In this document: positions 1-64,000 of the stretch, in pieces
How positions within the stretch are numbered: position 1 is the first letter of the stretch
Layout: every line of letters begins with the position of its first letter
NCBI GenBank assembly: GCA_004431415.1
Contig: QPMI01000154.1
Coordinates: 1-64,000 of the forward strand
Length of the DNA: 64,000 nt
Origin: Cyanophora paradoxa CCMP329
Taxonomy: Eukaryota; Plantae; Glaucophyta
Direction of reading: 5' to 3'
Translations under genes and position numbers: made by a program
Notes under the pieces: generated by a model
Databases searched by the model: none
Told to the model about the DNA's origin: nothing
The model's input: only the letters and a program-made list of their open reading frames with translations

Positions 1-227
1 TGGGCCAGGCTAAGTGATTATGATCGCGCTCAGTTTGTCAAGGCATCTAAGCTAATCCGAGAGACAAAACCAGACATTATGTGGGGATTGTACAAAAAGA
101 AAGAGCTGCTAGGATTGCTCAGGCTGCAGCCCAAAATTCTACGCAGCCACAAAATGTGGAGTTATCACCAGCAGATGACCTTGATCTGGACTTATCGATA
201 TCAGAGGCGGATGGGCCGGGCTTTTGA
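1..227 (+). CDS. 3' part of the GKYKG-motif small protein (copy 1 of 22968-23303)
   Basis: Nearly identical to the copy 2 ORF; truncated by the window edge. Confidence 0.6.
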
Positions 228-277
228 ACTCTGAACTAGGCTTAAAGAGATCGCAATCTCAGATTGTAAAGAAAGAC

Positions 278-846
278 ATGGAAGTCACAATTCCAGAGGT
301 TCCTGAAGGCGCTGTAGCAATCCCGCTTGGTGGAATTCGCAATCGCCGCAAAGTCATCATTGCTTATGCTCTTGTTTCACAGGAAGATGCTGATCGTGTG
401 CTTGGATTTCGCTGGAGTTTAGATAATGGATACGCCAAAACCATCATCAATGGTAAGAAGGTAAGAATGCATAATTTCATCAGTGGCGAGTTGGAGAATG
501 GTTTAACTGTTGATCATATAAATCTGAACAAACTTGATAATAGACGCGAAAATTTTCGACTGGCAACAAAGCGGCAGCAGACTCTAAACCAGAATCGGCG
601 GGTCACAAACACCAGCGGTTTCATTGGTGTTCATTCAATCAGCAGCTTGGTAAATGGAAAGCATACTATCAGATAAACGGACATCGGAAACACATCGGCT
701 ACTATACTACTGCTGAAGCTGCTGCTAAAGCCAGAGACACCTATGCCCTTCATCATACGTCCGCCGAGGATAAGCCATTTCTGCATCTGAATTTTACAAC
801 CGAATCCTCTGGCCACCCATCGCATTCTTCATCTGCGACCCAGTAA
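278..846 (+). CDS. HNH-AP2 endonuclease (copy 1; 1-nt frameshift near 630)
   Basis: DHINLNKLDNRREN HNH motif and NTSGFIGV; matches the intact 23354-23923. Confidence 0.85.
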
Positions 847-1424
847 CATTTGGCTCGAAAACATTTGGAGTTGCAGGTTTTACTTCGGCAGAGTCAAGCG
901 ATTGCTCGGCTTTAGCTTTTTCGTTTTTCAGATACCGCAAATCCGGCACGTCCATGGGTCTGTGCTTAAACATCTCGCTTCGCAACATCTCGCGGATCTT
1001 AGCTCTTTCTTGCTTATTTTACATATGATTCGATATTAGCCGACCTCGCTTCTAGATCACGCAATTTGGCAGCCAACTCGTCAATCTGACTTTTTGACAC
1101 TGTTGCTGTCTTGATTTTCGGCCCTGAATAACGTGGTTCAGACGCCATGGCTTGGATAATTCTAGCAGCATCATCATCAATATCGTACTGCATTTCAGAT
1201 ACAGTTTTGACCTGGCTTTGTCGGTCGTCAACCGCACTGGCATTAGCTGCTGCCGAGGCGATCGTTTTAGCAACGGGTGCATTAAGACGTGGGTCACTAG
1301 CTAGTTCACCGCTAGGAGCAGCAACAGCTGCGCCCTCTGTCGCACCACTTTCGATGAGAGGGGCGTTTGGCTCTGGGAGCACCCTTCGTTCACGAAAACC
1401 CTTTCTTGGAATCCCACGTGGCAT
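794..1424 (-). CDS. Hypothetical viral protein (copy 1 of the 210-aa ORF; frameshifted)
   Basis: Two fragments matching 23871-24503. Confidence 0.7.
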
Positions 1425-1433
1425 CTTCTGTTC

Positions 1434-2165
1434 TTATGCTAAGATTTTAAAACGCTTCTTTTTAGAGATAACAGGCGAAGACTCTTCTTTTTAGACTCTC
1501 TTCTTGTCTTGTCTTAGCCATTTAGAGAAACGAAAACTCTTATCTTCAACAGCTTTATCAACATACCAGGCAGTATCATACTTCGTTCCATCAAGGACTA
1601 GGCACTGATAATCATGCGCCCAAGTCTCGAACAAAGCAATAAACTCATCTTTCGGGAGATGACTAAATTCTCTATAAATTGCCTCGAGCTCGGTATGATT
1701 AGAGTAACTGAAGAAAAAACAATAGTCGGAGTTCGATCTTATAGATTGACTCAATGCTGTAAGCTTTTGGGTCATAAGAATCGTACTGATATTAAAATGA
1801 CGACCTTGTGTAAAAAGTCGATTAACGGTCTTGCTATTTCGCAGATCAACAGTTTCAGAGGCAGCAACGAGATCATCCAATACAAGCAATATCTGCGGCG
1901 CTTTCTTTTTGTTTTCAATCAAATTTCGCTGTGAATCAATGATTTCTGCAACGATAGATGGCTGAAAATCGTCGTAAAGCTCTTTAGTTATTGCAGAGTA
2001 TTCACCATTGAATTTGGTGGCCGTAAACACTACGACGCGATTGATCTTTGGATAAAGCAGTCGAAGCAAATGCTTTGTGCAATAGAAAGACTTCCCACTA
2101 TTAGACTTTGAAATGAATAGGGCTTTGAATGGAACCCTCATATCGCTAGGCTGGAACTGATCCAT
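1434..2165 (-). CDS. A32-like packaging ATPase (copy 1)
   Basis: SKSNSGKS, LLVLDD, QGRHFNIS motifs. Confidence 0.9.
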
Positions 2166-2227
2166 CAAAAAATAGTCGGCAGACAAGCTGCCTCGGCTGC
2201 GCCCAACTACCGAGATTAGCAGATTCT

Positions 2228-3598
2228 CTAGAGGTTAACTTTGCGAAGACCCGCAGCATCAACAATTAGGACAGTGTGCAGGAGAGCGCGAATTTGGACG
2301 TAAATCTTGTTGTTAGCATCATACGCAGCAGGGTTCATGATATTCAGGAAGCAGCTGCTCGAGTTCGTCAGATCTACGAAACCAGTTTGAGCAGCATTTC
2401 GGATCGATTTATCCCCACTAATGCAAAATGGCAAACCAGTCAGAACATATCGATTAAGAGGCGCGTCGAGATTTGAGCACTTGAAGACATCAGCGATGAG
2501 TTCAGCACCTTGCAATAGAGGAACAGGCTCGTTTGAATAAAGCCGCTGGCCATTCAATTCGCAGGAAATAGTGATATCACGAGTATTCGCCTCGGTTTTG
2601 AGGACACTGTGTTTTCCGTCAGTTTGGTTCATGTTTGGCTGTTTGCGAATGCTAACGAACAGACCGTAGCAAAGTCCACTGATTTGAGACAGATTAATCC
2701 GGGTGGGCGCTCCCGCACCAGCATATGTAATTGAATCAGCATCAACCCAGCCGACATCGGTAGCGGGAATGGCAATCCCCGAAGATTTGACTTTCTCAAT
2801 CACCTGGGCAAAAGTGGCCTCATCAACATTGATGCAGTGAGCTATAATCTTCGGATTCGAAAGCTCGGGTTTTTCAGGAGTGACAGTGAGGACATTGGGA
2901 GTTATATTCTGGCCGATGTTTGCAGGGGATGCAGCAGCGGCTCCCACGCTCCCGAGTCCATCTTCTTTAGTCGCATCACCGCCTATGGCATATTCCGTTA
3001 CAAACCTACCACCATAGCTGGTCTCAACAAAGCCCTGGGCACGATCACGGAACCAAACCTCGACAGACACCTCGCCAGAAAGAGCACCAATTGGGAGCAC
3101 AGAACCCTCCCATGGACAGGGGATTTTTACACTGAAAATACCTCCAGTGCGATTTGTCCCCTGAGGTGGTGTTCCATGTAGCCAGCCACCTGACCGGTAT
3201 TTCTTTTTGAGCTGAGCATCATCATTGAAATCAGAGCGCTGTGAACAAGCCAGTCCTCAGGGACGATGTAGCTGTAGGAAGCATATTTGATTTCAATTCG
3301 CTTTACAAGAGCACCAACAGACCGCAGATAACCAGTGCGAACAGGTCAGTGTCACAGTAAAAGCGGTCAGCTCGGGCAGGGTAAACTGGAGTTCAAGCCC
3401 TGAAGGAAATTGTAACGGGGTAGAATAAGTAACTCTTTCCGAAGCAGTCTCCATAGTCATTGCTAGGGTTGACAACGACACGACAGGCTTGTTTGGCTGG
3501 TTAGACTAACATAAGCTGTTATTCATAAAGAAATCTAGCTTCTGCGGAGTTGTGAGCAGCTCTTTAGACAAGACGTTGCAAGTTCTGGGTAACTCCAT
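2228..3598 (-). CDS. Major capsid protein (copy 1; many indels in the 5' part)
   Basis: Matches 25337-26724. Confidence 0.75.
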
Positions 3599-3720
3599 TG
3601 AAGTGTTTATAATTCAACGGAAGAAAATAATTCAGGCTTAGCGCCGCGAGCCAGCTTGGCGCAGCGGTCGCTGTGCGGAGCCAAGTGGCTCCTGCTTCGC
3701 TTGTCTGCGACTCTGGCGAC

Positions 3721-4649
3721 TCAGTTGACGATTGATCCAGGATATGTTTTGACTTTCTGGAGCTGAAGCTTGGCGAGCTCGTAGACAACATCGCATTGGG
3801 TTCATCTGGCCATAACGAATTTCGAGTATAATGAGACAGACCTCCATTTAATCAGCATTCGCTGCATAAATCGTAATCTCATAGTCACAGAGTAGAGGTC
3901 CAGCTTTGAATAAATATACTTGTACAAGGATGTGCTTCAGTTGATATAGTATGCTATCTCGCTGGACGAAGGACGCTTGGAATGCTCAGCTTCGAGAAGA
4001 GCCAGTATTGACGTGTTCGGCATACTGACAAGGTCACCAATTTCAGGAATTCGTAGGAGCACATGATCATCAGGAGTGACATCAGGCTCATAAGCGCCTG
4101 CTATATATTCAGTATTTATAGATAATGTCTTTGACCGAATCGGTAGAATCGATCTCAGCCCTAGAAGCTTTGCAGTTCGCTGAGCCCTTGCAACGGCCTG
4201 GTAGTTTCTGACTTCCCGCCCACCCTGGTTCGTTGGCAACATCAGAGCAATAAAGAACTCGAAGTTAGCTGTGAACCCTATTAATTTGATCGCTGAATTA
4301 TACGTGCACGTGATACCTGTTCCGTCAACCTTTCGTTTATCTCTGTCACAAGCGAGGTAGTCGTAATTTCCAGGTGGAATTGCAATGTTATTCCACGCTC
4401 CAAATCCGGCCTGAGGTGGGTCGGGTCCTTCATTAGTGGGATCATATTTGCACCAATATATATAGGTGTTAAAGACTAAATCCTCTGCCGATCGAGTACA
4501 TCGATTGTGCTCATAGTGTTGGGGATCTCAGCTGATACCAAGCGCACGGCTTTCACATCCTGATAAATTTAGGCAGTCTTACTTTAAATTCGAGGTGGAT
4601 GTCAGCTCCTCGCTTGGTGACTTGCAATGCAGACGTAGTCCGTAGGCAT
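3721..4649 (-). CDS. Minor capsid/penton-like protein A (copy 1; frameshifted)
   Basis: Matches 26855-27811. Confidence 0.75.
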
Positions 4650-4675
4650 CTTTTTTATATCAGTTAGAGAATAAA

Positions 4676-5589
4676 ATGGTCAAAGACAAGCATCGACGCT
4701 GCGCCAGGCTTACCTTTGACAGCAGAGACAGAAGGCCAATCGATTCAGAGGCAAACTTCGTGCTCGAAATCAATGAACCGATAATCAATCCAGTTGCTGT
4801 TCGACTAACCAGTGTGAGTTCGCAAACAGCCTTTACACCAGCATTAAAGCTGAGTATCTTTCCATCACCTTTCCCTACTTGGAACGCAAAACGTGGAGGT
4901 GTTTGAGCCTGGCATAATTACGACTGCAAATCTGGGCGAAACAGATATTTACAACTTTGGCCTATCATTTAATATTGAGCTAGAAGGGATTTCAATTGCG
5001 TATTTTAAACTATTTCGAGACCCAGAGACGCTGAAAATGTCTGCGTATTGCAACGTTCCTGCACACTGACCTGCCAGTTCAAAGCCTTATCGAATCTGCT
5101 CGGGCTGAACCGAAATGAGCCCCTCCAGCTGTCTCCTATTGTGCTTGAAGGGCCGCAAAGACCAGCAACTGCAGCTGAGCGGTATCTAGAGGTTGCTGGC
5201 ATTCCAGTGACACCTGCTCACCTGAGTACGGCGTGGATTTCACCGGAAGAATGCAGAGTATAGCACTTGGTTACGCCGTCGAATTTCCAAAGATAATCGA
5301 CATGAACAGCGACCAGTACCTCTTCCTTGTCTGCGAAGAGCTACGGCCGTTTGCTTCGAAGCTTCGCCGTGGGGCTAAATCAATGTGTAATTACGGGCTC
5401 GCTCGAATCCAGATGAGCCAGGATGTTGGCAAGTTCGTTTATATAAATCAGGAAAATGACGGCGAGTGGATCCACATCGAAGAGCGCCTGGTGCTGACCT
5501 CTCTGCGACTGCGCATTGTCGACAGAGATGGTGATGACGTCTCTCTGAATGGCCTGCCTTGGTCTGGTGAACTGCAATTTCTAGTTTAG
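4676..5589 (+). CDS. Minor capsid/penton-like protein B (copy 1; frameshifted)
   Basis: FDSRDR start and IVDRDGDDVSLNG end; matches 27839-28756. Confidence 0.75.
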
Positions 5590-7056
5590 GTAACGTCCCG
5601 AAATCAAGCCGGAACGCGTTCACATTTATAAATTCGTTTGTTATAATTTGCACATAGTTATACACCTGTGGGGTGATCAAGTGCGAGTCACTATGCATTA
5701 TATCGAAGCCTGTCATAGATGGGTTTGCAGCAAGCACATTGGCTAGGACCGTATTTTCAAATAGTGACCCGTCTCGTAAATATCCTAAATTGGTCAGAAT
5801 GCTGAAATTAAATAGGACTCCGGCGGCAAAGGCTGGCCCATACATAATTATTTGATGTAGCTCAAAAGGCTTAGGAAACTCGACTTTGATCCAGGGATTA
5901 GGTAAAGTGCCCCCTTGGAACCCTGTTGAGTTAGGTCGAACGTGAGAAGGTGGGTGCAATTCCTCAAAGTCGTTGCTTGTGATGTTTGCATCTGGAATTA
6001 TAAACCAGTTGACATCAAATGGCGGCTCAACTGTTAAGGTAGACGATATGATAAGTCTCTCATCGTTCAGTAGGTCGTAGTTCGCCAGTAGAAAGCTGCA
6101 GAGTGCATTTATTTTAGCATTTATTCGGTTTGTTTCAGCCATAAATCAGTCGTGGAAATCAAATAAGAAATATTCGAAGGGGAGGCATCATCAAGCTTGC
6201 TCATAACTGCAGCTGGCAGCGGAACACTTAAACGCCAGTATCTAGTTAAATTTCTATCTGCATCAACTGGAAGCAGCTCCTGCATTTGAAAGTGCGATTC
6301 CAGCTCGCTCCCAGCCATTAGCATAGAAATAATTGGGCTGCCTGAGAGGGATAAGATCCAGCCAGGGCGCCCAGCCTGACGTCTCCGCATTCGAAAAGCC
6401 TGCAGTCAGTTGCTCACTGGCTTGGACCTCACCACAGCTGATGCTCACAAGAACAATTGGATCCTCTGCATCATAAATTTGCTGGCGTGGCTTAGCGCTG
6501 CAACTGAGGGATTATTTAAACAGGCGATGGCCCCATCAACAAGGTTTTTGTCTCCTAGAACCTTCGGTGGAAAGAATGTTGGCGCTGCAGAAGATGCTCT
6601 AACTGCATCACGAATCAGCGTGCTCGAGTATGGCCCATCTTTGGTGAAAACTACGGGCTGCATCCGAACTGTATCAAACGCTGTAATTAATATGTCTTTG
6701 GTCGATTCTGCAATTGTGTAGTCTAGGCAACGTCTGTGAGCACCGACTCCAGAGGGTTTCCATCATAGCGGCTTCCTGAGAGCAAGCTTGTGAGTGATCT
6801 CGGATTTGCGAATATTACAGGTAGGTTCGTTTGATATAAACTGAAGATATCACCTGCAGAATATCGATAAGCGAGAACAGAGCCTGGAGTTGATGGATAG
6901 CCAAACCGGCCGCTATTATTGCCCCTGTTGAGGTGCCTGCAAAGAAATCAAACAGCTGTGGAATTGCTTTCCAGTAATCGCCTCGATCCGCTGTAGAATT
7001 CGGGCAATGACTATGCCACGAGCACCTCCACCTGATAGTGAGAGAATGACCTTCAT
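5581..7056 (-). CDS. Patatin-like phospholipase (copy 1; frameshifted)
   Basis: SGGGARG, GTSTG, SSAAPTFF and DGA found in the fragments. Confidence 0.85.
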
Positions 7057-7080
7057 TTTTAAAAGGGGGCTTATATAAAA

Positions 7081-10000
7081 ATGTCCTACATCTTGAAGAA
7101 GCCAGTACCACTTCGTAAAGCTCCAGATTTTGTGGATGATCGGCATATAAATATTCGCGTATTTGGGAGTACTCTAATTGACTACAATGCTGACAAAGAT
7201 ATACACCAGACTGAGTTTAATCGCCCAGCTGCATTAATTCTGCGCAACGCACATGTTGGCGCCCCAGATATTGCACAGAGATTTTGTCTGGGTCCAGCTG
7301 AGAATTATGTTGCTGAAATAATCGGATCCAGGGCGTTGCCGCGGCACCTGCGAATTGCCTCCTCAGGCACAGTTTCCAAATATGATTCTGGTAGATTAAT
7401 CTTTAGGCTCCAAAATGATAGAGGGGTCCACACATCAGCTCTACGTCTAATTGATGAATCCAATGCTGTCACAAACAAGACTGCGGCTCACATTACAGGG
7501 CGAATTCTCCTTGGCGAAGAGTCGCAGACAAGCCGAAGGCAAGGAGCCACTTGTGCTCCGCACAGCGACGCTGCGCCTGCTGGAATATCAGTGCTAGCAT
7601 CGCAAATCCAGCCGTTTCCCTGGGATCTACTTTTTACAGCTGCACGAGAAGCGAATATTTTATACGGTTTTGATGTAAATCAAATCGATACTGAGCCAGC
7701 CACCAGGTTAGATATTCCTGGATGCACCTTGGGCTCTATCCTGATTGAAGCTGACAGGCACCTGCTCCCTGCGTTGCATGACAGCTACGATCTAGGGCTC
7801 CGCACCAGGCAGTGGCGAAATATTCATGGAACAAATATTTATCAGGATGGTAAGAAGGTTAGCACTGAAGAGGAGGTGATCAACATTTTCAACTACTACT
7901 TCGGACCTATTCTCCCTATACCACCTATACCACCTCTTCCAGGGCTACCGAAGCCGCCAACCCGGACGGCCCAGGTCGAGAGCGAGTTGCTGATGAAACA
8001 GTTCCTTTCGGTCAACATATTGTCAGTTGGGAGCAAGTTCGCAATAAACCTATCTTCGAACCGAAAAAGCAAATAGATGAACAGTATTTACCTCCTGAAA
8101 TCGATATATTAGAGCTTGAAGAATACCAATTTGTCCCAGATGAGGAAGAGTATTTACCTGACGGTTTCGACCCGCAAGAGTATGAATATGATCAATATGA
8201 CCCCAATGAGGAAGAGTATTTACCCGATGGTTTAGATCCACAAGAGTATGAGTATGAACAGAACTATGAACCCACGAGGATTATTTAGCAGATGGCCTCG
8301 AGCCTCCTGCTGTTGAGTATGCGCAGCCTTATGAACACCATGAGGAATTATTGCCAGATGGTTTACAACCTGAGATTTTTGAGATGTACCTTGACTGGGA
8401 GCAGATCAACAATAAACCGCGAGATATCCACCAGAGGATCACAACCATGACTGGGATGAGATCTTAGGTAAACCTGAGAAATATCCACCTGAAGATCACA
8501 GGCATGATTGGGGCGATATTGATGGAATACCACCTGAGTTTCCGCCGGAAGACCATTTACATATTTGGAGCGAAATACGAGAGCAGCCACTTTTGCATCA
8601 GCAGGTAATGTTTTACTAGGAGATATTAACAATGGGGTAAGTCTCTACCAAAATATAGACACACCAGAAAGATTACAATTAAATGATTACTATGTGAATC
8701 GCAAAGGAATCGATGCAGGCACCACAATGGAAGGCGAATTATACATTAGACCCCCTACAAGAAATGGAATATTGGGACTTGGTGGTGGTATTGAAATTAA
8801 AGACACCAAACCAGGTATCTATCTTACCAGCTACTATGCAGATGACATCCCAATGACAGGAGGATTGATCTCTCTACCATCTGATCCAGCAAACTATGAT
8901 GATAAAAACGCAGCAATCCAAATTAATGTTACTGATGTGAGTGATTTAGATTCATCAAGACCGAAATTAATATTCAGCAGAGAGAGATTGTTACCAGATG
9001 CACTTTTGGGAACCGAGATGACTATAAACAATGCGAGGTTGCATGGATTAAAACGAATTATAATGGTGGAGTTGGTGAGGGAGTTTTAGAAATTAATCAG
9101 AGGGCAGCAGCAAAGAATATTCACAATGAGACCATATCAAGAGTGGTAACAGAGGATTATCTGAGAGACAATGGAGCAACAATCATCGCAGGAATTGCTG
9201 TGGAGGGTGCTTACCTTCCTCTCACTGGTGGAACTGTCACAGGTGATGTTCATGCTCCGAATTTCCTTGTTGATACTCCAAATGCTCAGACATTTCCTGT
9301 TGTTCACCCAGGTGCTGAATATATATTAGATGCAAACACTCCAATTAGTAGAGTCGAATTACCAACGAATTTCACCTTTAATCTTGTGGATGTGTTCCCA
9401 AACAGCCATAATCTCATGTATTTCTCTTCTGAGAATTACCTTTCAGGTGCATTTTCGCCCATTGAACTCTCCATACCAAAGCAAAAGGTGAGCTACAAAG
9501 AACTCACAGATGTCCCGGCAGGATTTAGTGGTAAATGGACTGATATTACGGAGAAGCCAACTTGGAGTAGTGTAGCATTCACAGGTGATTACTATGATTT
9601 ATCAAGAATTCCCGATTTCACCACTTATATACCTCGTTGGATTGATCAAAGTGTAATTATATCAGAATCTACACTCCCTTTCAATGGGACATGGGATAGA
9701 CTATTTACTAAACCGAATTTGCATGCTGTGGCTACAAGTGGTGACTACAATGATTTAACTAACACCCCTACTGCACCGACCTTGCATGCTGTGGCTACAA
9801 GTGGAAACTATAATGATCTCGTTAATACACCAAACTTGCATGCTGTGGCTACAAGCGGGAACTATGACGATTTAATTAACACACCCACTTCGCCACCTAC
9901 TCACAATCACAGCATAGAGTTGCTTACGAATTTCGGTAATTATGTGAATGCAAATGCATATGTGCAACAGGGGACAGCGAATGTAGTCATTCCTGCCGGA

Positions 10001-10315
10001 GTCTATTACAAAGGGGATTTTACCACAGTATCGGGAACCGTTACATTTTCTACCCCATATAATAGTGATCCAATAGTTAATGCTACTCTCGAAAATGATA
10101 TTATCTTAACAAGTGTCAATTTTACAAACAGCATATATATCTCCGCTGAATTTGTGAGTGGGAACCGTGTTGGTTTCAAAAATAAATTCACTTGGATTGC
10201 TATATTTACTTGTTACTCGGACATCAATTATACGAATGTGCCCCAAAACGAAAGAACCCTTAAACTCCATTGGATTGCTGTCGGACCTCTCCAAAACAAT
10301 AATATTCTCACGTAA
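7081..10315 (+). CDS. Large fibre-like protein (copy 1; frameshifted)
   Basis: Fragments match the 1079-aa ORF at 30256-33495. Confidence 0.8.
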
Positions 10316-10335
10316 TTATAAAGAGCAATTTAAAG

Positions 10336-11292
10336 ATGACAACTGTATTCACGCCTGTGTTTTCTTTGAGTGCAAGTGCTGTCCACAATGTCCAACACAC
10401 TGTTTATGATTTATCTCCAAGCCACCCTTCGACTGAGACAGCGAAAACCGATTCTTTTAATGACCAAAGCATACTCAGAGTCAAAGAACTCCGAGCTGAC
10501 AAGGCTGATGGAGTCGTTAAAGCTACTCAAATGATCGTATCTAATCGACCCGCAATCTCTTCGGGGCTGGTCACCAAAGAAAATCTATATGAAGGTCAAC
10601 AGGATTCCAAAACGGCTTTTAATCCGGCTGATAGGAATTCGGCGGCTTTTCAAGTTTACAGTGGTGGGGCATGGATTGGGACTGGACTGAGTGTGAATGG
10701 GACAGTGACAGCGACTTCTTATGGGGCTGTGAGTGCAACCACTGGGACGTTTTCAGGTCTCTTGACAGGAAATGGTGGAGTGAAAACAACTTCTGTCGAT
10801 TCAGGAGCAGATTCTGATATAGTTTTGAAGCGAAATAATACAACGATAGCCACCATCACAACTTCTGGTCTCAGTTTGGCGGATACTAAATATTTGAAGG
10901 CTAATTTTTACCCATCATGTCGTGTTTATCATGCAACATCTACTGCTTATACAGCTGGTCAGGTGATCAAATGGGCAAACATTTACTACAATGTTGGGGG
11001 ATGCTATAATTCAGCTACTGGTATTTTCACATGCCCTGTGGCTGGGATGTATGGTGTATCTTTTGGTGCATATGCTGATTCATCTACCTGTGATGTTGTG
11101 TGTCGACACAACGGTTCATCTACATTTTTAAGTCTTTTGAGTATAAAAACAACTTCAACACAAGGAGGAAGCCCTTGTGCAACATTTAAAGCCAATTCGG
11201 GCGATTACTTTGATGTTGCTGTGTCCCAAGGGACAGCATCAATTATCGCAAGTCAACAGAGTTTCTGTGTTGCATTAATTTATGCAGTATAA
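10336..11292 (+). CDS. Fibre/spike protein with C-terminal C1q domain (intact here, 318 aa)
   Basis: NVGGCYNSATGIFTCPVAGMY...GDYFDV...SFCVALIY is a C1q signature; N-terminal module shared with two downstream ORFs. Confidence 0.85.
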   Translation: MTTVFTPVFSLSASAVHNVQHTVYDLSPSHPSTETAKTDSFNDQSILRVKELRADKADGVVKATQMIVSNRPAISSGLVTKENLYEGQQDSKTAFNPADRNSAAFQVYSGGAWIGTGLSVNGTVTATSYGAVSATTGTFSGLLTGNGGVKTTSVDSGADSDIVLKRNNTTIATITTSGLSLADTKYLKANFYPSCRVYHATSTAYTAGQVIKWANIYYNVGGCYNSATGIFTCPVAGMYGVSFGAYADSSTCDVVCRHNGSSTFLSLLSIKTTSTQGGSPCATFKANSGDYFDVAVSQGTASIIASQQSFCVALIYAV

Positions 11293-11313
11293 TAAAATGT
11301 TTTGCTATAATAA

Positions 11314-11562
11314 ATGTCGAACATCTACCAAGTGGTTCTAACTGATACTGAAAAACTGGGAATGGAATACTGTGCCTACTCTGTTCAGGATTGGATCGAT
11401 AATGCTGCTCATAATCGGGCGAGAATTGCGATTGATGAGATTGTGGACAAAGAAGTTAAATCGTGTATTGCCGCTGGAATTCCGATTCCACTCACAAAGG
11501 AAGCGATTGTAGAGCAAGCGTTTGCAAGGGGACTGTTCGAAAGGCAAGCGAAATTCCTGTGA
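11314..11562 (+). CDS. 82-aa phage-like fibre-associated protein (copy 1)
   Basis: Identical protein to 34493-34741. Confidence 0.75.
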   Translation: MSNIYQVVLTDTEKLGMEYCAYSVQDWIDNAAHNRARIAIDEIVDKEVKSCIAAGIPIPLTKEAIVEQAFARGLFERQAKFL

Positions 11563-11707
11563 GTGCTCCTATGTAAAGAACTCGAATTCGAAGAATGAGA
11601 GATGGGTTAATTGTTATTTTTCATAGATCATGCATAAGAAAGGCATGTATCTTGCATGTCCTTCTTGAAAGTCGTTTATTTTTCTTTCCTTCTTAGTAAA
11701 AGAAGCA

Positions 11708-12550
11708 ATGGGTGAATATAATCGAGTTCAACTTCCAATATATTCCTTGGATCCCTGCTATGCACTTTCGCCAGCATGAAGTAAATGATGAGGTTCGTGG
11801 ATTAGAATCCACAGAGAGACCCAATTCCAATGGTAACTCCTTTGATAAGAATTCGATTATTCGAGTTAAAGAACTTCGAGCCGACAAAAACTCAGGTGTG
11901 GTTAAAACAACTCGACTTCTTGTGACTAATGCCAACTTCTTTCAACCTACCAATGGAGGCCCTGATGCTTACAGTGTAAATCTGAAAGCTCTTGATTTCG
12001 ATAAAAACACTGCTGCTGCTACAATTCGTTCAGGCGGTGCTTTTATTGGTGGAGGTTGCCGTGTATCCGGTCAACTCTCTTCATCTGTTTCGTTTAATGA
12101 TGTCCCTGATACTCTCGATCAAAATGTAGAGAATCCACAGCGTATTAGATTATATACACCTGTTGCACAGCAACCATTTGTTCAATTTTACGTAGGTTAT
12201 ACAGTTACACTTGCAACCTCTGAACTAATTGAAGGAACCAAAAGAGTAATGAGAGGTCTCGCCATTCCAAACGCCATGCTCTCTTTATGTAGAGCCAACA
12301 ACAACCAGCCAGGTCACAGGTACTATTTCAGTGTGCAGGGATATGATCATTTCGGCACAGGCTTCTGTGTTTATAACAATAATTTCACTTACGATTTGTT
12401 TGTTACAGACATTGGCAAATATACTATAACAATTATCGGTTTGAGAACAGATATAGCAGCTGTTTCAGTTCTCAGAGGTGTTACTCCTGATACTCTTTCA
12501 GTATCAGGGTTTTACCAGGAACCAGATGTGATCGATGACCCACTCCCTAA
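11708..12550 (+). CDS. Fibre-family paralog 2 (copy 1)
   Basis: RVKELRADK module; matches 34887-35732. Confidence 0.75.
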
Positions 12551-12574
12551 AATATATATATATGTTTAATATAA

Positions 12575-13405
12575 ATGGCTGAACCACCTCCAATTGAGCG
12601 TATTGTTACAGCACAGCTTTCATTAGCTGCACCAGCTAACCACGTTCTGCAGCATGCTACTTTCGATGATGTAGAAGGTCTGCAATCAACAGAGGTTCAA
12701 CCTACGATGAACACCTTCGGTTCCACCCATAAACTGAGATTGCAGGAACTCAGGTGCGATAAAAATAATGGTATAGTTAAGACCACGAAATTACTTGTAA
12801 CTAATGCGAATTTTAGTGCCCATTATGGTGATCCAGACAGTTATGGCGCCCTCTTTCGACTTATTCTTTCGAGTCTAGGTCAGGAGCTATTAACTGCAAG
12901 ACGGGGGAGCATATATTGGTGATGGTTTGCGGGTTGGTGGAGCTGTTGGTGCTCCTCTCTTTGTTAATGATCAACCAAACCCTATTGATCCTAACACGAG
13001 AATTCGAACCTATTTGCCAAGTATGAATGCACCATATATTATAAAGATCTTCCAATCGTTGTTAATGAGCAGACATCAGTAGTTGATTCTCTTGTGGAAA
13101 TTGGTGACCACTACAAGGTGGTTGTTGATATCCCTCCAGACGTCTACGCTGTTTGTCAAGTAGAGGGTGGAACCCCAAACATTGCTGTGGTGATTACTCC
13201 ATATGATAATTTCGGGATCGCTTATCATGGTGTAAATTTCGGCCTTGAAGACTACCAGTTCTTGGTGAGAGCTACAAAATTCGGTATTTATAAATGCATT
13301 CTCTATGCAGAAAGAACCGATGCTATCGCAAGGCAGAATACCTATGCGGAGTACTACGGCACTAATAGGTACTTCCCCATTTTCGGACAGGATACTGCCC
13401 CGTAG
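12575..13405 (+). CDS. Fibre-family paralog 3 (copy 1; frameshifted)
   Basis: Matches 35757-36590. Confidence 0.75.
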
Positions 13406-13440
13406 AGAATATCCCTAATTATTTGCCGAGACCTCTGATA

Positions 13441-13683
13441 ATGGCCTCATGTCTTGCAGGAGTGTTTGAGTTGCTGCGTCACTTCCATTCACATGCTCGC
13501 CTACAGTCGCATTGTTGCACAGCGGATCTTGACCTTTCCTTTGGTGGTGATCATGACAGCAACAGCGCCAACCGTGAAGCTGAACACGAAATTCTTCAGC
13601 ACGTAGAAGATCCCGCACCGCCCGGTGTGCACTACCAGAGGGCCGCTCCGTCAATAATGTACCATCTATATCAGGATGCTTGA
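13441..13683 (+). CDS. Small 80-aa viral protein (copy 1 allele)
   Basis: Differences from copy 2 are mostly synonymous in this frame. Confidence 0.7.
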   Translation: MASCLAGVFELLRHFHSHARLQSHCCTADLDLSFGGDHDSNSANREAEHEILQHVEDPAPPGVHYQRAAPSIMYHLYQDA

Positions 13684-13777
13684 AGGCTCGCTGAGGTGGC
13701 CTCGACATCATTTTGTTTGCTTTTGAAAAAAGAAACAGGGACAGCCAGCCGTTTCAAACACATAGATAGCTTTTTAT

Positions 13778-14281
13778 TTACGCCCTGTTTTCAATTGGGA
13801 AATTAAGACGTAGAAAAGGCCAGTCTGCCTCTGCAGTGTGCTCAAGTAGATACTGATCTCGAGCTCTGGCTGCTTCCTCCGCTGTGGAGAAGCATCCAAC
13901 ATCGATTGTTTTTCTATTTTTGCCAATGGTAGCAACCCATCTGCTTTTCGATCTGTTGTAACTCACTCCAAGGAATCCGCTGGTGTTATTCGAATTCTTG
14001 TCTCGATGCATTCGGTGCTGCTGTTTTGTTACGAACTTTAGATTATCTCTGCGACAATCCAGTTTATCCCCGCTGACACAGAGGATGCTATGATCTGCAG
14101 GAGCTTTCCCCTTCACCAGATCTCTAAATTTCTTATGCCATCTCTCTTCAGGGTGGAATGCTACTGGATAGCCATTCGAGTCTATGTAGAACCTCAGACC
14201 AGAGAATTTCTCCTCGTCATCTTTCGAGATTAGCACTTAGTGCACTGTGTTTGGTGTCTTCACCTGAATTGCAGAGTCCAT
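13778..14281 (-). CDS. Degenerate HNH + AP2 protein (copy 1; in-frame TAA near 14238)
   Basis: NNTSGFLGVSY...RWVA...VGCFSTAEEAARARD is an AP2 domain. Confidence 0.75.
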
Positions 14282-14349
14282 GTATCTTCCTTTCGATAAT
14301 ATAAGAGATTGTGTTCTCTTTATGTCATACACACCCCTCATATTAAACC

Positions 14350-14664
14350 GGGAATTTCTAGTGCGGCCTCTCAGTGGACACTAGAATGCCTAAGCTCATA
14401 CCCTAAAGTGAATTCCCAATCAGCCTCAAAGGCTCTCCCGTTAGCTACCTCCTCGAAGCTAAATCGAATTTTATTTTTCAACCCCTAAGGTACCCACGCA
14501 CACGCCCTCCGGCACGTAATAGCAGAGGGAAACGTGTAAAACGATTTTGGTACACGCACGGCAAAATCAGATCGATCTAGTGAGGGGAAGACGCTAAATA
14601 CCCATGGAACCGCGGCCCGGAGCGAAGCGAAGTGGCCGTAAGCGGGGTCCATGGGTGTACAACA
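14350..14664. repeat. Right terminal inverted repeat of copy 1 (315 bp)
   Basis: Matches 37535-37848 except one G; reverse complement of 15662-15991 apart from the differences described in the findings. Confidence 0.95.
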
Positions 14665-14797
14665 GAAGAGCCGGACCTGGATGCGCAGGAGTGTGATGAC
14701 TCAGTGAGAGGGTTTATATGTATATGTACATGTACATGCAAAAGAAGCCTAATATTTAGAAAAACCGAAATGAGAGCAGCGGATATCGATCGCGAAC

Positions 14798-15388
14798 CGC
14801 GCGGCCGCCAAACTCGGCGTTCGTGTCGTGCACGCCCGTGTCGATGACGTAGATGTCCACTCCCGTGCCGACGGCCGTGCCGCGGTCGAAGCGCCCGTCC
14901 AGCGTCATACCGCCCGTCGTTTGGTCGAGCCTGCGCAGGGCCGCCGGAACCGCGCATCAGAATTCGAACATGGACATACATATGCATATAGCAAAGCCGA
15001 TCATGATACATGCATGTACAGGGCCGACGCACCGGTCCAGGTGCCACGCGAGCGGCCCCGGGGGTACAGATGGGACCGTCCCGTTGTAACGCGGCTTCGA
15101 CAGCACAGTCTCGGGGCCCGTTCCTTGGAAGTTCATGTCGCGCGAGAGTTTGGTTATGCTGAAGTCGAGAGTGGGGTACAGTGTCTCCGTCAGAATCGCG
15201 TATCCGTACTTCTGCCCCCCCGTCTGCGCCGGCACCACGACCTGCACGCCCAGCCCGCCGTCAGCGCGGATCCGGAGTGCCCGGCCTCGAGCGCGGCTCG
15301 CGATCGCGATCCATCGCGCACGCCGTCGGGGGCGACGAACTTGACGCGATCGTGCGCCTCCAGCTCCGCCTTCACCGCCGGCGAGAGG
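14798..15388 (-). CDS. Host S8 subtilisin (proteinase K-like), internal exons 15388-15322, 15241-15033, 14930-14798
   Basis: GT/AG-spliced in-frame translation LSPAVKAELEAHDRVKFVAPDG...WHLDRLDQ...GVDIYVIDTGVHDTNAEFGGRA contains the catalytic Asp motif DTG. Confidence 0.9.
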
Positions 15389-15655
15389 CTGCAAAGGGGC
15401 GCACGCGATTGTGATCGTGAGGGCTCGGGGAAGGAGGGGGTGAGACGGGAAAAACATCGGGGGGGGGGGGGCGCAGGGGGTATGGGAGGGGGGAGGGGAG
15501 GTGGCCGGAGCAGGATCATGGTCGGGAGATATCGTGATCATAAAGCGGGGTGGTGGGGGGGGGGGGTTGGGGGGTGGGGGGGGGTGGGGGGCGGGGAGGG
15601 GGTGGGCGGGGAGGGGCGGGAGGGGAGGGGGAGGAGGGGAAGGGGTGGGAAGGGG

Positions 15656-15661
15656 GAGGGG
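15656..15661 (+). repeat. Left target-site duplication GAGGGG
   Basis: Same hexamer at 37849-37854; both directly abut the TIRs. Confidence 0.9.
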
Positions 15662-15991
15662 TGTTGTACACCCATGGACCCCGCTTACGGCCACTTCGCT
15701 TCGCTCCGGGCCGCGGTTCCATCCACATTTAGCGTCTTCCCCTCACTAGATCGATCTGATTTTGCCGTGCGTGTACCAAAATCGTTTTACACGTTTCCCT
15801 CTGCTATTACGTGCCGGAGGGCGTGTGCGTGGGTACCTTAGGGGTTGAAAAATAAAATTCGATTTAGCTTCGAGGAGGTAGCTAACGGGAGAGCCTTTGA
15901 GGCTGATTGGGAATTCACTTTAGGGTATGAGCTTAGGCATTCTAGTGTCCACTGAGAGGCCATCTTGGCTGCCGCCGCACTAGAAATTCCC
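15662..15991. repeat. Left terminal inverted repeat (330 bp)
   Basis: Reverse complement of 37535-37848 apart from a 4-nt substitution (15723-15726), a 15-nt insert (15962-15976) and one extra C. Confidence 0.95.
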
Positions 15992-16195
15992 TCACCCCGT
16001 CCGCCACTGTGCCAGATATCGTAGTACGTTTGTGCAGGAAGATGTATACGTATATAAATACGGATACGTATACGCAGATGTATAGCTACGAGAGCACACT
16101 CGAACTACTCATCGTCATCGTCCTCCTCCTCCGCTCAGTAATAACAGCTCTGAGAATTGACTTGGCATGAGGTCAGCGGTCACGTGCCGCGTGCC

Positions 16196-16425
16196 AGGAT
16201 CTTACAGACAGCTGTGAGAAGATGATTGGACATGGCTGTGAACTCAACGACTAAGAAAACGGTCGGTTCAGCTCCACTTCGCAGCCAGCTAGCGCTGCAG
16301 GCTGCAGCTACAGCATTATATTAATAGCAATAGGATCTTACAGACAGCTGTGAGAAGATGATTGGACATGGCTGTGAACTCAACGACTAAAAAAACGGTC
16401 GGTTCAGCTCCACTTCGCAGCCAGC
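16196..16425 (+). repeat. 94-bp direct repeat pair (16196-16289, 16332-16425) in the non-coding control region
   Basis: AGGATCTTACAGACAGCTG...CTTCGCAGCCAGC occurs twice with one mismatch. Confidence 0.9.
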
Positions 16426-17132
16426 GCTAGTTTTTATAGTTGTTTAGAACAAACGTTAATTTTGCGAGTGAAAATAAAAAATAAAAGATTTAGCAGTGTA
16501 AGTTTATCTCAAATTAAACTTGAACGTTTATTTTAAAACTTTTGCATCTAAATTTTAAAACTTTTTAAAACTTTTGCATCTATATATATGAAAAATTAAG
16601 TCATTAATTAGTTTTCATTAGACCGTGTTCGTGTTCGCCCCGGCTGTGAAGTGGACCCAACCGTCCTTCTTTTTTCGTCTACAGCTTTGCAGCCGCGACC
16701 AATACCGTCATTGCGTACCTCAAGAAGCTATAGAGATCTATAGAGTCTACTCGGAGTCTAGTACAGACCGTCGGACTATGAGTCTATGATACTATGATAC
16801 GTACTGTAGGGCGTACTACGGTACTACGGTAGTGTATCACTGTCTGACTGACTCTAGTACTACTCGGGACTCTAGTCGCGGGAGTCGCCGAGTCGGGACT
16901 CGGGAGACCGGGTAAATCGAAGTGCACCATGAATGCATATAACGCCAAATGTTACCCGTATGTGATATATTCCTACTGACCCGGTACGATTGCCCGATCA
17001 AATGCCCGGAGTGAAACCGGTCGGCCAGGATACTAGTCCGCTCTCTTTGGGGTACGCCGCGATTCCGCGGCCGAGAATGACTTAAAGATATCACGAATGT
17101 ATAGAATAACAAGGCACAGGAAGGCTAAACAG

Positions 17133-17660
17133 ATGGAGATCGAAATTCCCAATGGAGCGATTGCAATTCCAATTTATGGGCGAAATGGAATAGTAGCACA
17201 GTCTTTCATATCAGCAGCTGATGCTGAACTAATTAATGGGAAACGTTGGAATCTTAGAAATGGTTATGCTCAATGTCATATCTTTGTAAATGGAAAGAAA
17301 ACAAAAACAACAATGCACCAGTTGATCGTAGGATCGGTCAATCCAGGGTTCTCTATTGATCACATAAATTGTAATAAACTGGATAACAGGCGTGAGAATC
17401 TCCGCCTGGCTACAAATCAGCAGCAACAACTAAATCATGTGCTTCAAAAGAATAATTCAAGTGGATTTGTAGGAGTGAGCTATTACAAGTCTGTGAATAA
17501 ATGGCGAGCTTGTTTCCAAATAAATGGACACAACAAACACATTGGGTATTTCTCTAGTGCAGAAGAAGCCGCTAAAGCTCGTGATCTGTTTGCTATTCAA
17601 AATGTAAATGAGACAGACAGAATGTTTCTACGACTTAATTTCCCAGAATCTCTAAATTAA
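17133..17660 (+). CDS. HNH-AP2 endonuclease 1
   Basis: MHQLI...DHINCNKLDNRRENLR; NNSSGFVGVSY...KWRA...HIGYFSSAEEAAKARD. Confidence 0.9.
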   Translation: MEIEIPNGAIAIPIYGRNGIVAQSFISAADAELINGKRWNLRNGYAQCHIFVNGKKTKTTMHQLIVGSVNPGFSIDHINCNKLDNRRENLRLATNQQQQLNHVLQKNNSSGFVGVSYYKSVNKWRACFQINGHNKHIGYFSSAEEAAKARDLFAIQNVNETDRMFLRLNFPESLN

Positions 17661-18090
17661 TAGAGTTGGATAATCAAAGGACTTCTTTGGCTTGGAGCCG
17701 CTTTTTTTTCGACTTCGAACCTGCAGCCGGAGCCATCGAGCTCTATAAAAAATAAGGTCGATAGCTGGACTTCGCGAAACGTCAAGACACTTTGGCTCTA
17801 GCCAATCACAGGCCGAGTTCCGAGCAGATGCAAAGGATCCTCGAGCTGCGATTGGCTGGAAGTGAGAACTTTGTCCAGCGATCTCTTGACTTGGCGAGAG
17901 CAAGAAATCGAGCGCACTCGAGAGCTATCTCACTCTATCCTTTCCAAGCCAGAGTCACAGTGCAGGCTTGTCCTAGCCATCGGAACGTTTTTATTTACAC
18001 CCCTTAAAGAAAACGCGATGATAGTTATCAATCAGAGATTGTGCGCGCTGAATTTCGAAAAAGTTTTCTGATTGTATCATTAATCGAAAC

Positions 18091-21000
18091 ATGAGCTCCC
18101 GAGCCGTAAGAGCTAGCCTTAGAACCGAAATCAACGAGCTTGCACAGAGGCTGTATGAGCGAGGCTACATTAATGCAACGTATAGGAACTCGCTACTGCG
18201 GCCTCTTTCAAACACCAGGACCCACACTGACACACTCCGATCCTCTCTAGCATCACTGCTCAGGCTGCAGGGGACAGAAAGGCCTCAGCGTCCGCTGTAC
18301 GGGCGAGACGTTGCCGCTCATTTTGAGAGGGCGCAGGCTGCGCGAGCAGCAGCAACACAGGAGATTGATGAAGTTGCGGAAGCTATATCAGGGCTATTCC
18401 GCGAGCAGGCATCGGCCAACGTTAACGTAGTTCGCACCTATACTCACCACGAGTATCCAGGGCTGCTTTTCACGAAGGACATTATAGAGATAGAGCCGAC
18501 AGCTGATCCAGAGAGAGTGAAAGAATTGACGATAGCGTTTCTGAATGAGCTGCGAATCCCAGAGAGGATTGGAGCTGCTGTTTTAATTCGCTTTCATTTT
18601 GAGAATTTCCACATGTACCGCACGCAGCTTGCGACCATAGAGGAGGGCACGATGCAGTCACTTCTAGCAAATCTCGCGGAGAAGATGGAGAGTTGGATGC
18701 TAGCGCAGCAGCCCTACGAGGACACTGATGTCTGGCCAGTCGTGCAGATCGAGGTGCTTATCGCAGAAAACGCAGCAGGGGCTCTGGGAAATGTACCTAA
18801 GCTGCCCTTTGGAGGGAAGGCTCTAACGATGAACAAGATCTACTGTCCGATCTCTCCAGAGGACAACTGCGTGCTTGAATGCTTTGAGCATGAGAAGCTC
18901 AATCCCGGTCGCCTGAACCTTGAGAGAGTATATAAGAAGCTTCAGCATGTTGATTACAGTTCAATTCGCACACAGCTGGGGCTTCCACGGGGCCTAATTG
19001 TAGTCGATGAACCTACCATACGCAAGCTGAGCCAGCACTATAGAATCGATGCAAGCATTTTCGAGTGGGTCTCGGACCGCAGCGCGTCGAAGTTCAAGCT
19101 CCTATTTTCAACTGAATTTGGCTTTGAACGCCGAGCCCACCTTTGCGTGGTCGATGCGCACTGCTTTCTAATTAAAGATAAGAGAACGTGCGAGATGCAG
19201 AAGTGCAGAGCCTGCGGAAAGATGCAGTATGATTTGGCGACTCACAAGGAAACCTGCCGCTTCTGCTATACCTGCCGCTGCGCCTACAATCCGAAGGAGG
19301 ACCATGCAAGCAAATGCGATGAAGCAGTGAGGAACAAGAGCGTTATTGAACGCAAAATCAAGCCATGCGAGCCCGAGGAAGAGTTTACAGCCCTAAACTC
19401 AGTCATAGCGGCAGACTTTGAAACGTTTGCACCCAACCGCACGACCCACGTTCCGTACGCAGTCGATATGGACATAATAAGCAAAGGAGAGATCACGGAA
19501 ACGAAATCGTTCTGCGGCCCCGAAACTCTGGAACAGTTTATGCTCTGGCTTGACGACTGGAAAGAAAAGTCGACTCTAGTATTCTTCAATGGCAGCGGCT
19601 TCGACTTGATATTTATCTATAAGTGGCTTGTCCAGAACCGCCCAGACTGCCAGGTCAAGGTGATGCGCTCATCCGGAAAGATCAAGAGCATGGAGTGGAA
19701 GACGCTGGCTGGGGAGAGTTTAAAAGCTTTGACCCCTGTTTGCACATACAGGGCTCACTGCGGCAGGCTGGGAAGGACTACGGGTGCACCACCTTGAAAG
19801 GGGATTTTGACCACCGAAAGATAAGAGCGTGGGATGACGTTGAGATTCACAAGGAAGCCTGGAGCGAATATTTGAGAGCTGACGTTCGGTCGATGACTGA
19901 GCTGTATATTAAGTACGCTCGGACATGTTTTGATCTATTTGGGATCAATGTGAATTCGAAGCGCACCTTGACAGCATCGGCGATGGCTTTTCAGATCCAC
20001 AGGCAGCTGATGAAAACGGAAGTGCTGCTACCGAAATACAAGGAGGACCAGATTTTTCGCAAAGCGATTTACGGAGGGCGATGCCTACCATTCAAGCGGA
20101 AGTTTGTCTCGAAGGGTCCAGATGATTACTTGGTAGATCTGGATGTGGTCTCTCTCTATCCGACGGCTATGTACTTTAATTACTTTCCCACTGGTAAATT
20201 CAAATGCATCACCGATCAAGCGGAGCTAGAGCGATTCCGCAAGTTTATGCTGAGCAGGAAAATGGAACAGCTGTTTGTTGCAAAGATTAGCGCTAAAATT
20301 CCTCAGGATCTTGTGCTCTCTCCCTTCCCCGCCACGAAGCCAATCTGGGATGGTCTAACTTGAAGCCTATTGAGAAAGAAATGTACACCTCAGTCGATAT
20401 CTACCGGGCAATAGCACTGGGAGTTGAGATCACAGAGCTGCACGAGGTGTACTTGTTTGAGGGCAAGGAACGAATGTTCAAAGATTACATTGAGAAGCTG
20501 TACTGCATGAAAGCACGCTCACGAAAGGGGACCGCCCAGTATGCTACGGCGAAGATCCTCTTGAATGGGCTCTATGGAAAATTTGCTCAGCGTCCAGTAA
20601 TTGAGACAACCGAGCTGGTCTCAAACTACAGACGATTCAAGGAGATACAGCGATCATCGACGATTACAGACATTGACATAGAGAATGATACGAGAATGTA
20701 CGTCACATTTGAGATCCCTGAGTATAGGCGGGATGCCTGCGTTTCGAAGCCTTGCTTTGTTGGTGCATTTATCCTCTCCTACAGCCGCGAAATCATGGAT
20801 CGATTTTTGGTGAGGATGAACTCATATAAGGACGTAGAGGCAATGCCATACTACACAGATACAGATTCTATGATCGTGCACAGGAGGTTTGCTGAGCTTC
20901 TGAAGGACTGCATGAAGCAGCCATATTCAGTTGAGGGAATGTCAGAGGAGGAAGGGAATAGAATGATCTGCGAGAGCGAGCTGGGGAAACTAGATTATGA

Positions 21001-21463
21001 CATCCAAGGGAGAATTACTGAGGCTTACTTCATTGGCCCAAAGGTTTATTGCTGCTACTTTGTGAGGTCGAATGGGGAACCAGATCTGCATGTGCGGGCA
21101 AAGGGAATTCCGAAGAGCTGGATAGAGGAGAACTGGCTCCCGAGTGATCCAGTGGCAAAGAAGGAATCCCTTGATAACCGAATTGCTTTGGAGGCCTTCA
21201 CAAGGATGCTAGAGGAACGTTATCAGCCGCAGTGCACACTAGATTCTAAACTAGCGCGTGTTTTCAAGCCCAATGGAAAGCAACGCGATGCTGGGATCGA
21301 CTTCAGCTCTATAATTCAGATTCCATTCAGCCGAATACTCAACAAAACGGAGTATACGAAACGAAAGATTATTCCTGACGAATATTACAGCACGGTTCCC
21401 CATGAATACGTTCGAGCAACAGGCGGCAGCCAAGAAGGCAACCTTGACTTTGTCGATCTCTGA
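18091..21463 (+). CDS. polB: Protein-primed family B DNA polymerase (pPolB); frameshifts near 19710 and 20330
   Basis: Exonuclease motifs ADFET, FNGSGFD, YLRADV; polymerase motifs YGGR, DVVSLYP, KILLNGLYGKFAQ, YTDTDS, KVY, AKGI. Confidence 0.95.
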
Positions 21464-22618
21464 TGCTTACTATGATCCTGAGACAGGGCTCCAGTCAGCT
21501 GCACGGATAGCTAAGAAGCTGAAGATGCCGCTGGCAAGGGTGCAGGCAGTGCTCGCGAAGCTGTCCACAGCTCAGCGCTTTGCAAAACCGGTGAAAGAGA
21601 AGCCGTACACCAGTATCACGTATAATCACCCAGAGAAGTATTATGAAGTGGATTTGATCGATGTCAGTCCCTATGCTAGAAGCAACCGCGGAGTGCACTT
21701 CATCATGAACGCTGTGGATGTTGTAACCCGGAAAGCGTACAGCATCCCAATGAAAATAAAAGCGAGGGGACCCTGCTTTCGACACTGCGGCAGCTCATAG
21801 CAAGCTTTCCGGTGAAGCCCGATATCATTCAGACGGATCAGGAATTCAAGGCTACAGCTGCAACTATGCTAGCAGCCGAGGGGATAAAGCACAATGCTGT
21901 CGAGGCGCATCGTCCGCAGGCAAATGGAAAGGTAGAGCGCTTTAATGGTACTCTGAAGCGGATCATTGCAAGATACATGGAGGCGTACGACACCGACCGA
22001 TATATCGATAAGCTGCCATCCTTTCTGCGCAACTATAACAGCTCCGAGCATAGAGCTATTAAAACTACGCCTGATGAGGCAGCAAAGAACCCAGCACCTG
22101 TTATTGCAAGAAACGATTATCAGAGAGAGGCGTACGAGCAGCAGCACTATCTGAAAGAGGCCGAGTTCAAGGTAGGAGACTCTGTGCGCGTAAAGCTGGC
22201 GAGGAACACGTTTGATAAATCGACGAAGCCGACGTACTCAAAAGAAGTCTATCAGATTGAAGCTATAGGAGGATTTGGCCCTCTGCTCAAGTTCAAGCTT
22301 GCTGGATACGACAAGGAGGTGAGCTACCAGCAGCTGCTGAAAGTGCCAGCAGAGACAGAGCAGCGGCGGGCTGGAAGTGCTGCACAGAATGCCCTTCGCC
22401 GTCGAAAGCAGGAGCTGAATTTGATGCAAGAGAATCTGGACAAGTCAGACATCGAAAAAAATAAGAGACTTCTCCGGGTTCAAAAGCAGCTGCTTACTGC
22501 TGGAACCAAGGCGTTAAATCCAGGAGGTTCGACAGCTCGGTGGTACACGTCTTTTGAAAATGCGAAGGCCTCTTATTCTGCGCCCAGCAACACGAGGACA
22601 CTTAGACCGAGACGCTGA
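21402..22618 (+). CDS. int: Retroviral-type (rve) DDE integrase; frameshift near 21770
   Basis: EVDLID, AVDVVTRKAY, QTDQEF, NGKVERFNGTLK, YNSSEHRAIKTTP and FKVGDSVRV are typical of Polinton integrases. Confidence 0.93.
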
Positions 22619-22880
22619 TTCCAGCGGAAGCTAGGGCACTCTCAAGTACAGAGATTCGATTTATCAACCGAGTGCGATAGCGCTTGTTTGCCTCGTTGTG
22701 AGCATCTTTGTGCGAAGCCTGATATCTGCTGCTCTGCTCAATGTGTCTCTGGCGATATGCAGGGTCCTCGCTGTATTTTCTGCGGTGGTACTCTGCTTTC
22801 TTCTCCCTTCTTGCTTGAATAATCTCTGGCGTAAGAGCAATCGGTTTGCGCCCTGGTTTGCGACGCTGCGCTGACTCCAT
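22602..22880 (-). CDS. Small basic putative DNA-binding protein (AT-hook-like plus bZIP-like)
   Basis: RKPGRKP; HNEANKRYRTRLINRISVLESAL. Confidence 0.6.
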   Translation of the reverse strand: MESAQRRKPGRKPIALTPEIIQARREKKAEYHRRKYSEDPAYRQRHIEQSSRYQASHKDAHNEANKRYRTRLINRISVLESALASAGISVSV

Positions 22881-22967
22881 TTCCCTCTTTCATTTAAGGA
22901 TCTAAATTATTTAAGCGGTATAAATCGCGCTAGAATCACGAGATTTATTTCTATCTTTTAAAGCATC

Positions 22968-23303
22968 ATGGAATCGCCGCTGCGCCTGACAATACTGAGA
23001 ATTGGGAAATACAAAGGGCATACACACCTTGAAGTTGCTTTCAGAGATCCATCATATGCTCACTGGTTGTGTCGATGGGCCAGGCTAAGTGATTATGATC
23101 GCGCTCAGTTTGTCAAGGCATCTAAGCTAATCCGAGAGACAAAACCAGACATTATGTGGGGATTGTACAAAAAAGAAAGAGCTGCTAGGATTGCTCAGGC
23201 TGCAGCCCAAAATTCTACGCAGCCACAAAATGTGGAGTTATCACCAGCAGATGACCTTGATCTGGACTTATCGATATCAGAGGCGGATGGGCCGGGCTTT
23301 TGA
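22968..23303 (+). CDS. Small protein with GKYKG...DPSY..W motif (DUF3820/ExoX C-terminal-like)
   Basis: IGKYKGHTHLEVAFRDPSYAHWL. Confidence 0.65.
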   Translation: MESPLRLTILRIGKYKGHTHLEVAFRDPSYAHWLCRWARLSDYDRAQFVKASKLIRETKPDIMWGLYKKERAARIAQAAAQNSTQPQNVELSPADDLDLDLSISEADGPGF

Positions 23304-23353
23304 ACTCTGAACTAGGCTTAAAGAGATCGCAATCTCAGATTGTAAAGAAAGAC

Positions 23354-23923
23354 ATGGAAGTCACAATTCCAGAGGTTCCTGAAGGCGCTGTAGCAATCCC
23401 GCTTGGTGGAATTCGCAATCGCCGCAAAGTCATCATTGCTTATGCTCTTGTTTCACAGGAAGATGCTGATCGTGTGCTTGGATTTCGCTGGAGTTTAGAT
23501 AATGGATACGCCAAAACCATCATCAATGGTAAGAAGGTAAGAATGCATAATTTCATCAGTGGCGAGTTGGAGAATGGTTTAACTGTTGATCATATAAATC
23601 TGAACAAACTTGATAATAGACGCGAAAATTTTCGACTGGCAACAAAGCGGCAGCAGACTCTAAACCAGAATCGGCGGGTCACAAACACCAGCGGTTTCAT
23701 TGGTGTTTCATTCAATCAGCAGCTTGGTAAATGGAAAGCATACTATCAGATAAACGGACATCGGAAACACATCGGCTACTATACTACTGCTGAAGCTGCT
23801 GCTAAAGCCAGAGACACCTATGCCCTTCATCATACGTCCGCCGAGGATAAGCCATTTCTGCATCTGAATTTTACAACCGAATCCTCTGGCCACCCATCGC
23901 ATTCTTCATCTGCGACCCAGTAA
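23354..23923 (+). CDS. HNH-AP2 endonuclease 2
   Basis: DHINLNKLDNRREN; NTSGFIGV...KWKA...HIGYYTTAEAAAKARD. Confidence 0.9.
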   Translation: MEVTIPEVPEGAVAIPLGGIRNRRKVIIAYALVSQEDADRVLGFRWSLDNGYAKTIINGKKVRMHNFISGELENGLTVDHINLNKLDNRRENFRLATKRQQTLNQNRRVTNTSGFIGVSFNQQLGKWKAYYQINGHRKHIGYYTTAEAAAKARDTYALHHTSAEDKPFLHLNFTTESSGHPSHSSSATQ

Positions 23924-24503
23924 CATTTGGCTCGAAAACATTTGGAGTTGCAGGTTTTACTTCGGCAGAGTCAAGCGATTGCTCGGCTTTAGCTTTTTCG
24001 TTTTTCAGATACCGCAAATCCGGCACGTCCATGGGTCTGTGCTTAAACATCTCGCTTCGCAACATCTCGCGGATCTTAGCTCTTTCTTGCTTATCTTTTA
24101 CATATGATTCGATATTAGCCGACCTCGCTTCTAGATCACGCAATTTGGCAGCCAACTCGTCAATCTGACTTTTTGACACTGTTGCTGTCTTGATTTTCGG
24201 CCCTGAATAACGTGGTTCAGACGCCATGGCTTGGATAATTCTAGCAGCATCATCATCAATATCGTACTGCATTTCAGATACAGTTTTGACCTGGCTTTGT
24301 CGGTCGTCAACCGCACTGGCATTAGCTGCTGCCGAGGCGATCGTTTTAGCAACGGGTGCATTAAGACGTGGGTCACTAGCTAGTTCACCGCTAGGAGCAG
24401 CAACAGCTGCGCCCTCTGTCGCACCACTTTCGATGAGAGGGGCGTTTGGCTCTGGGAGCACCCTTCGTTCACGAAAACCCTTTCTTGGAATCCCACGTGG
24501 CAT
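23871..24503 (-). CDS. Hypothetical 210-aa viral protein with a coiled-coil segment
   Basis: Intact ORF directly downstream of the ATPase; basic N-terminus. Confidence 0.75.
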   Translation of the reverse strand: MPRGIPRKGFRERRVLPEPNAPLIESGATEGAAVAAPSGELASDPRLNAPVAKTIASAAANASAVDDRQSQVKTVSEMQYDIDDDAARIIQAMASEPRYSGPKIKTATVSKSQIDELAAKLRDLEARSANIESYVKDKQERAKIREMLRSEMFKHRPMDVPDLRYLKNEKAKAEQSLDSAEVKPATPNVFEPNVTGSQMKNAMGGQRIRL

Positions 24504-24512
24504 CTTCTGTTC

Positions 24513-25274
24513 TTATGCTAAGATTTTAAAACGCTTCTTTTTAGAGATAACAGGCGAAGACTCTTCTTTTTTAGACTCTTCTTCTTGTCTTAGCCCGAAG
24601 GGCAAGGAGCCCTCCTTGGGCGACGCCCATTTAGAGAAACGAAAACTCTTATCTTCAACAGCTTTATCAACATACCAGGCAGTATCATACTTCGTTCCAT
24701 CAAGGACTAGGCACTGATAATCATGCGCCCAAGTCTCGAACAAAGCAATAAACTCATCTTTCGGGAGATGACTAAATTCTCTATAAATTGCCTCGAGCTC
24801 GGTATGATTAGAGTAACTGAAGAAAAAACAATAGTCGGAGTTCGATCTTATAGATTGACTCAATGCTGTAAGCTTTTGGGTCATAAGAATCGTACTGATA
24901 TTAAAATGACGACCTTGTGTAAAAAGTCGATTAACGGTCTTGCTATTTCGCAGATCAACAGTTTCAGAGGCAGCAACGAGATCATCCAATACAAGCAATA
25001 TCTGCGGCGCTTTCTTTTTGTTTTCAATCAAATTTCGCTGTGAATCAATGATTTCTGCAACGATAGATGGCTGAAAATCGTCGTAAAGCTCTTTAGTTAT
25101 TGCAGAGTATTCACCATTGAATTTGGTGGCCGTAAACACTACGACGCGATTGATCTTTGGATAAAGCAGTCGAAGCAAATGCTTTGTGCAATAGAAAGAC
25201 TTCCCACTATTAGACTTTGAAATGAATAGGGCTTTGAATGGAACCCTCATATCGCTAGGCTGGAACTGATCCAT
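24513..25274 (-). CDS. A32-like FtsK/HerA genome-packaging ATPase
   Basis: Walker A SKSNSGKS, Walker B LLVLDD, arginine-finger motif GRHFNIS, TQ motif. Confidence 0.92.
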   Translation of the reverse strand: MDQFQPSDMRVPFKALFISKSNSGKSFYCTKHLLRLLYPKINRVVVFTATKFNGEYSAITKELYDDFQPSIVAEIIDSQRNLIENKKKAPQILLVLDDLVAASETVDLRNSKTVNRLFTQGRHFNISTILMTQKLTALSQSIRSNSDYCFFFSYSNHTELEAIYREFSHLPKDEFIALFETWAHDYQCLVLDGTKYDTAWYVDKAVEDKSFRFSKWASPKEGSLPFGLRQEEESKKEESSPVISKKKRFKILA

Positions 25275-25336
25275 CAAAAAATAGTCGGCAGACAAGCTGC
25301 CTCGGCTGCGCCCAACTACCGAGATTAGCAGATTCT

Positions 25337-26724
25337 CTAGAGGTTAACTTTGCGAAGACCCGCAGCATCAACAATTAGGACAGTGTGCAGGAGAGCGCGA
25401 ATTTGGACGTAAATCTTGTTGTTAGCATCATACGCAGCAGGGTTCATGATATTCAGGAAGCAGCTGCTCGAGTTCGTCAGATCTACGAAACCAGTTTGAG
25501 CAGCATTTCGGATCGATTTATCCCCACTAATGCAAAATGGCAAACCAGTCAGAACATATCGATTAAGAGGCGCGTCGAGATTTGAGCACTTGAAGACATC
25601 AGCGATGAGTTCAGCACCTTGCAATAGAGGAACAGGCTCGTTTGAATAAAGCCGCTGGCCATTCAATTCGCAGGAAATAGTGATATCACGAGTATTCGCC
25701 TCGGTTTTGAGGACACTGTGTTTTCCGTCAGTTTGGTTCATGTTTGGCTGTTTGCGAATGCTAACGAACAGACCGTAGCAAAGTCCACTGATTTGAGACA
25801 GATTAATCCGGGTGGGCGCTCCCGCACCAGCATATGTAATTGAATCAGCATCAACCCAGCCGACATCGGTAGCGGGAATGGCAATCCCCGAAGATTTGAC
25901 TTTCTCAATCACCTGGGCAAAAGTGGCCTCATCAACATTGATGCAGTGAGCTATAATCTTCGGATTCGAAAGCTCGGGTTTTTCAGGAGTGACAGTGAGG
26001 ACATTGGGAGTTATATTCTGGCCGATGTTTGCAGGGGATGCAGCAGCGGCTCCCACGCTCCCGAGTCCATCTTCTTTAGTCGCATCACCGCCTATGGCAT
26101 ATTCCGTTACAAACCTACCACCATAGCTGGTCTCAACAAAGCCCTGGGCACGATCACGGAACCAAACCTCGACAGACACCTCGCCAGAAAGAGCACCAAT
26201 TGGGAGCACAGAACCCTCCCATGGACAGGGGATTTTTACACTGAAAATACCTCCAGTGCGATTTGTCCCCTGAGGTGGTGTTCCATGTAGCCAGCCACCT
26301 GACCGGTATTTCTTTTTGAGCTGAGCATCATCATTGAAAATCAGAGCGCTGTGAACAAGCCAGTCCTCAGGGACGATGTAGCTGTAGGAAGCATATTTGA
26401 TTTCAATTCGCTTTACAAGAGCACCAACAGACCGCAGATAACCAGTGCGAACCAGGTCAGTGTCACCAGTAAAAGCGGTCAGCTCGGGCAGGGTAAACTG
26501 GAGTTCAAGCCCTGAAGGAAATTGTAACGGGGTAGGAAATAAGTAACCCTCTTTCCGAAGCAGTCTCCATAGTCATTGCTAGGGTTGACAACGACACGCA
26601 CAGGCTTTGTTTGGCTGGTTAGACCTAACATAAGCTCGTTATTCATAAAGAAATCCTTAGCTTCCTGCGGAGTTGTGAGCAGCTCCTTTAGACCAAGACG
26701 TTGCAAGTTCTGGGTAACATCCAT
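25337..26724 (-). CDS. Major capsid protein (double jelly-roll, ~462 aa; one frameshift near 26510)
   Basis: Reconstructed reading FGKRVTYFLPR...ELQFTLP...GALVKRIEIKY...IPCPW...LPIGALSGEVSVEVWF; size and position between ATPase and penton fit a PLV MCP. Confidence 0.8.
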
Positions 26725-26787
26725 TGAAGTGTTTATAATTCAAACGGAAGAAAATAATTCAGCGCTTAGCCGCCGGCGAGCCAGCTT

Positions 26788-26848
26788 GGCGCAGCGGTCG
26801 CTGTGCGGAGCACAAGTGGCTCCTTGCCTTCGGCTTGTCTGCGACTCT
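26788..26848 (-). repeat. 61-bp GC-rich hairpin element (intergenic)
   Basis: Reverse complement of 30693-30752 plus one base. Confidence 0.9.
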
Positions 26849-26854
26849 GGCGAC

Positions 26855-27811
26855 TCAGTTTGACGAATTGATCCAAGGATATGTCTTTGACCTTTTCTGG
26901 AGCTGAAGCTTGGCGAGCTCGTAGACAACATCGCCATTGGGTTCATCTGGGCCATAACGAATTTCGAGTATAAATGAGACAGGACCTCCATTTAAATCAG
27001 CAATTCGCTGCATAAAATCGTAAATCTCAATAGTCACAGAGTAGAGGTCCAGCTTTGAATAAATATACTTGTACAAAGGATGTGCTTCAGTTGAATCATA
27101 GTATGCTATCTCGCCTGGACGAAGGACGCTTGGAATGCTCAGCTTCGAGAAGAAGCCAGGTATTGACGTGTTCGGCATACTGACAAGGTCACCAATTTCA
27201 GGAATTCGTAGGAGCACATGATCATCAGGAGTGACATCAGGCTCATAAGCGCCTGCTATATATTCAGTATTTATAGATAATGTCTTTGACCGAATCGGTA
27301 GAATTGATCTCAGCCCTAGAAGCTTTGCAGTTCGCTGAGCCCTTGCAACGGCCTGGTAGTTTCTGACTTCCCGCCCACCCTGGTTCGTTGGCAACATCAG
27401 AGCAATAAAGAACTCGAAGTTAGCTGTGAACCCTATTAATTTGATCGCTGAATTATACGTGCACGTGATACCTGTTCCCGTCAACCTTTCGTTTATCTCT
27501 GTCACAAGCGAGGTGACGTCGTAATTTCCAGGTGGAATTGCAATGTTATTCCACGCTCCAAATCCGGCCTGAGGTGGGTCGGGTCCTTCATTAGTGGGAT
27601 CATATTTGCACCAATATATATAGGTGTTAAAGACTAAATCCTCTGCCGGATCGAGTACATCGATTGTGCTCATAGTGTTGGGGATCTCAGCTGATACCAA
27701 GCGCACGGCTTTCACATCCTGATAAACTTTAGGCAGTCTTACTTTAAATTTCGAGGTGGATGTCAGCTCCTCCGCTTGGTGACTTGCAATGCAGACGTAG
27801 TCCGTAGGCAT
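26855..27811 (-). CDS. Minor capsid (penton-like) protein A
   Basis: FKVRLP...VKAVRLVSAEIPN, IPPGNY, and C-terminal TIEIYD...DLNG..SFILEI. Confidence 0.82.
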   Translation of the reverse strand: MPTDYVCIASHQAEELTSTSKFKVRLPKVYQDVKAVRLVSAEIPNTMSTIDVLDPAEDLVFNTYIYWCKYDPTNEGPDPPQAGFGAWNNIAIPPGNYDVTSLVTEINERLTGTGITCTYNSAIKLIGFTANFEFFIALMLPTNQGGREVRNYQAVARAQRTAKLLGLRSILPIRSKTLSINTEYIAGAYEPDVTPDDHVLLRIPEIGDLVSMPNTSIPGFFSKLSIPSVLRPGEIAYYDSTEAHPLYKYIYSKLDLYSVTIEIYDFMQRIADLNGGPVSFILEIRYGPDEPNGDVVYELAKLQLQKRSKTYPWINSSN

Positions 27812-27838
27812 CTTTTTTATATCAGTTAGAGAATAAAA

Positions 27839-28756
27839 ATGGTCAAAGACAAGCATCGACGCTGCGCCAGGCTTACCTTTGACAGCAGAGACAGAAGGCC
27901 AATCGATTCAGAGGCAAACTTCGTGCTCGAAATCAATGAACCGATAATCAATCCAGTTGCTGTTCGACTAACCCAGTGTGAGTTCGCAAACAGCCTTTAC
28001 ACCAGCATTAAAGCTGAGTATCTTTCCATCACCTTTCCCTACCTTGGAACGCAAAACGTGGAGGTGTTTGAGCCTGGCATAATTACGACTGCAAATCTGG
28101 GCGAAACAGATATTTACAACTTTGGCCTATCATTTAATATTGAGCTAGAAGGGATTTCAATTGCGTATTTTAAACTATTTCGAGACCCAGAGACGCTGAA
28201 AATGTCTGCGTATTGCAACCGTTCCTGCACACTGACCTGCCAGTTCAAAGCCTTATCGAATCTGCTCGGGCTGAACCGAAATGAGCCCCTCCAGCTGTCT
28301 CCTATTGTGCTTGAAGGGCCGCAAAGACCAGCAACTGCAGCTGAGCGGTATCTAGAGGTTGCTGGCATTCCAGTGACACCTGCTCACCCTGAGTACGGCG
28401 TGGATTTCACCGGAAGAATGCAGAGTATAGCACTTGGTTACGCCGTCGAATTTCCAAAGATAATCGACATGAACAGCGACCAGTACCTCTTCCTTGTCTG
28501 CGAAGAGCTACGGCCGTTTGCTTCGAAGCTTCGCCGTGGGGCTAAATCAATGTGTAATTACGGGCTCGCTCGAATCCAGATGAGCCAGGATGTTGGCAAG
28601 TTCGTTTATATAAATCAGGAAAATGACGGCGAGTGGATCCACATCGAAGAGCGCCTGGTGCTGACCTCTCTGCGACTGCGCATTGTCGACAGAGATGGTG
28701 ATGACGTCTCTCTGAATGGCCTGCCTTGGTCTGGTGAACTGCAATTTCTAGTTTAG
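27839..28756 (+). CDS. Minor capsid (penton-like) protein B
   Basis: FDSRDR...NFVLEI...VAVRL, YLFL...EL, LRLRIVDRDGDDVSLNGLPWSGELQF. Confidence 0.82.
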   Translation: MVKDKHRRCARLTFDSRDRRPIDSEANFVLEINEPIINPVAVRLTQCEFANSLYTSIKAEYLSITFPYLGTQNVEVFEPGIITTANLGETDIYNFGLSFNIELEGISIAYFKLFRDPETLKMSAYCNRSCTLTCQFKALSNLLGLNRNEPLQLSPIVLEGPQRPATAAERYLEVAGIPVTPAHPEYGVDFTGRMQSIALGYAVEFPKIIDMNSDQYLFLVCEELRPFASKLRRGAKSMCNYGLARIQMSQDVGKFVYINQENDGEWIHIEERLVLTSLRLRIVDRDGDDVSLNGLPWSGELQFLV

Positions 28757-30231
28757 GTAACGTCCCCGGAAATCAAGCCGGAACGCGTTCACATTTATAA
28801 ATTCGTTTGTTATAATTTGCACATAGTTATACACCTGTGGGGTGATCAAGTGCGAGTCACTATGCATTTGATCGAAGCCTGTCATAGATGGGTTTGCAGC
28901 AAGCACATTGGCTAGGACCGTATTTTCAAATAGTGACCCGTCTCGTAAATATCCTAAATTGGTCAGAATGCTGAAATTAAATAGGACTCCGGCGGCAAAG
29001 GCTGGCCCATACATAATTATTTGATGTAGCTCAAAAGGCTTAGGAAACTCGACTTTGATCCAGGGATTAGGTAAAGTGCCCCCTTGGAACCCTGTTGAGT
29101 TAGGTCGAACGTGAGAAGGTGGGTGCAATTCCTCAAAGTCGTTGCTTGTGATGTTTGCATCTGGAATTATAAACCAGTTGACATCAAATGGCGGCTCAAC
29201 TGTTAAGGTAGACGATATGATAAGTCTCTCATCGTTCAGTAGGTCGTAGTTCGCCAGTAGAAAGCTGCAGAGTGCATTTATTTTAGCATTTATTTCGGTT
29301 TGTTTCAGCCATAAATCAGTCGTGGAAATCAAATAAGAAATATTCGAAGGGGAGGCATCATCAAGCTTGCTCATAACTGCAGCTGGCAGCGGAACACTTA
29401 AACGCCAGTATCTAGTTAAATTTCTATCTGCATCAACTGGAAGCAGCTCCTGCATTTGAAAGTGCGATTCCAGCTCGCTCCCAGCCATTAGCATAGAAAT
29501 AATTGGGCTGCCTGAGAGGGATAAGATCCAGCCCAGGGCGCCCCAGCCTGACGTCTCCGCATTCGAAAAGCCTGCAGTCAGTTGCTCACTGGCTTGGACC
29601 TCACCACAGCTGATGCTCACAAGAACAATTGGATCCTCTGCATCATAAATTTTGCTGGCGTGGCTTAGCGCTGCAACTGAGGGATTATTTAAACAGGCGA
29701 TGGCCCCATCAACAAGGTTTTTGTCTCCTAGAACCTTCGGTGGAAAGAATGTTGGCGCTGCAGAAGATGCTCTAACTGCATCACGAATCAGCGTGCTCGA
29801 GTATGGCCCATCTTTGGTGAAAACTACGGGCTGCATCCGAACTGTATCAAACGCTGTAATTAATATGTCTTTGGTCGATTCTGCAATTGTGTAGTCTAGG
29901 GCAACGTCTGTGAGCACCGACTCCAGAGGGTTTCCATCATAGCGGCTTCCTGAGAGCAAGCTTGTGAGTGATCTCGGATTTGCGAATATTACAGGTAGGT
30001 TCGTTTGATATAAACTGAAGATATCACCTGCAGAATATCGATAAGCGAGAACAGAGCCTGGAGTTGATGGGATAGCCAAACCGGCCGCTATTATTGCCCT
30101 GTTGAGGTGCCTGCAAAGAAATCAAACAGCTGTGGAATTGCTTTCCCAGTAATCGCCTCGATCCGCTGTAGAATTCGGGCAATGACTATGCCACGAGCAC
30201 CTCCACCTGATAGTGAGAGAATGACCTTCAT
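28748..30231 (-). CDS. Patatin-like phospholipase with extra C-terminal beta domain (frameshift near 30098)
   Basis: LSGGGARG, FDFFAGTSTG, SSAAPTFF, LVDGA; the two copies complement each other's indels. Confidence 0.92.
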
Positions 30232-30255
30232 TTTTAAAAGGGGGCTTATATAAAA

Positions 30256-33200
30256 ATGTCCTACATCTTGAAGAAGCCAGTACCACTTCGTAAAGCTCCA
30301 GATTTTGTGGATGATCGGCATATAAATATTCGCGTATTTGGGAGTACTCTAATTGACTACAATGCTGACAAAGATATACACCAGACTGAGTTTAATCGCC
30401 CAGCTGCATTAATTCTGCGCAACGCACATGTTGGCGCCCCAGATATTGCACAGAGATTTTGTCTGGGTCCAGCTGAGAATTATGTTGCTGAAATAATCGG
30501 ATCCAGGGCGTTGCCGCGGCACCTGCGAATTGCCTCCTCAGGCACAGTTTCCAAATATGATTCTGGTAGATTAATCTTTAGGCTCCAAAATGATAGAGGG
30601 GTCCACACATCAGCTCTACGTCTAATTGATGAATCCAATGCTGTCACAAACAAGACTGCGGCTCACATTACAGGGCGAATTCTCCTTGGCGAAGAGTCGC
30701 AGACAAGCCGAAGGCAAGGAGCCACTTGTGCTCCGCACAGCGACGCTGCGCCTGCTGGAATATCAGTGCTAGCATCGCAAATCCAGCCGTTTCCCTGGGA
30801 TCTACTTTTTACAGCTGCACGAGAAGCGAATATTTTATACGGTTTTGATGTAAATCAAATCGATACTGAGCCAGCCACCAGGTTAGATATTCCTGGATGC
30901 ACCTTGGGCTCTATCCTGATTGAAGCTGACAGGCACCTGCTCCCTGCGTTGCATGACAGCTACGATCTAGGGCTCCGCACCAGGCAGTGGCGAAATATTC
31001 ATGGAACAAATATTTATCAGGATGGTAAGAAGGTTAGCACTGAAGAGGAGGTGATCAACATTTTCAACTACTACTTCGGACCTATTGTCCCTATACCACC
31101 TATACCACCTCTTCCAGGGCTACCGAAGCCGCCAACCCCGGACGGCCCAGGTCGAGAGCGAGTTGCTGATGAAACAGTTCCTTTCGGTCAACATATTGTC
31201 AGTTGGGAGCAAGTTCGCAATAAACCTATCTTCGAACCGAAAAAGCAAATAGATGAACAGTATTTACCTCCTGAAATCGATATATTAGAGCTTGAAGAAT
31301 ACCAATTTGTCCCAGATGAGGAAGAGTATTTACCTGACGGTTTCGACCCGCAAGAGTATGAATATGATCAATATGACCCCAATGAGGAAGAGTATTTACC
31401 CGATGGTTTAGATCCACAAGAGTATGAGTATGAACAGAACTATGAACCCCACGAGGATTATTTAGCAGATGGCCTCGAGCCTCCTGCTGTTGAGTATGCG
31501 CAGCCTTATGAACACCATGAGGAATTATTGCCAGATGGTTTACAACCTGAGATTTTTGAGATGTACCTTGACTGGGAGCAGATCAACAATAAACCCGCGA
31601 GATATCCACCAGAGGATCACAACCATGACTGGGATGAGATCTTAGGTAAACCTGAGAAATATCCACCTGAAGATCACAGGCATGATTGGGGCGATATTGA
31701 TGGAATACCACCTGAGTTTCCGCCGGAAGACCATTTACATATTTGGAGCGAAATACGAGAGCAGCCCACTTTTGCATCAGCAGGTAATGTTTTACTAGGA
31801 GATATTAACAATGGGGTAAGTCTCTACCAAAATATAGACACACCAGAAAGATTACAATTAAATGATTACTATGTGAATCGCAAAGGAATCGATGCAGGCA
31901 CCACAATGGAAGGCGAATTATACATTAGACCCCCTACAAGAAATGGAATATTGGGACTTGGTGGTGGTATTGAAATTAAAGACACCAAACCAGGTATCTA
32001 TCTTACCAGCTACTATGCAGATGACATCCCAATGACAGGAGGATTGATCTCTCTACCATCTGATCCAGCAAACTATGATGATAAAAACGCAGCAATCCAA
32101 ATTAATGTTACTGATGTGAGTGATTTAGATTCATCAAGACCGAAATTAATATTCAGCAGAGAGAGATTGTTACCAGATGCACTTTTGGGGAACCGAGATG
32201 ACTATAAACAATGCGAGGTTGCATGGATTAAAACGAATTATAATGGTGGAGTTGGTGAGGGAGTTTTAGAAATTAATCAGAGGGCAGCAGCAAAGAATAT
32301 TCACAATGAGACCATATCAAGAGTGGTAACAGAGGATTATCTGAGAGACAATGGAGCAACAATCATCGCAGGAATTGCTGTGGAGGGTGCTTACCTTCCT
32401 CTCACTGGTGGAACTGTCACAGGTGATGTTCATGCTCCGAATTTCCTTGTTGATACTCCAAATGCTCAGACATTTCCTGTTGTTCACCCAGGTGCTGAAT
32501 ATATATTAGATGCAAACACTCCAATTAGTAGAGTCGAATTACCAACAAATTTCACCTTTAATCTTGTGGATGTGTTCCCAAACAGCCATAATCTCATGTA
32601 TTTCTCTTCTGAGAATTACCTTTCAGGTGCATTTTCGCCCATTGAACTCTCCATACCAAAGCAAAAGGTGAGCTACAAAGAACTCACAGATGTCCCGGCA
32701 GGATTTAGTGGTAAATGGACTGATATTACGGAGAAGCCAACTTGGAGTAGTGTAGCATTCACAGGTGATTACTATGATTTATCAAGAATTCCCGATTTCA
32801 CCACTTATATACCTCGTTGGATTGATCAAAGTGTAATTATATCAGAATCTACACTCCCTTTCAATGGGACATGGGATAGACTATTTACTAAACCGAATTT
32901 GCATGCTGTGGCTACAAGTGGTGACTACAATGATTTAACTAACACCCCTACTGCACCGACCTTGCATGCTGTGGCTACAAGTGGAAACTATAATGATCTC
33001 GTTAATACACCAAACTTGCATGCTGTGGCTACAAGCGGGAACTATGACGATTTAATTAACACACCCACTTCGCCACCTACTCACAATCACAGCATAGAGT
33101 TGCTTACGAATTTCGGTAATTATGTGAATGCAAATGCATATGTGCAACAGGGGACAGCGAATGTAGTCATTCCTGCCGGAGTCTATTACAAAGGGGATTT

Positions 33201-33495
33201 TACCACAGTATCGGGAACCGTTACATTTTCTACCCCATATAATAGTGATCCAATAGTTAATGCTACTCTCGAAAATGATATTATCTTAACAAGTGTCAAT
33301 TTTACAAACAGCATATATATCTCCGCTGAATTTGTGAGTGGGAACCGTGTTGGTTTCAAAAATAAATTCACTTGGATTGCTATATTTACTTGTTACTCGG
33401 ACATCAATTATACGAATGTGCCCCAAAACGAAAGAACCCTTAAACTCCATTGGATTGCTGTCGGACCTCTCCAAAACAATAATATTCTCACGTAA
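30256..33495 (+). CDS. 1079-aa phage-tail-fibre-like protein
   Basis: P..HDSYDLG...W.NI motif, W..I..KP..YPPEDH repeats, YLPLTGGTVTG, 3x LHAVATSG.Y.DL.NTP, and a terminal WIAVG domain. Confidence 0.85.
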   Translation: MSYILKKPVPLRKAPDFVDDRHINIRVFGSTLIDYNADKDIHQTEFNRPAALILRNAHVGAPDIAQRFCLGPAENYVAEIIGSRALPRHLRIASSGTVSKYDSGRLIFRLQNDRGVHTSALRLIDESNAVTNKTAAHITGRILLGEESQTSRRQGATCAPHSDAAPAGISVLASQIQPFPWDLLFTAAREANILYGFDVNQIDTEPATRLDIPGCTLGSILIEADRHLLPALHDSYDLGLRTRQWRNIHGTNIYQDGKKVSTEEEVINIFNYYFGPIVPIPPIPPLPGLPKPPTPDGPGRERVADETVPFGQHIVSWEQVRNKPIFEPKKQIDEQYLPPEIDILELEEYQFVPDEEEYLPDGFDPQEYEYDQYDPNEEEYLPDGLDPQEYEYEQNYEPHEDYLADGLEPPAVEYAQPYEHHEELLPDGLQPEIFEMYLDWEQINNKPARYPPEDHNHDWDEILGKPEKYPPEDHRHDWGDIDGIPPEFPPEDHLHIWSEIREQPTFASAGNVLLGDINNGVSLYQNIDTPERLQLNDYYVNRKGIDAGTTMEGELYIRPPTRNGILGLGGGIEIKDTKPGIYLTSYYADDIPMTGGLISLPSDPANYDDKNAAIQINVTDVSDLDSSRPKLIFSRERLLPDALLGNRDDYKQCEVAWIKTNYNGGVGEGVLEINQRAAAKNIHNETISRVVTEDYLRDNGATIIAGIAVEGAYLPLTGGTVTGDVHAPNFLVDTPNAQTFPVVHPGAEYILDANTPISRVELPTNFTFNLVDVFPNSHNLMYFSSENYLSGAFSPIELSIPKQKVSYKELTDVPAGFSGKWTDITEKPTWSSVAFTGDYYDLSRIPDFTTYIPRWIDQSVIISESTLPFNGTWDRLFTKPNLHAVATSGDYNDLTNTPTAPTLHAVATSGNYNDLVNTPNLHAVATSGNYDDLINTPTSPPTHNHSIELLTNFGNYVNANAYVQQGTANVVIPAGVYYKGDFTTVSGTVTFSTPYNSDPIVNATLENDIILTSVNFTNSIYISAEFVSGNRVGFKNKFTWIAIFTCYSDINYTNVPQNERTLKLHWIAVGPLQNNNILT
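30693..30752 (+). repeat. 60-bp GC-rich hairpin element, in frame within the fibre gene
   Basis: AGAGTCGCAGACAAGCCGAAGGC...GCTGCGCC; also at 7518-7577 in copy 1. Confidence 0.9.
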
Positions 33496-33515
33496 TTATA
33501 AAGAGCAATTTAAAG

Positions 33516-34471
33516 ATGACAACTGTATTCACGCCTGTGTTTTCTTTGAGTGCAAGTGCTGTCCACAATGTCCAACACACTGTTTATGATTTATCTCCAA
33601 GCCACCCTTCGACTGAGACAGCGAAAACCGATTCTTTTAATGACCAAAGCATACTCAGAGTCAAAGAACTCCGAGCTGACAAGGCTGATGGAGTCGTTAA
33701 AGCTACTCAAATAATCGTATCTAATCGACCCGCAATATCTTCGGGGCTGGTCACCAAAGAAAATCTATATGAGGGTCAACAGGATTCCAAAACGGCTTTT
33801 AATCCGGCTGATAGGAATTCGGCGGCTTTTCAAGTTTACAGTGGTGGGGCATGGATTGGGACTGGACTGAGTGTGAATGGGACAGTGACAGCGACTTCTT
33901 ATGGGGCTGTGAGTGCAACCACTGGGACGTTTTCAGGTCTCTTGACAGGAAATGGTGGAGTGAAAACAACTTCTGTCGATTCAGGAGCAGATTCTGATAT
34001 AGTTTTGAAGCGAAATAATACAACGATAGCCACCATCACAACTTCTGGTCTCAGTTTGGCGGATACTAAATATTTGAAGGCTAATTTTTACCCATCATGT
34101 CGTGTTTATCATGCAACATCTACTGCTTATACAGCTGGTCAGGTGATCAAATGGGCAAACATTTACTACAATGTTGGGGATGCTATAATTCAGCTACTGG
34201 TATTTTCACATGCCCTGTGGCTGGGATGTATGTTGTATCTTTTGGTGCATATGCTGATTCATCTACCTGTGATGTTGTGTGTCGACACAACGGTTCATCT
34301 ACATTTTTAAGTCTTTTGAGTATAAAAACAACTTCAACACAAGGAGGAAGCCCTTGTGCAACATTTAAAGCCAATTCGGGCGATTACTTTGATGTTGCTG
34401 TGTCCCAAGGGACAGCATCAATTATCGCAAGTCAACAGAGTTTCTGTGTTGCATTAATTTATGCAGTATAA
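33516..34471 (+). CDS. Fibre/spike protein with C1q head (copy 2; frameshift near 34178)
   Basis: Matches the intact 10336-11292. Confidence 0.85.
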
Positions 34472-34492
34472 TAAAATGTTTTGCTATAATAA

Positions 34493-34741
34493 ATGTCGAA
34501 CATCTACCAAGTGGTTCTAACTGATACTGAAAAACTGGGAATGGAATACTGTGCCTACTCTGTTCAGGATTGGATCGATAATGCTGCTCATAATCGGGCG
34601 AGAATTGCGATTGATGAGATTGTGGACAAAGAAGTTAAATCGTGTATTGCCGCTGGAATTCCGATTCCACTCACAAAGGAAGCGATTGTAGAGCAAGCGT
34701 TTGCAAGGGGACTGTTCGAAAGGCAAGCGAAATTCCTGTGA
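34493..34741 (+). CDS. 82-aa protein resembling cyanophage fibre-associated proteins
   Basis: LTDTEK..MEY.A..VQDWIDNA..NRARIA.DEI motif, recognised from memory. Confidence 0.7.
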   Translation: MSNIYQVVLTDTEKLGMEYCAYSVQDWIDNAAHNRARIAIDEIVDKEVKSCIAAGIPIPLTKEAIVEQAFARGLFERQAKFL

Positions 34742-34886
34742 GTGCTCCTATGTAAAGAACTCGAATTCGAAGAATGAGAGATGGGTTAATTGTTATTTTT
34801 CATAGATCATGCATAAGAAAGGCATGTATCTTGCATGTCCTTCTTGAAAGTCGTTTATTTTTCTTTCCTTCTTAGTAAAAGAAGCA

Positions 34887-35732
34887 ATGGGTGAATATAA
34901 TCGAGTTCAACTTCCAATATATTCCCTTGGATCCCCTGCTATGCACTTTCGCCAGCATGAAGTAAATGATGAGGTTCGTGGATTAGAATCCACAGAGAGA
35001 CCCAATTCCAATGGTAACTCCTTTGATAAGAATTCGATTATTCGAGTTAAAGAACTTCGAGCCGACAAAAACTCAGGTGTGGTTAAAACAACTCGACTTC
35101 TTGTGACTAATGCCAACTTCTTTCAACCTACCAATGGAGGCCCTGATGCTTACAGTGTAAATCTGAAAGCTCTTGATTTCGATAAAAACACTGCTGCTGC
35201 TACAATTCGTTCAGGCGGTGCTTTTATTGGTGGAGGTTGCCGTGTATCCGGTCAACTCTCTTCATCTGTTTCGTTTAATGATGTCCCTGATACTCTCGAT
35301 CAAAATGTAGAGAATCCACAGCGTATTAGATTATATACACCTGTTGCACAGCAACCATTTGTTCAATTTTACGTAGGTTATACAGTTACACTTGCAACCT
35401 CTGAACTAATTGAAGGAACCAAAAGAGTAATGAGAGGTCTCGCCATTCCAAACGCCATGCTCTCTTTATGTAGAGCCAACAACAACCAGCCAGGTCACAG
35501 GTACTATTTCAGTGTGCAGGGATATGATCATTTCGGCACAGGCTTCTGTGTTTATAACAATAATTTCACTTACGATTTGTTTGTTACAGACATTGGCAAA
35601 TATACTATAACAATTATCGGTTTGAGAACAGATATAGCAGCTGTTTCAGTTCTCAGAGGTGTTACTCCTGATACTCTTTCAGTATCAGGGTTTTACCAGG
35701 AACCAGATGTGATCGATGACCCCACTCCCTAA
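34887..35732 (+). CDS. Fibre-family paralog 2 (281 aa)
   Basis: QH...STE...F...IRVKELRADKNSGVVKTT...GGAFIGGG module. Confidence 0.8.
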   Translation: MGEYNRVQLPIYSLGSPAMHFRQHEVNDEVRGLESTERPNSNGNSFDKNSIIRVKELRADKNSGVVKTTRLLVTNANFFQPTNGGPDAYSVNLKALDFDKNTAAATIRSGGAFIGGGCRVSGQLSSSVSFNDVPDTLDQNVENPQRIRLYTPVAQQPFVQFYVGYTVTLATSELIEGTKRVMRGLAIPNAMLSLCRANNNQPGHRYYFSVQGYDHFGTGFCVYNNNFTYDLFVTDIGKYTITIIGLRTDIAAVSVLRGVTPDTLSVSGFYQEPDVIDDPTP

Positions 35733-35756
35733 AATATATATATATGTTTAATATAA

Positions 35757-36590
35757 ATGGCTGAACCACCTCCAATTGAGCGTATTGTTACAGCACAGCT
35801 TTCATTAGCTGCACCAGCTAACCACGTTCTGCAGCATGCTACTTTCGATGATGTAGAAGGTCTGCAATCAACAGAGGTTCAACCTACGATGAACACCTTC
35901 GGTTCCACCCATAAACTGAGATTGCAGGAACTCAGGTGCGATAAAAATAATGGTATAGTTAAGACCACGAAATTACTTGTAACTAATGCGAATTTTAGTG
36001 CCCATTATGGTGATCCAGACAGTTATGGCGCCCCTCTTTCGACTTATTCTTTCGAGTCTAGGTCAGGAGCTATTAACTGCAAGACGGGGGGAGCATATAT
36101 TGGTGATGGTTTGCGGGTTGGTGGAGCTGTTGGTGCTCCTCTCTTTGTTAATGATCAACCAAACCCTATTGATCCTAACACGAGAATTCGAACCTATTTG
36201 CCAAGTATGAATGCACCATATATTATAAAGATCTTCCCAATCGTTGTTAATGAGCAGACATCAGTAGTTGATTCTCTTGTGGAAATTGGTGACCACTACA
36301 AGGTGGTTGTTGATATCCCTCCAGACGTCTACGCTGTTTGTCAAGTAGAGGGTGGAACCCCAAACATTGCTGTGGTGATTACTCCATATGATAATTTCGG
36401 GATCGCTTATCATGGTGTAAATTTCGGCCTTGAAGACTACCAGTTCTTGGTGAGAGCTACAAAATTCGGTATTTATAAATGCATTCTCTATGCAGAAAGA
36501 ACCGATGCTATCGCAAGGCAGAATACCTATGCGGAGTACTACGGCACTAATAGGTACTTCCCCATTTTCGGACAGGATACTGCCCCGTAG
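35757..36590 (+). CDS. Fibre-family paralog 3 (277 aa)
   Basis: QH...STE...F...LRLQELRCDKNNGIVKTT...GGAYIGDG module. Confidence 0.8.
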   Translation: MAEPPPIERIVTAQLSLAAPANHVLQHATFDDVEGLQSTEVQPTMNTFGSTHKLRLQELRCDKNNGIVKTTKLLVTNANFSAHYGDPDSYGAPLSTYSFESRSGAINCKTGGAYIGDGLRVGGAVGAPLFVNDQPNPIDPNTRIRTYLPSMNAPYIIKIFPIVVNEQTSVVDSLVEIGDHYKVVVDIPPDVYAVCQVEGGTPNIAVVITPYDNFGIAYHGVNFGLEDYQFLVRATKFGIYKCILYAERTDAIARQNTYAEYYGTNRYFPIFGQDTAP

Positions 36591-36625
36591 AGAATATCCC
36601 TAATTATTTGCCGAGACCTCTGATA

Positions 36626-36868
36626 ATGGCCTCATGTCTTGCAGGAGTGTTTGAGTTGCTGCGTCACTTCCATTCGCATGCTCGCCTACAGTCGCATTGT
36701 TGTACAGCGGATTTAGATCTTTCTTTTGGAGGTGATCATGACAGCAACAGCGCCAACCGTGAAGCTGAACTCGAAGCTCTTCAGCACGTAGAAGATCCAG
36801 CACCGCCCGGTGTGCACCACCAGAGGGCCGCTCCGTCAATAATGTACCATCTATATCAGGATGCTTGA
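36626..36868 (+). CDS. Small 80-aa viral protein
   Basis: MASCLAGVFELLRHF...SHCC; synonymous-biased divergence from copy 1. Confidence 0.7.
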   Translation: MASCLAGVFELLRHFHSHARLQSHCCTADLDLSFGGDHDSNSANREAELEALQHVEDPAPPGVHHQRAAPSIMYHLYQDA

Positions 36869-36963
36869 AGGCTCGCTGAGGTGGCCTCGACATCATTTTG
36901 TTTGCTTTTGAAAAAAAGAAACAGGGACAGCCAGCCGTTTCAAACACATAGATAGCTTTTTAT

Positions 36964-37466
36964 TTACGCCCTGTTTTCAATTGGGAAATTAAGACGTAGA
37001 AAAGGCCAGTCTGCCTCTGCAGTGTGCTCAAGTAGATACTGATCTCGAGCTCTGGCTGCTTCCTCCGCTGTGGAGAAGCATCCAACATCGATTGTTTTTC
37101 TATTTTTGCCAATGGTAGCAACCCATCTGCTTTTCGATCTGTTGTAACTCACTCCAAGGAATCCGCTGGTGTTATTCGAATTCTTGTCTCGATGCATTCG
37201 GTGCTGCTGTTTTGTTACGAACTTTAGATTATCTCTGCGACAATCCAGTTTATCCCCGCTGACACAGAGGATGCTATGATCTGCAGGAGCTTTCCCTTCA
37301 CCAGATCTCTAAATTTCTTATGCCATCTCTCTTCAGGGTGGAATGCTACTGGATAGCCATTCGAGTCTATGTAGAACCTCAGACCAGAGAATTTCTCCTC
37401 GTCATCTTTCGAGATTAGCACTGAGTGCACTGTGTTTGGTGTCTTCACCTGAATTGCAGAGTCCAT
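36964..37466 (-). CDS. HNH-AP2 protein 3 with degenerate nuclease site (frameshift near 37293)
   Basis: ILCVSGDKLDCRRDNLK in place of DHIN..KLDNRR.NLR; AP2 domain intact. Confidence 0.8.
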
Positions 37467-37534
37467 GTATCTTCCTTTCGATAATATAAGAGATTGTGTT
37501 CTCTTTATGTCATACACACCCCTCATATTAAACC

Positions 37535-37848
37535 GGGAATTTCTAGTGCGGCCTCTCAGTGGACACTAGAATGCCTAAGCTCATACCCTAAAGTGAATTC
37601 CCAATCAGCCTCAAAGGCTCTCCCGTTAGCTACCTCCTCGAAGCTAAATCGAATTTTATTTTTCAACCCCTAAGGTACCCACGCACACGCCCTCCGGCAC
37701 GTAATAGCAGAGGGAAACGTGTAAAACGATTTTGGTACACGCACGGCAAAATCAGATCGATCTAGTGAGGGAAGACGCTAAATACCCATGGAACCGCGGC
37801 CCGGAGCGAAGCGAAGTGGCCGTAAGCGGGGTCCATGGGTGTACAACA
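37535..37848. repeat. Right terminal inverted repeat of copy 2 (314 bp)
   Basis: Reverse complement of 15662-15991. Confidence 0.95.
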
Positions 37849-37854
37849 GAGGGG
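37849..37854 (+). repeat. Right target-site duplication GAGGGG
   Basis: Matches 15656-15661. Confidence 0.9.
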
Positions 37855-38014
37855 CGGGGGGGGCCGGGGGGGGGGGGGGGGGGTGCGGGGGTTAAGGAGG
37901 TGGAGGTAGCTATAGTGGGAGGGGTGGGGCGTTAGGGGGAGGCGGGGGGGGGTGGGGGGGGGAAGAATTGATCTAGAGATGCATACATAAGAGGACCATG
38001 AGCGCGCTGCGCAC

Positions 38015-38796
38015 CGGGCAGAGAAGCCGCGGAGGGCGTGGGAGAAGGTGTGGTGGAAGCGGACGTGCTCCTCGTGGGCGCCGCCGTGGTGCCGGCGGGC
38101 GGCGGCCCGCGCGTGCCCGCGGACCGCCTCGGCGTGCTCCTCCGTCGCCCCTTCCTTGAGGCCCACGATGTAGTGGCCCTCCTGCGCCGCCCGCAGCCGC
38201 TCGATCTCCTCACGCTGCGCCCGCTCCACCTTCGCGCGCTCGAGCTGCTGCGCATGCTGCTTTTGGGCGTGCGCCGCACGTGCTCCGGACCCGTCCCCTG
38301 CGCGCGCGCACGAGGAGCGGCTCACGAACACGCATGTGATCATGATCGTGATTAGACCATGGGAAGGGCACCTTCGTCTCTCGCGCTGGGGATCGAATCT
38401 TCGCGGGCCGAGGACCTCGGCTGGCCATGGAGCTTGAGCTTCTCCAGCTGCTCGGCCTGGAGCGCCTCGGAGCGCTTCAGGCGCTCGACCTGCCCGCGGA
38501 GCTCCCTAAGCTCCCGGAGCAGATCTTCGTTCACCGCCTGTGAATTCGAAGGCGGAGCAGCTGCGCGCGCGTATGTAACCGTCAGCGCTGGCGATCCTGC
38601 TTATGCTCGCCGTTACTCAAATTCGCCGCAAGCTGAAGGCGCCCTCAACTGGCAGATGCGCGCGGGCACATGTACACGCACGCGAGTCGGGGTTGGGCGA
38701 TGTGGACGCGGCGGCAGCCAGCAGCATGGAGCAAGCGATCGCAACCAGCTGCAGTGCGCAGATCGCACGGATCCGCGGCCGGCCGCGGGGCTGCAT
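38015..38796 (-). CDS. Host subtilisin 5' exons (signal peptide plus I9 propeptide), approx. 38796-38682, 38537-38372, 38297-38015
   Basis: Hydrophobic AICALQLVAIACSMLLAAA; I9-like GHYIVGLK...HTFSHALRGFSAR. The phase-2 donor at 38014 joins the acceptor at 15389 in frame. Confidence 0.85.
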
Positions 38797-39536
38797 GCGG
38801 ATGCTGCAGCCGCAGCTGCCGACTTCGGTGGACAGGCGCGAGTCTGCCGCGGCCATGATCATGAGGTGAGCTACAACTTAGCCTACAAGGGCGATCCGAT
38901 GATCCGATCGCAGATGGAGCGCTAGCTGTAGGTAGCCGCTGAGCGCAGCTGCTGGGTTAAGTTAAGTTCCCGCGCGCTGCGCGCAGCTTGCAAGAAGATC
39001 TACGTAGGTGGAGAAGTCGAAGCAGCTTGCGGCGCCCGGCCGCGGCGCGGCTCTAATTCACCAAAAAAACATTGCGGCTCAGATCGCGATCGCGAGATTT
39101 CGCATTCATCATTTCTTTTCGTAAGGGGGTACGGGTGCGAAAAACCCAGCGAAAGCATACGCACTGCGGCATGGCCCAGTGGCATGCGCAGCCGCCCGGC
39201 CCATAGCCAGGCCTAGGCCCTCTAGATCTCATTATAAATCTCTTTGGCAGCCCGGGTCAGCTGCAGCGAAAGCCTCTCCGCAGCGCCGACCGGAGCCGGG
39301 CTTTCGAATTCGCGAGAGGCTAGGGCAGGCGCCGGCCGCGGCCGCGGCCGCGGCGCGGCCGACGCATGTGAGTGTCGTTCAAACGGTTGATAATGAGCGA
39401 AATAGATGCCTATCTCTTCGTTAACGTCCAGAGAATGATTCGATCATGTACGTCTACAGCCCTGGCCGCGGGACCCCGCAGCCGGGCCGGGCGGGGGCCC
39501 CTATATATAGCTAGGCCTGCCTGCAGCTGCATGCAG

Positions 39537-40646
39537 CTACTCGATGCGACGGGCCTTGATGGGATGGTGCGTGGCCTGGTGGTTGATAGCTGCGCGCGCA
39601 CCCGGCGGCCGCGGTTAGCTAGCGAGAGCGGAGCCCCGGGCCGCGGGCGGGGCGAGCTCTCGAGGGGCGCGAACCGAGGTGCTGCTCGCGGGTCACAATG
39701 CGCTCGATGATCTCCCCGCTCCCCTTCACCAGCCGCACCCGCCCCGTCTGCCCCGCCGGCCGCGGCGCGGCCCCCCGCGTGAGACCCGAGCGAAGCGGCC
39801 AGGGCGGAAGGTGCCGGGGTGCCGGCCCGGCCGGCGCCGCGCACCTCTTCGTCGTAGACCTTGCGGATGACGCTCTCCTTCTTCTGGTGCTCCTGCGCGC
39901 GCCCCGCCGGCCCCCTGTCAGCTGCAGCTGCCGCACGCGCAGCTGCACCGGCGCGCGCGGGGGCCGAGCGCTATAGCCAGCTAGCATGGGCCGAGAGGCC
40001 GGGGCGGGAGCGCGGCCTTAGCTAGGGATGCTGAAAAGTGTTTTCGACCTTCGCTGGGGCGGTGACCGCAGGCCTAGAGCAGCGGCTCGCCGAGCCCGAG
40101 GGCCGGGCGCCGGCCGGCGCCGGGGTTCGGCGCGCGCGGGGTTGGGGCCGGCCGAGGAGCTCGCACACACACCGTCAAGCTCATTGGAACCATGACTCGT
40201 TTCTTCGCGACGCCATCGCTCGCCGCCGGGGCCGGAGGAGGAAGCGCGGGTGCCGGCGGCCGCGGCCCAGGTAAGGGGCCGTCCGGGGCAGGCGCCGGCT
40301 TCGAACTGCGACTGGAAGCCTCTGATGTGTCTGCCAAGCGCGCGCGAGCGTCAGGGAGGGCGCTGGAGCACGCGCGGCAACTCAAAGCGATCTCATCAGC
40401 GCTCGCACGCGCACCTTCCGCCGCGCGCTTCGCCTTCTTCTCCTCGCGCTTTAGCCGCTTTTTCTCCCGCTTTCTCTCTCGCTTTTCGCGCCTGCGCTCC
40501 CGCTTCCGCTCTTTCCTCTCTTTTCGCCTCGCCGAGCTACCGGACGACGCGCTGCTGCTGCTGCTGGAGCTGGAGCTCGAGCGCGATCGGCTGCGCGAGC
40601 GGCTGCGGCTTCTGCTTCGGCTGCGCCCCCGCGACGTCCTCCCCAT
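39537..40646 (-). CDS. ARL6IP4: Host ARL6IP4/SR-25-like protein (multi-exon)
   Basis: RS/K-rich N-terminus; VPMSL...ESVIRKVYDEE.TGRVRLVKGSGEIIERIVTREQH..INHQAT. Confidence 0.8.
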
Positions 40647-40969
40647 CTTTTGATCCGGTACCCGGTACCACATGTACAAGCTGCACGGCGGTGCGCGCTG
40701 CGCCAGCAGGCTGCGGCAGCTGCAGCTGCTCAATCATGCGGCCTGGCAGGCTGATGCAGCTCATGATCAGCGGCTGCAGCTGCGCATGCAGACGTCCACC
40801 CTTCCCACTCGGGGCGCACCAAGCAGTTCGCCAAGCCGTAATTGCAATTGCAATGTGAACGTACTCGGAAACACGCTGGGCATATGCGCACTGTACAGAG
40901 CCTTTAGAGGAATCGGAGCGCGGGCCGCGGACGTGGGCCGGGGGCGCGAGCGCGAGCGCCCTGATCCGA

Positions 40970-42705
40970 TCAGTCGCCGAAGAGGGGCGGGGGCGAGGCG
41001 GTGCCCTCGGAGCGGGTGCGCGTGGCGGGGCTCTCCGACCGCGTCGCCGCCACGCTCCGCGGGCTCCCGGCCCCGCCCCAGGGCCGCCCCGCGAGCCCCT
41101 CCTGCCCGTGGGCCCCGCCGCCGCCGCCGCCGGGGCCCTCGGGGGCCGCCCGCGGGTCGAGGAAGAGCTCGGAGGAGGCGCTGAGGCCGAGCGACGAGGA
41201 CTCGACGCGGAGCATCCGCTCGAACGAGTCCGACGCCGACAGCAGCGCCGCCGCGCCCTGCGCCCGCGTTCGAGGGGTCGGAGGAAGAAGAAGAGGGGGG
41301 CAGCCGGCGTGCAGCGGACCTGGGGGCGGTGCGGGGCGGGCGGGCCGTCCTGGGCGCTGGAGGAGCGGCGGGAGGGGGCGCCGCCGCCGCGGGGCGTGGA
41401 GTCCCTGGATCCGGAGCCCCCCCCGGAGGCCTGCGGGAGCAGCTGCCCAGCGAGGATGAGCGCGTCGATCTCCCGCTTCCTGCGCGGCGTTCGAGGCGAG
41501 GGGCGCGAGGCGAGGCGGGGTGGGAGGGGCGGGGCGGGGCGGAAGGGCGCGCGTCGCCTCGACCTCTTCCGCCGTGCGAAGGGGCGACACGCGCACGCCC
41601 ACCGCCGGCGCCGGCACGGGGCTGCGCGCCGCGCAGCCCTCGGATGTCAGAAGGCCGGCGGGGGCGGCGGGGGCGGGCGCGCCTGCGCGGCTCGGCGCTG
41701 CCGCGGCGGGAGCCCTGCTCTCGGTCGCGGGCCGCCGCCTGCGCGAGGAGGCCCTGCGCGCGGGCGCCGGCGTGAGCGGCGCGGCGGCGCGGCGCGGGCG
41801 CGGCGGCGGCGGGGCGGGGGCGGCGGCGGCGCGCGTCGCAGAGGGAGCGGAGGCGTGCGATCTCGGCGTCGAGCTCGGCGCGCTGGCGCCCGCGCTCCTC
41901 CATGTCCGCGAGCCGCCAGCGGCCCCACTCCCGCATCTCCTCCTCAAAGGCCGCCCGCTCCCGCTCCAGCTCCGCCTGCCCCGCCCGCACGCGCGCCCGC
42001 GCGCCCGCGCGCGTCAAATACGATCCCCGCGCGGTGCAGGGAGGTCTGCACTCGCCTGAAAGCGGTCCGGGTGGGGCGTGTCCGGGGCGGGCGCGTGCTG
42101 CGGACCCGACGCGCTGCCCTGGCGGGGCCGCCCGGCGTCGTGCGGGAGCCGCGGCGCCGGCGGGGCCGCGGCGGGCGTGACGGGCGAGGCGGGCGAGCTC
42201 GGCGCGTTCAGCGCGGGCGGCGCGCGGGCCTTCGCGCCCGTCGCGGGGACGCCGGGGGACGGCGCCGCCGACGCGGGTGACGACGCGGGCGGCGTCGTGG
42301 CCGACATCGGAGAGCTCGAGGCGGGCGAACTCGAGGCCGGCTGCGACGCACGTCACGTCTCAGAGCAGGCTCGCGTCTCGGTGCCAGGAAGCGGACCGTG
42401 CACATGTGGCGCCGAGGGAGCTTCGAGGAGGAGGACATGCGAAGCGCCTGGCTCAGCGGCGGCCTGAGCATCTATGAGCACGACTGGCGCCTCGTTCGCG
42501 TCGGCCGCGCGCACTTGGCGATGGTGCTCGGCTGCGGGGTCGACATTGCCTCTTCATCCTCGCGGCGGGGCTTCCTGATCACGGTGCGCAGCGGCGAGTC
42601 GAACGAGAGCGTTATGGGGGACACGCGCTCGTTTATGTCGATCATGGAATCGACGCGCTCGAGCATGAGCGCGAGGTCCTTCCGGAGCGCGCGCAGCTCT
42701 TCCAT
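40970..42705 (-). CDS. Host hypothetical coiled-coil protein (multi-exon; boundaries approximate)
   Basis: Exon-like segments MEELRALRKDL and AELERERAAFEEEMREW between GC-rich introns. Confidence 0.45.
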
Positions 42706-43059
42706 GCTTCGAATAGGACCGGCGGAGGGCTGCCGGGCGTCGGCTGTGCGTGAGGGCTGACAAAGAAGGCCCGACCCCGGGGACGAGCGCGGGACGGGTA
42801 CGCTCACGGCTCGTTTGCAAGCTGGGCCTCGTCACAGCAGCGCCCGCGTTGGAGCGCAGTTCGCATCTCCGGCACAAACAGAATTGTTCTTGCGGCTCTG
42901 GACCCCTGCTCCTGGCCCGTTCAGTCGCACGCCGCGGAACGTTGCAGCGCGCCCGAGGCGCCGCCGCTTCTTCCCAGCCGTATCCAGGAGCGCTTTTAGA
43001 GCATTTCTATAGCGCCTACTGTCGCCTTGCGGGCGTGCGGCGATCGCTGGGCATTCGCA

Positions 43060-44848
43060 ATGGCCCACGCACAGCAGCCACGGCCGCGTCCAGCGCCAGC
43101 GCCGGCCGGTGAGGCGAGCACGAGCTCATCCGACCCTGTTCGCCCTTCCCTCGTGCCCGGCCTGAACGTCGCCGACCTTCGCCCGACGACGGCGAGCGCG
43201 GCGAACCCGAGCGGCCGGCGCCCGAGCCTCGGCATGACTAGCTACGGCGGCCCCATCCTCAGCTACGCGAGGCGTCCGCCGTCCGCCGGGCCGGCTGCCC
43301 CCTCGGCCCGCACCCGCGCCATCCAAAGCCTGGTCCGCCGCCCGCCCCGCATGCCCCGCCCCGCACGCCCCGCCGCCCGCGCCAACGCGTCCGTCAGCCG
43401 CCGGAGATCTGGGCGCGGGTGCTCTCGCACGTGCCGCAGGCGACGCTGGTGCGGCTCTCGGCGGTCTCGCGGGAGTGGCAGCGCATCTGCTGGCGCCCGG
43501 AGCTCTGGGAGCGCTTCGAGCTGGAGGTCCAGGGCCGCGTCCCCTTCCGCACCGTCCTCTCATACCTCCGCCGCATCGCCGGCATCCCCCCGCCCCTCTC
43601 CTCCGCCCCCTCCTCCTCCGCCGCCGCCACGCCCCGCACCGGGCCCGCCTCCGCCCGCGCCTCCGCCGCCGCCGCGCCTCCGCCCCCTCCGCCTCCGCGG
43701 CCGCCGCCGACGGGGCGGCGGGAGGACGTGCCGCGGGAGGTGGACCTGCGCTGTGCCAAGGGGCCCGTGGGCCTGCGGCAGGACACGGGGCGGGACCTGA
43801 TCGCGCTGCTGGGCCCCGCCGAGCGCCTCGTGCTGCCCCGCTTCCTCGTCCACCCCTGCCTCGTCGAAGCCGCCTTCGCCGCCCTGCCCCGCCTCCGCCT
43901 CCTCCGCATCTCCGCCGCGGGGGGTACCGACGAGCTATGGCTCCGCGGCGGCGCCCGCGCGCACTTCCCGGCCGCCCTTGCCGGCTTCGAATCCGAACTG
44001 GTCCTCTTCCTGGAGGGCCAGCCGCTGCGGGCCCTCCCGCCCGGCCTGCGCTCCCTGCGCGCCTCCTTCCGCACGGGCGACGCGGGGCCCGAGGGGGCCG
44101 TGGAGGCGGCGGGGGCCTGCCTGGCGGCCCTCGAGACCCTCGACCTGACCCTCCTCGGGGACGCCTTCAACGGCGAGCCGCTCCGCTTCTCCGACTGGGA
44201 CCTCAGTGCGCCCTTAATAGCTTTCTCATCGCGTACCCCCCTGACTTCGTTCGCAGAGTGCCTGCTCCGGGACCTGCCGCAGCTGCGCGTGCTGCGGCTG
44301 CCGCACACGCGCTGCTCGGAGGGCATGCTTCAGGCCCTCGCCGCCCGCCTCGAGGCCCGCGCCCCCGCCCGCCCCTCCCTGTACCCCCGCCTCACTTCCC
44401 CCCCCTCCACCTCCCAGGAACTGGAGGTGGGTACGCCGGACGTGAAGGCGCCCGTGCTGAAGAACGCGCCGCGGCTGCGCGTCCTCCGCCTCTCCGCCCC
44501 CCTCCGGCGCGCCCCCCGGCCCGCCCGAACAGCCGGCGCCCTGACGCCGGCCCGGCCCGCGGCAGGTCGTTCGGGGCGCAGCACTGCGGGGCGCTGCAGC
44601 GGGTGGAGCTGGACGCCTCGCGGGCCGGCGAGGTCCCCGCCGACCTCTGGAACTGCCCCGAGCTCTCTCTCCTCCGCTTCCTCCGCGGCGCCCCGGGGCC
44701 CGTCTCCGCCGTCGGCTGCCCCAAGTTCCCGGGGCGCCCCGAGGGGCCCAACGTGCACGGCCACCCCGCCCGCGCTCCGGCACCTGACCCCGCCGCCTCC
44801 GCCTCCGCCCGCGCCCGCCGCCCCTCCCTCCCGGGCCCCGCCCGCTAG
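43060..44848 (+). CDS. Host F-box/LRR protein (multi-exon)
   Basis: PPEIWARVLSHVPQATLVRLSAVSREWQRIC..PELW F-box; LPRLRLL and LPQLRVLRL LRR-like repeats. Confidence 0.8.
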
Positions 44849-45975
44849 TTTCGCATTTCGCAGAAGAGACAAGCCCCGATTCGAATTATCTTAGCTAGAT
44901 AATCATGTCGACGTCGCCGAAAGCACTGGGGGCTCACAAGATTCGGAAAATGAATAAAGGCGAACGCAATCATGATCCTAGGGGCTGAGCAGCCTGGCAG
45001 CTTCGGAAGGAAGCGGGCCTGCAGCGCCGCATACGTAAAGGCTACTCAACATCAGAGGGCGAAGATTATGCGAGGGATCATCGGATGTGCCTCCCCTCGA
45101 TCATGAGCCCAGAAAGCTCGAACCTTCATCTGCGCGTCCTTCGCCTGCGACAGCGTCAAGCGCACCCGCGGCCGTCGACGTAAGCGTCGGACGTCGACGT
45201 CGACGTCGGCGCAATTTGCAAGTGTATTGAGCGCGCGACCAGGCGCACCTCTTTCACGGTCTTTTCCCATCCGCCGTTTCTCTGGCCTGATTTCCGTCTT
45301 GTGAGACGCGCGAGAGCTCTAGCTCTCAAGATCTCACAATCGATATCAGGCACCTCTTTCGCAATGTGCCGTCCCCCCTACCGTCTAAATCAGATTGCGA
45401 GATGCAATTCCGATCGCGAGCTCGATCAACGCGCTTGGCCATGGGCCGGGGTCGCGCACCACGCCTACGCCAGTGGTGAAGGCGAAGCACATTGCGCTGA
45501 TGAATACTCCAGCAGAGACCCAGACATCGAGCAGAGTTAATGGCCTTGTGACCGGGGAGCGCCAGTCGACGGCCGCGAGGCGGCGAAGCCGTATCATGCT
45601 AGCGCTCCGCGTTGCCGCAGTGCGATTCTTCGGCGGATCCTGCGCTCGAGAGCATGAGATGGTGTGCGCTACCGGAGCCAACTTGCGCGAGAACATGGCT
45701 CTGGCGGCGGCACACACGCGCGTGCTTGATGCGAACGAAGCGTGTTTCGTATTCGCAGAACGGGTACGCGTCAGTCAGGTGGCTGACCTTCCAAATGTGC
45801 GATGACTGTCAGGTGCGCGTTGCCGGTGCTGATCGTTAGGCCGGGCGATCGCCTCCACTCTCATTCTTCAGCGGCAAGCAGAACCAAGTGCGCTCCTTAA
45901 GCGCGCGTGCGTACACGCCGCCGACGCACAGCTGCTAACATACACGCCATGATGCGCAGGCGCTAGATCGCGATT

Positions 45976-46121
45976 GCTGGTGTCCATGGCGGGCTACGAC
46001 CTCTCGCACTTCGTGCCCTACGCGCTACGCGCTGGTGGGTGTCCATGGCGGGCTACGACCTCTCGCACTTCGTGCCCTACGCGCTGGTGGGCGACCTCTC
46101 GCACTTCGTGCCCTACGCGCT
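45976..46121 (+). repeat. Short tandem repeat (GACCTCTCGCACTTCGTGCCCTACGCGCT x3)
   Basis: Directly visible. Confidence 0.85.
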
Positions 46122-47088
46122 CCAGCGCCGCGACCTGGCGCGCGGCGACCTCCGCCGCGTCCTCGACAGCTCCTGGAACACGAGCGTGACCACCGCCGCC
46201 TGGAACCGCGGGACGAACCAGCGCTACAGCTGCCCGCTGGCGCGCAGCAGCGGTACTATCAGCAGGGCGATGCCTTCCGCGACATGCGCTCGGATCTGCG
46301 CCGGGCGTTGCAGAACGAGTACGGCTCAGCGGGGCGGGCTGCCTACGCCGACCTTCAACGTTTCTACGGGCGCCGTCGCTGATCTTGCTTGGCGTTGCCA
46401 CGGTGCGCTGCATGTGATCTGGATATCCGATCATATAGCTGACTCGTGCTTTTATAGTGGCGCGCAGCTGTACATGCATATGGACTGCCTGCAGCTGATT
46501 ATAGCTTCAGAGTCTGCAAGTTCTCACGCCTTTCACATCTATAAAGCGTTCATTGTGCAACTTAAGCTTCCCGTGCCTTTCACAGTCTGCAAACTCTTGC
46601 GCCGTTCGAATTCACACGTTTCTCAGTTCGCTTGAGCATTACATTGTGCATTGTTTGCGCGACTGTCTTGCGTGTTTGAGAATTGAATTCGAATTCGAGA
46701 TTTTCAACTTTAGCCGCTAAAAACAGGAGGGGCTGCGGGGCCTTACCGGTACCCCAACGATTCAGGGCCGAGCCACTAGTACTAATCACGGGGGGCCGAA
46801 GGCGGTGCGGGGTGGGATTGGCCAGCGGCGCCAAGGCCGGGGCGGGGGGCCGGGGCAACTTCGGGCGGGGACCTGCCGCAGTGCGAGGCGATGATGGGCG
46901 GCGCCACCCGCGAACGCTGACGCTGTGCGCGCGGGGCCGCTGCTATGAATCCCCTGCAAGACAGCCCCCCGCGGCCGGGCCCCGCGGCCGCCGTGAGGCC
47001 CAGCCGCCGCCCTCCGCAAGGCCCGGGCGCCGGAGAGAGGGGGAGTGGACGCCGGGGTCGCCGCTCGATGCTCCCTAAAATTCGAGGC

Positions 47089-47347
47089 CCGCCGCCGCGC
47101 CGCCCGCCGCCGCGCCGCCCGCCGCCGCGCCGCCCGCCGCCGCGCCGCCCGCCGCCCGCCGCCGCGCCGCCCGCCGCCGCGCCGCCCGCCGCCGCGCCGC
47201 CCGCCGCCGCGCCGCCCGCCGCCGCGTCGCCCGCCGCCGCGCCGCCCGCCGCCGCGCCGCCCGCCGCCGCGCCGCCCGCCGCCCGCCGCCGCGCCGCCCG
47301 CCGCCGCGTCGCCCGCCGCCGCGCCGCCCGCCGCCGCGTCGCCCGCC
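47089..47347. repeat. GC-only ~15-bp tandem repeat (CCGCCGCCGCGCCGC)n
   Basis: Directly visible. Confidence 0.9.
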
Positions 47348-49112
47348 GACGCGCACCGTCGCCGTGGACTCGCCGACCATCCCATGGAGGCAGGAGGGGG
47401 CGCAGCGTGCCCCGCACGATCGAATCGGCGCGCGCCGTCAATCGGGCCCATATGCACCTTCCCCGCTGCGCGCGAGTCAGCCAGGCAGCTTCCTCGGCCG
47501 CAGGCTTAGGAACGGCGCCGGTGGCGAGCGCACCGCCCGATATTGGGCCCGCAGGAGGCCGCACCAATGGACCTGAAGATCTCCTGCTATACCTCCAGAC
47601 TCCAGTACAGCAGCGGCCGCCGACAGACACTGCGGCGAGGAGCTAAGATCTCAGGCCGGCCGAACACTGCAGAGCGCGCGTGGGCGGGCCCGCACCTAGC
47701 TCATCCCCGCTTGACTGCGTCTAGTGCTGCAGTCAACGAAACGCGACCGCCCGGCGAGCTGCTGGCGCACGCCTCGAGCTTCCCAGCGAATCGAAGCTCT
47801 GCTCCGAGGCTCCCCGAGCGACGCTTGGGGAAGCCGTCGTAGAGGTCCTTGGTACGCAGATCGATATGCATAACGCCTCCCAGTGGCCGGAGGCCGCCGC
47901 AAGCCGCGGCCGGCCGCTCCACAGGATTGAGCACAATCTACCGTAAAACCTGCTCAATCGAAGTAGCAGCTCTTCTCCACGTAACTGCTTCCAAAGCATC
48001 CTTGCCGACTGCAGTTGATGATACGCGGCCCTCAGGAGAGTTGCTGGCGCCCGCCTGCGGCGACCCCGTCCTCGAGCTCGATCGCTCGAGGCCGGCGGCG
48101 TTCCCCGCTTGGGGAAGACGTCGTAGAGGTCTTTGGGATGCAGATTAATGTGCGCATTGTCGCCCGCTGGCCGGAGCCGCCCGCAGAGCGCTGCCGGCCG
48201 CTGGAGAGGATTGGGAACAATTCACCGTAAAACGTTCCCAATCGGGGGGGTACGGGATACACACGTTCGCAGCCTGCCATAATGGGCCTTCGTCACGTAT
48301 GCTGCCTGCGGGGACTGTCGGCCGCGTCCAGCGCCGGCCGCTCGTCGGCTTCGATGCAGGTCGCAACTTGCAGCTGGTCGTACGATCGAGTCCCACTCCT
48401 AAGCTTTAGCGTTGCCAACTGTGCCCGGCGCCATATAAAAAATCGCCGTACCCGCCTCTTTCTATAAGAATAGGAGAGAAGATGGTGAGAGGTAGCCGTA
48501 AACTAATGGTGCGCCCTCTGGGGTCTGTGTACGTGGTGACTATCACGTGACACGCACCGTACGTAGAGCAAGGAAAGTAGCAGCCAACGTGGAACATCGT
48601 TGGCCCACCGGCCTCTGTGCCGGTGAAATTTCTGAAGGGCACAAAGGCTGGTCTCGGCAGGCTCGCTCTTACTTTGAGCTGAGCCGCCCTGGCTGGTCTC
48701 CTCTCGTGCCACCCCCTCTTCAAAACCAAGGAAATGTAAACTTGAAACGATGCCACTAGTTGCTGGCCTGATCGCATGCAGTTCGGTTACGTATGCGACT
48801 CTAGATCTAGATCTAGATCCAGTAGAAGAAGAGCTACGCATGCTTTCGGATCCGAAGGGAACACAAATGCATCGCGTTCATGCGCGTGCAGGAACGCCCG
48901 ATGGAGCTAAAGCTTAAGCTGCACACGACGTCGGACAGCAAATAATATTGAAATTTCCTGACTCTTCCGTTCAAGAAACGAGAGCTGCGGGGCCGTACCC
49001 CAGAAGGGGGTCCGGCCCGCCTCATGGTCTGGGCCGAACCCCAAGATAGGGGGTCCGGCCCGGCTTAAAAGAAGGAGGGGCGCGGTTCTAGGTTCTAGCT
49101 ATATATAGGCGC

Positions 49113-49119
49113 TCAGAGG

Positions 49120-49151
<32 letters not shown>

Positions 49152-51526
49152 GGCCGTGTCGCGGGCCTCGGCGCGGAGGCGCGCGATGGCGGCGGAGACG
49201 TCGGCCCCGCGGTTGATGCGCAGCGCCGCGCCCGCCGGCGTCTGCGCGATCTGCGCAGGCGGAGGGGGAGGCACCGCGTCGGCCCCGGGGCGGGAGGGCG
49301 GGGGCGGGGGGGCGGGCTCGAGGCGGGAAGGAAGGCACCTGGATCCACTCGGGGGCGCGCTCCGCAAGCAGCTTCAGCCGGTCACGCACTTCATCTGAGC
49401 CGTCCGGGGCGGGGCGCCGGCGCGTCAGGCCCGCGGCAGAGGGGAAGGAAAGGGCGGGGCGGGGCGGGGCGGGGCGGGGCGGGGCGGGCGGACCGACGGG
49501 GAGGGGTCGTCCTGCTGGGCGGCGAGGCGCGGGGCGAGGATGGCGAGCAGCAGCGGCGGGTTGCGCTCCCCGATGAGGAAGGCCCGCAGCGCCTCGGCGA
49601 GGGCCGGCAGGCGCCCCGCCGCGAGCGCCCGCTCGCGCGCCTCGGGGGCCCCCGTGATGCGCTCCATCGCCCGCCTCTGCTCCTTGGCCCGCACGCGCGC
49701 CAGGATCGCCGGGTCGATCCCCCGCAGCGCCGGGTCCACCGGGCGCGCCGCGATGGCGGCGGCAGCCGCCGCCGCCTCCGCGCTCCGCGCCGCCGCCGCC
49801 GCGTCCGCCGCCGCGCGCTTCTCGAGGACGGCCGCGAGCGCCTCCTCCGCCACGTTCCGCGGGGCGCCGCGCGCGGGCGGCGCCCGCCGGTCGAACGCCG
49901 CCGTGCCGGGGACCGCCGCGAAGACGGGGGCGGCCGGCGAGGCCGCGGCGGCCGCCGCCTCCCGCTTGGCCGCGAGGCGCGCCAGGACCTCGGCCGGCGC
50001 CGGCGGCTTCGGCGGCCGCGGCAGCTCCGCAGGTACGATCTGCCCGCCGGCGCTTCAGAGAACGAGGGGGAGGGAGGGGGAATAAGCTCAGGGGGGTACG
50101 TGCCTCGGGGACGTCCTCGAGGGGGAACTCGGGGTGCCAGGCGCGGACGGCCGCCGGGTCCACCTCCAGCCCCTTCGCCTTCAGGAAGACCTGAGGGGCG
50201 GTCGTGAGCGGCGGCTGCAGGGGTACGGGGACGGCTGAAAGGCAGGGGGAAGGGGAGGCGGGGGTACGGCGGCGCACGGCGTGGTGGGCGATGACGGCGT
50301 CCTCGAGGGCGCGCCGGAAGGCCCGCCGCCGCGCGTTCAGCTGCGGGCGAAGAGTCAGAGGGGCCGGAGGGAGGGCGGGATGGGGGCGGGAGAGAGCGGG
50401 GGACGGGCCTGGAGCTCGCCGAGGACGCGGCTGGGCGGGGGCGCGCCGCCCTCGGCGGGGGCGAACTCGGCCGCCGGCAGCTCGACGAGGAGGCGGTGCC
50501 GCGAGTCGGAGAAGGTGCCCACGCCGGCCCGCGTCGCCGGGTCCTCGCTGCCCTTCTGGAGGCTGACGGAGTAGGCGGCCGGCCACGCGGCGAGCAGCTG
50601 CGCGAACTGGCGCTCCCCGAAGGCACGCTTCGTGATCGTCCGCACGCTCGCCGAGAGCCGGTCTAGCGTCGCCGCCTCCCGCCGCGAACGGCAGAGGTTC
50701 AGCCCGTGGTCGAGCGCCACGAACTGCTCCAGCAGCACGCGGTGCCGCGCCGGAAGCGGCAGCGCCGCCTCGCGGCCCTTCCCCGGTGTCCTCCCCGGCG
50801 AGGCCGCCGCCGCCGTCCCCGCCGGCGAGGGCGCCGCCGCCTGCAGCGCCCGCTGCGGCGTCCGCTGCGGCGTCTGCTCGCCGGGGCCCTCCGCCCGCTT
50901 CCGCTTCGGCGTCGCAGGCGCCGCCGTCGGCCGCTGCGGCGTTGCGGGCTCCGCTGTGCAGAAGTGAGCGGCGGGGCGGGGCGCGAGAAAGTCGCTGGCG
51001 GGCGAACCGGCGTCGGGGGTCACGAGGATCGAGACGCCGGCCGCGCTCGCGGCCGCCTCGGCCATCTTCCTCGCCCGCGCGCTCACGCCGGTCCGCCCCG
51101 CGCCTGCGCGGGCAGCGCGTGGGCTGCGGCACTGCCAAAAACGCGCAGGCGCCGCGCACCGGTCCCGGGCGGCTCTGCGGGCGCTAAGTCCTTTCCGAGC
51201 GGCGTGGCGGACGCGCTGATGTCGACGGTTTTGGCGGGAGCCGCCCGCGCCTTTCTCGTCCGCGTCAGGCTCGGCGTGGTGGGCACAGTTGCCGCGCATT
51301 CCGGCGTCTCCGATGGTGAGAGCACGGGAATGGTCTTCGCGGTGCGGCGCCGGGCGCCCATCCCACGCCGGATCTTCTTTGCAGGCTGCGAGCGGCGCGT
51401 GAGCGCGATCCTGGGGGGCTTCGGGTCTTTCGAGCGCACCTGACAGTCATTCTTGGGACTCTCTGCCTCCTCATCGGACCAGCTGCCGAAGAGTGCGCCC
51501 GCGTCTGCAATGGGCACCGACTCCAT
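49113..51526 (-). CDS. CDT1: Host DNA replication licensing factor Cdt1 (multi-exon)
   Basis: LPLPARHRVLLEQFVALD...TKRAFGERQFAQL, RAWHPEFPLEDVPE, LRGIDPAILARVRAKE, RLPALA, LLAERAPEW. Confidence 0.88.
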
Positions 51527-51944
51527 TGCCGGAGGCGGCCCTTAGCGAGCGGGGCGGCTGTCGCTCGCGTGCGATGTGCTCTCCGGGCCGATCGCAGCCG
51601 TCGGGCGCGCCGTGCGTGTCGCCTTCTTCTCGCTGGACTTTGGCGCCACGGGGAAAAAACAACCGGGAATCAGCGTACCCGGACTCCGAATCGTTGCTTG
51701 GCCCGCAGCGCAGCCGAAAGCGAGGTATTAGCGTGTCGAATTCGAATAGCCGATAACGCAGCTAGTGAAAAGGTCGAGCCGCCCTCTTTCGAATCGTCGG
51801 TCCGACATCCCGCGCAGCCGCACCTTCTCAGACCGTGCAAGGAACTTCGCGACAGCGACCGGAAAGCTTAGATACAGCTCCACCAGCCCGCCCCGCTGAC
51901 TAGCTAAAAAGAGCGACCAAGCCAGCGCAGAGCAGACTCCAGCG

Positions 51945-53011
51945 ATGGCGCCAAAGAAAGGCAAGGGAAAGGGAAAGGGAAAGGGTGCGCGAGCCCCTCG
52001 AGGTCGAGGCGAGCACGACTGGCGGCTGACCGCCGAGCGCAGGCAAGGGCAAGAAGAAGGAGAAGGCGGCGGCGGAGGTGAAGGAGTACAGGCCGATGGA
52101 GGTCATGCTGCCTCCCGAGGAGTACATCACGCTCAACGTGCGCCCGCCGCCCGGCGGCCCGCCCCGCTCGCCGAAGGCGCGCCGGCGCTGACGGGCGGGG
52201 CGCGCAGGTGAAGCTCATCACGTGGAGCTTCCTGAACTTCACGCTGCAGGTGCCCGTCTCCACGCGCGTCTTCGTCATCCAGGTCCACCCCGCCCCGCCC
52301 GCCCCGCCCCGCCTGCTCCCCCCCGCGGACGCGCGTGCGCCCGCAACAGAACAAGATCGTCGAGCGGCACAGCGGCAGCATACGCGACCTCGTCCTGTAC
52401 AAGCACCAGGTACCCCCGCCTCGCCGGCCCTGCGCTGTACCCCCGAGCTCAGCCTCGGCGGCAGGTGCACCCGAAGAACGTGATGCTGTCCCCTGAGGCG
52501 ACCCTCGCCGAGGAAGGCTTCACCGGCGGCCCCCCGCACGACTGCCCCCAGGTGCCCCCGTACCCCCCGCGCGCTTCGCCCCCCCCTTCCCCACAGCCCG
52601 TCTGACGTTCGCGGTACCCTCCCGAAGGCCACGATCCTGTACGACTTCCAGCCGCGCGCGATGGAGTGCCCGCTCCTCCTCACAACGCCGTGCGGCGTAC
52701 CCCCTCCGGTCACCCGTACCTCCCTCACCGCGCCGCAGGCGGCAGGAGGAGCCCCACGCACACGTCCGCGTCCTCAGCGCCGCCGCCTCCCAGGTACTGT
52801 ACCCCTCCCCCTCCCCCCTCCCCTCCGCCTGACCCGGGGCGGGCGGGCGCAGGGGGCGCTGCAGACGGCGCCCTCGCGGGGTACCGCGCTGGAGCGGGCG
52901 ACGACGGCGGCGGGCGGCCGGCCGCTGGCCTCGCCGGACCCCTTCTCGGTCTCCGTGCACTCTTCGACCTCACCCGGACCCCTCGCCACCGCCCAGTCCC
53001 GCAGCCCCTAG
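51945..53011 (+). CDS. Host small protein of unknown function (multi-exon)
   Basis: Spliced reading MAPKKGK...EEYITLN VKLITWSFLNF...ILYDFQP...CPLLL. Confidence 0.6.
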
Positions 53012-53281
53012 GGCCTAGCTAGCCCTCGCGTTCCGTCCAATCCATCATCATATGATCTCCGTTTCGAGGCTGCGTGGTCGATGAGGCGGGGTGGGGAGGG
53101 GGCGTGCCGCAGGTGTATACGTGTGTGGCTATAGCTAGCCTAGTAGCGCCCGCACCGGCGCTGCTCCCCAGCCCTGCCCACACGGATGCACAGCGATCGC
53201 TCCGAGCTTCGTACACGGATTCGCCCACACTACGGGCGTGCGCAGAAGGGGGCGCGGAGGCCGGCGGGGCGCGTGCGCGGC

Positions 53282-55215
53282 CTACTTGCTCTCGACGCTC
53301 TCGTAGGTGGGGATCATGTACTTGATGTGCGCGTACGCGTCGCGCCCGCCGTACCGCTCGAACCTGCCGCCACCCCGGCCTGAGGCGGGGGCTGGGGGGC
53401 TGGGAGGGGGGGGGATAAGGAAGGGGGTACGGCGCACTCCTGGAGGGTCTCCTGGATCTCGAGGCCGATGTCGCGGTGGCGCTGCTGCCCGTACTCCATC
53501 CCGTCCCCGAGGTTCGCCGTCCGGTTGATGAAGAGGTTGAAGATCTGCGCGGCGGGCGGCGTCAGGGCGGCGCCCCATCGCCTGCCTCGGCCCGGCCCGG
53601 CCCCTCGCCGGCCCACCTGGAGGATCTGGCGCATGAAGGGGACGAAGGCCCTCCCGACGCGGCCGTCGTCGAGGGAGACGAGGCGCTTGAGGAGCTGCAG
53701 GGCGACGCCCATGATGTCCCGATCCCGCGTGTTCAGCGCCACTGCCAGAGAAGCTGAGGCCGAGGGAGGGGGGGCGGGTCCCGGGGCGGGGGTGCGGACC
53801 CTTGATGGGGATGACGAGCTTGGGGAGGAAGGGCCCGAACTTGGTGGGCGCGTGCTCCATCAGGTCCAGCATCCCCTGCACCGCGATGAACCTGCCGCCC
53901 CGCGTCTCAGCCTCAGCCGGGGGCGCGCCCCGGCGTGGCCTCGCGGACCGGTACGGGTCCTCCTTCTCGCGGATGCCCTCGATAAAGAGCGACGCGTACT
54001 GCCGGCGGGGGCGCCGGGGTCGGAGGCGGCGGGGGGGGGGCCAGGCGGGCGGGGCGGGGCGGGTGCGGACCTGCTCGAAGCGGTCGTCATCGATCTGGGC
54101 GAGGGGCAGCTCCTCCCCCGCCTCGTCCCGCAGCCGCCACACCACCGCGTTGAAGCTCGCCTTGTGCTCGATCCCTGCCCCCGCCTCACGAGGCGCAGAG
54201 CGGAGGGCGAAGCGGAAGGCGGGGCGGGGCGGGAGGCTGGGCGGGGCGCACGGAGGGGGAGGTCCCCGCGGTCGTAGAGCTTGCGGAAGAGCGTCGCCGG
54301 CGGCGCCGCCCGCACCCGAGTCGCCCCCGCCACCGGCGGCTGCCCCCGTGCCCCGTAAGAGGCGTCGCGCGGCGGCCTGCGGGGCGGGGCGGGGCGGGGC
54401 GGGGCGCGCCGTGGCGGGCCGGGGCCCGCGCCCGGCGGCCTGCGGGGTCGAGAGGCGGACGCCGTCCATGCGCCTCGACACTGCGCGGCGGGGCGTCGAA
54501 AGGGTGCCGCGGCGGGGCGGGGCGGGGCGGGGCGGGGCGGGGCGGGCGCACGTCCGTCGCGGGAGTCGGCCCCATCGGCAGCGGAGCGGCCGCTGGCGGG
54601 CCGGGCGGCCCGCTCGCCGCGCTGCGATACGGGCGCCGCGGATCCCTCCAGTGACAGGCCGCCCGCGGAGGGCGGCCGCGCCCCCGCCGAGGCTGGCCGG
54701 GACCCGCCCGTGGCCGGCCGCGGGCCCGCCGAGGCAGGCCGCGCCGCCGCCTTTCCCGACCCGGCGCCCGCCTCCCTCGCCGCCGGCTCCGCCGCAGCAG
54801 CAGCCGCCGCCCCCGACGCTCTCCTGGGCGCTCCGCTGCTCGGGCCCGCGGAGGGTCCTGCCGCCGCCGCTGCCGCCGCTGCCGGGGCCGCAGGCTTGAT
54901 CGCTGGCTTCGCCGGCTTAAGAACTTTCTTCTCTGGCTTGGCGAGAACGTCCGTGAAGCCCGCAAGGCTCTGCGACCCGTACGACGCGGTGTCCAGAGGC
55001 TTCGCCGGCGCCTTCTTCAGGCCCCGCAGGTCGTACGTCTGCCGCTCCCAGGCATCCTGCGGGTCGGGGCGCTGGACTGCGTTGTATTGCAGTGGCAGCG
55101 GCTCGTACACCCGCATCCCCGCTGCCGCTGCGACGCGCGGTGCCGATTTAGGCCGGCCTTCTATCCTTCGCTGGTTGGACTGCAAGAGCATCGCTGCCGC
55201 CACCGGTGTAGCCAT
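53282..55215 (-). CDS. PACRG: Host PACRG-family protein with long N-terminal extension (multi-exon)
   Basis: FRKLYDRGDLP, FIEGIRE..DPYRFIA.QG, LVIPIK.ALNTRD, NLGDGMEYGQ, FERYGG.DAY..IKYMIPTYES. Confidence 0.9.
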
Positions 55216-55922
55216 GGCTCGCTTGGTGCAGCTCTCGAGGCGAGGGTCGCGCGCTGGCGCTTCCTGTCGCACAGAGGGCGCTCGCCGGCTCAAGCTACGC
55301 AAGAGAGAGCTAGAAGGAAAAGGAATCGAACGCCTGCAAAGCTTGTGCTGGCTTCGTACGGTTGCTATCCGGGGTAGGCTAATTTTGAAAGGGGGTAGGG
55401 TTAATTATTGTGCAGGTACTCGGAACTTGGGAGTTCGGCTCGTACTAGCTAGCCCGCACGACTACCCCCCGGCCCCCAGCTATCATCGATATCACTGACA
55501 GAGTCTGACACGCGTACGTATACACGCTGGTCCGGTCGACGTCGACGTCGACACGCTTTTGCAAATGCAATTGCAAGCTCATCGATCACTCCCGCGAACT
55601 CCGAGCCTCCGACCGATCGACGGTCGGTCGGAGGCCGCGCTCGGAGTTCGCGGGCCCGCGGAAGTCGGCGGACAGCTGCAGGAGCTCGCCGCCAGCGCGG
55701 GCGCGGGCCTCGAGGCCCTCGACGCCGAGTAGCGTGCGACCTCAACGACGACGTCGCCGAGCGTGCGACTCGGCGCTCGAGCTCTCTAGATCTGCAACAG
55801 CACAGCTGCAATTCAGCCGCGCGCGGGCGCGCCGGCGAGGCCGCAAGCGCGCGCCGTATTCGTATACGACGAGACGCGTACGCTAGCTAGGTAGCTGCCC
55901 CGTGTCGGCCGTGTCGGCCGCA

Positions 55923-57517
55923 ATGACGACCCGACTGCAGCTGGCCATGGATGCGCATGCGCCGCAGCAGCAGTTGCAGCAGCCGCAGCAGCAGCAGCTC
56001 GGACGAGTCCTCCCATACGTGCCGGCTCCTCTCCTCGCGCACGCCCTCCCGCAGCTGCGGCAGCTCAGCGAAGGTGCGAAGACGGCGCCGGCCGTGTGGA
56101 CGGTGGCGGGGGCCGCGCTCTTCTTGGACGGTGCGCCGCGCCGGGCGCCGGGCGCGCCCTATGCATGGCCATCAGACCTGTCAACATTGTCTAATCTCTG
56201 CGCAGTGAGTGGATTCAGCGGCCTGGCACGCACCCTGGCCCGCTCCGACGCCGCGAGCGCTGCCGAGCAGGTGCTGCCGAGCTCGAGTGTCGCGCGCGCG
56301 CCTCTAACAAGTTTTGCCCAACGGCGCGCGCCTGACCCGCGGCCGCAGCTGTCCACGACGCTCAACGCGTACATCCTCCAGCTCGTGAGCCGCCTGCACG
56401 CGCGGGGCGCCGAGATCCTCTTCTTCGCCGGCGACGCGGTGCGCTTTAAATTTATGAATTCCTTGGGCGGGGCGCCGTGCACGTGCGGCGCTCGTGCCTC
56501 GGCTCGGCTCGCGCCCGACGCGCCGCCGGCGCATGCGCAGCTGGTGGCGTTCGTCGCGGCCGGCGAGCTTGAGGGCGGGGGCCGGGGCCGGACGCTGCGG
56601 GAGGCGGCGGGGCTGGCGGTGGAGGCGGCGCGTGACGTCCAGTCCATCGCCTTCGAGCGGGGCGGCCACAGGCTCACCGCGCACACCGGTACCGCGTCTT
56701 GCGCTTGAGCACGAGCGCGCCCCGTCGCGGCTGCAGGTCTAGATTAAAGCGTGCGGCAGGCATTGGGGCGGGCGAGCTGCACCTCTACCTCCTGCAGGGC
56801 AGCGATGGCGCCGCTCAGCTCGTCTGCGCCGGCGCCGTCATCGAGCAGGGTCCGACGCCCCGCCCCGCCCCGCCCTCCGCGCCGCGCCGCGCCCCGGGCC
56901 TTAATGTTAATCGGGCGCAGTGTGCGAGGCGCTCTCAGCGGCGACGGGCGACGACGTCGTGCTCTCCGAGGAGGCCCACGTGCTCCTACAGCCGGCCTGT
57001 CCCGCCGAGCGCCTGCAGCTGCCCGCCTCCGGCCCCGGCCCCGGCCCCGGCCCCGCCCGCCGCGCCGTCCACCGCCTCCGCCGGGACCGGCCCTCGACGG
57101 CGGCGGCCGCGGCGGCGGAGGCGGTGGCCGCAGGGGCGTGGGCGGAGTCGCCGGGGGCGGAGACGCGCGCGTGCGGGTGCGGGGCGCCGCTGCGGGCGGG
57201 GGCGCGGGCGGCGGAGGCGGCGCTGGCGCCGTACGCGGAGCAGCTGCTGTCCCTCGCCCCCCGTGCGCCTCCGGGCCTCCCCCGCCGGGCCGGCCGGGCC
57301 GGGGCCAGGCCCTGAATCGCGGGGATGGGGCAGGGGCGGTCGGGGAGGGGGCGAGATGGACGCCTTCTTCGCGCACGACATCCGCGACATCATCGCCGTC
57401 TTCGGTCCGCGAGAAGAAACTTTTAGAGCTCGAACTTCTAAACCTCCCAATATGTATCGAGATCTTCTCGAGATCTTCTAATATTAAAGACGGCGTCGAT
57501 ATCGCCTCTAATGTTCT

Positions 57518-57548
<31 letters not shown>

Positions 57549-60500
57549 GCCCCCCTCCCGCCCCCCTCTTTAGAGCTCCCCGCCTCCACAAACGCTTCTA
57601 ATGCTCCACTGCCCCCATCACCCCCACCCCACCCCACCCCGCCCACCCACCCGCCCCGGTGGGCCCTCAACCCCCCCCCCTCCCCCCTCCCGCCCTTCCC
57701 CCTCCCCCCTGTCCCCACCACTATCCCTGTGCTGGGCCTTTCTCACGGCGCGCCGCAGCGTCGTTCCCGGAGCTGGACGGCGCGGGGCTGGACGCGTACG
57801 GGGACCCCGGGGCCGTCGAGCGCCACGCCGCCCGCTTCGGGCAGGTGCAGTGTACCCCCAGCCTGCCGCCGGGCGCGGGGCGCCTCTCTGACGCGGGGCC
57901 GCGGGGCGGCGGCCTCGCAGGTGGTGCGCTCGGTGCACCGCGTGGCGGAGGAGCTCGGCGGCTCTGTCAACAAGGTCCTCCTCGACGACAAGGCACGTGC
58001 ACGCCCGCCCGCCCGGCCCGGCCTTACGCCCTTGCGCTTTCGGGGCCGTGGCTTACGCCCTTAGCTCCCATGGTTTGCGGCTGACGGACTATGGCGGGGT
58101 TCCGGCGCAGGGGGCGTCGGCGATCATCGGGTTCGGGCTGCCGGGCGGCTTCGCGCACGAGGACGACGCGGAGCGCGCCGTGCGGGCCGCCCTCGCCCTC
58201 CAGGCCTGGTTCCGCGAGACCAACGCGCCCTTCGCCTGCGGCGTGCGCATGAGTCGACCCCGGCCCTAGGCCTAGGCCTCCCATCCGCAGCCGCCCGCCA
58301 ACTCACTGCAATCAACGTTAACACTGCGGCGTTGTCAGATCGCGGCGGGGCGGACGTTCTGCGGGACCCTGGGCGCCCCCTGCCGCAAGGAATACGCCCT
58401 GGTACAAGCTATTTATAGTACAAGCGCCGCCGCGGCCGCCGTCCTCGCTGACTGTGATCATGACCAGATCGGCGATTCTGTGGTCCGCTGCGCTGATTAT
58501 AGCGCAAGCGCCGCCCCGGCCTCCGGGATCCGCCCCCGCCCTCGCTGACTTTTATCGCTATGGCCAGATCCTGGCTGCGCGCCTCATGGGCAGGGCGCGG
58601 GAGGCGATCGGGGCGGCCCAGGCGGCGGGGGCGGCTGGAGGCGGCCCGCCGCAGCTGCAGCTGCAGGAGGTGCTGTGCGACCGGAGCGTCGTGCAGGCGG
58701 CCACGGCCCGGGGGCGCTCGGCGGTGCGGCCCCCGCCCCCGCTCCGATCCGCCCCCGCCCCTCGCCCGCCCCTCGCACCGGGCGCGGCCGAGCGGCTCCG
58801 AGCGGGCGGGGCGGGGCCGGGGTCCCGGGGCGCAGGCGGCGCTCTTCGAGTTCGAGGCGCTGCCGGCCACGCGCGCCAAGGGCTTCGACGAGCCCCTGCC
58901 CGTCTACAGGCCCCGCGAGGCACCCTCGATCACGTCCCGCGGCGGCGGCGGCGGCGGCCTCGCCCCGTCCGCCTCCAACTCCCGCCGCCTCTCGGCCGTC
59001 GGCGACGGCGGCGGCCTCGTTCGCGCCGGATCTGGATCTGGATCGGGCGCGGCGGCGGCCACCCACCAGCACCCGGCCCCCCTGCTCGGCCGGTGCGCTG
59101 CAAGAGAGATAGCGAGGGCGGGGCGGGGCCGGGGAGGGGCGGCCGCGCCGCGCGCCGCGCTCCTGCTTCTTGATACTCGGGGCAGGGACGGGGAGCTGGC
59201 GGAGGCGACGGCGGCGGTGGAGGCGCTGGCGGCCGGCGGCCAGGGCTCGACGCTCGTGATCGAGGGCGAGGCCGGCGTCGGCAAGAGCCGCCTCCTCCTC
59301 GAGGTCCGCCGCGCCTGCGCCGCCACCGCCGTCCTCGTCCTCTCCTCCACCGCCTCCTCTGTCGAGGTCCGCCCCGCCCCGCCCCGCCCCGCCCCGCGCC
59401 ATTCAATTTCTTCTTCTTTAAGTGGCTTAAGAACAACAACGTTAACAATATCAAATTTCTTATCTATTGTTGTATCGGTCGTAATAATAAAACGCGCCCC
59501 CGCGCCCCGCGGCGCAGGAGGCGACGCCGCTGTGGGCGCTGCGCGGCCTGGTCGCGTCGGTGGCGGACGTGTCGAGCGAGGCGGCGCTGCGGGCCGACCT
59601 CGAGCGGCGGCGCCTCCTCACCGCCGCCGACGCGGCGCTCATCTGGCGGAGCCTCTTCGCGGGCGGGGGCGGGGGCGGGGGCGGGGGCGGGGCCGCCTCC
59701 TCCTCCGCCTCCGCCGCCGCCGCCGCTGCGCGGCAGCAGCTTGGGGACGGGAACGAGAGCGGGTCGACGTCGTACCGGGGCCGGGAGGCCTCGACGCGCC
59801 GCGGGATCTCCTCCTTCGGCGTCGGCCTCGTCACGAGCCTCGCCGCCGCCCTCGCCCGGTGCGCCCTAGGCCTCCCCTGCCCGCCGGCACCGCCTCGCCT
59901 CGCCTCGCCCCTGATGCGCAAGCGCTGGAAGGCTCGTGTTGGACCTGGAGCACTGGGGCGAGCCGGTCGCGGGGAGCGGGGGCGGGGGCGAGGAGGGCGG
60001 GCCGGCCGGCGCCCGCGTCGCAATGCTGCTCGAGGACTGCCACTGGCTCGACTCGTGCGCACGCGCACCCTTCGGAAGCTTAAGAAGCGCACCTCTTAGA
60101 GGCGGATACTACGTCGATTTTAAGCCCCGGCCCAAAATCATTCCCCAAGCCGACCCGGCGGCCCCGCGCACGCGCAGAGTCTCGTGGTTTGTGGTCCGCT
60201 GCATCCGTGACTCCTGTCCGAACCTTCTGGTCCGACCCCACCCATCCCCGCGCTCCCCGCGCTCCCCGCCCGCGCCTCGCGCCTGACGCCCCCGGCCCCC
60301 CGCCGCCGCCGCCCGGCGCAGCTGGTGCTCACGGCGCGGCCAATGGCCGACCCGCCCCGCGACTTCCTCGTCCTCTCGGGGCGCCTCGAGGCGCCCTCGG
60401 GGCCGTGGCGGCGGCGGTGGCGGCGGCGGGCACTGAGGCCCCGGCGCCGGCGCCGCCATCGGTACCCGAGGCGGGCCCGACGGGCGGCGGCCTAGGCCTG

Positions 60501-63500
60501 CCGCCAGCGGGTCGGATGGGCGCCGCGCCCGATCCCGACGGGTCTCTGAAGCGCCGGGGGGCGGGGGCGGGGGCCCTCGGGGCGGGGGCGCGCCTCCCGC
60601 CGCTGCTGCCGGCCCCCTCCCGCGTCGCGCTGCTCCGCCTCGGCCCCATCGGCCGCCCCGCCGCCCACGCCCTCCTCATGGCCCGCCCCCGCCCCGCCCT
60701 GCCCGAACGCGGCCGTCTTCCGTCCCTGACGCTGCGACGCCCCCGCCCCGGCCCCGCGCAGGCCCTCTCGACCTCGATGTCGCTCACGTGGCCGCCGGTG
60801 CGCGCGCGCCGCCGGACGCCCGGCGCGGCCCCCGGCCCCCCGGCCGACGCCATCCCGGCCCGCCTCGCAGGGCGCCGTCCACAGCGTCCTCGAGAAGGCC
60901 GCCGGCGGTCCGCTTCCGCTTTCCCGCGCCCAATGTATATATTGGGCGCTTTTCTGAGGGGCCGAGCGGGGCCGCGGCCGGGCGCGCAGTGCCGCTCTTT
61001 CTGGTGGAGCTCTGCCGGCAGTGCGCGACGGGCGGGAGCCTCCCCGCCGCCCCGGGCGAAGCCTTCCACGTCCCCGCCACGGCCCGCCCTGCCCCGCACA
61101 GCAAAGCGCCGCGTCTAGATTTAATCCCACGTCCGCACAACAGATCCAGCAGATCGCGCTGGCGCGGGCGGACCAGCTGCCGCCGGCGGCGCAGGCGGTG
61201 CTGAAGCTGCTTGCCGTCGTCGACGTCGGGGGCGGCTTCTCGTGCGAGCGGGCCCTCGCCGCCGACCCGGGCGGCCTCGGCCTGGGCCCCGGCCTGGGCC
61301 CCGCCGCCCTCCGCCGCGCGCTCCGCCAGCTCCGCCGCGCCGGCATCATCGCGGTGCCTTCGGATCCCCGTCGCCTTTGAAATCTGTCCCTGATTTGCCG
61401 ATCATGAGCGGCCTCTGACTTGCTCGTCGAAGGAGGCTGCTTCCGGTGGCTCGGGCGCGGCGGTCCGCGTCGGTGCGCCCCCGAAGAACCCCCCCGACGT
61501 CGACTCTGGCGAGGATCCGGAGGACGACGAGGACGAGGAGCGCGAGGAGGGGGCGCATCCGGAGGGGGCCCGCTGGCCCCCGCTCGAGCAGCCCCTCTGC
61601 TTCCTCCACGCCCTCATGCGGTGCGCCGCGCCCTCCCCGCGGCTCAGCTGAAGCTTCCGAGCCTCCGCCGCCGCCGCCGCTGATCATAGATCGCGCCGCG
61701 CCCTCCCCGCGACTTGGCTTAAGTTTAGGCTTATATAATTATAGCTTGGCTTTAGGCGTTAAAGGCCTTATAACTTATATATAACTTAAGTTTAGGCTTA
61801 AGTTTAAGTTTATGCGACTTGGCTTAAGCCAAGGGCTTCCGGGCCCCCGCGGCTTAAGCTTCCGAGCCACCGCCGGCGCTGAGGCTCGCGCGCGGGGCGC
61901 TGAGCAGCGAGGCGGTGTACTGGGCGATCCCGTCGGATCTGCGGCGGGAGGTGCACGGGCGCGTGGCGCGCTGGCTCGAGGCCCGCCGCCCCGACGACTC
62001 GGCCGCCATCGCGTCCGCCCCAGACGCGCCCCGCCCGCCCGCCAGCTCGCCCCGCTCAGCCCGCGCCTCGCGCAGGCTGCACTGGCGGGCGGCGGGGGAG
62101 CCGGAGCGGGCGCTGGGGCACCTGGGGCGGGCGGGGCGGGCGGCCGTGCACGCCAACGCCCTTCCCGAGGCCCGCCGCCTCTTCCGCGAGAAGCTGGCCG
62201 CCCTCGACGCCGTCGCCGCCCGCGGCGGCTTTGCACGCGGCCCGGTCCGTGGACGTGGCCCGGCGGAGGCGCGGGTGGAGGCGCTGCGGCACCTCGCCCT
62301 CGTGGAGAACTACTCGGGCCACTTCGCGGCGGCCGGCGAGGCCGCCGAGGACGCCGCCGCCGCCATCGGCGAGCCCCTGCCCGCCTCCCGCATCGGGCCC
62401 GCCGCCGCCCTCCGTCCGCCCCCGGCCCCGCCTCCGAACCGAGCCAACCTTTCTTTCTCTCACCGAACGCGCGCGCGCATGGCTCTTGCTGCGGGTGCGG
62501 GCCGCGGCGCGGCGCGTGAAGGCGGCCTCGCGATCGGATCCGGTTCGAATCCGGGCGCGGCCGCACCGGCTGCACGCGCCGGAGCGGGGCGAGCTGCGGG
62601 AGGCGCTCCTGGAGGCGCTGCTGGTGGCGGGGGGGGGGGGGGGGGGGGGGGGGATGCGGGAGGGCTCCTTCGGGGGCCGCGGCGGCTTCCCCTGGGTCGC
62701 CCACGCCCTCACACGCGCCTACGAAGTCTCCGGTGCGCCCGTGCTAAGCTGCAGCTGCTGCCTATAAAAGCCGCGATCGCGTCGTTATATCAAGCGTGCG
62801 GGGTGCGCTCGTCGCATCGCAGAGGGCACGCCGCCCGAGCGCCTGCGCGCTGCCGACTGCCGGTGCGTGGCGGCGTGGTGGCCTTCCTTTCCCCCCGGCC
62901 CTCTGCGGTCGCGCCTCCTGAGCGCGAGGGCCCGGCGCGCAGCGTGCGGGCGAACTTCAGTACGCTGCTGGACATCGTCGGGCACACCGAGAGCGCCGCC
63001 GCCCTCCTCGCCCAGGTCCGCCTCGCCCAGGGGCCGGCCCGGCGAGCCGCGGCGCCGGCCGCGCGGGCGACGCCTGAGGGGCGCGCGCGGGCGCATTTGC
63101 AGGCGCGGGATCTGGCGGAGGAGCTCGACAGCGACCCGGGGCGGGCGGCGGCCGCCATGCACGGCGGCCTGCAGGCCTGCCGCGCAGGGGACTTCCCCGC
63201 CGGCGCCCGCCTGTGCGGCCCCGCCCCGCCCCGCTCCGCTCCGGACCGCATCTACGTTTTGATCTGCGCCTGCAGATTCCTGGGGGCGGCGTCGGTGGCG
63301 AGCCCGCAGCCGAACCAGCACGAGCTGCTGGCGACGGCGGCGCTGCCCCTCGCCCTCACGGGCCGCCTCGCCGAGGCGCGCCGCTGCTGCGAGGATGCCG
63401 CCGTCTTCGCCTCGCGCCTCGGCGCCGACGCCTACGGCGCCTACCTCCCCGCTCTCGTCGGGGCCCTCGCCGCCGCCCTCGCCGGCCGCGACGAGGCCGC

Positions 63501-64000
63501 CGCCGCCCACCTCCGCCAGGCCGAGCAGGTGAGGCCTACTAGGCTAGGCCCAGGCCTTGGATCTCCGGACCCGGATCCGCCCCTCCGACAGCGTGCGGGC
63601 AGGGCGGGGCGGAGAGCAGGGCGTGGTGGGTGCGCGAGATCGTGCGGGCGGTGCGGTGCCTGCTGGCGTGGCGCGCGGGGCGCGTTGAGGCGGCCCTCGC
63701 CGACGCCGAGGCCTGCGCTGCCACGTGGCGCGCCCGCGGCCCCGACGTCGACTGGGCCGCCGTCGGTGCGCGTGCACGAGCGCGCGCCCCACCGCATCTA
63801 TACGCGGCGCCTCCTTTATACGCACCCGGCAGTGCTGCCCGCCATTCTGGTGGAGTTCAGCGTCTGGGCGCGGGCGCGGGCGGCGGCCGCCCTTGCGGCT
63901 GCGGCGGAGGAGGGGCCGAGGGGCGGCGGTCCCCTGGGGCCCTCCTCTGCTGGCGGCGGGCCGCCGGCTCGCGACGCGGCTCCGGATCCGTGCACGCCGC
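55923..64000 (+). CDS. Host soluble-type (ADCY10-like) adenylate/guanylate cyclase with P-loop and helical repeats; continues beyond the window
   Basis: LFLD.VSGFS, FFAGDA, NKVLLDDK, FGLP..AHEDDAERAV, FCG.LG...RKEY, LAARLM, EGEAGVGKSRLL, LEDCHWLD. Confidence 0.88.

What the first reader, a model, noticed from the sequence alone, without database searches (positions are those of the whole stretch)
14665..38014. Both proviruses sit in introns of the same host subtilisin gene, about 1 kb apart
Seen: removing copy 2 restores a ~433-bp GT-AG intron (38014 to 15389) that joins ...GFSAR to LSPAVK... in frame. Copy 1 lies in a later intron beginning at 14797. The flanks differ (GAGGGG vs GAAGAG), which points to separate insertions, and both targets are purine-rich GA-starting hexamers; copy 2 sits in a G-tract. 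Inference: local hopping or an integration hotspot, possibly intron or G-tract targeting that lets a 22-kb virus be spliced out. The alternative is simple knock-out of a secreted protease.
Basis: partly seen in the sequence, partly recalled or inferred. Interest (0 to 1): 0.75.

Follow-up and report, generated by a model that had tools for sequence, protein, structure and literature searches.

The report
Two sibling viruses break one gene
Two nearly identical 22-kb viruses have inserted 997 bases apart in the same protease gene of a freshwater alga, one in an intron and the other likely inside an exon, so the gene is likely simply knocked out rather than rescued by splicing, and only the closeness of the two insertions is unusual.

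Summary
The window holds two copies of a Polinton-like virus (pPolB, rve integrase, A32 ATPase, double-jelly-roll capsid, 300-bp TIRs) 997 bp apart in one I9+S8 subtilisin gene of the glaucophyte Cyanophora paradoxa. Copy 1 is likely not. The intron starting at 14797 has a CAG acceptor at 14677, and the next 12 bases encode V-R-L-F, which matches what paralogs carry there (VRLY, VPLF, then DVD). So copy 1 sits 12 bp into an exon, upstream of the catalytic His and Ser. One intronic plus one exonic hit is what random insertion gives in this genome, so intron targeting and splice-out are unsupported. Copy 1's junction is in 7 of 7 DNA runs laid, with no empty allele listed. The copies differ by a mostly synonymous patch, so they are likely separate insertions. 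A same-subfamily pair within 1 kb has about 0.5-2% chance per genome, a modest hint of local insertion bias. These viruses are already catalogued in this alga. The scan earlier noted a nested sibling pair elsewhere in this genome (unchecked).

The parts
1..14664 (.). Provirus copy 1, right-hand 14.7 kb (continues left of the window); same orientation as copy 2
   Evidence: 99.2-99.6% match to 23076-37848; 18 substitutions and 121 gap columns
14365..14664 (.). Right terminal inverted repeat of copy 1 (300 bp, ends ...CA)
14665..14670 (+). Flank GAAGAG of copy 1, presumed right copy of its 6-bp target duplication; reads Leu-Phe codons on the gene strand
   Evidence: left copy outside the window, not seen
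14665..14676 (-). Stub of host exon 8 (V-R-L-F), cut by copy 1
   Evidence: CAG acceptor at 14677; paralog match
14677..14797 (-). Host intron 7, 121 bp, GT..CAG, branch-like CTCAC 32 nt upstream of the end
   Evidence: inferred from sequence and homology, no RNA
14798..14930 (-). Host exon 7, start of the S8 domain with the catalytic Asp motif (YVIDTG)
   Evidence: 74-77% identity to S8 paralogs P0002/P0003
15033..15241 (-). Host exon 6
   Evidence: same exon in gene model P0001
15322..15388 (-). Host exon 5 (end of I9 propeptide)
15389..38014 (-). Host intron 4: 433 bp when empty, 22,626 bp with copy 2
15656..15661 (+). Left copy of the target duplication GAGGGG of copy 2
15662..37848 (.). 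Provirus copy 2, complete, 22,187 bp, about 40-50% GC against 58-82% in the host to the right
15662..15961 (.). Left TIR of copy 2 (4-bp difference from both right TIRs at TIR positions 62-65)
18091..21463 (+). [quoted passage not shown]
   Evidence: PF03175 E 1.3e-18 on two of the three ORFs
21402..22618 (+). rve (retroviral-type) integrase, in two ORFs
   Evidence: PF13683 E 4.4e-8 on the second ORF; no Pfam hit on the first
24513..25274 (-). A32-like packaging ATPase
   Evidence: PF04665 E 1e-9
25337..26724 (-). Major capsid protein, double jelly roll, one frameshift near the N-terminus
   Evidence: atlas 0.97 to Capsid_N/NCLDV clusters; 62% to P0010; Foldseek E 3.2e-9 to PBCV-1 capsid on a pLDDT 47.6 model
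26855..28756 (.). Two divergent ORFs, possible minor capsid proteins (label recalled from gene position, no hit)
   Evidence: no Pfam hit
28748..30079 (-). Patatin-like phospholipase
   Evidence: PF01734 E 5e-11
36674..36818 (+). Patch where copies 1 and 2 carry different alleles (13489-13633 in copy 1)
   Evidence: 7 of 10 changed codons synonymous in an 80-aa ORF
37550..37848 (.). Right TIR of copy 2
37849..37854 (+). Right copy of the target duplication GAGGGG of copy 2
38015..38297 (-). Host exon 4 (I9 propeptide)
   Evidence: PF05922 E 0.0054, below cut-off on this exon alone; 54% over 297 aa to P0016, which has I9 and S8 above cut-off
38372..38796 (-). Host exons 1-3 (38796-38682, a 17-bp exon 38596-38580, 38537-38372); hydrophobic N-terminus that looks like a signal peptide (by eye)
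   Evidence: only open solution found, 334 codons without a stop up to copy 1; the micro-exon is inferred

Best explanation
Two copies of one Polinton-like virus subfamily were likely inserted by their rve integrase in two separate events, 997 bp apart, into one member of a large subtilisin family: copy 2 sits in intron 4, copy 1 likely cuts exon 8, so the gene is likely dead and is not predicted to be rescued by splicing. Shown: element anatomy, copy 2's perfect 6-bp duplication, colinear unique host sequence between the copies, presence of copy 1's junction in independent DNA runs. Inferred from homology: the acceptor at 14677 and hence the exonic position, upstream of the catalytic His and Ser. 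Inferred, weakly: the closeness reflects a local insertion bias, that is, a second genome of the same virus lineage entered next to the first (open or freshly processed chromatin, now free of selection because at least 12 S8 paralogs remain). The order of the two events is unknown. The second copy is probably not a plain copy of the first, since they differ in a mostly synonymous patch.
For: Exonic copy 1: CAG at 14677 gives V-R-L-F. Of 10 motif stretches in 9 paralogs, 9 read V/I-x-L/F-Y/H followed by DVDS, DVDG or DIDS, three of them VRLY; one (P0007) does not. P0016 reads GRVVPLF-DVDA. 1 of 1185 null tetrapeptides scores as high. Separate insertions: different flanks, 6-bp duplication at copy 2, no shared non-repetitive 16-mer between spacer and right flank, 7 of 10 changed codons synonymous in the patch. 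Real locus: an unbroken contig 14637-14901 in 7 of 7 DNA runs laid, no loose end on the host side of 14665 listed. A mixed loose end in 2 of these 7 runs (X16, X6; agreement 0.68) fits copy 2's right junction with one extra G (hand reading; arithmetic, rule checked on a second mixed row). The species is reported as likely haploid (PMC6704402), so both copies should be in cis. Non-random closeness: 0.02-0.07% for one subfamily of 5-9 copies, 0.5-2% over all subfamilies. Tandem and nested integration is reported for related viruses.
Against: No RNA evidence for any splice site here. Copy 1's left junction and the 3' half of the gene were not seen; none of 12 S8 models found carries the same contig label as P0001. 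The junction contig has only 28 letters on the virus side, under the tool's 31-letter rule for bridging, and some loose-end rows were not shown (4, 1). Copy 2's left junction lies in a skipped G-tract and was not seen. With 366 capsid genes in 100 Mb, about 1.3 pairs of any kind within 1 kb are expected by chance, and this pair was picked after the fact. The allele patch argues against a direct parent-to-daughter hop. Depth ratios are only a rough guide to copy number.
Confidence: 0.55

Rival explanations
1. Same anatomy (one exonic, one intronic insertion, gene dead), but the closeness is chance plus tolerance: insertions land at random, and a dispensable or already broken gene keeps whatever lands in it.
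For: 366 capsid genes in this genome give about 1.3 expected pairs within 1 kb. One intron plus one exon has 16% probability under random insertion against 4% for two introns. No sequence-specific integration was found for EMALEs (PMC8547959). The copies carry different alleles. The case was selected from a very large scan.
Against: The two are near-identical siblings from a subfamily of roughly 5-9 copies; a same-subfamily pair within 1 kb has 0.5-2% chance per genome before allowing for tolerance.
Confidence: 0.33
2. The tandem arrangement is an assembly or cell-population merge: the two insertions exist but on different molecules, or one copy was duplicated by the assembler.
For: The assembly has many homopolymer indels (74 indel events). 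Copy 2's left junction was not seen, and no record spans both junctions.
Against: Copy 1's junction is unbranched in 7 of 7 DNA runs, so any chromosome with copy 2 should also carry copy 1. Copy 2 has a perfect duplication, and its right junction is likely present in 2 of 7 runs. The copies differ by synonymous changes.
Confidence: 0.07
3. One reading: the virus targets introns or G-tracts and is spliced out with them, so the host gene survives.
For: Copy 2 is intronic, in a G-tract, and leaves both splice sites intact.
Against: Copy 1 is likely exonic and not in a G-tract. Read-through runs into the TIR and stops. The filled intron is 263 times the mean intron length and holds 60 branch-plus-YAG candidates and 10 AATAAA motifs on the sense strand. 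In Cafeteria 13 exonic against 2 intronic sites were found.
Confidence: 0.03
4. One insertion followed by a local duplication or unequal recombination produced the second copy.
For: Same orientation and near identity of the copies.
Against: No host sequence is duplicated beyond the 6-bp site; the exons run colinearly through the locus; the flanking hexamers differ.
Confidence: 0.02

Closest known systems
Endogenous Polinton-like viruses of Cyanophora paradoxa (Bellas et al. 2023, PMC10120064; supplement rows seen)
   Same: 366 capsid genes are listed for this species. The capsid in Table S2 row 107 (456 aa, HHpred 98.5% to an iridovirus MCP) matches P0010 by label, length and visible sequence, and P0010 is 62% identical to this element's capsid. 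PMC12220804 Table S6 lists rve integrase, pPolB and phospholipase counts for the glaucophyte set.
   Different: In the passages and rows I saw, host insertion sites, exon/intron position and pairs in one gene are not described.
EMALEs, endogenous mavirus-like virophages of Cafeteria burkhardae (Hackl et al. 2021, PMC8547959; passages seen)
   Same: rve integrase, TIRs, short target duplications, insertion into host genes (13 exonic, 2 intronic sites), no sequence specificity; the methods mention a second EMALE within 10 kb.
   Different: EMALEs are virophages with a maturation protease and mostly 3-5 bp duplications; this element has a PLV-type capsid, a 6-bp duplication and no protease found.
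Tandem and nested virophages/PLVs (Halocafeteria preprint 10.64898/2026.07.28.741278, passages and Discussion seen; Barth et al. preprint 10.64898/2026.10.13.758929, passages seen)
   Same: Related viruses pile up next to or inside each other and 'land where they are tolerated'.
   Different: Those clusters are subtelomeric or inside viral DNA; here two siblings sit in an ordinary host gene with 997 bp of host exons between them.
Local hopping of cut-and-paste DNA transposons such as Ac/Ds, P and Sleeping Beauty (recalled, not from a call)
   Same: A second insertion close to an existing copy.
   Different: Hopping there moves the donor itself; here both copies persist, the element is a virus, and the copies carry different alleles. 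A search for 'local hopping' with Maverick and Polinton showed the phrase in 1 of the 15 papers listed, one on Tc1/mariner.

Membership tests
Polinton-like virus with pPolB and rve integrase | Terminal inverted repeats, 14-40 kb length | tested here: met
   300-bp TIRs, 22,187 bp
Polinton-like virus with pPolB and rve integrase | 5-6 bp target site duplication | tested here: met
   GAGGGG at both ends of copy 2; copy 1's left end is outside the window
Polinton-like virus with pPolB and rve integrase | Double-jelly-roll major capsid protein | tested here: met
   the model itself is low-confidence (pLDDT 47.6)
Polinton-like virus with pPolB and rve integrase | A32-like packaging ATPase | tested here: met
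   PF04665
Polinton-like virus with pPolB and rve integrase | pPolB and rve integrase | tested here: met
   PF03175 and PF13683; both split by frameshifts in this assembly
Polinton-like virus with pPolB and rve integrase | Minor capsid protein | tested here: inconclusive
   two candidate ORFs without a Pfam hit; not folded
Group 1 Maverick-Polinton or virophage | Capsid maturation cysteine protease | tested here: inconclusive
   no protease hit among 25 element ORFs scanned with Pfam; several ORFs stay unannotated
S8 subtilase with I9 propeptide (host gene) | I9 propeptide and catalytic Asp motif | tested here: met
   weak I9 hit on one exon; 54% over 297 aa to P0016 with I9 and S8 above cut-off
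S8 subtilase with I9 propeptide (host gene) | Catalytic His and Ser motifs | not testable with these tools
   would lie left of copy 1; no genome held; not identified among 12 models
Intron-targeting or self-excising (introner-like) element | Insertions lie in introns | tested here: not met
   1 of 2 intronic; copy 1 likely exonic
Intron-targeting or self-excising (introner-like) element | Element ends supply GT and AG on the host gene's sense strand | tested here: not met
   GT at base 2, but copy 2's far end reads ..CA|C on the sense strand; copy 1's far end is predicted to read the same
Intron-targeting or self-excising (introner-like) element | Spliced mRNA across the element | not testable with these tools
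   no RNA holder listed

The most novel reading that the evidence does not exclude
rve-integrase Polinton-like viruses of protists re-integrate locally: a sibling genome enters within about a kilobase of a resident provirus, perhaps helped by a weak preference for targets that start with GA, so proviruses pile up and can recombine with neighbours. This would be a first trace of local hopping in this virus class.
Probability: 0.35. Interest if true: 0.5.

Novelty: new member of a known kind. Interest (0 to 1): 0.25.

Why it matters
As it stands, this is a clean example of an active Polinton-like virus mutagenising its algal host: a redundant, likely secreted protease gene hit twice. It corrects the idea that these 22-kb proviruses hide in introns. 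If the closeness proves systematic, it would show how sibling proviruses come to lie side by side, which has been proposed as the substrate for module swapping in these viruses, and this genome (hundreds of copies, likely haploid) would be a good place to measure it.

Tried and rejected
Whole genome: none held, so no genome-wide site table and no left end of copy 1. RNA: no RNA holder listed. One run guessed to be RNA (X24) gave only a 48-base piece of a paralog; this says nothing about expression. Search for the gene's 3' half: 7 proteins and 12 proteins, none with P0001's contig label. P0005 lacks the Asp and His parts and could be an orphan 3' half, but this is untested. Other acceptors for the intron at 14797: TAG 14749 runs into a stop after 15 codons, GAG 14700 and read-through score poorly. 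The public model P0001 reads through the donor and takes its first exon from inside copy 2, so it is not evidence. The tetrapeptide score had an off-by-one error and was redone. GA-start rule: besides the two window sites, two other junctions appeared as loose ends, one continuing GACGCC and one ACCACC. Their end (left or right) is unknown, and GA-sharing junctions are laid more easily, so no motif is claimed. Splice rescue through the element's own ends: rejected for this gene, because both targets begin with C on the sense strand. Related free viruses: none in viral contigs; the terminal 21-mer was absent from metagenome contigs. Literature: searches listed no paper on this locus, on splicing across a PLV, or on local hopping of PLVs. 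Subscription journals are mostly not covered, preprint supplements were closed, and Bellas file 2 was cut when stored. Scan notes: nothing near this place, nothing for the word search.
Full report
What is in the window. Bases 1-14664 and 15662-37848 are low-GC blocks (about 40-50%) in a host of 58-82% GC. They are two copies of one element in the same orientation, 99.2-99.6% alike over the shared 14.7 kb. Copy 2 is complete: 22,187 bp, 300-bp TIRs ending TG..CA, and GAGGGG on both sides. A Pfam scan of 25 element ORFs gave pPolB, an rve integrase core, an A32 ATPase, patatin, C1q and three HNH/AP2-type genes; 14 ORFs had no hit. The 411-residue frame at 25340-26572 is the major capsid: atlas score 0.97 to Capsid_N/NCLDV clusters, 62% identity to P0010, and Foldseek E 3.2e-9 to the PBCV-1 capsid on a low-confidence model. 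Source labels place P0001-P0003 and P0010 in Cyanophora paradoxa. Bellas et al. list 366 capsid genes for this species, and their Table S2 holds a capsid matching P0010. The element is therefore a Polinton-like virus of a group already catalogued in this alga. Frameshifts in pPolB, integrase and capsid are probably read errors: 54 of 74 indel events between the copies are homopolymer slips. This was not tested further.

The host gene. On the minus strand, eight exons give 334 open codons: a hydrophobic N-terminus, an I9 propeptide and the start of an S8 domain. The model aligns to paralog P0016 at 54% over 297 residues, across both insertion sites, and P0016 has I9 and S8 above Pfam cut-off. 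The family is large: 12 other models were found.

Copy 1 is likely not in an intron. The donor at 14797 is followed by three AGs before the element. The CAG at 14677 closes a 121-bp intron with a branch-like motif 32 nt upstream, like the gene's other introns of 74-102 bp. It yields V-R-L-F and then the TIR. In 9 of 10 motif stretches from 9 paralogs the residues at that place are V/I-x-L/F-Y/H followed by DVDS, DVDG or DIDS; three read VRLY, and P0007 differs. P0016, missed by that pattern, reads VPLF-DVDA. P0005 and P0017 lack the stretch. VRLF scores 9.25 against 8 paralog stretches, 1 of 1185 host tetrapeptides after a YAG reaches that score, and the alternatives score 0.12 or less. Copy 1 thus likely sits 12 bp into exon 8, its flank GAAGAG being the Leu-Phe codons. 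In paralogs the catalytic His lies about 35-45 residues after the Asp and the Ser far beyond, so both would be cut off. Read-through stops inside the TIR. No RNA data confirm this; it rests on sequence and homology.

Is the arrangement real? Twenty runs hold some of the stretch, 16 of them half or more; I laid 7 of those 16 DNA runs and one guessed RNA run. All 7 have an unbroken contig 14637-14901 joining the TIR end to the host, at a depth like neighbouring single-copy pieces, with no listed loose end for an empty allele. Limits: only 28 letters lie on the virus side, under the tool's 31-letter rule, and five loose-end rows were not shown. In X16 and X6 a loose end behind 14666 is a mix of two contigs (agreement 0.68). 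Subtracting the single-contig version seen in X1, X3 and X8 leaves a G-run pattern that fits copy 2's right flank with one extra G. The arithmetic gives 0.683, and the same rule reproduces a second mixed row (0.867 against 0.87). That is a hand inference. Copy 2's left junction lies in a skipped repeat and was not seen. The species is reported as likely haploid (PMC6704402, passages), so a fixed copy 1 implies cis. The copies are also not one element assembled twice: after realignment they differ by 18 substitutions, most in a 145-bp patch where 7 of 10 changed codons are synonymous. No host sequence is duplicated beyond the hexamer.

Targeting and splicing. Published figures (25,831 genes, 9.2 introns of mean 86 bp, genes on 60.3% of 100 Mb) give about 20% intron and 40% exon. 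Two random hits fall as one intron plus one exon 16% of the time and as two introns 4%. The filled intron 4 is 263 times the mean length and holds 60 branch-plus-YAG candidates on the sense strand. Even if it were spliced, the exon hit would end the protein. In Cafeteria, rve-type virophages hit 13 exons and 2 introns with no sequence specificity (PMC8547959, passages). The GA start of both targets is real, but two other junctions seen continue GACGCC and ACCACC with unknown orientation, which is too little for a motif.

The closeness. Depth ratios suggest roughly 5-9 copies of this subfamily (the tool warns that depth is not copy number). Two of 5-9 within 1 kb of each other in 100 Mb has 0.02-0.07% chance; over all subfamilies of that size, 0.5-2%; for any two of 366 capsid loci about 1.3 pairs are expected. 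So the pair is unusual for siblings, but not beyond what a large scan can turn up, and a dead gene tolerates more hits. Tandem and nested integration is reported in Halocafeteria and in anemones (preprint passages and Discussion), and an unchecked scan note describes a nested sibling pair in this genome. I put local insertion bias at 0.55 and chance with tolerance at 0.33. The allele patch makes a plain donor-to-daughter hop less likely than entry of a second genome of the same lineage.

Verdict. This is a new example of known behaviour, gene disruption by an integrating PLV, with a modest hint of local clustering that a genome-wide table could settle. Papers seen: PMC12220804 (passages, section 10, supplement hits), PMC8547959 (passages), PMC10120064 (passages, supplement rows), PMC6704402 (passages), and bioRxiv 2026.07.28.741278 (passages, Discussion), 2026.10.13.758929 and 2026.06.19.733378 (passages). 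Preprint supplements were closed and may list such sites.

Noticed in passing
window 14600-14656, 15670-15727, 37785-37840: The TIR tip is predicted to fold into a hairpin (-16.6 kcal/mol) that seems to exist in two alleles with a compensatory 4-bp change on both stem arms: copy 2's left TIR has the variant inner arm, and runs X2, X5 and X6 show the matching variant outer arm as a loose end behind 14652. This suggests selection on the hairpin.
   Followed up: partly
window 15662-15664 and 37846-37849: The element starts T-GT and ends CA, so a target beginning with G creates GT..CAG and would add six bases in frame if spliced. That holds on the + strand for both copies here, opposite to the host gene, so it cannot rescue this gene; copies elsewhere in the other orientation could be checked.
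   Followed up: partly
window 16196-16425: 94-bp direct duplication near copy 2's left end; the sequence just inside the left TIR has about half the depth of that inside the right TIR, so the subfamily has left-end variants.
   Followed up: no
window 7518-7583, 26781-26848, 30693-30758, 24599-24626: A 52-68 bp motif occurs in inverted orientation at two places of the element; a similar-looking 28-bp stretch is present in copy 2 but missing in copy 1.
   Followed up: no
window 17097-17660, 23354-23923, 36964-37526: Three HNH/AP2-type endonuclease genes in one 22-kb virus.
   Followed up: no
window 30256-36590: Long fibre-like ORFs with short internal repeats and a C1q domain; the allele patch lies just downstream.
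   Followed up: no
window 43419-44891, 49102-51299, 53285-54481, 58560-60080: Ordinary host neighbours: F-box protein, CDT1, parkin co-regulated protein, and an AAA_16 protein that looks like an adenylate/guanylate cyclase fusion (Pfam hits; the cyclase label is recalled).
   Followed up: partly
P0001; window 16233 onwards on the minus strand: The public gene model for this locus takes its first exon from inside the provirus and reads through the 14797 donor: an annotation artefact caused by the insertions.
   Followed up: yes
P0005: An S8 model that lacks the Asp and His parts and starts just after them; could be the detached 3' half of this or another interrupted paralog.
   Followed up: no
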